This document shows, one piece after another, positions 1 through 64,000 of a stretch of 64,000 nucleotides of DNA (position 1 is its first letter; each line of letters opens with the position of its first letter). The notes beneath the pieces were generated by a model that made no database searches, was not told where the DNA came from, and worked only from the letters and a program-made list of their open reading frames with translations. The stretch is taken from NCBI GenBank assembly GCA_977030845.1, contig OZ365110.1, positions 30,814,001 to 30,878,000 of the forward strand. The letters are read 5' to 3'. A program made the translations under genes and the position numbers. Source of the stretch: Fimbriosthenelais zetlandica (lineage: Eukaryota).

Positions 1-3000
1 AAATTCTGCCCACAGACACATAGACTTTTGTCTAGATAATATAGGTTTATTGCTTGATCATAAATACTTTTATTACGCTATGCTAAGACTACCACTTTTA
101 TATTCATGGGTGCATCAGTTGGCTTTTTGTTGTGAACATCATTTTCAGTTGCCAACAAATTATCTCATATGAGATGTGACATTATAGATTGTGGGATGGA
201 GCCATTGCACTGTAAGTGGCAAAAGGGTTTTGATAGCAGACGAGCTGGCAGCTTGCCTGCTTCAATGTACTGGTGGCAGTCAACCTTGCTTCTCTTATAA
301 GCATCAGCTATCTCAGGAAGTGGATATATCATATAGAGCAATATATTTTACTTTGAAAGGATCTCCCTATATACCAGATAATGACGATCGGTATTGGTTG
401 ATGTAATGACATCAAATATAACATGACATTTGTATCGGCTAATAATCTTCTCTTTGGTGGATAAGTATATTAGGTTTTTCCAAAGTCTCACACTTCTATT
501 TAACCCAGTTTTTATGCTGACAGCATAAAGAGTAGAGAAGGCATATAGAGAAGGTTAAAAGATTGTAGAAAACAGACCCTGAACATGGATCTCATCAACA
601 ATGTTTACATCGGATTGTTTGAACCCTCTCTGGTGGTCCAGATGCGCATCTCAAACCCACACAAACCTCTATACCTCATCCCTAACCATCTCCTACTGAT
701 CTAACATGCAGATCAACTCATAAAGGTCTTGAGCCAGTCTGTCAAATGGTCGGAGACGGGGTGGGAACCTTAATGCAAAAGCAAACCCGCCATGCCAAGG
801 TCTATATTAACACTTTATGACCGAGGCCTCAGAACCCATTGCAAGACGAACATATATATGCTTGAGGTAAATAATTATATTAATTCCAATATCAGGCCCA
901 AAATTCATTGTAACACTTTGTTATCGCTCATTTAAACTTTTTTGTCTTCAATCTTATCTTCGTACAGAAGATAGCGGATGAGGTTGTGTGGAAAGCATTT
1001 CTTTCTAAGCAAATACATTATATAAATTTGAAAAAATCATCAAACTTCGAGATCAAAACCAAATCATATTCTTCAGGCTTCAGTATTCCAGTGCATTTAT
1101 TTTCAATCACTCTTTTCATCTTTCTTCGCCCTTCTTTGTCCTTGATTCTTACCCTTTTTACTTCTGAAAGAAAACATTTCTGTGTAAGGAAGTGGTGTAC
1201 TTTGAGGGAGTAAATCCACTTGAGTGCTCCCATGGGGGATTGAGATGTAGATGTAAACTAGCTTGAGGAGTGAGGCAACCAGACATAGGGAAGGTTCCGC
1301 CAGAGCAACTCGCCCCACAACCAGCTCCTGCTCTACTTCTGATATGCTCACTGTCAGGCTAGCTTCTCTACGATTCAACAACCATTACTGCAAGGCCAGA
1401 AAAAAAGGAAGAAAAGAGTTTCAGAGATGTCACTACTCAGAGATTTCTACCAGCACTACTGACTAAATATCACTGATAGATGTTATGTGTTATTGACAGC
1501 ACTGATTCTTACGGCATAAAATAGAATCACGCATTCCATTTTATGTATTTGTATCAGTTCATTCAAAATGATAGAGGAGAGAGAAATGCAATGTGGTAGC
1601 TGCATCGTTCTCCCATTTAGCTTTAACGGCTGGTGTTACCTGAAACGGTACGTATTACCGGCCTATAGGTATAACGATGCACTGCAGCTGCATGGTTCCG
1701 ATAAAGTGAGAATAAAGTACAATCGGGATATTTTGTCATGTGTCTCAAAAGCAAAAACAGTGCAAATTCTGTTGGCCTACCCATGCACTGGTTCCACCAA
1801 AGTGTGAGGCATCCCCCATTCAACAGCCTCTGACATCTTTCTTCCTTTCTAGTCCATTCACAAAAGCCCTGCCGAGAGGTGGGGGTCAGATCTGGATAAT
1901 CGCTCCGCTTTTTCCCTGTCACCCCAGCAGATAAGCCTACCAATCAATGGTGAAGTCATGCTAACCTTCTGATAAGAAATAGATTGTGATTCCACCCAGT
2001 TCCAGATAAGGAATGATAACAGCGCTTCTGAGTGCATTGCAAAGACGTGGAAACGGGCTAGAATTGAGTGGTAGAAAGATGAAAATTCAATATAAAACTT
2101 CTATCAATTATGGAGGCGGTTTTATAATACCTACCACACTCTAACTTGACATCTAGTATTTGATAAGGACTATTGGCATCATTAAGGAATGAGTGCTGCT
2201 CGATTTCTTGGCTCTTTTGGGCAGTGGTTCCTTGGAGTGTTGTTTAATGCAATGTTGATCATGCGCTTTACAAAACGTGGAGGGTGAAGAGTGGTTGGAG
2301 AGAGTGACAGACATCCTTTTGGTGGTCAATAAATCGATATCAAACACTGAGATCTCTGTTTTATATTACTGACGGGTGCCACTCATAACAGCTACATTTG
2401 TCCCCATGTTTTGCTGACCAAGGGGGTATGTCACATGAAAAATAAAAATGAAGGGGACGTTCAGGTTTTGGTTCAGATCATTTGTTTAACATATTTTGAT
2501 GGATAAAATATAAAGCCTCAAGTGCTATTAAATGTTGCCCAAGTTTATAAGTGTATTTGCGGTGGATAAATTCTCTGTAACAGCCCCTTGGTGATGTAAA
2601 GAGTTCTTTGTGGTTAAAAGAAAGAAGCGTGTCTAATTTGTCTTGTTAAAATGCAACATGAATCGATGAAGAAACTGAACCATGTGAACAATGGAATTAC
2701 TGGGAAAAAGCAGACCGCAACAAATGAATAAAAGTGATGGACTATTTCGTGGATTGGAAAGATTGTATTCAAACAAAGGAAAGTAATAATGGATTATATT
2801 TCAAATTTCATTCTTTATGTTCTATCTCTTTATGTTCTTTCATAGAAAACTATTATCACAAAGGAAATAATTCATTCTTCATTATATTTGTTAACAAGGC
2901 TATAGCCAGACTTAAGGAAGGGAAAACATTGTAACGATTAAAACTAAACAATAATCATTAAAATCAATTATGTTAAAAAAAGAAACAACGGATCAATTAT

Positions 3001-3019
3001 GAATAAAATGTCAAAAGCT

Positions 3020-4668
3020 TCAGTTCATAAATTATACATTATCTTTTATTCAACAAGGCCTTCATGTACATCCATATATTTGAGATTCTTCTTTGTCACA
3101 ACCAAAGGCTACATAATATATATTATTTCTATTTTACATATTTACAGAAAAGTAAATAACATATTTTGAAAGTAATAACGCTAACAGAGTCAATCCATCA
3201 AGAACTGCCAAACCATGAATATAATATTATTAAGATTTAAAGATATTCGTCTTTGTTCAATGATTGTTAATACAACACTCTTTTCTAAATCAGACTTTTA
3301 CTCCTTTCTGGCACACATATGGTAAATAAAATATATATACTAACAATGTCGTTTCATTCTCCATTATTCAATGTTAAATACATTCCACTTTTCCCATTAA
3401 TATAAGCCTTGCTAATAGTCTATCTTCTTTGATAAATAAATATATAATTGGATATTTACATTTTTACACACAATATGATAGGCCATTTTAGGAGTTGACA
3501 TTATATATAGATGAAAGCTCAGCAAAGGTAATGTTTTGTCATTTCATTCTGAAACAAAGCATTGGCAGTTGAACACACAATAAAGTATATGATCACTATG
3601 ACAAGTCTTGGTATTTTAATCGATGTAGCTTTTTAGAATGCTTTGTACGATGTTTCCATTGACGATAATGGACTACGAAGGGGGCATGTTATCCTATGGG
3701 TACGTAATTTGGGCTACAGGCAATACAAAAATTGAAAAACAACAATGGGAGCCAGCATCCGATTTCTCTTACAAAGCTCATGCAAGCTGAATAATAAACA
3801 AAAGAATTCCACCTGGAATATATATATAAGTGAATGAAACTTGGATAAAGGAAATGGAATTTTAAATCAAGTTATTGGAATTATAGTTCCACTTTCATTA
3901 AATTTGTATTTCCTGACTCTATCGATGTTTGCCCATGCTTTTCCCTTCTTGTCCTTTATAGAGAGAGGATATGGGAGATAATGTGTACGTTTGTCATGTT
4001 TGCATAAACAAAAGGTAAGTTTAGCTAGAAAGGGAAAATGTGCAAATGATGTTTTAATAAATATGTTTTATCTGTAGACATTTTGTGTAAACATGTGAAA
4101 CGAGGCATCTTATATGCGATAACTTCAAGTCGTTGGATTTTGCATGGAAATGTTTACCAACACTGAAATTAAAGCAATGGCAGCTGCTTCTATTTTAGTT
4201 TTCCTTTATAACAGGAACCATTAAAACATATCTTCTGAGAGACCATACATTAGGTATAACCGTTTGAGCTTATCCAGGGTCGATATAGTGTAATCTCTTA
4301 GAGACATTTCATAACGAAGTATTCACTACGTCATGTATTTATTTGGGTATCACATAGTAACTTTTGTTTATAGAACAACCACGCGAAATCTTCTATACAT
4401 CAGTGGTTATATGTGTACACATAGCAAAGTAGGCCCGGGATGGGCATAGCCACAGTCTTACACTTTAGTTAAAGCTCTCTCCTCCTTCTTGTAGCTTTTA
4501 AAGCTTGATCCATTTACGTAGAAGATATTCAGCAAAAACCTCTCTCTAGAAAATGTAGCCAATTACGGAGGCTTTTTGTGGATAGAAAAAGTTTAAATTT
4601 TAGAAGTCCTTCCCTTGAGACATTGTCCTTTTGGCGTTCAAAAGAGAAAGGTTATTTTGTTCAGCATA
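3020..4668 (-). other. Probable 3' UTR (~1.6 kb) with poly(A) signal at 3050-3045
   Basis: AT-rich sequence follows the stop. Minus-strand AATAAA occurs at 3050-3045 with a U-rich stretch downstream (2940-3000); another AATAAA is at 4343-4338. The end point is inferred, with no transcript data. Confidence 0.5.
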
Positions 4669-4996
4669 TCACGTAAACTGGGGACTTTCATAGTGATGTG
4701 ATGACCTTAGGGTACCGTTGCCACTGACAACACAACGTTCAGCACGTCTGCGATCATACGTGCTTGAATGATTACAGTCTTTAACATCCATGGTGACGTC
4801 ACACGCTGGTATGTAGTTACCTCGCTGTATATCATTGGGATTCTCTGTGATGACGTGATGGTGTGGCGGAAGTGACGTCACTGCCCGGCCCCACGTACCA
4901 GCAGGTATTTGGTTGTTCTCACCGTCCAGTAACTTGGGGTGTTCACACTGAATGTCAGCCAGGTGAGGTGGAGTCCCTTGCTCATGTGGGCTTTTC
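4669..4996 (-). CDS. Coding exon 7: cytoplasmic tail to stop
   Basis: Acceptor ctatttttatcattccag|, phase 2, matching exon 6 (AG|G = Arg). Open for 109 codons: KSPHEQGTPPHLADIQCEHPKLLDGENNQIPAGTWGRAVTSLPPHHHVITENPNDIQRGNYIPACDVTMDVKDCNHSSTYDRRRAERCVVSGNGTLRSSHHYESPQFT*. Confidence 0.9.
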
Positions 4997-7900
4997 CTGG
5001 AATGATAAAAATAGAATCGATTGGTTAGTAAAAGTTAAGAGGAAAAGTAAATAATCTATAACAACCTGGAAATGAATGAAGAGACGGAGTATAGGAGTTT
5101 TTTCGCTCGATTTCCAAGCTGGCGGTCAGTGAAAAGTCACTTTCAGTTTCACTAACTCAGGCAAATGTGTGGGCAAATTTACGAGTTCTTCTTTTAGAAA
5201 GGCATTAATATCACGCGGACAGTCTGCCTAACTCTTGTACGACTGTGCACAAAGGTAATTACCACTGCGCACGCGCATAACTCACAAAGGGGGGCTTTGA
5301 GCAGTGGCCATGGTACATGAGCAGCACTGAGGTCTTCTTTATCGCCCGGTTTCCGGTGCTGAGCCGATTGGCGAGCGTTTGGAGGAAGTCTCGTGTCGGC
5401 GAGATGAATCGAGACCCGCCATGAGTTGGTGGTCATCACCTGACACTGGACTTCCCCCCACGGTCGCTAGGGGACTCTGACCTTTGAGTTGCTTCAAGAG
5501 CGAATGCAGCAAGGCCAGGCTTAGTTTTACCGCAACTATCAAACACCCTAGAGGCCCTAGAGTATACATGTACTCTATATAATTATTATGCAGAAGGCGA
5601 TGATATGGGGGATGGGGATATGATTAAAAGGACGGAGAAAGGACAGATTGGTAGAGTTCGCTCAGATGTTTCATCCAGCCGAGCAGCAAGAATGTTTGAA
5701 AGATATATTTTCCCATAGAAGAAATTAGGTGAGATAGGTGAAGACAGTAATAATAAGGATGTACACAAATGACACATGACATGGATGACGACAGTGATTG
5801 GGTTGTGTCGTCCAGAGGGTAACGCCACCATCGCCGCATGTACGTACTACAATCCTCCGCCCTCACCCACCAAACCAAATGCCAACAAATCCTCCCAACC
5901 ACCATTTTTCTATCGTAATGTGGTTTTTCAGAATCGGACACGGGTGTTAATGTATCTGCCACGGGGAAAGGATCGTTCTTCTCCCTGAATGCTCATTAGC
6001 TCTCTTGGGAAAGGTCAAGGGTCACACAAAGGGAAATATATGAGCGTTCAAAGATGGCTCTATATCGCCGGCTCTTCCCAGCTGATTGCTTCCGGACAAG
6101 TCTTGGCGATGGTAATGTGTTCGCCAACAGGCACAACATATTGGTCGTTGGGTTTCAATTATCAACGAAGCCTTGGACACCGATACTTAGGCATTCCCAT
6201 AATTGAGGATGTGTGGGAGACACATATTTATAGATGGCTTTCCCAAATATATTGTAAGTAGGGCAATGTGGGCAAAAAACGCATCGCAGTAATTTACTCT
6301 TCTATATGGCATCTCTCAGCTAGGCATTCCTTCATAAAACACAAAAGACGTGCACCATTAACCAATGGGGAGATTCTGTGCGTATTTTACAATAATAATC
6401 TACTAAAGACGCATGTGATGAAATCTACATTACTGCACTTGAGAATTATGAGCATTTTGCTCAGATCTCCATAAAAAAGGGAAATTTAAATCTCCGTATC
6501 TCAATGCCAGGCTCCTATATGCTCGCATATCCCTGTGCATAAAAATTTGCAATGAACAAAGAGCATTCAGCAGCACCAAACATCAGACTTTGAGCCTCGT
6601 CAAATGTTCTTCAAATCTTCTCTTTGCACACAGAAAACCTCCATAAAAGACATAACAGCGTTCTCCATTGTAAGGGATATCAGTCTCCCAGTTTTTATGT
6701 ATGACAAATGTTTTATATTCACTATAGTTTGTATAAGGATCAAAGGGATGCATTCAAACTTACCTTTTAAGGTAGAAAATGGCGAGTGATAACAGCAGAC
6801 CCCCGAGGAAGACACCCAATGCCACCCCTATCGCTACGAGTATGAGAATGCCTGTAGTGAGAGAGAAAAGAGAAGGTTAGAGATCAGGGTGACTTTCTGT
6901 ATACCAAGACAGGTATTAATATCATCTAACTTCACAGGTATTGACTGGTGTTTGGTGATGTAGATGGCGTCTAAAAGGTATGCAATACACAGCACTTTGT
7001 TCATATTGGCGAAGAAATCCTTTGTGCAACTCTCACGGGGAGTTAAATGCAAAACATAAGCCTTTCATTTCAGCAAATGCTGATTTTGGAACATTTTGAT
7101 GACTATCGATATTACAACAAAAATTGGATTTAATTCAAATAACAAGTTTTATATATATGTGAATTTCACAAAATAAAAATCATCCGACCTCTTTTCTTTA
7201 TATCCAAATGGAAGAATCATCTACTATGATAAGGAGATGAAGTTGGGATGATGTGAGTTTAAATCAGAGTAGCTTATAGAGTGGCATTTAGAAACAACAG
7301 AACCTTTAAAAGCAGGAAGACACGAGATAAGATAATCCCAACGCCATCTTTGATTCCAATGATAAAAGGCTATGCGTGATAGCCTTCCCAGGCAGTGTTA
7401 TAAAGGACTCAGAAGAGGAGAGAGGGTTCCCTCAGTGCAGAGAGAAGCCTCAATGTTTGAACCATACTAATGCTTTCATTGTACAACTACCGCATGCTAA
7501 GCTTGAAACACAGCCTGTACTTACCATCCACCCTTCCCCTATAATGCTAGCACCAAATGGACCAATTTTCCCCTCCCGGAACTGTTTTCCCTTTAGCTTA
7601 CATGGCATGGGCAATTAGAGGCTTGCTTTTGGCTGGACCGACTGGCACTTGCCTAGGGCCATCATTTTTGGGCAAATTTAGACATGACCCTTCCTCCTAC
7701 ACGAGGTCATTATGGATTCAGATGCGAAAATATCGTGAGGTGAAGTTACATTTAAGACTGTCATCACGTGAGAGGAATGGCCTCAGAATGGCAACTATTG
7801 GTTTGAGACATCTCAGCAAGATACGGGCCGATGATGGAAATATATTTCCTTCTTATTGCAATCATTAGCAATAAAAGATGTTTCAGAAATATTAATGGGC

Positions 7901-10900
7901 AGTTGGGCCGTGTCGCTCCTGTGCGCTATTGACCTTTCAGAAGATCCGGAGCGACGGCTTGACTTGACCTAAGTGAATCTTATCTGGCCAAAAATTGACC
8001 ATCCATCATCTGATATCTGGCTATTGTCCTGCCTGCTGATGGTATTATTCCCCTTCTAAAAGATGCCAGCTCTGATGAATTCCCTAGCCTCCATGTCCCT
8101 GCCAATGCTGCCTTCACCCTGACCGACACCCCGCCTATTCATTACCTTCCATTTGCCATCGCGCCGATGGAGAAATTCATAAAGATCATTGCCTGATCAT
8201 TGGATTCTCCCCTGATGGCTTTAGAGACCTCTGTGACTCCTGACCGTTTGAACTCGGGGTGACCCATTTCCAAAGACAGTCCTCAACATAGCTGGATATG
8301 ATTCATGACCTTTGGCCAAGACAAGAAGCCACTGACCAGCAGTACCCACGCAGGTATTATTTTCCACTTGGCAGAAGGATAGAGAAGGGGAGAAAAGACA
8401 GATGTGAGTGAAGCCAAATAAGTTGAGAAGCACCAATTGGCAGTCATGGTTGTCCATTGAGCCTGCCAGCTTCATTTAGATCCATCCTAAATGTCTCACA
8501 TATCATGTCATCACCCTCCATGTTCATCCTGACAGGATGAGCTCTCACTGCCAGCCCATCAGGAAAATGTTTGAAAAGGCCCACTTTGATCTTGTCATGC
8601 ATAATTGAGGGATGGAAGTATAGCAGATCAGCTGAAATATGCCCGGTGATATATTTGAAAGATGGCTTCGGTGGAAGCTGCCAAGGGACAATGAGAGTTC
8701 ATTGCCCAAGAGGAGGCTCATTCCGGGCCGCGGCTTAGGCTGACGGATGGCCAGCCGGATCTTTACCTTTCACCAAGCTGCTATTTACAACTGCTCTTTT
8801 CCTACTGGTAGCACAATGAGAAAAACTTACAGTTTACACTGCACATTTATTTTTCCATTAACTTTTCTCTTTCCCGTCCTTCATTCTATTTACGGGCGGG
8901 GCTTAAATAGTATCAAAGAATTAGGGTCCACCACAGGGACATCCTAAATTAATGAATGATTAGCGAAATGGCCAAGTTTCAAGTACGAAGGCCTGGAAAA
9001 TTTAATATGCCTTAATTAAATATAAAGATTATCAACTTTCAGTCGCAGGTAAGAAATTTAAGCTAAAATTAAGAAAAAACTGCACTGAAAAACTGAGAAT
9101 CCCTCATTTCACGAATTATTTAGCGTCTTTTCTTGCCAACAAAAAAATAAAGATGGATTTTTCAATTGTGCTGGTTGCTTTTAAGTCCAGTCAACATGGC
9201 ATGCCGTCTGCCATTTTCTCCATTATGTCTATATCCATTGAGAGCAAAATGAGACAGGGGATGGCTGACTTTTTTTACTCCTCCATGTCTTATTAATGAG
9301 AAGGGCACACACGGTTCTGGTCAATTTCGACCTGATTAAACCAACGATCATGGTGAGAACGCCTGCCTTTGAAGCTGTCTGCCAATGGTCAGGTTAATTG
9401 CAACATTCTGTGCACACGTCGGTGCATAAGTCGGCGCTTTTGTCATTGTTGGATGGGAGGCGTTTTAATGCTTTGCCAGACGATTTCTGTAGGCTGCACT
9501 GCATGCCTTGTCGGACCAATATGCGTGGCCGTCCGTCGGTAGGGTCACGTTAGCGCGTGCGCCGCACGACAAAGCTGCATGTCCGCCTTGATCCACGCAT
9601 GTGCGCACACCACAAAGGCCGTGCCAGTGTCCGTGAGGGGTCAGGTCGGGTCAGGGCACATGCTCCGCTTTGGATGGACAGTTATTAGGCAGCATTATGA
9701 CTCATACTCGCACTTGTATTATGACACATGCCCCCTTCTAACAAATCCTGGCATACTTTTTCCACCATAAGCTCCTGGGTGCATCATGGATGCACTGCCT
9801 GGCTCCGGCGCCCCCGCTTCCTAATGGCCTTCTGTTTTTAATCCATCAAGTGACCACACAAAGAAGTGTCTGCAGCGCTCATTATGGCCGTCCATAGGGT
9901 GCAGGGTCAGACTCCTCCCTTTATGAGCATTATTAAGGCGCACTGTCATAAGTTCAAGGCATAGGGGCATGTTTAGTGTTGGAATGGTCAGACAGGTCAA
10001 TGGTGGGTCATATAGAACAGTGCTAAATCCTCCCCCATGGACCACTTCCTATGATCCCCCTCTAATGGCTGGCTTTTTTAGATTGCTTTTCTAGATTGGC
10101 ATAGTTTTCGATGTTGCTATAATAATACACCCCCAAGTGAAGGCAAGGAAAGCTCTGCAACTCACCATATGGGAACTGATTATCTGCTGTGGCCAGTATA
10201 GGGAAACTCCACTGCTGAGCTGAAATAAAAATAACGAAAATGAAAATTGACATGTTTTATTAACCTCAAGTAGGCGCAAGCAAGAACCTGAATGAGGGCA
10301 TCATGGAAGCATTATAATTTCCCTTTCATCTGCTTCACACTTTCCATTTCTTTCAAGGCCCATTTTTTTCCAAAAAGGAATTTATTTCTTCAGCGGTCAA
10401 TACAAATAAACCAAACCCTGGCAGCCATTCACAAATCTTATAGGGTAAAATACAGAGGATTTGCGTGAGGCTTTCTCTGGGAGTGGTCCATAAGCTTCAC
10501 CGCTCTTTGCCCAGACGTCTTAAAGCGTGTGTCTTCAAACAGACCCCATAATGGAATCACGAAATGCAACTTATCCAAGGCTCATATGGAGATGTCAACT
10601 TGAATATTCTACAGACCATCGTGTGTATTGGACCAAGGAGAAGGTAGAGATAAGAGAGGCTGGGTTATAAGGGGTGATATAGGTAGTAGTATAAGGAACT
10701 GGACGTTTGTGTGTGGTTCACGGCGCGGAAGAGCCATAAAATCCACTCATGTTTACGGCCTGAATTCGTCTGGGGAAGGTACAAAAGAACTTATACCAGA
10801 GCGAAAATTCGAATTTATTCGAAGGAATTTTGGAGGAGTTTGTAATGGATTTTCCTCAGAAGGACAACTCACTGCATACGCTACTTTTCAGAGCATTTAA

Positions 10901-13900
10901 GTTTTTATTAAAGAAACTATGGTCTAAAAATAGATTATAAATAGACTCTACATGCTGTGAAAACATTATTAACACTAGAGTACATAAATTCGCTCTAAAA
11001 TCCAATATGAACTTACATGTTTGTTTGTCCTTAGAACAGTTGCCCACTTCGCCGACCCACGAGTTACCTCGGCAGACTAGGCTCCATGTTTCTTCTGTCA
11101 TATTACATTTAACAATCAGATTCTCTCCCTGCCGGCGTACCCACACGTTCTTAGGTAAGTGTGGCTCCGGGCATCCCTGAGCTGTTGAATAAGAAAAACA
11201 TGTAAATACAATTAGAATCACAATAACTACCAGTGCTCCCCATGGTGCTTTACATCACAATGGAACATCAGAGAAATTATCTCAGATTTCATTCTGAATG
11301 CTGTAAGATGTTTCAGTAATATTACTAGTATCACTGTATATCATCATTAGAATACAATACAACTACTATTACTAATACAATTTGTAGTACTTATTGTACC
11401 CAGTATGAAAATGCTGACAATGTGTGTGCGTGCCCGCTTGATTCCTGGCATAACTCACATTTTCAGCTGCTCACACATGGTCATGAAACATGACAACCAT
11501 GTACATGTATATTATTATATGATTTGTCACGAACATGAAATGATTTAGTGATTTTTCAATCTCAATTTGCTGCAAGGACCCGGCATGCATGCAAAGTAAC
11601 ATGTTACATACTGCAATGGCAATAGGTAATCGGTAAAGTGTAGAAAATTAACTATAAGGAAAATTGATGCTGATTGGTCAGGCGATTTATAAACGATGAC
11701 AAATCGGACTGTGAGTTAGTTTGGTGTATTCTATAGCCTCCATCTATCAGCCGGGTATACCCCAGTGAGGGTCGTGCCTGTTGCACCCTCACCCATCCAA
11801 TATCGACCCCCTGGGGAAATTTTCTTTCTACCCCCGTGATTATTGCATAGACAGCACATCTATATTTGATAAGAGGTTTTTGGAACTATTACCACACAAC
11901 CTTTACCCCCTTTATTCTCAATATCCACTACTGGTTAGATAAAAAATTGAAATACACCCTGCCCCCGTGTCTTACTCTCCACTGTCTATGAAATTGAATA
12001 TGAATTCTCGTTCAACAGAAAATTGCAAAGCCACGTTTTGAACTATCATTCTCATCTATTGACTAGAACTTATGTTATGTCCTTTATTTTATTATTTCTC
12101 TTTTTAATATTTTCTGAGAATTTTCTCAATGTAATACACAGTATGTAGATACCATTATCACCGTCAAGAATTCTTTACGATGCATCTCTAACGATCAGCT
12201 AATGTGGGCAACATTGCTTTTTGAAGGAAAGGGAATGCATTTATTGGACCAATTAGTATAGACCCTCGTATGAGTCAATAGAGATGCACCGCCACTCCTC
12301 TGCTGGGCTTTTCATGAGGGAGGGCTGGCCATTTTTCTACTACATACTTTTTACCAAGGCTACTAAAAGCACCTATTAATATATTTCTCATTTGTTAGAG
12401 GTGTAGATAGTGTGGCTCGTTTACAAGCCAGCGCTGATGCTATCTTCAAAGCCATTAGGTAGTCTTGCCCGTGATCTATGGGTCTACTTGTGCCACCCTT
12501 GACCAAGCTTGTTTCTAAACTCTTCTTTCATAAGAACTACCCCCATCTGACCTCCAGAGCTATCTCAAGGTCAATACACCCTCCCCCACTCTCTTTTTAA
12601 TCCCTTATAGTCTATACCTTAAATAGAGACCAACATCTGCTGATTGATTCTCTATGACGAAGCTTTTACCCCTTATCCATTGGTTTATACCAAAACGTCA
12701 GTGTATTGTGAAACACATTCCTCAGATGTGAGGTATAGAAACAGAGATATACAACAGAGTTGCCTGTAAAGGGTAGGAGAAGACCTAGGTGACTATACTT
12801 GCCATACAAAAGGCAATGGCTTGTGGTGATAACTTACTGGAAGGGAGCATTCATGGAAGCCTCCCCTTCTCCCTTTCTGTTCCAGTATCGATGTGGTAAG
12901 AGGATCAAAGGCCTCATGTGTCAGATGTGTGTCAGCTATGGTCTTCTTTATCGCGTACCCGTAAAACATCTTAGACATAAAAAAACAAGCTTTTTGGGGC
13001 TCCCCTTCACATTCTCTCTTTCTATGACTTCTGATATAAAATGATTGCTCGCATCAATCATACATTCACAATGCTACACGACGATGTAGAACTTTTATAC
13101 AATATGGAATTTTGACTGATTTTCCACCATCTTTCCACTTTCAACCACCTTTTTAACTTGTGCCAAGTCCTCGACTATTCATACAGAATAAGAGCATTAG
13201 ACGAAATGCGATCCCTTTATGAATTTTTGTTGGTATGCAGAAACTGGGGAGGCATATTACAGGATTTGAATGGACCACACTAAAGCTCTGGTAAAGTCTT
13301 GCATCTTGAACAAAATCATAATCAATACCATACAGTGTACACATGGATGTGCTTGTCCTGAGAGACATACATAATATAAGTCCTCCCATGAACATATCCC
13401 TTCTATCCACAGAGTATTCAGCAAAAGATGTTCTTGCAGAATAACATACTTTGCTTGTTTTCTGGGCCAGTCTGTCGACCATAATAATATGGGCTAGGGG
13501 GATCAATAGCTTCTATCTCTCTATCAGTCCACCAAAGCTTTGCCTTTTAGGATCCCTCCGTTTCAATGACTAGTTCCATTCATCCATTCAGTATTGATTT
13601 GCTATAGGGATCCACTGAATATTTCACAATAAATCAGGTAACATTACATCACAATTACATATATAGAGATCAGGAGGATTCACCGCCAGTTCTTCAATAT
13701 GATTCAACCAGGCTTTTGGATGTCAATCGCTACCCCCAAACTGTCTGAGATGCAGCCAAGCGTCAGTTCTGTAGGGTTATCCACTGTTCACTCGCCTATT
13801 GAAGACTCAGGGATCAGAGACCCGAGTCTGTGATGTTGGATAAAGGACGTGCTAGTAATGGGGCCTTGCCTCAGGCATGGCTTCATCCATAGAGATTTCA

Positions 13901-16900
13901 GCCGTGAGCACTGGGCATAGACTATTGTTCCACCATCTACTCTCTTCCCCCAACCCCCTTCTTCCTCTCCCCATCCGATGGATGATGGAATCTGGGAAAG
14001 GGGGGCGCATTAAGATTCCAAGGATCTGTTGAGAAGAATCCAATCAACATACTGTAAGTGTAACCAAAATGACTTAAAATGAGTTAAAATAAACTCATAG
14101 CGGCCCACAAAGTTCAGTCTACTGAAAGCTTAAAAATCTTCCCTGGTGCATTGTTTTGAAAATGATCAATAGTTATGTTTAATCTATAACTTATACAATC
14201 AACCAACCATAAAAGGATGAAGGGTACCAAAGCCCCTGTCAGCCCCCACCCCCATTCTCCGCGACTCCACTTTTGGTCTTCCACTATCTCTCTGCCGGAA
14301 GAAGCAGAGAGACCAATGTAATACAAGCCAATGATATGTAAATCCAATGGCAAATGCCTTACAGCTCTCTCTGATCTCTGAAAAGGCTCCACCAATTGTG
14401 AATATCTATTGTTGTAATTGCAGGCCGTAATGGATTTAACGGCCCTACTATGCCTTGTCTGTTGTTATCGGCATGGCAAAGAGATGAACAAGGTTTGTTC
14501 CCTTGTGGCACACATATATATATACTGGGATACAAAAATATCACTTGAGGCAAGTAAATGTACAATCAACTTTATGTCCTAGTAGAGCTGCAGTCTGCTT
14601 TCGTATGTGATTTTCCTACCTTTTATTTCCCTCATGGATACAAGCAGATTGTCTTTATGCTCTTAACCACCAGATCACAAATCAACAGAAGTCTATTAAA
14701 TTTACATGTTCCTCATGAATAATCTCATAAACTCCAAGTAGACTTGGAACATCCAACAGACACAATATTTACACTGAATAAATGCTTTTCATTCACGAAC
14801 AGCAGTAGACAAAGATATATCATCTGCCACTTGCAATCTATTGTTTTCCGAGATGGCAGAGCCGGGAGGGCTCATAATGTAAACACAGGGAATGACAGGG
14901 GGCACAGTTTGTTTCCAAGTTATCTCCCCGAGGGGACAGAAAAAGCCAGACCCCTCTGCCAGCACAACTCAAAGAATGCAGAACAAAATATGGAGAGCAA
15001 ACAGGGCAGACAATCTGAGTCATCTGATTCCATAGATGCCACCTTATATTATACCATAGTTGGTTCAGATTGCTTCAGCCGGGGACAGGTATGCCAGCTT
15101 GCATGCTTACAGTGCATGTGGGTGTGTCTATTGATGAAAGCTGTATCGAAGCTGACACCCGGATGGGAAAGGTACCAGAGTCCTGCACCTGTGACCTAAG
15201 GGGTTAGAAGAAGGGGATAGGTCCCTTTGATGTCCTCTTCATTGTTGTCCCCTCAAACCATGTCCATCTCACCTTCAATGATTTACAGCAAAGCTGGATA
15301 CTGTTCACAAACACGCAAATGCTTTGACATAAAAAAACAATAGACGAGCCACAAAAATACCAACTAATGTACTTTCATCTGACATAGTGCCTTCATAAAA
15401 TGACCCCCTTAAAAGAAATAGGGTTTTTTTCGCTTTTGTAGTGGAGCGGATGTTTTGATTGCCTTAAAAATCTGCCTTTCAAATGCGTAGTTGAAGTTTA
15501 AAAATGTCTATGACAGAGTGTTAATTTCAAACCTCCCACGAGACTTTTTTACTCCGGACGGAGAGCCTTGGTTTACATCCATCTTTTTGAATCCACACAT
15601 CAACAATCACTGCTATGAGAAAAGCGATCTGACGGTTTCTGCTTTCAAGTGGAGCGCCTGACTGTCTGTATGGCACTGTTTTTATGGGCTGATGAATACA
15701 TTACAAGAGGGGGAAGTTTTGGATGAGCCTGATTATACTGACCCAGGAGGCTATGTATGTAGAAATAAGGAAATCTCAGTAGAGCCAGCTGTATACACTG
15801 TCTTTCTAGGGCCAAGGGGACATCGAAGAACCGAGTGACTTTCCAATTGACTTCCTGCTAGACAGAAATGGAGATAGAATCCACAGGGAGAAATATCTTC
15901 ATAACAACTTCATGGGTCTGCTATATGCTTCAGATGGGTCACCCAAACGGAATTGAGGTTAGTGACATGAGACTCATAGGTTGAAAAGCATTACTTAGTT
16001 TGCCTGTTTTACCCCCACTTCCTGGACAGAAAGCTTGTCCATGCTGTGATAAAATATCCATGGAGGATGTTCGAGGGCTGTACCTCCACAACATTATAAG
16101 AGATACACCAGTCGGCCACCATTAGGAATAATAGGGGGAGAGGAAGAATTGATCCATCAGGCTGGCCTAACAGTAGGGTTGGATGGAGACGCGCTTGATG
16201 ATGTTTGAAAGGCACATATTGGCCAATATTGGTGCCCAGCTCTCCGCACATGGACAGAGCATACCGCCTCATCAAAAGCGACAGCATTACAAACAGACCC
16301 GCAGAGCCTATTGTATGCCCATCCTTTTGTACAGACTCTCGGCCGTCTAAAACGCACACCTCCACAACGCACGTGCGAGTCATTGTGTCCACATGGGTAT
16401 GTCAGATTAGGTTACAGGGGCACGAACAACTGCCCTGTCTATTCCTCGGTCACTTACCCAAAGAGGAAGGAGAAAATGCTGAGAACTAACCCTGCACTTT
16501 GGGCAACTTGAACATTTTTTGCATGTTAACGCACCCAAATCTGTCTTTTTTCCAGAAGACAGTATAGAGCATATCGTTCCATCAATATATGAAAGGCAAC
16601 CATTATGGGAAGCAGGCCACCAGTGGAAATTGTAACGAGACACGCCAAGACGCCGAAGACATTAGGGCAGAGAATAATGTCTAGGAGAGCAGGATGGCGT
16701 CACGCAATATTGCACTTGTTCGAGCAAGCTCGCTGCCCCCTCTGAGCTGAAAGATTCAAGTAGTGGGGACCAAATCTCCAGCTCATGTCATGTTACTGAC
16801 TCTTCAGCCATCCCAGATAGAGCTTCACAGTGTCATTGATAAAAAGCAGGGATAAAAAATCTGTACAGATCAATATCCAGACTGTTCTTACCACATCATT

Positions 16901-19900
16901 TCTAAGTTGGACAGAGGGATAATATATAGCTGCCACTGATTAATTTTGAGTCAACAATGGAGACCAACTATATTCCGATCATACCAAAGGCCATTTGGGA
17001 AATTTTTAGGACGGTTTTTGTAAAGAAATGAATAAATGATAAGGTAAAACTATTGACAGGAGCTACATAGTGAATTGCATTTGGGCATTGATGCCTAGAG
17101 AGGGTGTATGTTTTGATTAAAAAATCCTGTAGGGACCAACAAGAAAAATATGCAGCCGTTGGTGAATTAAAGTGATTCCTATTCTGCCTGCATCAGCAGG
17201 GTCTCTCCTAAGTGAATTTCCTATGGCAGTCATTATAATTGCCAGTCTCAGATCCAGTGTAACCCTCGTTCAAATCTCCAGAGTACACAAAGGTTTCTGC
17301 AGCAGCTGTGACTTTAAGAAACTTCTAGTCATCACAAGCTTTGACATAGCTGTCTGTGCATAAACACCGCAAGCAATTCAATAGAGAAGAGTAAGAGAAT
17401 CTAGTTGGTTTGACGAAAAGCGAGTCATCTTTGTCAGTTGGGATTGATTCATGCTGTTTGCAGGTACTTACCATGCACATCGTCCTGTCACAGTAAACGT
17501 GATTGAGCAACACTTTACGACTACAACCAAATCGTAACTGCGAATGAGAGATCTTAAAACTTCAAGAGTATTTGCTCAAGAACACATCGGATAGGGCCTG
17601 ACTAAGGGGGAGGGATAGAGGGTGGCACGTCTAGTAAACAGTGGTATTTGTCCTCCGAAATGACCCATTGTCATTCAGCATAGAGAGGTGTGAGCAAAAC
17701 AATAGCTTTCCACGACCTGCTCTGTAGTCTGCCTGACCCCCTGGAGGAAACTATCCTACTTTAGCCCCGGCCAATGTTCATGTCCAACACGACCCCTCAG
17801 GCCCAGGTCAGACATTTCTTTTTGATGGTTGGCTGGAAAGCCTTCAGGAAACACCAGTCGAAGGCAGGCCATCTTCAGAGCTTCACTTACCATGAGACAC
17901 TCCTGCACTGGCCGGAAGTTGTCCACGAGAATCACTCTGTCACGGAACACCATGAGACTGATGAAGGTTTCACTGGGCAAAATCACGAGCTCCGGAAGTA
18001 GCTTTCCTGCCATGATAGATTGAAGAAAGCCCCCTGGCCTTCGTGAGAAGACTTGTTCAAAACACAGGCAGGCAATAGAAAAATCATTGCCTCCTTTGAG
18101 AACTTTAGCTTTGGTAGAGAGGTGAGAGGTTATTAGTGACGTCCGAGAGATATAGAATTACAACAGGTGCGAAAGATATAAGTTTACACCGGTAAAGTCA
18201 TCTTATATAGCCCTAAACCTACATAGTTTTGAGGGTGAAATCATAGACCTGGATGCTCTCTTTAAAAAGATAATATATATTTAAACTATATTCCATATCC
18301 TGTACATACATTACATACATTACCGTATTTCCATATATATAGTTCTACATCGACTGTCTTATCTTCCAATGGATATAATTTTTAAACTGCGCAAGACGAA
18401 ATATATGAAGCTTCATCTTAACTATAATAGGAAGATTGAGTAAGGCCTCAGGTGAAAGAACCTAATAAATATTGCTTCCTTTTTGCACATAGTCTCTCTT
18501 CTGCAGACACTTTCATACAAAGATTAGCATGTCCTTCAATGCACTCACTGGCAGGCACCAGAGAATGACAGCCTTCTTCTGATGTGGCCCCCTCCTTTTT
18601 GAGTACAAAGACAAAGATTTTTCTTCAGATCGTTTGGCTCCTATCCTACTTCTTAATCGTCTCCACTCGTTTATATTAGACCTTGGTCTTGCCTTTAAAC
18701 ACAGAAGGGGGCCTCTTGAACTGATATACACATCATATGCCTGGCTATGAAGAGAGTATGAACAATTTGCACCGATTTGATACACGTCGTGTCTTTCACC
18801 GAAACGCCGGGCCGTTTTTTCCCGGAGAGAAACACCATAGTGACCCCTAAACAGGACCGGAAATGGATCCATAATGCAAGGCGCTGTTAAGAACAATGGG
18901 CGTGGACGCTGCTCTGAATGACAAGGGCTCTAGAGGTCAAGACAAGGGCGAGAGAGGTATATGGAGCTGTCAATTATGCCTGGCGCATGCGCTTCCCTTA
19001 TGCAGTCTTCATTTCGACCTGTACAGCTTTATGCCGGGGCAGAAGGAGGAGCAAGAGGAAGTACCAACTGCTGCGTTTTCTAATGGAAAAGTGACCTCTT
19101 TAATACAAATAAAAACGAGTATCATGTTGCATTTTGCAACATATCAAACTAAACTAAAATAAGAATATGTTTTCAATAGTAGCCTATGTTTGTTAAACGA
19201 CCGTTAGAAAAGGACATGAAATTGATTAATAATACTCCTCATCTTGTATAATGCCCATGATAGGCCGCCTATGATAGGATTTTGAATAAATCGAAACTTA
19301 TTATCCATCTTCATCTGCTCTGACTAATTTAACCACTGCCCAACCCGATATTAAAGCTTCATAATCTCAGGTTTGATTAGTTTAGTATTGATCTGTTAAT
19401 ACCCTATATCCGTCCATATAATATTATAGTGCCTTCAGGTAATGAGTTCACCTTGGTTGGATATTGAGTATCAAGAGAATTTAAGATGACCATTTTATTG
19501 GTTTGGGTTGTGGAGATCATGGTTTCAACCGGTAGATCAAAAACATTCAGATCTTTAATTGACTGGAGTTGATCAATAGACAGGTAATAAACAGGTAGAG
19601 ACTAATCAATGCATGATACCTGCATGTACCTTCCCAACGTTAACTTGGTTCAACCACCCCCAACCTCACCATCCACAAACAATGACCCAGACCAAGGTCA
19701 TTTGGACAAATCCAATTAAAAGCTGGCATTGAATGGTGGTAAGGGCCAGCTGCCAACACTAATTGATCTGAAGACTGCCATGAGTAATAGCCATGTGAAA
19801 AATGGACTACTACCACCATGAAGACAACCTCTAATTTGTGGTCTTCGTTTTTACAACGACTGACCAGTCCTGAATAATTGAAGATAATTGAATTAAGTAT

Positions 19901-22900
19901 TAATTGACCATTGTCTCTGTCTTTTTACGGGTCCTTGGCTAATCGATCTTCTTCCACGCAATTATTTGACCAGTACAAACTTTGTTATGACTGTGAATAC
20001 ATTTATAGCAATGCGTGCCTTCCATGCATGGTTGCAATCTCTTCCTCCTGATCGGTGCTACGAAAAGAGAGATATTCTAACGCCTTCTCAGACATTCCCA
20101 AGTTTCCACCACACTTTTATCTGTCTGCAGTTCCGAATGGCAGGATACATGTGCTCATAATCATGACCTACTGTTTTCATATGATATTATTCCATCTTTT
20201 GTCATGCCTTCTCTACTATATAGGTAGTCTAGTTCTTACAGAGGAGGTGGAGCGAAATGGAGAGAAGTATATGGGTGAGGAGTAGGAGGGCCACGAGGAG
20301 GAGGAGAAGACGGTACACTCACGCCATAGTCCTCTACATCAATCTACGTTCTTTCTCCATAATTACCTCGCCCCCTGACACCCCTCCTCCTCTCACTGCT
20401 CCACATTTTCACTGTCTTACAACCATCGATTTTTTTTCAGCTCTTCGTCCTCCCTATTCTACAGCCCCTTCACTGGGTCTTCTTGTTTTAAGACTAAGCT
20501 TTCAATTGAGGAGGTTTTAAAACAGAAAAGCACTCAAACTGTCCTTTCATGCCATGGTGTACAGAAGGCCCGCCATTGTACCAGGGACTTTGTTTATGGT
20601 CATCAATGTAGACTCAATGTGAAGAAAAGACGACATTTAGCTCATTGCAAAGTAACACAAAAACATTTAATAAAGAATGGACATGAACCTTTTTAAAACT
20701 TTAGCAAAACTTGAGGAAGTATCAAAGGAGGGATAAAGAATGAAAGAGAAGGAAAAACTCTTACCTTGATAATGTAATACGAAGGTGCCGGGTGATAACA
20801 CGGCTATATCGACCATGCTGGAAGCTGAATTATAAACTAAACTCTCCCTCTGGTCGCCTGTACATGTGGTCAATGTCCTTTCTTGATCATTCTCTGTGAT
20901 AGTGGCTAGTTCATAACATACATTAGATCTACTCCCGGGTACTATACTCCCTCCTGGTACTTTCTCTACGGGAGGATCATCTTTTGCGATCACAGAACCG
21001 AATTTGAAGAGTTTAACGATGACCTTTTGACCTCTGCGGACGCGGACCCGCCAGGGGCACGTAGAGGTGCCCACTTGCGATGATTGGTCTAGTTGGGATG
21101 AGATGAAACCTGATTGGTCAGTTAGCAGAATCTCATGGGATCCACGGCACTCCCCTTCATCTCCCTGTGCAACTGGAAAAATGAATATTGCGAAGTATGA
21201 ATATAAATCTAAAGGCAGAAATTACACTAAAATGAACATTTATACATGTACATTTCTAGAATACCATTTTATAGTTGAATAGCAGCCTACAAAACAATGG
21301 ATCCGGACTATGGCTTATAAGGTTTTAAAGGCTAAGTTTGTTGGCAACCTTTATTAAATATTGGACTGTCTCTTGGACAAAAAAAAGACTGTCTGGGCTG
21401 AGAAGGGAGCATGCATTTTTAAAGATGTCGGACCCGCCGATAATTTGGCATGGGAGACGCTGCCTCTTCATATCACCATGGCAACGCCTGTATAAATATT
21501 TACACCCGGAAGTCACCAATTGACATTTTCCCATGATGCTTACACCAACCGGAATTTTTTAAATTCATATTATGAAATTGTATTTACAGGAATTCATAAA
21601 AACGTGACAAGGAATCGATAATTTTATGTAAATGTCTTCATGTAGGTAGGCCTATTTTAGTGTATTATATTGGCTAACAGTTGATAGCAAATATCATATG
21701 TCACCGTAAAATTACTGTCACACTGTCAGCAATATCACAGTGACCACGCGACGCATGCATAAAGCACGATGCGCATGCTCACTAACCTCATTGACTCGCC
21801 ACATTTTCACATAACTCACCCTTCCCATAATTCACCAACCAATATGGCTGACTGCATCTTTAATCAAGTCCAGAAATGACATTTTTATCAGGTCCGGCGG
21901 ATCTGCTAAACCCCTCTGTACGCCTCATGGGCTGGGGCTACCCATTTACAGCAGGAGTGGATTGATCGAATTGAGTTGTGCAGGGGTGGGTGTTGGGGCG
22001 GTAAGGACCCTCACTTCATGAACATTTCATCTTCACAACTCATTTTCATATCCTTCTCCAATGAACTTACTGCATGGCACAATTCTGCATCAATTGTAAT
22101 AATTCTACATTGAACAGTGCCCAAAACATTTTTTATATAGTCCCATATATTTTACTTTGCAGATGTAAATAATGTTGCAATCATATTACAACCGTGCTTC
22201 ACAATGGATGAAAATACTGTTGAATCCACATCTTGCCCTCCCAAAGCCTTCTTCCATTTCAAACTTCCATTTTTTCAACAAAACATTTCCCTTTTCCCTT
22301 TTATCTGATTGTCAGGGCCGTCCATTTTCCTGTCCTAAATTTTCGGAATGTTCTGATGTTTCAAAACGCTGAAAAACAACTGTTAACAGCTTCACTTTTC
22401 AACAAGCATTTTAACGCTGTCCCTCAGAATGATGCGCCTCATACCCTTCTTCATATTCCTAGATGTAACCCATTGATGACTCAGGTATTCGACGAAGGGA
22501 AGGCATTGACGGGGGTGGGGGGTGGTAAGCCGAATGGAGGGGAAGGATCTATCAACTTTGTGAAGCCAGTTGAAATTGAGTGGCGATTGGATGTGTGCAA
22601 CTGCAGACGGTCACTCGGTCAAACACTCGTCTTTTATCAATGATAAACCCCTAGCCATGTGGAATGTCATTTCCCTAAACTAATAACCTGGTGGGAGAGA
22701 GGGACGGAGGGGTGAGGCAGGCCTGATGAATGAAGACTGTCCAGTTTAGGACATTATCTGGCGGCTAGGGCTCCGTCCGTGTCATAACAACATCCTAATT
22801 GAATGAGAGGTATTAGGAGCCGCAGCCTTGGCCTGCATACTAAAGAGCAGCTCAAAGTATAGGGAAATGCACACCGAGAGCAAGTCAAACTCATCTATAG

Positions 22901-25900
22901 GCAAAGGCTGGCCTGACCCTGCGAACTAACAGTGATAAAGCACTAAACGCTAAATACCAGTATTATTGGAATGTCTATTCCACTAGGAGTTTCATTAAAG
23001 GGCCTAGCTCTAGTCCGTGTAGAGGGGTAGGTTGTCAAAGCTTTGGCTAGGGCCACCAAGCACTGTAGGCATTTCACTTGTGAGTGGCAGGGGCACAGGG
23101 GGAAAAACAATCTGCAGGGGCTTTTTCAGACTCAGACTTGTTGAGAAAAAAGGTGATTGCCAGTCGAGACCTGCATTTGAAGGTGTTTTCAAATAAAGCA
23201 AATGTCGGTGTAGGGAAAAAGACACTCTCAAGCCATGGGTGTAACTATAACGTACGGAGAGGGAGAGGCAAGGGTTGCTTATACATTCAATTGCTTCACA
23301 AATCTTATACTGTATTTATGATATTAAACCGATTCTCTGAAAAATAAACAGATTGGTTAAATCTGTCTATGATTAAGTTTTGTTTTGAAATGGTTCCCAG
23401 GTCACACACAATCTTAGTGGTATGTGCCGATAAAATTACGATAAAAGATTTGTTACAATAAACACTTCATTGATTTTATTGGCCTACATAGCATATGAGG
23501 AGAAGACAGTAGGTGGGAGAAGTTCATCTCGATGCCATAACTGACAATAGCTTTCCTGCCATCAATTTGTGCTCATGATTTCTTCACAGAAGCCGCCAAC
23601 AATGCCCGCAGTAGGCTTATGTTGGTTACCCTCCATAGAGGAGCACAAAGCAATTCACTCAACCTTCCACACTCACAGACCGAGCATTCATTCTACTAAG
23701 ATTGCTTCTGGTATTGGATGATTAAGCATAGAAATAGAAAAAAAGAAGAATAAGAAGGTATGAGCAATGCGGGTAAAAACGATTTCTGGCTTGTGAATTG
23801 CAATGCTTTTGTTCCCAGGAGCTAGAGTGTCAATGGGGTTTTTTTCTCTAATATTCCGAGTGCGGCAACTTCTACATAATGCATTTCCATTTATTTTATA
23901 TTATATACATTTGTTACAGATTGTGTGTCCATTTATATGGGAATTATTAAGTTACTGTATTTTGAGTTGTCAGAGGCTTGAGAGCATCTCATATTTCAGA
24001 GCGAAAGAGTATACATTTTTCAGTTGGATTTTCCAGCACAGAATATATGTGGCTGGGATGAGTATCAAATGCGTGGATCGTATATAGGAGCCTCTCAGGT
24101 CCATTTTCCATATTGATGTCAGTGGAAATAAGATGAATGTACATCATTTCTATTCACATTTATCACATGGCTAGATATTTCTTCCCACCACACCATCCCA
24201 CCAATATCCGCATGGTTTATCACCATTTTGATAAGAGCTATGGGTGTAGCTTTTGTGGCACGCACAAGGCGTTTGTGTATGTGGGGAGAGGAACGAGTGG
24301 GACCTTCAATAGAAAATCCTGGAGGCGCTTTGAAATGTGATGGGAAAGTAGTATAGGAAATGAGGCCCCTTTCAAGGCCTCCGAGGAGTCGAGACCACAA
24401 GCCCTGAGGTAATTCTACCACTGAGGCGAGGGTTGAAACGAAACGTTTAGATGGCACATGTCCTTTACAGGTAACTCGGGGATGAAAGGGTCCATACCTT
24501 CACCGACCTTCCTCTCTTCTCCATCCCTCGCGTACAGAAGATCCCCTTCTAAGCCTTTGTAGAAGGGGCGAGTAAAAGAAAGTTGAATGGAGATAACAAG
24601 ATAATTTGGTAGACTCTTTAGTCTGAATAACTTAATTCAAGGCTTGATTTTAAGTATAGTTTAACTCCAGAATAGACAAATTTGATTGCAATAAATGCTT
24701 TATATCATCAGTCAAATTTGTATAAAGATTACCTACATGTATAGCGTATATAAATATATCGTTTACCCCTGGAAAGGTGAAGTATTATTAGAAATGTACA
24801 TATAAGTAGGTAGCAATCAAGGTTGCATTGGATAAAAACTCCATATGGCTTGTGACTTTGATTGCATAAAATATGCTCGGGCTTGACTGACTGGTTAAAA
24901 TAAGGTTGGCGATAGGTTAACTCCACCTCAGTGTGAGGTGCATTGGAGCACGAAGCCTTGTTGAGGCAACAGCATAGTGTGGGCGCTCAAGCGTGACTTT
25001 GGAAAAGCCTGAGTTGAGAAATCTCTACAGTGTCTCAAAGCCTTGGTTTGTAACTTTTCCCAGATACCACAGAACTGGTCACTGACTGTCCAACACCAAA
25101 GCATGAAGAATTGCATGTAATATTTAGAGAGACAAAATATAGACAAAATAGATATACAATATAGATTGCATGCATAACTGTCCAATAACCACCATGCATG
25201 TTTTCTTTGAGAAGGGTAAAACAAGGAGGTTTTACCAGTCCAAAAGCGAATTAATAATCATCTTTCTTTCAATTCCATTCGTCTCCAAGCATTTCGTTCA
25301 CATGACATCTTTTGTATAATCCCACAATAGGCAAAAATACCCACCTTTGATGCACTCATACGCCGCCGATAAGTAAGAAGAAAAGTCCCTATGGCAAGGT
25401 TTGGTGTCGTGCAATTCCGGTTCGGCGATATAAACTCTACATTTTGGCCTCCCGCTACATTTACCGTCCATGTAAGGTAAAACGTCAGTAGAACAGCCGA
25501 GGAAACCGTGATTGGCTGTCACACAACGTCCGGCTGACATACGTCCATATTTGGCACTTCTCATTAAGATCACGTGACCAGGGGGGCAGCTGGCGTTGAA
25601 GTATTCAGATGGGCAGTAGTCGCGAACAGCTGAAAAGAGAACAATTATGATTGGTTGTTAAGACAACAACTGCAATTGGTGGGGAAATATGGGGAAAAAC
25701 TGTCAAAGTTAAGGCCTTTGAGTGATATTAAATTTTGAGCTACAGGCCCAGAGTTATGAAACTTCCCCCAGCAAAAAGTCTTTTTGGTAATGGAACTGAG
25801 GGGACTTCATGTCCTGCAGGATTTCTTTGCCCAGGTTCCTTCAATAAAATACAAATCAACAAAGAAAATGTCCCCATTATTTAAACAGCAACATCAATTA

Positions 25901-28900
25901 GCCTGCCAATAAAACAGGATTTGGCCAATTATGCTGCAATGAAATTAAGGAAGGGGCATTTTCCAGGCAACGAGGTTTCCACCTGAAGGGGAAAGGGCAT
26001 CGACCAAGAGGAATTATTTTAATTTCTTTCAAAATGCCAAGACGTGACGCCGAGCTCCCACGGCACCGCAAAGGAACAGCATTGGACCTTCCTACAATAT
26101 TTGGTATGTATTTATTTATGCTCCCTTCAAATAATCAATTTAAGACGAGTTTAAAAAGAAGTTAGAAGTCTTGAGATCAAAAGAATCTCTGAGATGTTTC
26201 AAACCCTTTTTTGCTCAAATACTGAGATAGTTTAGAAATATTAGAAGATGAGACATTTTTGTCAGAATGCGAGCAGGGTCTTGCGCTAAACTTGTTTCTC
26301 AGATCCGTTTTAGGTTACGTGTCAAACGGGGAACATGACATGCACTGAGCGAAATCTAACCACATTCCAATATCAAGCACGAACTCGATATTTGACAAAA
26401 AATAAACAAATGACAGAAGCAGCGCCTACTACAAAGACCCAAGACAAAGTGGTTAGCTTTCATGTCAAGGGAGCCCCCTGTTGGTGAGACAATGGAAGAA
26501 GATGGGACACCTCTTTGAGTTTATTAGTTTAATATTGTTTGCACCTCAGTAAAAGAACACTCCTTCACAAGACTTCACATGCTATGATTTCCCTGTGTTT
26601 GAAGTGTCTGATACACTATACAGATTGTTCATTGGTTGGAAACAACTCCTGTTGTTATTCCCATATAAACACAAACCCATAATATGCGCCTATATTTGAA
26701 CTTATAACCTATGTATAAATGGACAGTATATGTTGGGTTCCTAATTACATTATATAACAGCTAGACAGGTCTCACCTGTCCCTGCACAGATACATGGAGA
26801 TATACTGTGAATACATCAAGTATATAATATTATGCTCTTCTAATAATTTGTTTGGAACCAATTTACTAAAAAAAAAAAAGGAAATAAATCTAGCAACAAA
26901 TGATATAATTCAGGATGAGATTATGTCAACTGAAGAACAAAAAGTTGGCTACTTCAGTTTGGTGTCCCCCTGCCTTAATATCAGTTGTTCAAAATCGTGA
27001 CAGGCAGTTGGGGCTTCACTCAGATCTAAGCTTGAGCTACTCGCCCTCGCCTTTATTTGCTCTTGGGAAGAAAATGCTCAAGGAAAAGGGGAGACTGCTT
27101 TGAAAAGCGCAGCAGCAGAAGCAGCAGTCGAGGCAGGAGGAGGAGCGGAGACAAGCCCCCATTTCTATTAGATTAAAAGATGACACTTGTTCAATTAGAG
27201 AATTCTCAAAGGCATCCCCGCATCCCTTTAGTTGGCCAAAAAACGTCAATAGTCACAGTCTGGTGCGATAAACATTTGTCATTTGTTATTTCTGCGGGTT
27301 TGAGCGTGATTAGATTGCTGGGCCACTTTTTAACTTGTCATGCATGTTCTTTGTTGGGTAAATCTTGAAGTATTCATATTGAGTTGACAACTAGTTCCTA
27401 ATGATATGATGTGGTATTATTGTTGAGAACGTGTTGAAATATGAGAGGGAGGGTTGAGTAGGGAATTGATTGGAACATCGGAGAGATGTCTGTCAAACAA
27501 TTGGCCACTAATTTGAATCCAATGAGGGCGAGGTATCCCTATTAATTACTATAAGCTCATCCTTGCTGATTTAAGGCTTCATTAAAGCCTATGGGGAGAC
27601 TTGCGGATAATGTCTGGTTGGCGTGGTTCCGTAGACTTAATGATAAGTACAATGATTAGATGGGTGGGGTGGGGGTGTACAGGGGGTCGGGGTGGGGGAT
27701 ATGTTCTGGGGATTTAACAAAGGAACACTGTAACTAAGCTGGATAACTCTGGCTTTTCCGTGAAATCAGTCAATGGTATCATGTCTAACGGATTCCCTGC
27801 ATGGATTCACTCCTCCTAGATAATGTATTTTAGCTTGCAATGCTTGTGGATGAACGAGTCTTTTTCATGAAGGCAAAATTTCCATCGAAAGTATAGACTG
27901 TGACCCTACCCATTTCAGGTTATTTCCCGTTGCTTCGGATTGAGCGGGCCCATAACAAAGGCTCCTTTAATAAGTGCATACCTCTGTTATTCAGCACCAA
28001 GAAAAGGACAAGAATGGAGGCTCCAATCAAGAGGTACACAAATGGTAATGCCTCTTTATACCCCGATAAGCCCAGTGAATAGAATCTCTATGTGAGGATG
28101 GGATAATTATGTTTGTCTTGGACTTTTCTAGGCAGACGGGAGAGGGGGATGGCGAACAATGTTTGGTCACATAGGGCTAATTTCCATCAGTCATCAACTG
28201 GTAAATCGGCCAACAATTTATATCAGTTGGTATCTTAGAAATTATTGGCAAAACTCCATTGTATGATGTGAAAGGAATTGGTTCGACATTCTGCAAGCGT
28301 TTGAATTCATTGTTGGAATTTTTTTTATCCAAAAGACGATGCACATTTCCAAATCATCCCCAACTACATTTGTAATGGGGACAAGAGATTCCAAAACTAA
28401 AAATCACCGAAATGTTGCATATTATTTGCAGCATAATTTATCTCTGCAAATAACCATTTCAGAAGGAAATCGTTTGAGTGCGTACACGTCCTAATTAGTC
28501 TATTTGGTAGGCATAAGAGAGGTAAGGGGAGCATGAGGTGGAGGTTGAATAGACAATAAGGGATTCCAGACCCGTCTGACCCACATCGGAGTGATTATGC
28601 ATCCAGCAGATCAGATTCCGCATCCATACGATGAAGAAAGACATTCATTGGAATGGACTGCTCATGGATCGATGTGGATAGGGTAGACCCCTTTAGGCTC
28701 TGGCTGGTTGAAAGGGGAAATAGTTTTTTCTCAGAATGCAGCTGGCTAGAATGAAACGACGCCAAGGAATTGTTCCTGGAATCCTCGAAGATTTTTCCAG
28801 ATGATCTAAAATTATTCTATCATTGAGAAGTGATTTAATATCAATGATTATAATTCGCCCCACATTACCTAGACAAATGACGTAAAGCTATGTAGGCCTA

Positions 28901-31762
28901 TAGCATACCGCTCTTTCAAAGTATGACTATCCATTACAAAGATTCCAACCGCATTTTAACCGAAGTTTTTCTAAAAACCGGCATTAGGTTTTCAAACTAT
29001 TTATCTGAGAATTACTCAGAAGTTGTAACAATATGCCTAAAACATCCACTTTTTTGGCCTAATTCTGTGGCTGCATGAGTGTGAGCAGATTTTACCTTGG
29101 TAATAATCTGGGATTATAGATTTTCCCTTGTGTGAATGGGCCTGGTGATATGATTCTCTTATCACCTTCACCAGAAATATGGTGGATCATTTTAGGCTTC
29201 TGATGACCTCAATGACCTTGATGGGGACAGAGCTCGGTGTTAAATGACCCGAAGAAAAAAATCGTCCTAAATCTACCAGTGAACGTCAATCAAGGACATC
29301 TAGGCGAAAGGCTGCGCGCGCAGCATGCGCATGCGCGTCTCTAGCTTCCGGGGGGATGTAAAGACAGACCAGGCGGTTGCCATGACAGCGGGGGGCTCTC
29401 AGCCTAAAATGCAAGACCCAAGTCTGCCCTAACCTTCCAAATGGATGTAAATATGCTTTTGTGTCTAGCTCAGAATACGGGGTGTGGAATTATGGCGGCG
29501 TAGGGAGCATGTTTGTCTGTGCATGTACAGGCGCGCAGAAGGGAATGGGTTTTTTCCGTTGAAGTAGATCTTCAAAAAGCGTGCAATAATTAGGTTGTGG
29601 AACTAAGGGGATGGGGGACTGAGGGAAGGAGGGTGGATGGACAGTATGGCAAATTTCCAAGGTGAAGAGCGTTCACTTATAAAGGCAATAGGGTGCATGT
29701 CCGCGGGGTGGGGGAAGCAGAGGGTGAACCCCAAATCTCACAGCTACTGATTCCTCATTACTGACAAAATACTACGATCAAACAGACTGGATTCGTGTAG
29801 GGACAGATGGTAGCATGCCATAGAGCCAGGCTAAATTAGGCCTACTCCCTCCCCATCTCTCACCATCCTACTTCAAACTAACATAGGCTTTTCTGGTTCT
29901 GAGAGCCGGACGGTCAAATAAGGCGAGTCCATACAGAGTGCATGCAAAGAGGTTATCTATTGATTAAACCAACAATGATAATGAACTGCGAACTCTTTAA
30001 ATAGCTGTTGCTGTTCATGTACAGCTGCATTAGCTGCATGAGAGCCTTATACCCGAAGCTTGTTGTCTATTAGCAATCCACCCACCAACGCAAAATACTG
30101 GTGTTGCATTTAAATAAATGGAAATATTATGTAACCTGCCGAAATCCATCTTCGTCTGGTTTACAGTGTATGAACTTTCCCAAATCAAAGTTATGCAGGC
30201 CAGAAAGCCTCTAAATATGCTTTGGCACGACTGGCGCTCCCTAGGTGACCAGAGTGGATCCAATTTGTTGAGATCTGTCCCCCACCCGGTGCCTCAGGGC
30301 TCTAAATGGTTCCTTCATGTTAGGGCTTGGACAAGTCACTTCCATTTTCTCTGCCTTTCCCCTCAGTCCTTCCTTCAACCTACTAGCCTCTTGGAACTAA
30401 TGTTTTTCATTGGGACTCAATACTCGGCCCGCTCTTATGAAAGCTTTCAAAATAAAAGCTACCATCAAGGCAGGTTGGGGATTTATATGAATCTTTTCAC
30501 CTTCAAAGGACCGCCTTTTTATATTAGAGCTCCTAACTTTGGGGGTACAAGGAAGGAATGAATGAAGGAGTCTGACTATTTGCTAAACCTTGGGCTTTTA
30601 ATGATAGAAAGTATTAAGTGATACGATCAGAGAAGGATTTACTTGCCCTCCCCAAGGGCAAATGAAGGTCATCGTAGCTTTGGAAGCTTGGCATGTCTGT
30701 GAGACTGGGTGAAGGCTCTACCATTGAATGTAACCCGAGTCTTTGGGCAGGGGAAGCCAAACGTGGACAGTGACGGCTAGTGGAACTGTACAGGCAAAAA
30801 GTAGAGTTGGGAATAAGGCTTGGTTCCCGGGACTCTCATAGAAAAAAATCTGTAGATCTAACCGAAAGATCGTTAAATCTCGTTAAATGTACATGTATAT
30901 AATTATGATTTCCTCCATAATATTTCTCTCATAGGCCCTACAGAATATATATGTGTTAAAACTAAATTATCTGCTCCAACCTTCTATATTTAAAGTATCC
31001 CATTTTGCCATTATCTTGGCCTATGTTGAATATAATTAAGGTAATATTTGAAACCACTTCTCATGCAATTTTGTACAGCACCATTCTGATTGGTTTGCTC
31101 ATCTGTACCACTCCTTCTCTCAGGATCTATGTCTCTCATTCCCTGTTCATCAATATTGGTAACACTACTCTCGTGTCGTAAGTGGCAAGAAGGAAATCAC
31201 GCGAGGTTTCACGAGAACCTTGTAAGGGCGCTTCAAGTGGTGTCGCTTTACGTCAGGAAATATACTTCAAATACAACCATATGTAGATTTGATAGTTTTC
31301 CTCTGCTTTATGTTTCTTCAGTCGCCTCCTGATTAATCCACTGGGGGTTCATGGCAAATTCTGAGGAAAATTGGGTCGGCAGGTGATAGAGTTGGCAGGT
31401 CTAATAGATTATTTATCGACAAGGCATATTACTCTTCTATCAAAGATATGTTGAATGGATTTCATCCCACACATTTTTCTGTTAATCATATGGTTTTCAA
31501 GTATACACCTCAAAAGGGGGACAGGCAGATATATGGATAGATCATCTCTCTGCCTTCCTTTGGTCTCGTTTTTCCTTTCAGTTAATCTATCACTGTCTAG
31601 TATAGGGGAAGAGTTATGAAGGGGGTAGTTCCACCAATATTCATACTGGTCTAAATTGGTATGGTGAAAGTGGAAGTTGGAAGAAGTGAGAGGAAGGGGG
31701 TTGGGGAGAGAGATTTAGTGAATGTCATCTTTTATGCTTGCCTTGGTGATCTGTGGAAGCTT

Positions 31763-31825
<63 letters not shown>

Positions 31826-34800
31826 TTAGCGGACACAGCTGCCAAGGCTTCCATCTCTGACTCCCACATGTATTCCCTTTGTTCTGCTCCTGGTACGGCA
31901 AAAAGGGGAGAAAACCGGGAGAGGGGAGAAACTGAGGGGAATGCGAGAACAGAGAGGATAAGAAGAGTGTTTGGGCCAAAATGAGGATATTGAAAAATAA
32001 TACATTTGTATTATAAGTGAAGAAAAAGCAGAGAGGAAAGCAACGGACAAGAGGTGGAAGGGGGCATCTGCATATCGACATGCACTGACTTGTTCTGGGA
32101 TCTGTTTCAAAACATTAAACCGGCCCCAGATGATCCAACTGACGCATGGTCAAAAACAGAAATATGTACAAGAGAAACAAGAAAGTGAGACAAGAAGAAA
32201 AGAAGACCTGTGATAAAGAAACACCATAGTTCTCTTCTGACAGAAAATGTGTGAGCATCGATTTCTAGTGTAAATATTATGTTACATGATCACGCGCAGA
32301 GGAGAAGCAGTAGGAAGAGGAAGTGGTTATTTTATATGAGTGATAAACTCCCAACATCTTTGTCCTCTTGATATCCTCTCTCAACAACAATGAATGCTGG
32401 GGAAACGTGAGGCGCTCATGTACGAGCAACACACGGGCAAAATACAACGTGTATAGACTTGCCCTATATGAACAAAAAATGTGTATTATATTAATAAACA
32501 TGAGTCCTATATTGTAAGATCAGCTTATTGAGGTATATAGATCTACATTTAAATCCAAATATATTTGCGCCACAGTATAAATTTCACTGAAGACTGCATG
32601 GGAAAATGTTAAAGGACTAAGGCAAGTCCTATGACCAGTTGCAGACATGGGGAAAAATGCCACATTTGTTGTGCTCCCCTTTTTCAAGGATACCCATGGG
32701 GAATGAAGGCCGCTAAAGAAGGTAAAGGGGGATGGGGGATGGGGGAGGGGAGAAGGGTGAAGGTGGAGGAGGGCCCGAGGGGGTCGGCCTGTCTAAGATG
32801 GGGCCAGTTTTCGGGGCAGTCACGTGCGTTCTGACTCGAGATAAATTAATGTCAAAGTCAGATGTGACTCAAGGGGAGGAGATTGCATTATATCCTTTCT
32901 CTTTCTTTAGTGGTAATGAAAATACCTCGGATCATACTCAAATATTCAGATCCCGGAACAGTTCATTTACCAATTTCATTCTATTTTGGGGTCATTTTTA
33001 CCTTTATGCCATGGTACTTAGATCACATGATAATTTGCATGCAACATACCCAAAGAGAATCTGGGTAAATCAGGGCGTCTCTTGGGCGTCTCAGGGGTCG
33101 GGCCGTGGGTGGCAGGGGTGGTGAGGATGTCTGGAATTTTCCCACGTGATTCAACATTCAGCAGGACTGGTACTGCCCCAAGCGACGGGTGGGGGCACTG
33201 AGCAAATAGTTGATCATCACCCGCAAGGCAAAAAAAAATCACGCAAAAAGTGGTTTCTTCTCACTTCTTTTTACAAGACCACACGCAGACATGTTTTTCC
33301 CCATTGCCAATTAAGGCCATTTTATGATGTAATATTGTGGTTATCTGAATTGTACCTGCAGCAATTTTCAGGGGCAGGGTGGTGGGGTTGGTTAGAGCCA
33401 TATATTTCGTCTTTAAATGTCGGTTAGGCCGCTTTGTATTTTTCATTTCATGATTCAATATGGTCAAATAGAGGTCCACCTATGTGATGATTATTTTTCT
33501 GTATTGTATGTAACAGATATAGACTAATCGTGTTATCATTTCCTATCAGTGAATCGCTGCATGGGTATTATCTAGAATTTAAATGTCTATACGGCCCACT
33601 GTTAAGAGAGCGGGCTGCAGCAGAATGTTAGATTTTGACGATGTAAATTGGTTGTTTTCGCAGTCCGAGGTGAAGTGGGAGAAGAAAGGAAGAAGGAAGC
33701 CAGTGCCCCCGTCACCCCGCGATCCTGTCACCCCTGTCATGATTGGGAAGCCATGTTGTAGAGGCAAGAGTAAGAGAGGCTTGTCAGCTGGCTTTCACGC
33801 GGACCATTAGACTGGCTCCCCTACCTTATAACTTAGTGCACTGTTGGTTTGTTTCATGGCATTTCAATCCCCCTGAAAGGATCAGTATTTATCTAATACA
33901 TCTCTCTTGTAAGCTAGTAGATAGTATAGTAGGCCTAATCGACATTCACGAGTGACATATTCGACTGAGATATAGGGCAGCGAATAGCCAAGTTAACATA
34001 ATTTTTATGAACGTGCTGTTCGAGAATATATGGCTAGGACCCAACCCGAACAGACAAGTATACTTCATTCTAATTCAAGCATGCTTATAGTTTACAAGAA
34101 ATTCTATAAATTCTACCGCATTTATAGCCAAAACTAGGCAATTTCACATAAAGAAAGTCAAAAAGCCCACTCCAAGTCGGAATCCGGCAGTCATTCTTCA
34201 TTATCTCTATTTGTGAATAAATATGCGGGGAAATAACTAAAATGGAATAGACTTTGGAAAGACTAAAACAGATAAGTGGAACGAGGGAGATTTTTGAGGG
34301 CGCATGCTGGCCTTTCCCTTAGCCACTGCTGGGAAAGCGGATGTGGCGTTGATAGGAACGCGTGCGCATGCGTGATAGTCACGTGATAAGGGTTAGATGG
34401 TCATTAGTTGGTGGGGGAGGGCGTGATGAAGTTAGCACGGTACATGGGTCTGATTTCCTTAACTCAGATCCCGGGGGAGGGATCGTATGTAGGTGGAGTA
34501 TAGAGTCTGGAATGAACAGGATGAAAAGAAATATACGATTCCTGCTGAAAATGTTTTGCAAAGAGATGATATCAACAGTGTATTACATAAAGGGGTATCT
34601 ATATAGCTTATAATAGGCCTATATAGACCTTATGGCCGAAAGAAAAGAGTAGGGCAAAGAGGGGAAAATTGCCCTTGGTCAGTGTGCCAGAAACTCAATT
34701 ATGCGAGAAACTGCCAGTTTCGGCCATTTGAAATATTCTTCTTTGTAGTTGGGAACATTTACTTGGAATGTTGATTGTATCGTTAACTATTAATCCTGAT

Positions 34801-37800
34801 GGTCCCAGGACACGGACAGCCAGCCTCGTCCTTTCACCCGTTGTCACTCAGACAAAGATTTCCAAATGGACACAAATTGATCCGGCACAAGGGGCCTTGG
34901 CTTTTTCCATTATTCATGCCAGTTTCTGGCGTCTTGGAGATACCTCCTACGCCGTCCATCTGCATTTGAAATGGTGTAATCCTAGTGCATGGACCCTTAT
35001 TATCGCTCAGCACATTTGTCAGATTCGACATGTTGGGGTCGGGAAGGGCCTGGGTAAAAAGGTCCCTAGTGAGGGCAGGCTAGCAAAGTCCCCCTAGAGG
35101 GACCAGAGGGACCTAGAAAGGCTTCTCTGATGACCTGAGCTGAAAGAAAGGTCATTATTGGAACTGATTTTGTGATCATCTTCATGAGTCTAATCTACAA
35201 AATGCTGGACATATTTCTGGACGTTTTTACCACCTTTCTAAAGTCAATTCCGTAGGATATTTCTGAGAAGGATGTGTCAGGGTAGAAAGGATGGCTGAAA
35301 ATATGATCCAGTGTAAAGTATGTGAGTGAGTGGGGTAGGGGTAGGGATAGGGGGTTGAGGGGCAGATGGCCCTCCGGACTGAGGTAGTTAGGATATTGAC
35401 AATATTGACGTGCGCAATCTCATTGTGCACACAGCAGACGACATGGCTCAGTGTGTCCATCCACACAGCACCAAAATACAAGGTGGTCAATAATTCTGGC
35501 AAATCTCCCTGGGTTTCTTTATTTTTTGCTTCAATTTGGGACATATTATATACCATTTATATTCTCTAATTTGAAGACATGTCTTTATAGCACATTGTCC
35601 TTTGTAACTTTTATTTCCTAAGGGCCTATGTCTATTACCTGCCGAGATAACTGTTCAAAATGACCATCCCACCTCTACTGTGGATAAATGTTTTTTTTTC
35701 AGAGAAGCGTTTTTTGGTGGCCTTGTATTATGAGTAAAGCTATAGGCTGTGAGAGGGGATTGCCTTGCATCCATCATCCCCCTCCTCCACGGCGGTCAGA
35801 GCACTCCTCTACGGCGGGCAAACAGGAGGGACGTCAGAGGAAGGATATTATATACATAACCGGAGACAGGTCCAAATCCAGGCCTATTGATACACTCACA
35901 CACACGGCACTAAGCTATCAAAACCCCCCTACCTCATCTCCTTCTCCACCTTCCCTCTGTCATCTTTCTCTGAAGGGGACGCATGTCATTTTTTATTCCA
36001 TTTTTGTAACTTATAATTTTTATTTTATATTAATCCAAATTAAGTATTCTATTCATACAGCGGTTGGCGTGTAATTTGATTTTTACCTATACCGAAATTA
36101 AATAAATTATTAGTTTTGAGTAGCCTTTGGTAGAAAGAAGTGTTATTGTTTTAAGAATATGGTGAAATCATGCCAACATGGTGGCAGAAATAATGATCCT
36201 GTCCATAAAAAATGAGTGACCCCTCCAACCTCTACCCCCGTATACCCCGACTTTAGCCAATCGCTCATGGAAGTTAGTCCACCACCCAACCAATCCTCTC
36301 CGTAATCCTGAATCCCACCCCCTTCAATATCAATCCCTCACGACAGTATGAAGCATAAGATGTAATAGCTTTGGATTTAGTGTTGTGAATAATCATCTGT
36401 TTGTGCAGCTATGTCTAACTTTCTACCCTTCCTGGACCTCCTGCAACTTGCATCCCGTCTGTACGGCATTACAAAAACCTGCAGGGATGTTTCATGAAGC
36501 ATCTTCATGGTCTATAATATAACCTAAATATGCATTATGCCTTGGGTATGGATCCGTGCAATGATGGTAGCAATCAGGCCTACCAATGACTGATAGATCT
36601 TATCTCAAAATAACAAGTAAAAAATCATTTTATTTTGGCCTTGTGGAGATCCAGGTGGGGGAGTAGTGAATTAGAAGACAAGTCAATCGCCCCCGACTTC
36701 CGGGAAGACTTTACCGCAGTGACCCCTACCGGCAGTCTTCCGCTGTGCCCCAAGCCGGCGACCCCTTTCCCCACACCTGCACCTAACTGACCCAAAGCCA
36801 GTGGTCTGGAGTTTTACCCAGAGAAGCCAGTATTGCATTTGTTTTTTTGTTTTTGTGATTCTAAGTAAAACAGGAAGTGAAAATCTAAAACTCAATAATA
36901 AGGAGAGACGGGAGAGCGAAAGAAAGGGGAGAGAGAGCCAGTTAGTCTGGTTCTATGAATCATGCCTCACTTTTGCCAAAACAGTCAGGGCTTTAAAAAG
37001 TCAGGGATTAACATCTGCACAGGGATTCTAAATACCAAGCCCAAGGGGAGTCCAAGGGGATGGACTATAACTTTGGGCCAAAAGCCATACAAAGGGGGTC
37101 ATTCTCTTTGCAGCATGTATGTGTAGATAAGCATCTGGATCCTCTTTCCATGGCATAAATTGTCATCATGATCTGGAGAGAAGCGAGCGAATAGAATCCC
37201 TTGAAAATAAATCACTTTGGGTTCTCTAGACATCTGTATTTACACCCCAAGTCTATTAGATTACACCACAACCCTATAGTCGAGAATATTAAAACCAGAT
37301 TTGTGATCCCAAGTCAAGAGGTTTTGGGGTTACTGCTCCAATGGAATGAAGGGGAAAAGTGGGTTAGGGGGGAGGGTGGGGTAGGAAAAGAAGGCGTGGT
37401 AAACATGCCCGCAGGGAAAAATGAAGTGGATTATGGCGCATGCGTACTTGAGAGGAAGTGTGCACGAAGCGTAAGCATGTAGTCTATGGTCCAGATGGTA
37501 GGCAGACCCCAAAAGGTTTCACAGATGGTATGCCACGGTAGGGAACTTGGTCACTACATTACAAAATATAAACCCTAGATCACTCCTAACCCCTTAAAGA
37601 TAAAGCCCCCACATCCTACTTATCCACCTCCTAGAAACATATATAATGATAACACATCCTTGTTCCTTATCTTTGGAGTGACTGGACAGCAATTCATTAG
37701 AGATAAGGCTGATGATATGGTTCAAAACACAGAAAGTCACTTCTGTGGTATATATATGGCTTCTGCGTCATTACTCATTGACATTTGCAGAATATTTCAG

Positions 37801-38170
37801 GCCTACATAATGAAATGCTTTGCAAAAGTTGGTTTTAAAGACTAGAAGGTATTAAAACCATCTGTTACTTGATCTCTAGCTGACGGGTCGCTAACCATTG
37901 ACGAGATGCAGAAAAAAAGATGTTAAATATTAGCTTAATGATAAAACAATAATGGATATGGAGGACATTTAGGGGGCATGTGTCACGCGAGTAATGGCAT
38001 CTATGACACTCAATCCACACCCACTGGAATAGTTTGTAATGTCTTAAGTTTAATTTTTACTCACCTAAAGGCCCTGCTACTTGGTTCCCTTCAGCACGGC
38101 GAGTCAAGTAAATGATCCCCAATGAAATTATGACAAAAATCAACCTTGAGTCTGATATTTGGTACTCCAT
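4669..38170 (-). CDS. Spliced gene (7 coding exons, 477 aa): type I membrane protein with SUEL-lectin-like, CUB-like and Sushi-like domains, TM helix and Tyr-motif tail
   Basis: join(38170-38065,25629-25345,21172-20765,11181-11017,10219-10166,6851-6764,4996-4669) = 106+285+408+165+54+88+328 = 1434 nt, open to TGA at 4671-4669. All six introns are GT..AG with matching phases (1,1,1,1,1,2); intron sizes 12435, 4172, 9583, 797, 3314 and 1767 nt. The junction peptides join domains seamlessly (GPL-A-VRDYC, ECIK-V-AQGD, LHYQ-A-QGCP, FPY-G-ILIL, YLK-R-KSP). Confidence 0.9.
6764..6851 (-). CDS. Coding exon 6: transmembrane helix
   Basis: Acceptor ccttctcttttctctctcactacag| and donor AAAG|GTAAGT; 88 nt, phase 1-2. 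Encodes GILILVAIGVALGVFLGGLLLSLAIFYLK, followed by basic KRK on the cytosolic side. Not in the ORF track. Confidence 0.93.
10166..10219 (-). CDS. Coding exon 5: 18-codon juxtamembrane stalk
   Basis: Strong acceptor ttttcgttatttttatttcag| and donor TATG|GTGAGT; 54 nt, phase 1-1. Encodes (S)QQWSFPILATADNQFPY(G), joining directly to the TM exon as FPYGILIL. Confidence 0.87.
11017..11181 (-). CDS. Coding exon 4: compact Sushi/CCP-like module
   Basis: Acceptor ttcttattcaacag| and donor ACAT|GTAAGT; 165 nt, phase 1-1. QGCPEPHLPKNVWVRRQGENLIVKCNMTEETWSLVCRGNSWVGEVGNCSKDKQT has 4 Cys, CPxP..P and C...W...C, plus two N-glycosylation sequons (NMT, NCS). Confidence 0.9.
20765..21172 (-). CDS. Coding exon 3: CUB-like domain
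   Basis: Acceptor cattttttccag-type tract and donor CAAG|GTAAGA; 408 nt, phase 1-1. C..LLTDQSGFISS...CPWRVRVRRGQKVIVKLFKF...CYELATI...C...YNSASSMVDI...FVLHY follows the CUB pattern (SG.I.S, C.W.I...G..I.L.F, S.SN.L.V, F...Y). Confidence 0.92.
25345..25629 (-). CDS. Coding exon 2: SUEL/rhamnose-binding-lectin-like (Gal_Lectin-type) domain
   Basis: Acceptor ttctcttttcag| and donor AAAG|GTGGGT; 285 nt, phase 1-1. Encodes (A)VRDYCPSEYFNASCPPGHVILMRSAKYGRMSAGRCVTANHGFLGCSTDVLPYMDGKCSGRPKCRVYIAEPELHDTKPCHRDFSSYLSAAYECIK, with 8 Cys in SUEL spacing and AKYGR (cf. ANYGR), CSGR..C and YL...Y.C motifs. Confidence 0.95.
31767..31825. repeat. Interrupted (GA)n microsatellite
   Basis: (GA)13-GGGAGAAA-(GA)12G, read directly; lies in intron 1. 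Confidence 0.97.
38065..38170 (-). CDS. Coding exon 1: signal peptide
   Basis: ACCATGG Kozak context; MEYQISDSRLIFVIISLGIIYLTRRAEG/NQVAGPL has a hydrophobic core and an A-x-G cleavage-type site. It ends TTAG|GTGAGT, a phase-1 donor matching exon 2. Not in the ORF track because it is too short. Confidence 0.85.
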
Positions 38171-39099
38171 GGTAAACCCTTGGTCTGAACACAGGAGATG
38201 AGGTACAAGTCTCCTGAAGTACTAAAGTCCCTTTTAGAGACTATATTGAAGTTGGAGGTGCTGGTATATATATGGCCGTATACGGGCAATAGTGATGATG
38301 TAGTGCTTTATGGAAGTGGTGCTACTAAAAGACAAGTATTCTCGTATATGATTGCTTTCACTTGCTAGATATTTGGTCTTGTACGTTTTGGGTGGACCGA
38401 AGGCTTGTGGTCCGTGGGGACTGAGTGGGAAGACAGTTGTGGCACCACTCACGCTCTCTTGTGTTATGAATGAGTTGGTCAGAGCTACTCTGGTGCTCTA
38501 TGGGGGAAAAGCAGCGAGCAGCTCGTAGTAACGGGTGGTGAGCAGTTGCCTTCTGGCTATCTATCTGTCAGCACCCACCCAACTCACTCGTTCCGATCTC
38601 TTCTCTCTACAGCTGTCGCCTGATGCACTATCCACTATCTTCCACCGATAGAGACAAGAAGAACCAGTGGTAGGAAACGTGGACTTTTTGTGAAGATGAG
38701 AAAAGGAGAGTGTTAGCCTATTATTACAGACTGTCCTATATTTTCTTGGTGAGACAGTCAAATCAGTAAAGTTGCAATTATACCAAATATTCAATAGAAA
38801 GCACAAGCTCTACACATGCTCCAAATTCGTTTAACTGTGATTGTCTCAACCTGGTATAAACTTCCTGGTAGTCGTCACTTTTGCCTTTTTTTTTTTTTTT
38901 ACTCCTTTCAGGGTACGTCTGGAACCAATTTAACTGCCTGGGAAAACTCCAATGACTTTTTTCTAAAAAGAGAACAGCTAGGGTGTGATAGGCCCTCTCA
39001 CAGCGTAAGGAGTGGATGGGAAGGAAACCGCGCGATGAGTGGCTCCGAGTTGGTCTGGGAGACGTGTACCAGCTGCTCGTACTACTAAAATACTACTGG

Positions 39100-39300
39100 C
39101 AAGGTTCACCACTTGGCGACTGACTGGGGGACTGGATGAGCGGACAGTTCATTTCATTCACCACTCTCTCTCTCCACGTGTATTCTTCCGCACGAGGCAG
39201 TGCTGCTGCGCATGCGCATGCGTTGTTACTAAGCACACAAAAGATGGTCAATAGATGGGCATGCGCGCTGTGCAAGCGGAAGTGCATGCATGCACGCGGA
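39100..39300 (-). promoter_or_regulatory. Probable proximal promoter of the receptor gene
   Basis: CpG-rich islet ~1 kb upstream of the ATG. It holds a perfect NRF1/EWG palindrome TGCGCATGCGCA (39207-39218, overlapped by a second GCGCATGCG), E-box CACGTG (39175-39180), ETS GCGGAAGT (39276-39283) and Inr-like TCAGTC on the minus strand (39123-39118). A possible donor GCT|GTGAGA lies at 39002/39001. Confidence 0.55.
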
Positions 39301-41012
39301 GGTGATCACCATCCACCAACAGAATGTAACCTACATTGGTGCATTCATGGAGGGGGACTGCCATGATACAAGGGTGGAGCTAGAATGAGGTTATATATTC
39401 ACCCTTACAAAAAATACAAGACTTTTAACGTGCGATTCTTAAATTTGCAGGACAAAATAACTATTTTTAAACAGAGGCCAATAGCTATATAATTATGCTT
39501 TCTTATCAAATTTATTAGGGAAAAATGCTTTGATGTTGAGTATCGAGTTAATTCTCTGTTTTTGGTGTGAAACAGTTTGTGGATTAATTCTTAGTGTAGT
39601 ATAGGTAAAGCCAAAAAGGTTATAGGCATAACTCCACGCCACCTATCCCCGAACATCCAGTATGCGCGTGTTTAGGGAGGTACGTGTGCGCGGGGAGGGG
39701 TGTTGAAAGGGGGTTAAGGAAGGAGGGTCCCCAATGCATTCATAATGACTGACATCTCATTCAATTTCTGAAAATCACGGGGGCTCTAGCGCCTCCCACA
39801 TTTCAATCAGGCCTGCCCCTTTTAGCCAGGAGTTCAGGCTGGCAGATTTCAGAGTGTGAATGGAGGTGTCGGTAGCTAATGAGAAAGGCAATCAATGCCT
39901 AATGAATATGGATTTAAATAGTGATGGAAGAGAAGAAGAGAAACGCATGTAGACTGGCCCAGATCACCATAACAAAAGCATACATTGCACATTGTGTTCA
40001 TCAAAGGGAATCTGGGTCCCCAAATGAAAGGAAGAGGGATTTAACCCGAGTTACTTTTCCTAAAAAAACAAAGAAGGAAACAAGGCTTAATTTAAATTCA
40101 AAAGCAAAAAAATAAACATAATGATAGACTTCGGCAAGGCTATGGAGATGGTAAGGCATTGGGCTGGCTATTAATGAACTCCCAACAGATGAGAACATCG
40201 CCAGGTGATAGATGGTTGGCCTGAAGGTGGTTGGCTATATTGATGGATATACATTCAGGGTGGACGTGTTCACACCTATACAAAACTAAAGGGTCTGAAA
40301 CTGGCCCACTCATCCCGACCCGTGAGGGAAGTACTCCCAGAGTCTGGATTAACACATGCTCCCCGAAAGACTTTTTCTTCGGTATAATTGTAATTAATAA
40401 GTCAATGTAACATTCAAATTAATGGATTATTTCCTATAATAAACATACATTAATTCAGATGTAATGAGGAAGATTGTCGTTATATTTTATGGTTAATCGT
40501 TATTGTCGTTAAATGAATTAGAGTGGATAGTAATAATTTTCTCTGCCGAATTATTAGAGAATGTAAAACTAAAAGCTTCTAGCCGATATTTATTATATCT
40601 GCGCGACAAGTTACTCATCTGTATTAATACTTCGCTACGCGAAACTATCATATATATTCATACGAGTCTGCTCTTTTGACTCCCTGAGCTTATTTTCACC
40701 GGATGTTCGAAAGGCTGACATAAAACCATAAATCAAATTATTTTCATGGTCACAGGTCTGGAGGTTATTTTTTCTGCGAGTCTGATATAAAGGGGATAAA
40801 AACCATGTGGTAATAGATGGCAGGGTATTGCTTTCTTGCAAAGAGAGATCTTCATCTTGTTTCTCGAAGCAATCTCACTGCAATATCTCATGATAGACTA
40901 CTTGTCACTGTTTGAATCAATAGCTGCCAAAGAAGGTAAGACAGATGTGAACTCATTCAACAATACCCGGGCGGGGTTTCATGCGGGAAGAAGTAACTTA
41001 AAAACCAATCTG

Positions 41013-41372
41013 GGGTCTGTTTCATAAAAAGTACCCTCCAATATAATATTCCGATATTATGCCATGAGCATTTGTAAAAAATATACCTGTTATCGGGGAG
41101 GAGGTGCGATTTGATTGCCATGCCTCACACGTACGAAGCGAAAACCCGAAAGGGAAGACAACGGGCAATTGACCAATCAGGGAATTGAATTCTGTCAAGC
41201 TAAAGATGGGGGAATGTCACTTCTATATAGGCCTAGTACAATTTCATATGATTATAATGATTTGTTTTGAAAGATTTAGAAATGTAGAATTGTAACTAAG
41301 CGTGACCAGTGCAACTGAGTTGGGAGCAACTACCATAAGATGACATATAACAGGTTTTCATGAAGCAGGCCC
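41013..41372. mobile_element. Possible decayed ~360-bp PIF/Harbinger-like MITE
   Basis: GGGGTCTGTTTCATAAAAA (41012-41030) and the reverse complement of 41355-41373 (AGGGCCTGCTTCATGAAAA) match at 15/19, with all mismatches being transitions. The flanks (CTG left, TTA right) are not an intact TSD. Confidence 0.4.
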
Positions 41373-42540
41373 TTAGAGGCCCAGTGTTCAGGCATGAAAG
41401 AATATTGTGAGAGATTTGCCTAGTAAATCAGAGCTGGGGACAGTAGTGGTGGAGGAGGGGGTGGTGGGTTATGGGGGTGAAGCGGGGATAGGGGGATTAG
41501 GGCCAGAATGCATTCTTGATTGGATTCAATGGATCCATCACTGTAACCGGAAGTTGTGAGTGAAACTGGTTCCGGGGATCACAAAGCTGGCCGGCTGACC
41601 TGGCGGGCATTGTTAGGACCGGGCAGGAGCAAACACCACCCTCCACCATACAACTACAACATGGGCCAAAAATCTCCACTACTTTTTAATTTCAATTTTT
41701 TGGGAGTGTCACTTTCGGAATGATTGGCGAAATGCTGTTAGCTTTGATTTAAAGAAAGGAAAAGGGACAGAAATCTAAAACTCAAAGTGACTACTTCCTG
41801 AATTAAGATGGAAGGGCAATAAAAAGACGCTTAACCTAGAAATTGTTTAATGGGCTAGTCGGATGTGATGTTTTTTTGTTTTTTTTAAAGAAAAATTTGC
41901 AAAAAAGGCTAATTGATTCTGAAATATGAAAAATCTTTTAATCAAGGTTTATTTCAGGAAGATGTATTCGACAAGAACCACCTTGTAGGAGGCTACCAAC
42001 ACGCTTATTCCTCATCAGTAGATCCTTCAGTACCCTAAGCTACTGAATCAGTATTTCTCTCTCTCCCTCTTCTTTCCTCTTTTCTTTCGTGTTCCCCTTA
42101 CTCTGTGTCTCTCCAAACCAGTACGACCCCCAACATCCTAGAAACCCTTTCCGTCCTTTGAAACAGATTGACAGGAAAACGGATCACCTCGACTGATGGA
42201 AAATTACAAAGGATGAGAAGAAAAAAGAGAAGACTGTTGTAAACGAGGCGATAGTGAGATAATATGTCTATTACTAAATATACCGGGAAAGATCGATATC
42301 CGATCGGAAATTGACGGCAACCTTTTTGGATTAATTGTTAGGACGTGTGCCACGCTAGCGACGGATAATAGAGAAAGAAAGTATTATACAAGTATCATAA
42401 AAGGATGGAAGATCACGGCCCCTATACCTTTTTAACTATTTTTGGTCAAACTCTATCAGAACCTTTTCCATATAGCAGCCGGAGGATGAAAGGACAATGG
42501 AGGACATGTGGTCACAGCAGGCTGGACTGGGGCAGAACTA

Positions 42541-42621
42541 GGGGAGGGGAAATGTTGGGGTGTGGAGGGCGAAATGTAGGGGGAGGGGGAAATGTGGGGG
42601 TGAAGAGGGGAATGTGAGGGG
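42541..42621. repeat. G-rich ~20-bp minisatellite (GGGG..AATGT) x4
   Basis: AATGT cores at 42551, 42573, 42591 and 42611, each flanked by G-runs. Confidence 0.7.
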
Positions 42622-45600
42622 CCTAAGGGGAAGCTCAGTGGAGCAGAAGAGAGCAGTGGACAAGGTGTAACAAACTGGAAACTAGACTCCCCCACGACCT
42701 TCACTTCCTCCCCTTACATGCAAACCCTCGCCGGCCTTTGGGAGCTGGGGCTTGTTTTATAAAAAATGTATGGGTGATATGCATAAATTGCGACAGTCAT
42801 CTTAGACAATGCTTGAATATGTGTCAAGGGGTGGTCAGTGTGGCAGAAATGGAAGAAGGCAATATGACTAAGGAATCGTAAAGTCATTAATTCTTAAGAA
42901 TCAGGACGACACAAAAGCGAGAAAGATTAAGGGAGCGATCGGCAGGAGTAACAGCCAGAAATGAGTGAGAGAGTAGAGAGATCTGGATAAACATAAAGTT
43001 GGAGATTTGATGGAGAATAGAGAAGACAGATTTGTATTAGCCGTGAGCATCTGATTTATCCACTAAGGAAGATCATCCATAAGAAACTCAACCATCCTTA
43101 GGTTCGCAGGTCACGTAAGCTCACCCACAATGCCGTATGTCCATCTATTCACATAACTCAAACTATAGACCTCTATATCTACTTCCTACGGAAACTCTGG
43201 GACAAAGCCTAGTTCTATTTTTATAGACCTATATATTGTCTTTGATTTAAAGCAACAATACTGTAACCTAAATGTCAGATAAGCTGATAGAAATATTATT
43301 TATAAACTGTCACACCCTCATATAGGCTAGTTAGATCATATCATATAGACATGCAACAGTTGATGGTTAAATTTATAGTAAACACAAATTTCCATATTCA
43401 GAGAAGGATAATCTCAGGGTTAGTCAGTTACCTGAATAGCATCTTAGAAAATGGGGTTTCACAGAAAGGGCCTAACAGCAATGAAACAGATCTCAATTAA
43501 GCCCCTCATCTGACCTACCCTCCCTTCTATATCCACACCCAAAGGGACCTGGGTACGGATTTGTTTATACTCATGCGGCCCTGGAGCAGAATCACTCAAC
43601 CCCTCTCTCTAAATCTCAGCCTCTCAGATTTTACTTGTAAGTCTTCGAAGCACAGGCAATGTCACCTGAGAGAGCAGACCTGTAACCCCTAAACATCAAA
43701 GCTCCACGATCGATGGGCAAATCAAAGAGCTCGGTAAAAGCCGAAAGGAGACAAAATGTAGCCAACTTTTCCGATTATTAAAAGTAAACAAAGAAAACAA
43801 ATATACCAGGACACCGAATCAATGCAAGCCAGAGAAAGTTATTCTACTCAATTTGTAATCAATTTATGCAATTTTGGTAGACAGGCATCTCCTGTTTTAA
43901 GACAAACTTGCTTTTAAAAATCCGATAATTATAATACAGAGAACTTTAATTTAAAGAAGTTACTTCACACGATATTGATTGGTTGAACATAGGAAATGGC
44001 GTCAAGGTGTGGACTACTGATTAGGGACTATACCATCGATCTTTACATGTATATGAGGATGGGGCGGGGTATAAAGCAGGCTAATGATTATAGATTACTT
44101 AATCATTTTAGTGTCCCATATTTATTGACCTTCCTTTAAAAATGGATCTATTAATTGCTATCTATTATGAGTTGCTTAACACAGACCCCCAAACCCTGCG
44201 TCATATAATTATGAAGCTTAATTTCTCTCAATATGGCCAGCTGAAAATAAAAATTTATGCTTTCCCTTTTAATTCGGTTTCCTCTAAAGAATAACACGTC
44301 GTTCATTGCATAGGACACTTCTCAGAAATGGTCTGGAGTCCACACACGTGAAAATTGTAAACTTGATGTAATTTCAGAGATAACCACGGTCAAATGAATG
44401 AGCTGTTAAACAGTGTATGTCTGCAGCTCGCTCAGAGACTCAGAGTCGCCGAGTTGTAAACATGGAGGAGTGTGATAGATTTAAGATGTGTACACACATG
44501 TTTGTTTATAGTAAGGCAAGGTACAGACACACTCCAGATTGAACTTCCTTATATAAACGGTTATATAATGTGGGGGAGGGTGCAGGAATGTGCGTCATAT
44601 GGCTAGGAATGCATACCTAGTGAAGTAAGGTGCTTATCTCACAAGGATGAACTGATGTCCCTGATTTGTTGATACATACAAAATGGCAGATGGATTATAT
44701 GAATTGGGTGCTTACTTCAAAATTGCCTTATTAAAAAAGGCATTAATCCTGCCGTTCTTGTTGATGATAATTATGAACTTGTTTAAACAATTACATGACA
44801 TCAGACAACTCATCAAACATCGAAGGTTATCGCATAGTTACAGGTTAATTAAAATTCAAGTCCTTGGTTGAAATTGCCTTTCAGATTGCACTATTATTTG
44901 TGCTAATTCAATTAACTTAAGTTGTAAATTCACGATTGTCTTGACACTAAAGTAGGAAGGTCATGGTGAATGGAATGGTTTTGTGTGGACATCTGTGAAA
45001 AGTCGCACTGTTGAAAGCATATTACATACGTGCCAATTAAAATAAGACCCTCAGATATAAAGATAACAATACAATATTTAGTCAATAAATACAGTCATGT
45101 AGTGTTTCAGTCAGGACATTAAAAGTAAGTTGTACTGACTGCGCATGTTGCACTTTTGCGAATGGGAGAAAGATGATCATATCTGTGAATGCAAACATGA
45201 ACTGATGAGGAGGAAATCTGGCTATTGGATATCAGATCCTGGAGTGCCATTCTACACAGGCGTATCAACCAACTGCCCTGCACTCCCATTGTCTGATAAC
45301 CTGATATCAATAATGAAATGCATTGGAAAATTAAGACTACCATCTCAATCCAAAAGTATGAAATTCGGGCATTAAAAAGTATTACATTTTTTAAAATAGT
45401 TTTTTCGTCTTTGTCACATCCGTTGTCATGCACTGAGGAATTTATTTGTTTCAGTAGGCAATTCGAAGATGGCGTCTGAAATTCAGTTACTCGCAATCCT
45501 TTAGCAAAAAGTGTCTTCGTTTTACAAGGGGAATTTTTTTCACGGAAACAAGATTCCTCCTATTTAAAAAACACATTACTATATATAAAGCATAGACCTA

Positions 45601-45649
45601 CATGTCTTTAGAATGGTAAAAAGATTAGGGGTTTTTCTAGGGTATTAAG

Positions 45650-46070
45650 GTGACAATGTCGCACGACAATATCGCAATGACAAGCCTTTGTCGCCAGGTG
45701 TATGCGACAATGTACGACAGAAGCGACAATGGACCTTCATTGCAGCGACATTTTCATGCAGAAATTGAAGCGACATGGGACGACAGAAGCCTCCATTGAT
45801 GCGACAGTATCATGCGACATTAGCTGAATACCATCAGCGAATCATATGACCACATCAGAGAGAACCTGCCTCCATTGCCGCGAGAATGTCGTGCGACAGG
45901 GCCACTTCCGGTTACCAACCGGAAGTCCCGTTTCGTTTCGCCCTCTGGCCAGGCCTTCTAAATCCTTTCTAAAACATTTTTGAACTCAATCAAAACTGTC
46001 GCAAGCAAACTGACAACACATGTTGTCGCCTGTCTGTCTCTTCCCTTGCCTCAACTGCCGCGACACTGTC
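45650..46070. repeat. Degenerate CGACA/TGTCG repeat array, probably a non-autonomous DNA-transposon (MITE-like) relic
   Basis: About 16 CGACA/TGTCG in ~420 bp. Four copies of a 19-bp unit CCTCCATTGCxGCGACAxT (45734, 45790, 45869, 46049), an inverted 12-mer pair (45657-45668 / 45887-45898) and a hairpin at 45904-45926. No clear TSD seen. Confidence 0.6.
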
Positions 46071-49000
46071 TTCCCATAGCATTCCACAGCACTCTTTCCA
46101 TACCCCTCATTTATCGCTCAGTGATAGACTTCCTATATGAACACATTTGAAGCTCTGATCGGAACTCATCCCAACCCACTCCTAGTTGGAAAATCCTGGA
46201 TCCGCTACTGGGATCTATGAATTTTAATTGTGAAATGAAACGGTTCCCTTATAGATCTACAGAATTATGCGACATTGGGACCGGAAGTATAAAAGTTTCC
46301 TGACCTATTAATCTCTATTCAGAAGAAAAAGGAACAAATATATTAAATATTGGTCCTCATGAATTCTGCAAGGTGCAAGGACATTTTTTCCCATGGGAGC
46401 CTGGTGGCTTGAAAACCGTCAATAAACATCGTGGGTTGGGGGTTATCGGGTTTGAGATATGAGAATGGTGAAGTCTATTTTCATCTCAATCCCTATTTCC
46501 ACCTCTACTACACGCCCATTTACGACCTAGTAGGTAAGGTGATATATTCAACTGATAGGAAGACGGGAGGTGGTCTCCCTACTAACTCAGGACTTATCTT
46601 ATCAAAGAAGGACCATGGTAGAGGCATTCAAAGCAATGATATACCACCGGACCCGGATTTGACATCAGAAATTCCAGTCAGAGGGTGTCAGACAGATGTT
46701 AAGGGTGCGCTTTGTTAACATATTAATACAGGTGATCATTCGCGACTGAAGGTTAAAAAATAACATAAATATATATAGTGAATTAAAATTCGAATGAAAG
46801 TACTGAGTCGTTAGAAATTAGGTTATATGGAAACACGGACGAATTCTGATTGATAAAGTCATTGCTTTGACTTGTATATTTTGTAGTAACAATACTTATA
46901 GGATTGTTTTATGCCAATTAATTTCTTTTCCTTTTCAACAAAAAAACACTGGATCCCCGGATCCATCTCCGATGATAAGCTCATTTAATTCATTTTCATT
47001 GACCAGGAAAGGTTATCTGAAATGTTAACTGGGCAACGGCCACTCCAAAATCAGTATGATCACTCCAGCAGCGAAACTTTTTGCGATGCGCTTCACCAAG
47101 AAAGAGGAAAATCCCGGAACAACTTTTATCCTTCTGTCTAGTATATAATTTCCGAAAAAATATGCGGCCCCAAAATGTAAGGAATTGGCTTATGGAGTGA
47201 TTTGTAAGTATGCAGCGTTCCTACTTCCCTGGTAGGTTGGGGGGGGGTCTATTTTTTCACCTACATTTTAAATGGAAAACAAACTGTAACAGGCCCTAAC
47301 TGTCGAAGTCCATAGTTTGATAATTTGTTGGTGCACAAGTAGGTTCGGAAGGTGGTTTTCAGTAGAGGTGAATAATCATATTCAGGTCCAAGTACACTTT
47401 ATCATAAGCCTATTTCTCAAGTGTCAGGGCACAGTTGGGGTTATTCAAACGTTTGATTCATGCCACTCATGAACCCTCGAGGGAAGAATATTTTGGGAAG
47501 TGTTCAGCAATGAATCTAATTCACTCAGCAGTCTGTCGTATCACAATGATTAAAGAGGATCATCTAAAACCTGCCACAGACAGCTTTCAACAGCTACATG
47601 TATATGATTAACCTGCTCTGACGGGGTGGGAGGAAGGGATTGGGGATGGGGATGAAAGGGGGAAGGGGAAGAGTAGATGGGTTATGTACAGGAAAATCTT
47701 TGGATGGTATATTGTACATAAACTCAGACCATCCAGACATCAGATTATAACATTTGTAGACTAGGAGTTATAAATAATTATGTTTCTGGAATTTCTGGAA
47801 TGAGATATTCCATGTATCAAATTAATTTTGAATTCATTAAATCAGAATAAAAATCAACCAGCAGCAAAATAGAGAGCCCAGCTTGTTTCCTCCATCATTT
47901 GCCTGTAATGTAGTAAGGAGCACCAGGGGCATAGGTAAATCTTTCATTTCGCCTATTTTATAACAAGATTGATTGATCTCTGTTTTTCATGACAGAGATT
48001 CTGGCTCCGCGGGGACATGCTAATTGCATTTGAAATCTTTTAGTGAGTATTCCTCAGACGGTTTTGATGCAGAACGACTCTGGACATCAAAACATTGCCT
48101 GCCCTCTGGGGTTAGCGAGAGGGGGATGGAGACAAGAGGGAGGGGGTGGAGAGGTAGAGCTCAAGATCATTTATTCAAGCTCAGTTAAAGTGGCACTCAA
48201 CTGTTAGGAAGTATTGGGAAATCTAAAGATTTGTTGCCCGATGTGTTGCCTTGAAAGTATCATTTTCTATAACTAGAAACATTTTTCTAGATCTGCTTCC
48301 AACATTAAAGCATTTACATCATTTAAATATGAGACTTTGAGTCAGCTCTTCCTGAAATGGATAAAGAGAATGGCGGACTGATATCAGCGATGCACTCTTA
48401 AAAAAAGTCCCCTGCTTCCTCTTTTCATGGCCCCAGCCCCCACGTCCATACACCAACAGACCATGGAGTGCACCCCAATGGTCGATTCACCACTCTTTTG
48501 TGTCACCTATAATTGAGTTGGCCGACAGGGGCCAGGACTGGCATCATTCTATGATAGGCGTCTCTATTTGACAATCGTGCCAGAGTGTAGGGAGGAGCCA
48601 GAGAGGCCATGAAAAGGCATTACATTTGAAGATGTTCTGGCCCTGTCTCCAGGAGGAAGGAAAGGCAATATTGGACGTGCATGTTATGTATAGAGGCTTC
48701 TATCTATCTTTCTCTGGGCTATTGATGCTGTGGTAGACTAGCCTTGGACTTGCCAGAGAACAATAAGTGGTTGTGGGATAAACGACGTGCCAATCTTAAT
48801 ACTATACCAAATGTTATTTATTGTTTTAAATGTTGGGTAATACTCCACACTACTGGACTACATGACTACATGAAAATGATAAATTATCATGAAAAGTTTC
48901 CTTAATGTCCAATGCATGTCTAGGTGGTAGGAAGAGTAAAACACACATCTAGTCTCCAGATGAGTCCTGCCACGAATAAATGCAACTGAAAGACCTGGCT

Positions 49001-50171
49001 ATCGATGTTCGACCAGAGAGTGCATATTGGTGGGAGATAAGGTAGGAGGATGAAGAGCAAAAAAGGTTTGTATACCGACTCATATTGTGTCAGAGTAGGA
49101 ATGATGTAAAAGGGAACTGGAAGGGGAGGAAATGATCATGGTCTTAAAGGATATTTTTATGAGATCCACGATCCACTAAAGTGACTCTATAGCACCAGTG
49201 TGCCATCGACTGGCCAAAAGTCCCCCTTGAGATAAATAAACTGTTATTCATACTTAAATAGTTATTGTCGCGGGTCCTTTTGAAGGATTGTTTTCTCTAT
49301 ACTTATAGATAGGTGTAAAACTTCGTACGGTGAGGATACAAACTACGGCCAGCCGATGGTAAAATCGGCCCGGTGTATACCAGCCCTTTCTGATCTTTTG
49401 TGCTGCAGCTGCTCTGATAGCCAGGAAGGGGAGGAAATGAGAGATAGCTGAGAGAGATATCTAATCCTCTTTTCAGATATCAACAACCTTGTCACGTCTC
49501 CTGCCTCCACCAAATGACTTAAGCCTAGAAACAGACTCCTCTTGTCCTACACATAGTCCTGCCACTCATTGATTCTCACTCCGACCGCTCGAGGCCAAGG
49601 CTTACAACAGTTTTTCTAAAGAAAACCTGTCATCATTGTTGCCAAATTTGATCACTTCCAATAATTAATACTTTGGCTTAAGACTTTCAAAATTAATTTT
49701 GATTAATTAAATTGTATCCAATATTTTGGAACAACAATTTGGAATCCAAGGCCATACTTTTATAAATATTTGTGACGATGATTATTGTATATGGCCATCA
49801 TGATTATTGAACATGTATATACAAAATTAAAAGATAAATGTAAATCTCAAATGTTCTCAAATAAATTATTCTAAAAGAAACAATGATATATTGACACGAT
49901 TTTTAAAGCTACAAACCAATCGAAGACTCATTACCTACCAAGTCTTCATCAGCAGTAGACTATTAACATTATGGAACATAGGAAACACAGATTTCATTTT
50001 AAGGCCTAAAAAGCTTTGAAACACTCATTCTACCCGTCTCACATTCCTCCTCAAGGTAGATTTCCCAAACAGGAGAGAGATCCAAACTCTGAGATAATCC
50101 CCCAATCCCAGAGACCCACATAACTCTATACCCCCAGAGCAATGTGTAGAAGGAGCTTAGGGTATATGTAG

Positions 50172-50391
50172 TGGTATCTATGACTGCTGACCGGCAGTGG
50201 TCAGTCTATATGACGTGGTATCTTTGACAATACTTATCAGACTCCTTGGTCAGTATTGGCGAGTATAATTACACGATGTCTGTCATGGTATCTATGCCAC
50301 CTTCACAGCAGCCACTGTGGTCTGTATTTAGTAGATTGGTATCAAAATGAATCGTGGTCAGCATGTATGATTCTTGGTCAGCAATGGTCAG
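50172..50391. repeat. Decayed composite tandem repeat (alternating TGGTATC / TGGTCAG)
   Basis: TGGTATC at 50172, 50216, 50286, 50337; TGGTC(A/T)G at 50198, 50247, 50318, 50355, 50375, 50385. Confidence 0.65.
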
Positions 50392-53300
50392 TGATGAGGT
50401 AGATGAGGGTTGGTTGCTCTTCCTCCAGGGTATAAGGGTATTGAGGGGGAGGATAAGGAGGAACGCCCACTGCTCACGCCCTCCAGGCCTACCAGCATTA
50501 CCTTAATTGCACTGAGATATCCAAGAATTTCCTGGAAGGGGGAGTGCTTTAAAAATGGCAAATGGGGGCCAATCCTATATGCACTGATATGTAGCATTTT
50601 GCATTAAACTTACCTGTATAAAAACCTGGGGGACAGTTCGGATATTAGAGTCTGTTGAATTCGGAACAAAATTGTAATCATTCCCCAGGAACCGTTATTC
50701 AAATATTTCCAATAGTTTTTGCATTGCCCTTTCATTAAGTTCTATCCATATTCTTAGGAAAACATTATAGAACAGACACCTGGTAGGTAGGGTAGGGGGT
50801 TGGACACGTCACAGCCATCTGCCCCACCCATCCAAGTCACCATCAGTCTCTCTGGTGCAAGTCTTGAGAAGTAGTTAAAATTGCTACGTGCTGAAGGTTG
50901 GGGTTGGCTATGGGGTGGCCCCAGTAACTATGCCCATTAGTGAACACTTGCTGGGATCACTACACATCTCCTTTCCCACACTAGTTGTCAAATCGATCAC
51001 TTCGTTAATCTCCAATACGTTGACTAAATGTAAAGTTTTCTTGATCGATCTACCTATCAGATTTTATAGTAGATTTCAATGAATTATAATTCTGTCCCTT
51101 GAATGTTTTCCGTTCATGATCCTTTCTTCCATTCAATTTCACACCACAAATGTGTATTCCTATAATTCCCTTCTTGATAATAAATCATCACTGATAAAAG
51201 TACGAGGAATGATTATTAAACTTTACATGGGAACAAAATATTGTTAAAAAACACTATAAAACTACTATCACAATTTATAAAAAGGGAGGCTAAAATAAAA
51301 TATCATTAAACAGATTGGCAATAGGTCACATGTCATTGAGAATTGCAATTCTTAGACCTTAATTGTGAAGCAAAATTGAGATTGATTCATACGATGAAAG
51401 AAAAAGTGATACGGATTAAAATGGGGGTTATTATCTTCAACAGTAAAGGCATGTAACTGATTCCAGGAGTCAACATGCCCAGAAGCCCTTCTTAACCAAT
51501 TCTAGGTCAGTGAGCATGCGTGTTTGGAGACACTCTGACTTCTCTATGCCCCGTCCTACATAGCCCCACATCTGTCTCCCTCAGTCAGATGTCTCCAATC
51601 ACCTCCGGGCAAAACAAAGAACTGGAGAACGCGAGACTTCCGGTCGCATTTCCGGTAGCAAAAGTTTCACCCTTCTCTGCGGCGCGGTGCTTTTTTTTCG
51701 CGTGTGCCTCTGCGTGTTTGGGGTGAGAGGTCAGTGGGGCTTGGGGAGAGAGCGTCTCTCAGTCGTTCTTCTGTGTCACTGACTATTCGACCCAGCCCCC
51801 CACTTTTCTGCTATTGTAGCACAGTGGTGTCTCTGCTTTCATAGCCAGTGGACAAAATGCCCCCTCCCCTCGTTTTTACCACGGGTTCCTCAAGCTCGCT
51901 GTAGCAATTCTGTTCGACCAGAAACTAGAAGCTGGTATTTTCTGCCCCTGCGGCCTGGTTTGATGTGTGTAACTGACACCGAGATTTAGTAGAATACGGA
52001 CTACAGCTCAATTCACCCCTTCTTGACTGTCAGATTTAGTTCTGATAAGCCGGATTAAGAGCAGCAAGGATGAAGTACTTTCTCCTGCAGGGACAAGACT
52101 ATAAATTGTATATTGCATGCAGGCATGATACGCCCTTTTTCTTGCCAATGAACTGCCAGATGGAAGTAACTGAAAATATGTCCGTATAATATATACCAGT
52201 AGTTGTAGTTGACAAAATATAAAACAAGTCCTAAAATATAAGAACAATAACTAGATGACGTAAGCTGACATCATTTTACACCTGAGATCTTTACAATCTG
52301 TCATAAGTCAGTCCGTGATATCTTAATCGACTTGTGATTAAAAAAAACGACACATATAATTATAGATCTGCTAATTTTCCTATCTAAATGCCTTGGATTG
52401 TATAGGCAGAAAAAGTTCTTGTCTTACATCCCTCATCCCACCACCAGCCATCCCCAATGTTTTATGTCCCCATCTCCTGTATGTTGCCAATCATTTGCCT
52501 GCTATGCGCTGATGAAGAGGGAGTTGTCTCTCAGGGCTGACGCTAATCCCTGCTGTACTTCCCCACCCACAGCGGCGCAATGATACACAAGCCGGCAGGA
52601 AAACCCTCCGCCACAAAATTAAGTAGACAGGAAGGGATGGCGCCTATGGTGAGGTGTTTTATACAAGTTGTGTTAATATAGTTTCCTTTTTCTCCATTAC
52701 ATTTGAAGCCCGTCACTTAAGAAACGTCGGTGCATAAATTTCAAAATGTCGTTTCCAACACCTGTATTTTTGATAATTATGCTGCTTTAACAAAATCAAA
52801 TTTTAAAATAGTTAGATTATGAAGATTCAACAGTAGGTTTTCTAAGAGGCGAGGAAGTGAGGCAAATGATTAAACGTTCCCTATACATTGTTTCTGAAAA
52901 TGACTATATTTCAATTGGGTCAATTTCAAGAGCGACGTATATAAGAACTGCATTTCATAACTTGAAAAAAATGGTCATAATCGTGAATGTTCATGTTGGA
53001 GGTAGGCTAAATATGTCCTTCATTGAACCTTGAGGAGAAGGTGTAGGTTCATAAAGTGTAAATTACTTCACAGTATGGGACTATATAGCTGGAGGCGAGA
53101 ACTCGTGTACCTACATCATTCTCTAATTTACAGTGGAATAATTATGTACTCTTCTCTCACCTGGTGGTAAATGGCTGCCTAACCTACATGCCCTTTAAAC
53201 ATAACTTAACCATAACTTGTTTGTCATAACACTTAACCAATGGAATAAAGCCATTGAGTCAGCCTTGGTTTGCTTGGTAGGCAGCTTACATTGGTTCCAC

Positions 53301-53939
53301 CATGTATCCACTTTCCCTTTCGACGCCCCCTTGTGGCCAACCAGAGAGCTTGCAAAAATTACTTTTTCTGATTCACGTCATCGTTCTACGCAAGTCAAAG
53401 CTAGTCTTATTTCTAGGCGTGGATTTCCAAATTAAAGGATGTCCCAGTATCCCTTGAAGTCCCCCTTGCCTGCCCCACCCCGTCATTCCAATGCCATCCT
53501 GTCAACGTCAGAGACCCTCAATGTGTCAATGGATTCAGCTGGCTGATATGGAAGGCTAAATTCAATCATTCATGCTATATTAATTAACGTTTGATAAGAA
53601 TAGCAACCAATATTCTTGCCTCGCATTTACTGGACATATCAATTCCCTCGCGCATATGAGTGCCAATCAATGCATTGGCTGGGAGCCTTTTAATCTTGTC
53701 CTATGCAACTGACTGAATATCATTAGCTCTCAATTTTAATGCATAGAATTGGGTACGTATAGGGGAAAATGAGGCAAGAAAAATTAAAGCAGTCTGGAAT
53801 GATCCCCAACGCCAACCATTGCTTTCAAGTGAAAAACAAAATGGTAGTTTTGTGAATAAAATGAATTACAAACTGCTCGCCATAATTGGGCAGGGAGGAT
53901 ACACATTAGCGCAGTGACTGCTGGGATAGGTATGATTCC

Positions 53940-54090
53940 TAGCTTTGACCCAGGGTGGCGCTCCCGCGACCTGCGCGCGCACCTTTCTCACCTCCGGGAC
54001 GACCCCCTTCCGGTGTGGTCGCCATGGCGACGCAGGCGATAACCCCGCCCTGTCCCTGACCCGGCAACAAATTGCAACAAGACTGAGAGA
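53940..54090 (-). promoter_or_regulatory. GC-rich islet: candidate distal promoter and first exon
   Basis: Minus-strand Inr-like TCAGTCT (54086-54080), GC-box-like GGGCGGGG, GCCATGG at 54025 inside the palindrome GTCGCCATGGCGAC, and a strong donor GAG|GTGAGA at 53992/53991. Confidence 0.4.
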
Positions 54091-57000
54091 AATGCCACTA
54101 CAGGAATGAGACCCCTGACCCCAGATAATAGAAGTATTCAGCAAATAACACTAGTTCTCAATATTAAAAGCCTGATTTCCTTCCTACCAATCCTCAAAAG
54201 GGATTCCCTAATAAAAATATAAAATAATGCCTTCATGTTCAGATCATATTTTACATACTGTAGGCCTACTTGAGCAGATGCACAAATATGATATAAATGT
54301 TCACGTGATATCCTACAAAAGTGTATAATATGTAAACTTAACTTGGTAATTATATGTAAATTGATTATGCTGCATGTGTACTAAGAAACGGGAGCCACCA
54401 ATTATTTTCCGCCTGTGTAGGCTAAATGTTCTGTTAGATTAAGCCAGTAACCTACACCTCAGTATAACATAGCAATCATATTAGGCAACATAACAAACAT
54501 TGTCTCTTTCTCATCTAGTTCAACACAACCATTTCTAATTTCAACAGGATACCTGAAGTTGTTGTGATCCGAGGCGGTTTCATAAAAGGCCAATGCTGAT
54601 AAACAAAAATATATTTTAAATCGACCGAGTGTTAAAAAAAAGGTATGGCTTGAAGCGATTTACGTGAAAGCAAAATGGCCTATTGACTCATGGCGCACAT
54701 TTCTATTATGAAACAGTCCCTGTGGGATTTGTGGATTGGTGAGGCCGCGCGTGACTGAGAGAAATACTAATGGAAGATTACTGCTGCTTTCTACGCAAGT
54801 CGTGATCATCAGTACACAATCAGTACAGGACATCTCCAGGTGGTGGGGGGAAATAGTGAGAGATTATGGGAAGGGGTGAGAGAGGGAGGGTGGGGAAGAG
54901 GCAACCACTGGCTGACCCACGAGAAGGCCTTTGGGGCAGGCACCCATTCATCTCCTCCCTGGTTATTTTTTCACCTTATTCCCAGGCTTCCCCCACCCCA
55001 TTCCCTCTCAAATACCTCCCCTCCCCTCCCATTTCCAATTGATAGGTTCAGGTGAAAGTATGCGAATCATTCCACCCATTAAATCCAGCCATTATTCTGC
55101 ATATAGAAGGCGCGTGCCACCCATTGTTGGGCATGGTTTCAGGTGACCCCCTCACGCCACGGGGGAAGAAAAGACCATTTCCTCTCCCACCCCCACCCCC
55201 ACCATCACCCCCTCCTCCAGCATGCCTCATGCCTTGCTTCAGTGTCCTTGAGGGGAAGCCGAAATGTTGTAAGTACATTACCAACCGGCAATAGACAGGC
55301 TTCCATATCTTTTCCCCCTGGTTCAGGGCCACGGCTTCAGCCCACCTGTGCCCTGGAGTGGTCAAGATTGGTCAAGGTTTCTCGGGCAGGGAAAATTAAT
55401 TATGGGCTTCTTGGAACGTGGCTGAAATATTGGTCACTTCTTGGCTTTCTATTACAAGAGCATATAACTACATTAAGTCGTTTCTATAGACAGTATAGTT
55501 AAAACATTGCCCGTATTTTCAGGAATGATCTATTGGAATCTTCTTTCCTTTAGCCTCGTTAATTAGGCGTATAATGGACTTAAGTGTAAAGGAAATCACC
55601 TAGCAGACATAAAAATGACGCTCTAAGTGTGAAAGGCTATCAGTTACGAGGGATAAGGGAGTCATGGAAATAGCACATTTAGTCGATGCTTTTAATTGAT
55701 AAATGCATGTCTCACCATTTGCCCTTAAGGGTAAGGTGGGGGCAATGGCCCTGGTATATCACTCACCATTTGACCCTGTGAGGGCTGTGCTACTCCCTAA
55801 AATTTTATCTGCTCAAATTTAAAGCTGGCCTTTAACAAAAAGTGAGGCCCTTTTTTGAACATGAAAATCATTGATAAATTATCCATATAAAGGATTTCAT
55901 TATTCATAATCCTCTGCTATTTTCAGCAATTGATACTGCGTGTTGCGAACACAAAGAAGGATGATGATAGTAAATGGGGAATAGAGTGCCATAGTTCACC
56001 CTAATCTCTGTCACCCTCCCATAACTTTACACCCTGCTTCATGATGCATCATTTTCATCCCCTGGCCATTCACCAGGTTTATTTACACTAATGAGATAAT
56101 CGTGTCTGGACCTTGGCACCTCACCACAGACAGATGGGTAGGTCATTCGCCCTTTTGCACCTCTTCCCATGACAACCCCGGAAGGGGGCACTTACTTAGA
56201 TTAAAATATTTAGGGCTGTGCTACAGGGAAGATTCTCCCTGAGGGAAGGGTAAGTGTCCCAATAAATAGCGAAATATCGATCTCTGATCCCAAACAGTCT
56301 GTAACATAACAACAATGTTTAGTGCAGGAATAGTGCAGCCAGGCTTAAGGACATAAAAAACTATTCACTTTCTTCTTATATATGGACATTTTGCAATGGT
56401 TCTTTCAGAAGGGTAATTTTAACATTCACTCAATGAGCACTTATTTGAGCAAGAAGCCTCAGAAGAAAGTCTTGAAGGGCGGAGTGACCCCCAAACTGAC
56501 CATCCCTCTCCATCTGACAGTTGACCCTTCTGGCTGACCGATCCACAGATGTGATGAGAGAAAGCCTGACCCACGGTGTCCGGAGGCTGATTTAGTGGAC
56601 AGTGGTCAGTCAGGGGCTGGACATTTGTTTTCTCCTCCCTGGAGTGGATCTGATGCTTCCCGGTGACGAGGGCTCACTACCCCGAGGCAATAGACTCGAT
56701 CCCCAAGTCTCGGTTGGGGGTCGGGTGGGGGAAGAAAGGGTTGAGGAAGAAAGGGAACAGCAAAGCAGATTTTACCAGTGGACAAAACAAAAGTACAGCC
56801 ATGGAACTTAAGTTTTTTTCGGTATTTGAAATTACTTAATATAGAGTTGATTACCAACACGTATGATGAACAAAAGCACTAATAGTCTTACTTTCCAAAA
56901 AAAATCATCACTTAAGTTCATATATGTATTGTTTTTGGCGCCATCTTTCTAATATCAATTTTCCTAGAAAAAGCTAAAGGGATAGCCTTTAATTTTCAGC

Positions 57001-60000
57001 CTTGTATGCAAGAGATGAAGGAGGCATATTGATCCTATATAGAAGATTTGACTGGCGTGTGCCACACGCAGGGCTTTATATCTTGAAGCTTGATAAGCAT
57101 ATCATGACAAATAAAAGAGCTTATTTTGTTCAGAGATTGTGTCATCTGCAATTATCTCTGTACTCTTTCTGAAGGATGAGACATCATACATGTACTAAGA
57201 TAGAGGACGTTGACTTTATGGTTGGATTACTGTATTCTGCTATATTGGGGAGGCAGTGGGGGACCACACCACTAAATTGGTCTCAATATTATGTCTTCGG
57301 ATAATTACAGCCCTCTAACATCAGCTGCTTCTAGTTTGGGGACAATATTATGTCTTAGGATATATCACAGTCCCTTTATTTCCAAATCATCCAAGAGGGA
57401 GAATGCCTCTGCCAACCACTCCCCACACCTGTGTTGTCCTTAGCACCGATACTTTGAAGACAGAAAGAATACCTCGGGAGAAGAATAACACCTATTGTCT
57501 ATATAAAGGAACTTGGGGTTCATCCTTAATATCTATACATGCACATTGTATATACACTTACCTTTATCTGCCTGTATTACTGCCTATTGGGTGTATTTGG
57601 TATTTGGGGTTTTTGGTTTTTGTTTTTTGTCTACTGTTCCTTGGCCCGTCTCTGTGTAGTGATGCCTGCCTGTCCTTTAACCTTTGTTATTGTACGTCTG
57701 TCCCTCTATGTTTCCTGAATATAAGAAACCAGAAATTAAATTTCAATAAAATCATATTCCTAAGGTATTGCAGCACGAGGTAAATCAATTGACAATAAAA
57801 CCAAATGTCATCCTAATGTCATTGATATGATAAGAAATATGAGACAAAGGGATGTCCAGAAGATTGTGAAGGACAAGGTATGAGTCATACTTTAATTTCA
57901 ATCCATGCATTGGCCCATTGAAAAAAAAACACAAAATTTTCTGGCTGAATGCCTCCACACAAGTGCATCTCATATTTTCATAACTCTGTCGCCTATTCCA
58001 TTTCCATTCTCATCTACTTGCCTGCCTGTGGGGACCGCTTGAAGGAATCCCCAGTGACAGACCTAACTTATACTGTCCTCCCTTATTCTACTTCCTTCTC
58101 CTGGTGATAGTGAACTAGACTTGCCTTCAATCTCTGTTTCTGTGTCATATTTTCTGTGACACGAAGGTTAGTTATTCACTGGAAGATTCACACATCTACC
58201 AAATGAGGATCAGGGTCGATGCAAGGGGATGAAATATTACCACCTGGCAATAAGAAACCAAACTTATATTGGATTGGAAAATAGCGCATGATCATATTAT
58301 TATCCACATGGGGGCTACATGCCGTCAGTCTCTTTGCTTCTCAGACATTTAAGTTATGTATTCATATAGTTCTATATAGATAACTCTTTTCAAAATGTCA
58401 TGGGGAAATGAAACCTATCGTTACATACTTTTCTCAAAATAAATAGCATATCGAGGTTTTGTGCAAGTCTATGATAACCAAAAGAGACGTAGTGAGAAGA
58501 TTAGATCAATCAGGTAAAATGGCTGGAGAATTCACTTGACTCTGATTGGACCAGTGCGCTGCGTCTCTGCCAGCCCCCTTTTGATTTGCTGGGAGAACAA
58601 TATGTTCACTGCCTTATTTTGAAGACCAATTCTCCTCCTCTCAGTGTCGCGCGAGAAACTCTTAGGCCAAGGGATTCCCTGTTTGCTCGTTCATTTTTCA
58701 TAAACATTTTCGAGCTCATGGGGTTGGTCATACCATTTCGGCTGGCTCTCGCCAAAGTATTTCAAAAGGAAAATAAAATAAGATAATCAAGATTCGCCAT
58801 CACATAACATTTGATATAATCTTGAAGCAGGGAATTTTCCTACCTGCCCTTATCCACTGTGACTCGTTTGCCGAGCGATTGCTTTTTGCTCACGGGGAAG
58901 CTCTGTGTTGGGGGGAAAAGCAGTGTATCTAAATTGTGCACCCATCAAGTCCAATGCTCAGAGCTCGTAGATCAGGGACGGGTGGAAGGACGGGGGCCAT
59001 GTTTTATGACTACTAGAAGTATGAAAAATTCATGTTAGGTTATAAACAACAAGTAGTTCCTGGGACTGCTGATTTTGTCTGCCAATAAGTCACATGCGAG
59101 TGCACCTGGTTCCGAGTAGATGGGATATGGAGGGTGTTTTAGGTAGGCTAATCCAATTAAAGGGGGTAAGGTGGGAGGACAACCATTAAGTGACTAGTAT
59201 ATTGGACAAAGTTATTCAAGGCACAACGTAGTGTATGACACGAGAAAGTACCAATATGTTAAGAACATAAGTAACGTAGGAAAGAACACAAAATGTGCTT
59301 CATTAGCAGAAATGTTACAGTGCTATTGTATAGGGAGTCAAGGATTACCCGGGTAAAGGAATCATTTCCATATACTGCTTTTAGTTTTCGTCGTGTGTTC
59401 TAATACCGTGAAGGGTGAAGCTTTGGCAGGTATACATGTATATATATATTGATATATTTTGAACAATTCATTTCTGTTCAAGTCATGTATGATATTGTGT
59501 CTGAGTGATGATTATCTACGAGGAAACATCAGGATGTCGCCAATATTATAGCCAATATCTTAAGGTGGCAAAAGACGACCAGCTCCTTTATCAGCCTATC
59601 AGTATCACATATGTGCCTCTATTTCTCTTATAACTCAACCTAATCTCCCCGTCCCAAGATCCTTCCCTTTGTCCTCTTCCTTTTCTTTGCAACTTCTGTT
59701 CACGTCCCCTTCCCATTATTATCATTTCACCTTCCCCTGTTCCATTTCATTTAAAAACTCTTCTCTGTCCTATTGTCCCACCTCTTCACAGTACGTGACT
59801 TTGATATAGGCGGGGACCGAGCCAGCCCAAGCCCAGGGCATTTATCCAATACGTCAGGTGAGGCGCGCATCCTCATCCATCAACATGGCAACGCATCATG
59901 AACGGTCCTGCCACCTCCGAGGGGGTCGTGCCCCCCTGGTGGACAATCCCAGAACCTTCACTCAATCCCGACATGCCACTGTCAATGTGTCACGTGGGAT

Positions 60001-63000
60001 CAAGCAGCCTCGACATCATACAAAGGCTTCGTCAGTCTCAGATCTGTCTTAGATTGACCTGTCTTTACTGAAGCCAACCAGTGGCTTCAAAAGGGGGGAA
60101 GCCGGGTGAACAAAATGGTAACCCACAGCTAATAAAGGGTGTCTGGTCTGAGCATGCATATGACCCCTTCGCTTTCCATGAAGCGTCAAGGGCCTGATCA
60201 GATGTAGGTTATATTCTGTAATACTGAATAAAGATATCAAAACAGATGATCTCTGAAATTTGCCTTGAGGTTTTGTTCGATATAAGGACTTAATTAAGGC
60301 TCTTTGCGTTCGAATCAGCATACGATCTGTCATGAAGTTAAGGTCTCTTGAACCCATCCCATTTCCTCCCGGTTCTGGATTTTCCATGACTCCTTTCTGC
60401 CCCCTCCTATCCCTGAGTCTGTTTTTGACATATCAAGGGTGGCCTCCATCAGCCTGGCTTCAGTCTCCACACGTGTCCAGACTACAGATAGACCCATGTG
60501 TGTGTGGCTTCATGGCAATGTGGTTTCAACCAGTAGTGGCTTCAGCCTATACACTGCCTTCTATTTGGTCAAGCAGCTGGTTATCTATGACCAGCAATAT
60601 CAGTGACAGGCTGGTCAGGCTGGGTTAGCCGCTACATGGAGCAGGAAAGTGAGGGTAGTTTGTCAAGCCACCAGATCTGCATCTCAATGGCCACCAAGCT
60701 GGATCTTGTCTATACAGGCAATGCTCGGGCTTCAGATTGATTATACATGGCAGCAGAAGGCAACCTTAAATGCCTTTATTATATGGCCGTATTGCACAGG
60801 GACATTGGCGTGAGACATTTATTTTTAACAGTGTATAGATGTCGGTCAAGATTAAGATTGACTGTCTGGGATGTCAAGGTCATGTTAAAACTTTCTTTCT
60901 CGGTGCAATTATATATCGCCATTAAATACATTTTAATGGTAGTGCAGGATATGTTTAAAGGTAAATTAACTTATAAAATTTAACTTAACTTTATGGATAG
61001 ATTTGTTCCACAACATGTTATACAATAATTGTGTATGACCTCATGGGAAAGCAGTTGGGCTTGTCATGCCGTAATGTCTCAGGGAGTGACGTAATGGTAT
61101 ATATACATGCATCTATATTAAATTTTAAAATAAATGTGCAGGATTGTTCCATGCATGCCTGGTGTTTGCATTGCATGGTGGTCACATTTTTGCATGTCTC
61201 AAAACAAAGAACCAATCTTAAAAAACAAATACCTCATGAATGTATGTTTAGTTGACTCTAGCTGTATATCAGAACCCATGGGCTTGATTGGGATGTATAT
61301 ACGAGCATGAGCCTGCAAACCATTCCACTCGAACAACTTTTATCTTGTTTTCTTTTTTCTCCAATTCTATCACTATTCCATCTGCATGGACTTTCCAGGA
61401 AGGATAGGATTTCTTAGTTTAATTTGTTGAAAAGGAGAGCTAAGAAATAAATCCCTTGTGATCGGCCCTCATTTTCCCTTTCCCCACATTAAATACTGGT
61501 CCAAGAGAACATCATTAAAGTAATTAAAATGAGTTTGTAATATCGGGAATTAAAAAATGTGTGGAAAAGGATGAATGTTGGCACATCTCTGTTTCAGTCT
61601 TCCGGGAAATTGGTGAAAATCCAGGGAGTTCGAGGGCAGGGGATCCAGATCTAAGATTAATTAACATTTACTGAAATAACTAAAGGTTAGGTTGTGTCCT
61701 TTGTCTTATTGACAGTACATGGCATTTTTCAGAGCACAGATGTTGGGCGAGCAATTGTCTTCAGTTGTGAGAAGGGAAACGCCAGTTGCACAGGTGGGAC
61801 CGCTGAAAAAAGTCAGCATCGAGGGGATGGTTTAACATAATTCTGCTTTTATTTTTAAAAGTATTAATTCCCGTCTGTTCTAAAAGAAACTCCACTAATA
61901 TATATGGATACAACCGAGGCACATATGCTGGAATTATATATATGTTTCTCTTAATTGTTCTTTCTCTTGGTCATGCTCTTCCTAGTTCTCTCTTCCTATT
62001 TCTAGTCGCACCTATATAAGAATGATATGGAGGCCTAAAACAACTCCCCAAAGAACTAGGAATGATTCAGTGTCAGGTCATATTAGATGAGAAATTTTTA
62101 AAAAGTGGACCATGCAGCTCATAGTCTCTCCTTTACAATTCACATTGTCTCCCATTTCCCAGGGGCATACTAAAGATGAATATATTTTATGCTCTCTACA
62201 ATTCAAATGACTCCACACTTCGCTCTGGGATGCTTTTATTTTGCTGCGAAATGTGAACACAATGTGCCAGATGTTTGTGCATTGGGATTACACTAAATCT
62301 ATTGAAGAGGGTGATATATTTTATTCATTTTCATTGCCAAATGCGCAAATGCAAACCTAATTGCTCAAGCACTTGCAGATAATTGTATTAAGAAAACGTC
62401 AGTATTTGTGTCCCATTATTCCATACAATGTAATCGCAAGCGGTAAATCTATGACTTCAGTATTGTTTGTTATACAAATCAGCAATTCAGAAGCATGCAT
62501 GCAACACATACAATAACTGAAGATTTGTAAGGTAGACTCATAATGAACCATGCTTTCAAATGGCTTGTCGTCTTTTGCTAAGTCCTAAAAAGCTGCCTGA
62601 CCTCACCATAGCCATATTTTTGCCCCTCTTCTAATCCAGTTTGAACATTATACCACTATTGGGAGTAAACATGGTCTATGTGGGCGTCTACCAGTTAGGA
62701 CTAAATGGCTCTATCAGGAAGCGATAGGCCTACAAGATGTATCGCTAGCACAGCAATGACAATCAGGGGCTGACCAGGCCAGAGGTGAGGGTGAGAAAGC
62801 AGGCCAAAAAGATCACATTCAAGTATCACGTCACAGACAGCTAGAAAGCTAAACCAAAATAGCCTGTTTGTTTTCAGGACCAGTAAGATTTTCTATAGTG
62901 GGAATGCTACTGAATTAGACCAAGCATGAGACTGAGAAACGTTAACAAAACAAAAGGATTTACAGATGAATTTTCAAATCTATCTTTTGGGGTAATCCGT

Positions 63001-64000
63001 CTATTTTATATTTTTATAGAGATAAGAATCGTATTTTGCCTAGCCTGGCCTAAGACAGGACTGAGAGTGTGTTGGGGGCCATTGGCTGTCAGTAAATGGG
63101 GAGATATATTACTGCTCCTGTGTGATAACTCATCACATTCCGTGAGAAGCTCACGGGTCAGCTTGAGCTGCTCGGACAGGGAAGACAGATAGCCTTGACC
63201 AATCAGTGTGACCATCTCACTAATTGTCTACCAGCATTTTGTGTTCGGAGCTTGGATAATTGGTGCTTTCTAAGACTGTAACAGGGCTCGCTTGTCGTTG
63301 CTATCAATGAGCCATTCTTATACATATGAATAGATTTAGGCAATGTAAGAAACTGGAATAGTCTCTTTCTAAAATGTCAATGTAGCAAGCAAGCTGGATT
63401 TTCTGAGTCAAAAGGGCAGGGGAATCAAATGTAAAAGCATTTTAGAATTGCTTTTTCTTCTCCATCAGCTTTGGTCTTTTACCTTTTACTCACGTCTGTC
63501 TTTATTTTGCTTTCAGAAACAAGGACAAGGATTGGACATAAGCGGGGAGAGCTGAGCTATCCATATGCTCCAGAAGTCCCACTAGCCCTTGTGGTCTCCA
63601 GTCCCTATTCCTAAGACGTCCCTCTGGGATTCACTAATGCACACTAGCAACAAATCTCTTTTAGTATGACAAGCAGTCTTGCTTTAGTGGACCTACCTCT
63701 AAGCCTGGCTGAATTTTCTGGCTGGCCGGAGAGCATATGTGACAAAAACAGGTAGGGAGGGCAGTAGGCAATGGAGAGAGAGAGGTAAGAGAGGGGGAGA
63801 GAGACGTCAAGACCACTTAATTGACCAGAGAGACTGTTCTCTGTTCATAGTAGAGTACTTGTTACTTGATTGGTACTCCATGCAGGTGACTATGTCAATT
63901 ACTTTGATAGATACAGAGGCCCTTTAAGAAAAGTACGTACTACTTAAGTATCATTCCGTTCACCAGTCATTCAGTTCATAATTAATACTAGTATCCATAC

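What the first reader, a model, noticed from the sequence alone, without database searches (positions are those of the whole stretch)
4669..38170. Orphan receptor with SUEL-lectin / CUB / Sushi ectodomain and a tyrosine-motif tail
Seen: a complete 477-aa type I membrane protein built from phase-matched exons. Known: SUEL domains occur in latrophilins, EVA-1 (Slit/Netrin co-receptor) and rhamnose-binding lectins; CUB plus Sushi occur together in SEZ6, CSMD and LEV-9/LEV-10-type synaptic or complement-like proteins. I know of no characterised protein with one SUEL, one CUB, one Sushi, a TM and a non-catalytic tail. Inference: it belongs to a lineage-expanded, functionally undescribed annelid/lophotrochozoan receptor family (recalled from Capitella-type hypothetical proteins) that could act in neural wiring, adhesion or non-self recognition.
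Basis: partly seen in the sequence, partly recalled or inferred. Interest (0 to 1): 0.75.

Follow-up and report, generated by a model that had tools for sequence, protein, structure and literature searches.

The report
Annelid SUEL–CUB–Sushi orphan receptor gene
This is a real, intact seven-exon gene for a single-pass membrane receptor of an uncharacterised, annelid-only family with about 60 copies in this genome; every member examined carries a cytoplasmic tyrosine motif (YESP) that is a known docking site for signalling proteins in vertebrates.

Summary
A minus-strand gene of seven GT-AG, phase-matched exons (38170..4669) encodes exactly 477 aa. Its parts, in order, are a signal peptide, SUEL, CUB, Sushi, an 18-aa stalk, a TM helix and a 108-aa tail.

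- **Domain calls.** SUEL passes Pfam. CUB and Sushi fail Pfam, but predicted folds support both (CUB Z 9.2; all 50 top Sushi rows are CCP modules).
- **Orthologue.** No RNA run was listed. An orthologue in a second species keeps all seven exons and splice sites. Synonymous sites are saturated (pS 0.84) while pN is 0.14, and the TM helix is 30/30 identical.
- **Family.** The genome holds about 60 collinear SUEL-CUB-Sushi loci in tandem clusters. Named relatives are only annelid "hypothetical proteins" (Capitella, Lamellibrachia, Ridgeia). No paper describing the family was found.
- **New features.** The canonical rhamnose/galactose contact residues of SUEL are mostly replaced. A TM GxxxGxxxG zipper and a tail motif H-x-Y-E-S-P-x-F are conserved across the family. 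YESP is the published Vav-SH2 consensus.

The most likely mechanism is a non-catalytic phosphotyrosine-signalling receptor; this is inferred, not shown. The scan's first readers noted the same architecture at two other loci of this genome.

The parts
38065..38170 (-). Exon 1: ATG and signal-peptide-like hydrophobic N-terminus (aa 1-35; phase-1 donor GTGAGT)
   Evidence: hydrophobic window at residues 5-23. The orthologue has the same ATG context, the same 106-nt exon length and the same donor.
25345..25629 (-). Exon 2: SUEL / rhamnose-binding-lectin-type domain (aa 36-130) with 8 Cys. The YGR motif is kept and the DPC motif is degenerate.
   Evidence: Pfam PF02140 at 40.9 bits, above the 31.4 cut-off. 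PDB hits are 5H4S and latrophilin lectin domains. It is 81% identical in the orthologue.
20765..21172 (-). Exon 3: divergent CUB domain (aa 131-266) with a roughly 25-residue low-confidence variable loop
   Evidence: AF2 model pLDDT 88.7. Foldseek top hits are all CUB. VIA Z 9.2-8.0 to spermadhesin, MASP and TSG-6 CUBs. The profile against PDB gives cubilin, PCPE-1 and TSG-6. Pfam CUB reaches only 14 bits.
11017..11181 (-). Exon 4: short Sushi/CCP-like module (aa 267-321) with 4 invariant Cys, an invariant Trp and a conserved CN-x-T sequon
   Evidence: Alignment A2. AF2 pLDDT 84.7. All 50 top VIA rows are CCP modules, with Z 4.5-5.3. There is no Pfam or PDB sequence hit. It is 89% identical in the orthologue.
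10166..10219 (-). Exon 5: 54-nt stalk mini-exon (aa 322-339) ending in F-P-Y plus a split Gly codon
   Evidence: Found as a conserved island by blastn against the orthologue. It is 17/18 identical. The FP[FY]G|GT signature lies upstream of the TM exon in many paralogues and is invariant in homologues.
6764..6851 (-). Exon 6: transmembrane helix with a GxxxGxxxGG glycine zipper and a basic stop-transfer KR
   Evidence: It is 30/30 identical in the orthologue despite pS 0.66. The zipper is present in 12 of 20 paralogue regions on the forward strand and 0 on the reverse strand. G341, G345 and G349 are invariant in alignment A3.
4669..4996 (-). Exon 7: 108-aa cytoplasmic tail and stop codon, with three Tyr (430, 449, 471). 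No catalytic or Pfam domain.
   Evidence: It is 84% identical in species 2 and 95% identical in species 3, with the same C-terminus. No paralogue similarity was found.
4675..4698 (-). C-terminal motif H-H-Y-E-S-P-Q-F (family consensus H-[IV]-Y-E-S-P-x-F), a candidate phosphotyrosine docking site
   Evidence: The motif occurs in 8 of 20 paralogue downstream regions and 0 on reverse strands. Y, E, P and F are invariant in Capitella and siboglinid homologues. YESP is the published Vav SH2 consensus (PMC2196311).

Best explanation
**Shown.** This is an intact, selectively maintained seven-exon gene. It encodes a 477-aa type I membrane glycoprotein of an annelid-restricted multigene family. The parts in order are a signal peptide, one SUEL domain, one divergent CUB, one short Sushi/CCP, an 18-aa stalk, a TM helix and a non-catalytic tail.

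**Inferred mechanism.** It acts as a non-catalytic signalling receptor.

1. The ectodomain binds an extracellular ligand. The CUB domain, with its variable loop, is the most diversified part and the likely specificity determinant. The SUEL site has lost most canonical rhamnose/galactose contacts, so the ligand is probably a protein or a non-canonical glycan.
2. The invariant GxxxGxxxG transmembrane zipper mediates self-association or pairing with a partner in the membrane.
3. On engagement, a cytoplasmic tyrosine kinase phosphorylates the conserved tail tyrosine in H-x-Y-E-S-P-x-F.
4. That site then docks an SH2 protein of the pY-x-x-P class (Vav-type Rac GEF, Nck or Crk) to drive Rac/actin responses such as adhesion, engulfment or guidance.
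For: **Gene and model.** All sites are GT-AG, phases match and the product is 477 aa. The orthologue keeps all seven exons, with pS 0.84 against pN 0.14. A third species has a 95% identical tail.

**Domains.**

**Family.** Own-genome matches are 67 for SUEL, 43 for CUB and 61 for Sushi. They are collinear and on the same strand at about 60 loci. Annelid homologues have the same order.

**Sugar site.** In the HMMER alignments to 5H4S and latrophilin, the window has Pro at the Glu position, Arg/Asp at the Gly position, Ser at the Lys position and Lys at the Asp of 'DPC'. Only the Tyr of YGR is kept. The contact residues are taken from PMC3269628.

**CUB is the most divergent domain.** It is 24-37% identical between paralogues, against 40-57% for SUEL and 32-57% for Sushi. 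In the orthologue it is 69% identical, against 81-89% for the other two.

**TM zipper and stalk.** Both are conserved.

**YESP motif.** It is found in 14 instances across the window, the orthologue, 8 paralogues and 4 homologues from other annelids, with 0 on control strands. [quoted passage not shown]
Against: - There are no expression, phosphorylation or binding data. No RNA run was listed.
- YESP specificity is known from vertebrate proteins. Whether annelid Vav, Nck or Crk SH2 domains share it is assumed.
- The whole 108-aa tail is highly conserved among three species, so partners other than SH2 proteins may matter.
- The motif could serve sorting rather than signalling.
- TM and motif exons were recovered in only 12 and 8 of 20 paralogue regions. 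Fetching was limited to 10 kb per region, so absence in the others is untested.
- Loss of sugar binding is inferred from alignment only.
Confidence: 0.45

Rival explanations
1. It is an adhesion or auxiliary-subunit type protein, like SEZ6, NETO, LEV-10/SOL-1 or EVA-1. On this reading it works through its ectodomain and TM helix as a co-receptor or partner of another membrane protein (an ion channel or guidance receptor) in neurons. The tail motif would serve trafficking or scaffolding rather than phosphotyrosine signalling.
For: - The nearest named families by protein-language-model features are SEZ6 and NETO2.
- NETO2 CUBs are among the structural matches.
- The TM helix is 30/30 identical across species with saturated synonymous sites, as expected for an intramembrane partner interface.
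- The locus has 10-kb-scale introns with at least 13 collinear conserved non-coding islands rich in TAATTA / GGATTA-type cores. This pattern is typical of developmentally or neuronally regulated genes.
- Paralogues have 1:1 orthologues in other species.
Against: - The gene has one CUB, one Sushi and no LDLa, so it lacks the repeat architecture of SEZ6, CSMD, NETO and LEV-10.
- No sequence similarity to those families was found beyond the fold.
- About 60 paralogues is unusual for channel auxiliaries.
- The invariant YESP motif fits a known SH2 consensus exactly.
Confidence: 0.27
2. It is a canonical lectin pattern-recognition receptor. On this reading the SUEL domain binds rhamnose or galactose on microbes, and the expanded tandem family provides innate-immune or non-self recognition diversity.
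For: - The SUEL Pfam hit and the 8-Cys RBL pattern.
- RBL/SUEL lectins act in invertebrate immunity (PMC3269628, PMC8878817).
- About 60 loci lie in tandem clusters on C10, C1, C25 and C38.
- One domain is variable.
- A Vav-type motif would suit phagocytic signalling.
Against: - Four of the primary sugar-contact positions (Glu, Gly, Lys and the Asp of DPC) are substituted, in the window and consistently in the family.
- This gene is a lone, strongly constrained 1:1 orthologue (pN 0.14).
- Several paralogue lineages pre-date the species splits. This is unlike fast birth-and-death immune families.
Confidence: 0.15
3. It is not a functional gene. The exons would be chance ORFs, a pseudogene, or pieces of different genes joined wrongly.
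For: No transcript evidence could be obtained. Pfam does not recognise two of the three claimed domains.
Against: - Seven collinear exons have conserved splice sites, start and stop in a second species.
- Strong purifying selection is seen.
- The exon order is the same in annotated annelid proteins.
- The folds are confidently predicted.
Confidence: 0.02

Closest known systems
Annelid 'hypothetical' SUEL-type lectin / CUB domain-containing proteins: Capitella teleta CAPTEDRAFT_228921, _225510 and _225957; Lamellibrachia satsuma LSAT2_006151; Ridgeia piscesae NP493_62g04007
   Same: They share the same collinear plan: signal peptide, SUEL, CUB, Sushi, an FP[FY]G stalk, a GxxxGxxxG TM helix and a tail with Y-E-[SR]-P-x-F.
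   Different: They are only 27-37% identical in the CUB domain. Their tails are otherwise unrelated and usually longer, with a second YY/YH-E motif that the window gene lacks. None has been characterised.
SEZ6 / SEZ6L, CSMD, NETO1/2, LEV-10 and SOL-1 (CUB- or CUB+Sushi-containing neuronal type I proteins)
   Same: They are single-pass proteins with CUB (± Sushi) ectodomains and short non-catalytic tails. They are the nearest named clusters by language-model features. NETO2 and other CUBs match structurally.
   Different: Those proteins have repeated CUB/Sushi or LDLa modules and no SUEL domain. No sequence-level homology was found. The YESP tail and the glycine-zipper TM are not their hallmarks.
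EVA-1 / EVA1C and latrophilins (ADGRL), membrane receptors with SUEL/RBL domains
   Same: They have an N-terminal SUEL domain with 8 Cys on a membrane receptor. Latrophilin lectin domains are the best solved matches after fish RBL.
   Different: EVA-1 has two SUEL domains and a FAM176 tail. Latrophilins have OLF, HormR and GAIN domains plus 7TM. The window protein has one SUEL, a CUB, a Sushi, one TM helix and no FAM176 or GPCR parts.
Soluble rhamnose-binding lectins (CSL3, SUEL, SML)
   Same: The fold family, disulfide pattern and YGR motif are shared.
   Different: The DPC-x-GT-x-KYL motif and the Glu, Gly and Lys sugar contacts are replaced. The window protein is membrane-anchored and has a single CRD.
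YESP phosphotyrosine sites of ZAP-70 (Y315) and Syk (Y348), which bind the Vav SH2 domain
   Same: The Y-E-S-P core is identical (PMC2196311).
   Different: The context is a receptor tail in an annelid. Neither phosphorylation nor binding has been shown.

Membership tests
SUEL / rhamnose-binding lectin domain (PF02140) | Pfam HMM score above the gathering cut-off | tested here: met
   40.9 bits against 31.4, covering model positions 2-80 of 80.
SUEL / rhamnose-binding lectin domain (PF02140) | Eight conserved Cys and the YGR motif | tested here: met
   Cys at 41, 50, 71, 81, 93, 99, 114 and 128 align with RBL and latrophilin Cys. 'KYGR' is present. The feature is as defined in PMC3269628.
SUEL / rhamnose-binding lectin domain (PF02140) | DPC motif (-DPCxGTxKYL-) and the primary sugar contacts Glu, Tyr, Gly and Lys (CSL3 E7/Y27/G83/K86; LPHN1 E42/Y63/G117/K120) | tested here: not met
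   By HMMER alignment only Tyr is retained. Glu becomes Pro, Gly becomes Arg/Asp, Lys becomes Ser and the Asp of DPC becomes Lys. The family consensus is QPC-x-KD-x-x-[AS]-YL.
SUEL / rhamnose-binding lectin domain (PF02140) | Actual rhamnose/galactose binding | not testable with these tools
   This needs recombinant protein and a glycan array.
CUB domain (PF00431) | Pfam HMM score above the gathering cut-off | tested here: not met
   14.0 bits against 21.4. Homologues score 16.7-16.9 bits.
CUB domain (PF00431) | CUB beta-sandwich fold | tested here: met
   AF2 pLDDT 88.7 and pTM 0.80. The 35 best Foldseek rows are all CUB. VIA Z 9.2 (1sfp; rmsd 2.8 over 90 residues) and 8.7 (MASP-1 CUB2). The profile against PDB gives cubilin, PCPE-1, TSG-6 and ADGRG6 CUBs.
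CUB domain (PF00431) | Four Cys in two disulfides, including the C-x-W strand | tested here: met
   Cys 139, 169 (C-P-W), 216 and 234. C38, C85 and C103 of the exon are invariant or nearly invariant across 73 sequences.
CUB domain (PF00431) | Ca2+-binding acidic triad of ligand-binding CUBs | not tested
   No residue-level structural alignment was available. By eye, the sequence around F-x-F and C-Y-E does not match the canonical F-D-L-E / C-x-Y-D.
Sushi / CCP (PF00084) | Pfam HMM match | tested here: not met
   0 of 26 family members match at E<=1. A profile against PDB sequences finds no CCP chain.
Sushi / CCP (PF00084) | Four invariant Cys plus an invariant Trp between Cys3 and Cys4, with a Pro-rich start | tested here: met
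   G2, C3, C25, C36, W41, G43 and C48 are invariant in 26 sequences. The module is short, at 46 residues from C1 to C4.
Sushi / CCP (PF00084) | CCP fold | tested here: met
   AF2 pLDDT 84.7. Foldseek's top rows are C6 and Crry, with probability 0.96-0.97 but E about 0.2. All 50 top VIA rows are CCP modules, with Z 4.5-5.3 and rmsd 2.1-3.6 over 48-54 of 54 residues.
SEZ6 / CSMD / NETO / LEV-10 type proteins | Repeated CUB-Sushi units or CUB+LDLa; sequence homology | tested here: not met
   The gene has a single CUB, a single Sushi and no LDLa. The resemblance is by features and fold only.
EVA-1 / EVA1C | Two SUEL domains and a FAM176 (PF14851) cytoplasmic domain | tested here: not met
   There is one SUEL, and the tail has no Pfam match at E<=1.
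Annelid SUEL-CUB-Sushi receptor family (unnamed) | Collinear SUEL-CUB-Sushi exons, an FP[FY]G stalk, a GxxxGxxxG TM helix and a Y-E-[SR]-P-x-F tail motif | tested here: met
Vav/Nck/Crk-class SH2 docking site (pY-x-x-P; YESP) | Presence of the Y-E-S-P core in a cytoplasmic, conserved position | tested here: met
   Residues 471-474. The core is conserved in 14 instances. The consensus is quoted in PMC2196311.
Vav/Nck/Crk-class SH2 docking site (pY-x-x-P; YESP) | Phosphorylation in vivo and SH2 binding | not testable with these tools
   This needs phosphoproteomics or peptide pull-downs.

The most novel reading that the evidence does not exclude
Annelids may have evolved their own large family (about 60 genes here) of non-catalytic phosphotyrosine receptors. 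In these, a degenerate lectin-CUB-CCP ectodomain with a hypervariable CUB loop would be wired, through a glycine-zipper TM helix and an invariant Vav-type YESP site, directly to Rac/actin control. That would be an independently invented, immunoreceptor-like recognition system, used as a cell-surface recognition code for neuronal or self/non-self discrimination in Lophotrochozoa.
Probability: 0.2. Interest if true: 0.7.

Novelty: new variant of a known kind. Interest (0 to 1): 0.45.

Why it matters
Lophotrochozoan cell-surface signalling is poorly charted. This work defines a phylum-restricted receptor family that databases list only as hypothetical proteins, and it supplies an evidence-backed gene model.

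Three testable molecular handles come out of it:

- an altered lectin site;
- an invariant transmembrane glycine zipper;
- an invariant YESP tyrosine.

If the YESP site does recruit Vav, Nck or Crk, the family would be a compact example of how new non-catalytic tyrosine-signalling receptors arise by shuffling old extracellular modules. It would also give annelid models (Capitella, Platynereis, tubeworms) candidate recognition receptors for neural wiring, symbiont handling or immunity.

Tried and rejected
1. **First six-exon model (459 aa).** Rejected. In the orthologue the Sushi-to-TM junction would create TGA. A blastn island revealed the 54-nt stalk exon, which restores 477 aa.
2. **RNA evidence.** The look-up of sequencing runs listed no run.
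3. **Logan contigs as possible transcripts.** The contigs carrying a 95%-identical tail (L036-L038) are genomic DNA of a third species, not transcripts.
4. **Sushi by sequence.** Pfam on 26 members and a profile against PDB sequences found nothing. Only the fold and the Cys/Trp pattern support it.
5. **Conserved intronic islands as extra exons or RNA genes.** Rejected. They show no 3-periodicity, have stops in the frames, and give no Rfam match.
6. **Paralogue survey.** The frequencies (TM 12/20, motif 8/20) are therefore lower bounds within 10 kb.
7. **Taxonomic range.** The word-indexed homologue searches returned few full-length proteins. A rotifer SUEL cluster (score 0.86) is an unfollowed lead.
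8. **Spurious long hits.** P0005, P0010 and P0027 from the CUB-exon search are bacterial or low-complexity and were discarded.
9. **Accession-number and keyword paper searches.** These found no description of the family.
10. **Complex prediction.** Not used, because no specific pair available here is claimed to bind.

Full report
**Observation.**

On the minus strand, stop-free stretches with obvious domain content lie at about 25.6 kb (SUEL-like), 21.2 kb (CUB-like), 11.2 kb (Sushi-like), 6.85 kb (a hydrophobic helix) and 5.0-4.67 kb (the tail). An ATG followed by a hydrophobic start sits at 38170.

Joining them at canonical GT-AG sites first gave a six-exon, 459-aa ORF. Comparison with an orthologous locus showed that this junction could not be right, because the orthologue would read TGA between the Sushi and TM exons. 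A blastn comparison then exposed a conserved 66-bp island containing a 54-nt exon (10219-10166) with good acceptor and donor sites in both species.

The final model has seven exons:

| Exon | Coordinates | Content |
|---|---|---|
| 1 | 38170-38065 | ATG, signal peptide |
| 2 | 25629-25345 | SUEL |
| 3 | 21172-20765 | CUB |
| 4 | 11181-11017 | Sushi |
| 5 | 10219-10166 | stalk |
| 6 | 6851-6764 | TM helix |
| 7 | 4996-4669 | tail and stop |

Intron phases are 1,1,1,1,1,2.

Hydropathy finds only an N-terminal signal-like segment and one TM segment. The ectodomain has 16 Cys (8+4+4) and three N-glycosylation sequons.

**Is the gene real?**

No public RNA run could be listed, so I used comparative evidence.

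- The CUB exon's best database hit (P0001, 69% identical) lies on a 4.2-Mb contig of another species. I walked that locus to 37 kb.
- All seven exons are there in the same order, with AG/GT at every boundary, the same ATG context and the same stop. The ORF is intact at 483 aa.
- Amino-acid identity is 370/477.
- Synonymous sites are saturated (pS 0.84) while pN is 0.144.
- Identity by segment: TM 30/30, stalk 17/18, Sushi 49/55, tail 91/108, SUEL 77/95, CUB 94/136, signal peptide 12/35.
- A third species (Logan genomic contigs) has a 95% identical tail with the same C-terminus.

This is a functional gene under strong purifying selection.

**Domains.**

*SUEL.* It passes Pfam's cut-off (40.9 bits against 31.4). 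It matches solved RBL and latrophilin lectin domains, with all eight Cys aligned.

*CUB.* It fails Pfam (14 bits against 21.4). Three other lines support it:
- A 73-sequence family profile hits only CUB proteins in the PDB (cubilin, PCPE-1, TSG-6, ADGRG6).
- The AlphaFold model (pLDDT 88.7) matches CUB domains almost exclusively.
- VIA Z reaches 9.2.

Exon residues 60-84 form a low-confidence loop. It coincides with the indel and most variable stretch relative to the orthologue.

*Sushi.* It gets no sequence support: 0 of 26 members hit Pfam, and the profile finds no CCP chain among PDB sequences. However, the family alignment has four invariant Cys, an invariant Trp and a conserved CN-x-T sequon. 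The model (pLDDT 84.7) aligns to CCP modules in all 50 top rows, with Z 4.5-5.3 and rmsd 2.1-3.6 Å over 48-54 of 54 residues. I accept it as a short, divergent CCP.

*Tail.* It has no Pfam match.

**Family.**

Six-frame searches of the window's own 447-Mb genome find 67 SUEL-exon matches (40-57% identity), 43 CUB-exon matches (24-37%) and 61 Sushi-exon matches (32-57%).

By coordinates these form about 60 loci, always in the order SUEL, CUB, Sushi on one strand. They lie in tandem clusters on C10, C1, C25 and C38. A few carry stops. The window gene (C10: 30.82-30.85 Mb) stands alone, with its nearest relative about 1.5 Mb away. Its tail exon has no paralogue match.

Elsewhere, HMMER over 1.84 billion representatives gives 381 hits. 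Most are single-exon ORF fragments. The annotated full-length relatives are all annelid 'hypothetical proteins': three from Capitella, one from Lamellibrachia and one from Ridgeia. The ESM Atlas cluster of 106 members is entirely Annelida.

A CUB-domain tree shows several own-genome paralogues pairing with sequences from other species across long inter-paralogue branches. One pairs with a Capitella protein. Much of the expansion is therefore old, not a recent species-specific burst (the tree is short and partly unresolved).

Two first-reader notes of this scan describe the same architecture at other loci of this genome. One of them coincides with my SUEL/Sushi hits at C10: 24.30 Mb.

1. *The lectin site is altered.* RBL sugar contacts are Glu, Tyr, Gly and Lys, plus the Asp of the DPC motif (PMC3269628). 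In the alignments the window keeps only the Tyr of YGR. Its substitutions are Pro for Glu, Arg/Asp for Gly, Ser for Lys and Lys for Asp. The family shares a different conserved string, QPC-x-KD-x-x-[AS]-YL.
2. *The stalk exon.* It ends in FP[FY] plus a split Gly codon. This is a family signature.
3. *The TM helix.* It carries an invariant GxxxGxxxG zipper. G341, G345 and G349 are invariant in alignment A3. The zipper is found in 12 of 20 paralogue regions and on 0 reverse strands.
4. *The tail motif.* In tails that are otherwise unalignable, H-[IV]-Y-E-S-P-x-F recurs in the window, the orthologue, 8 of 20 paralogue regions (0 on reverse strands), Capitella and, as Y-E-R-P-S-F, the siboglinids. 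YESP is described as the consensus Vav SH2-binding sequence in ZAP-70 Y315 and Syk Y348 (PMC2196311). From general knowledge, pY-x-x-P is also the preference of Crk, Nck and Abl SH2 domains.

**Mechanism.**

*Shown:* a glycosylated single-pass protein with three disulfide-rich modules outside the cell, a highly constrained TM helix, and a non-catalytic tail with a conserved tyrosine motif.

*Inferred:* ligand binding falls mainly to the most diversified module, the CUB domain and its loop. The SUEL domain has probably been re-purposed for a protein or an unusual glycan. The zipper drives self-association or partner association. The YESP tyrosine, once phosphorylated by a cytoplasmic kinase, docks a Vav/Nck/Crk-class SH2 protein, linking recognition to Rac/actin.

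I give this about 0.45.

- The main rival (about 0.27) is a SEZ6/NETO/EVA-1-like co-receptor or auxiliary subunit acting without phosphotyrosine signalling. It is favoured by the perfect TM conservation, the nearest-neighbour families in feature space and the CNE-rich, long-intron locus.
- A canonical microbial-glycan pattern-recognition role (about 0.15) is weakened by the lost sugar contacts and the slow, orthologue-preserving evolution.
- An artefact is very unlikely (0.02).

**Comparison and novelty.**

The protein is not a member of the SEZ6, CSMD, NETO, LEV-10, EVA-1 or latrophilin families. In each case defining features were tested and not met. It is a member of an unnamed, annelid-restricted family already present in databases as hypothetical proteins. 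No paper describing that family was found.

I rate it a new variant of a known kind: a non-catalytic modular receptor. It is of moderate interest. The gene model is solid, the family is large and phylum-specific, and the YESP and zipper features give concrete experiments. However, function is unknown, and lineage-specific orphan receptor families are common in invertebrates.

Noticed in passing
window 35433-35396, 35066-34773, 27584-27493, 27208-27166, 22818-22719, 22650-22608, 18100-17910, 17705-17534, 16334-16196, 13887-13811, 9890-9809, 9705-9611, 5351-5248: Thirteen collinear conserved non-coding islands lie in the gene's introns. They are shared with the orthologous locus of a species whose synonymous sites are saturated. 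Identity is 70-98% (for example, 43 bp at 98% at 27208-27166). Substitutions show no codon periodicity, stops occur in the frames, and there is no Rfam match. The cores are rich in TAATTA, GGATTA and ATTGAACAAG-type strings, so they are probably enhancers.
   Followed up: partly
window 39000-64000 and 1-4600: No ORF of 110 aa or more with recognisable coding character was found, and there is no Rfam hit in the flanks. The gene appears to sit in a gene-poor stretch, isolated from the tandem clusters that hold its paralogues.
   Followed up: partly
window 31725-31830 (minus-strand ORFs reading LSLSLSLS...): A CT/GA-type dinucleotide-like simple repeat in intron 1 produces long spurious 'LSLS' ORFs.
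   Followed up: no
L029 about 3170-3260 and L035 about 4780-4870 (paralogue tails); P0155, P0050, P0104: Many family members, but not the window gene, carry a second tyrosine motif ((P)-x-Y-[YH]-E-[LFA]) about 20-40 residues after YESPxF. A subfamiliy comprising the window gene, L018, L022 and L028, which share near-identical TM helices, ends right after the first motif.
   Followed up: partly
Atlas cluster, row 2: A rotifer cluster of 'SUEL-type lectin domain-containing proteins' (671 aa, 69 members) is the nearest non-annelid neighbour by language-model features (score 0.86). It may be a distant relative or convergent.
   Followed up: no
G000 C10: 8174202-8174360, C10: 5591443-5591598, C1: 50070534-50070698, C25: 3765739-3765915, C25: 19399470-19399649, C1: 38191426-38191557: Some paralogue SUEL or Sushi exon matches contain in-frame stops or are split. 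This suggests that a minority of pseudogenised family members lie within the tandem clusters.
   Followed up: no
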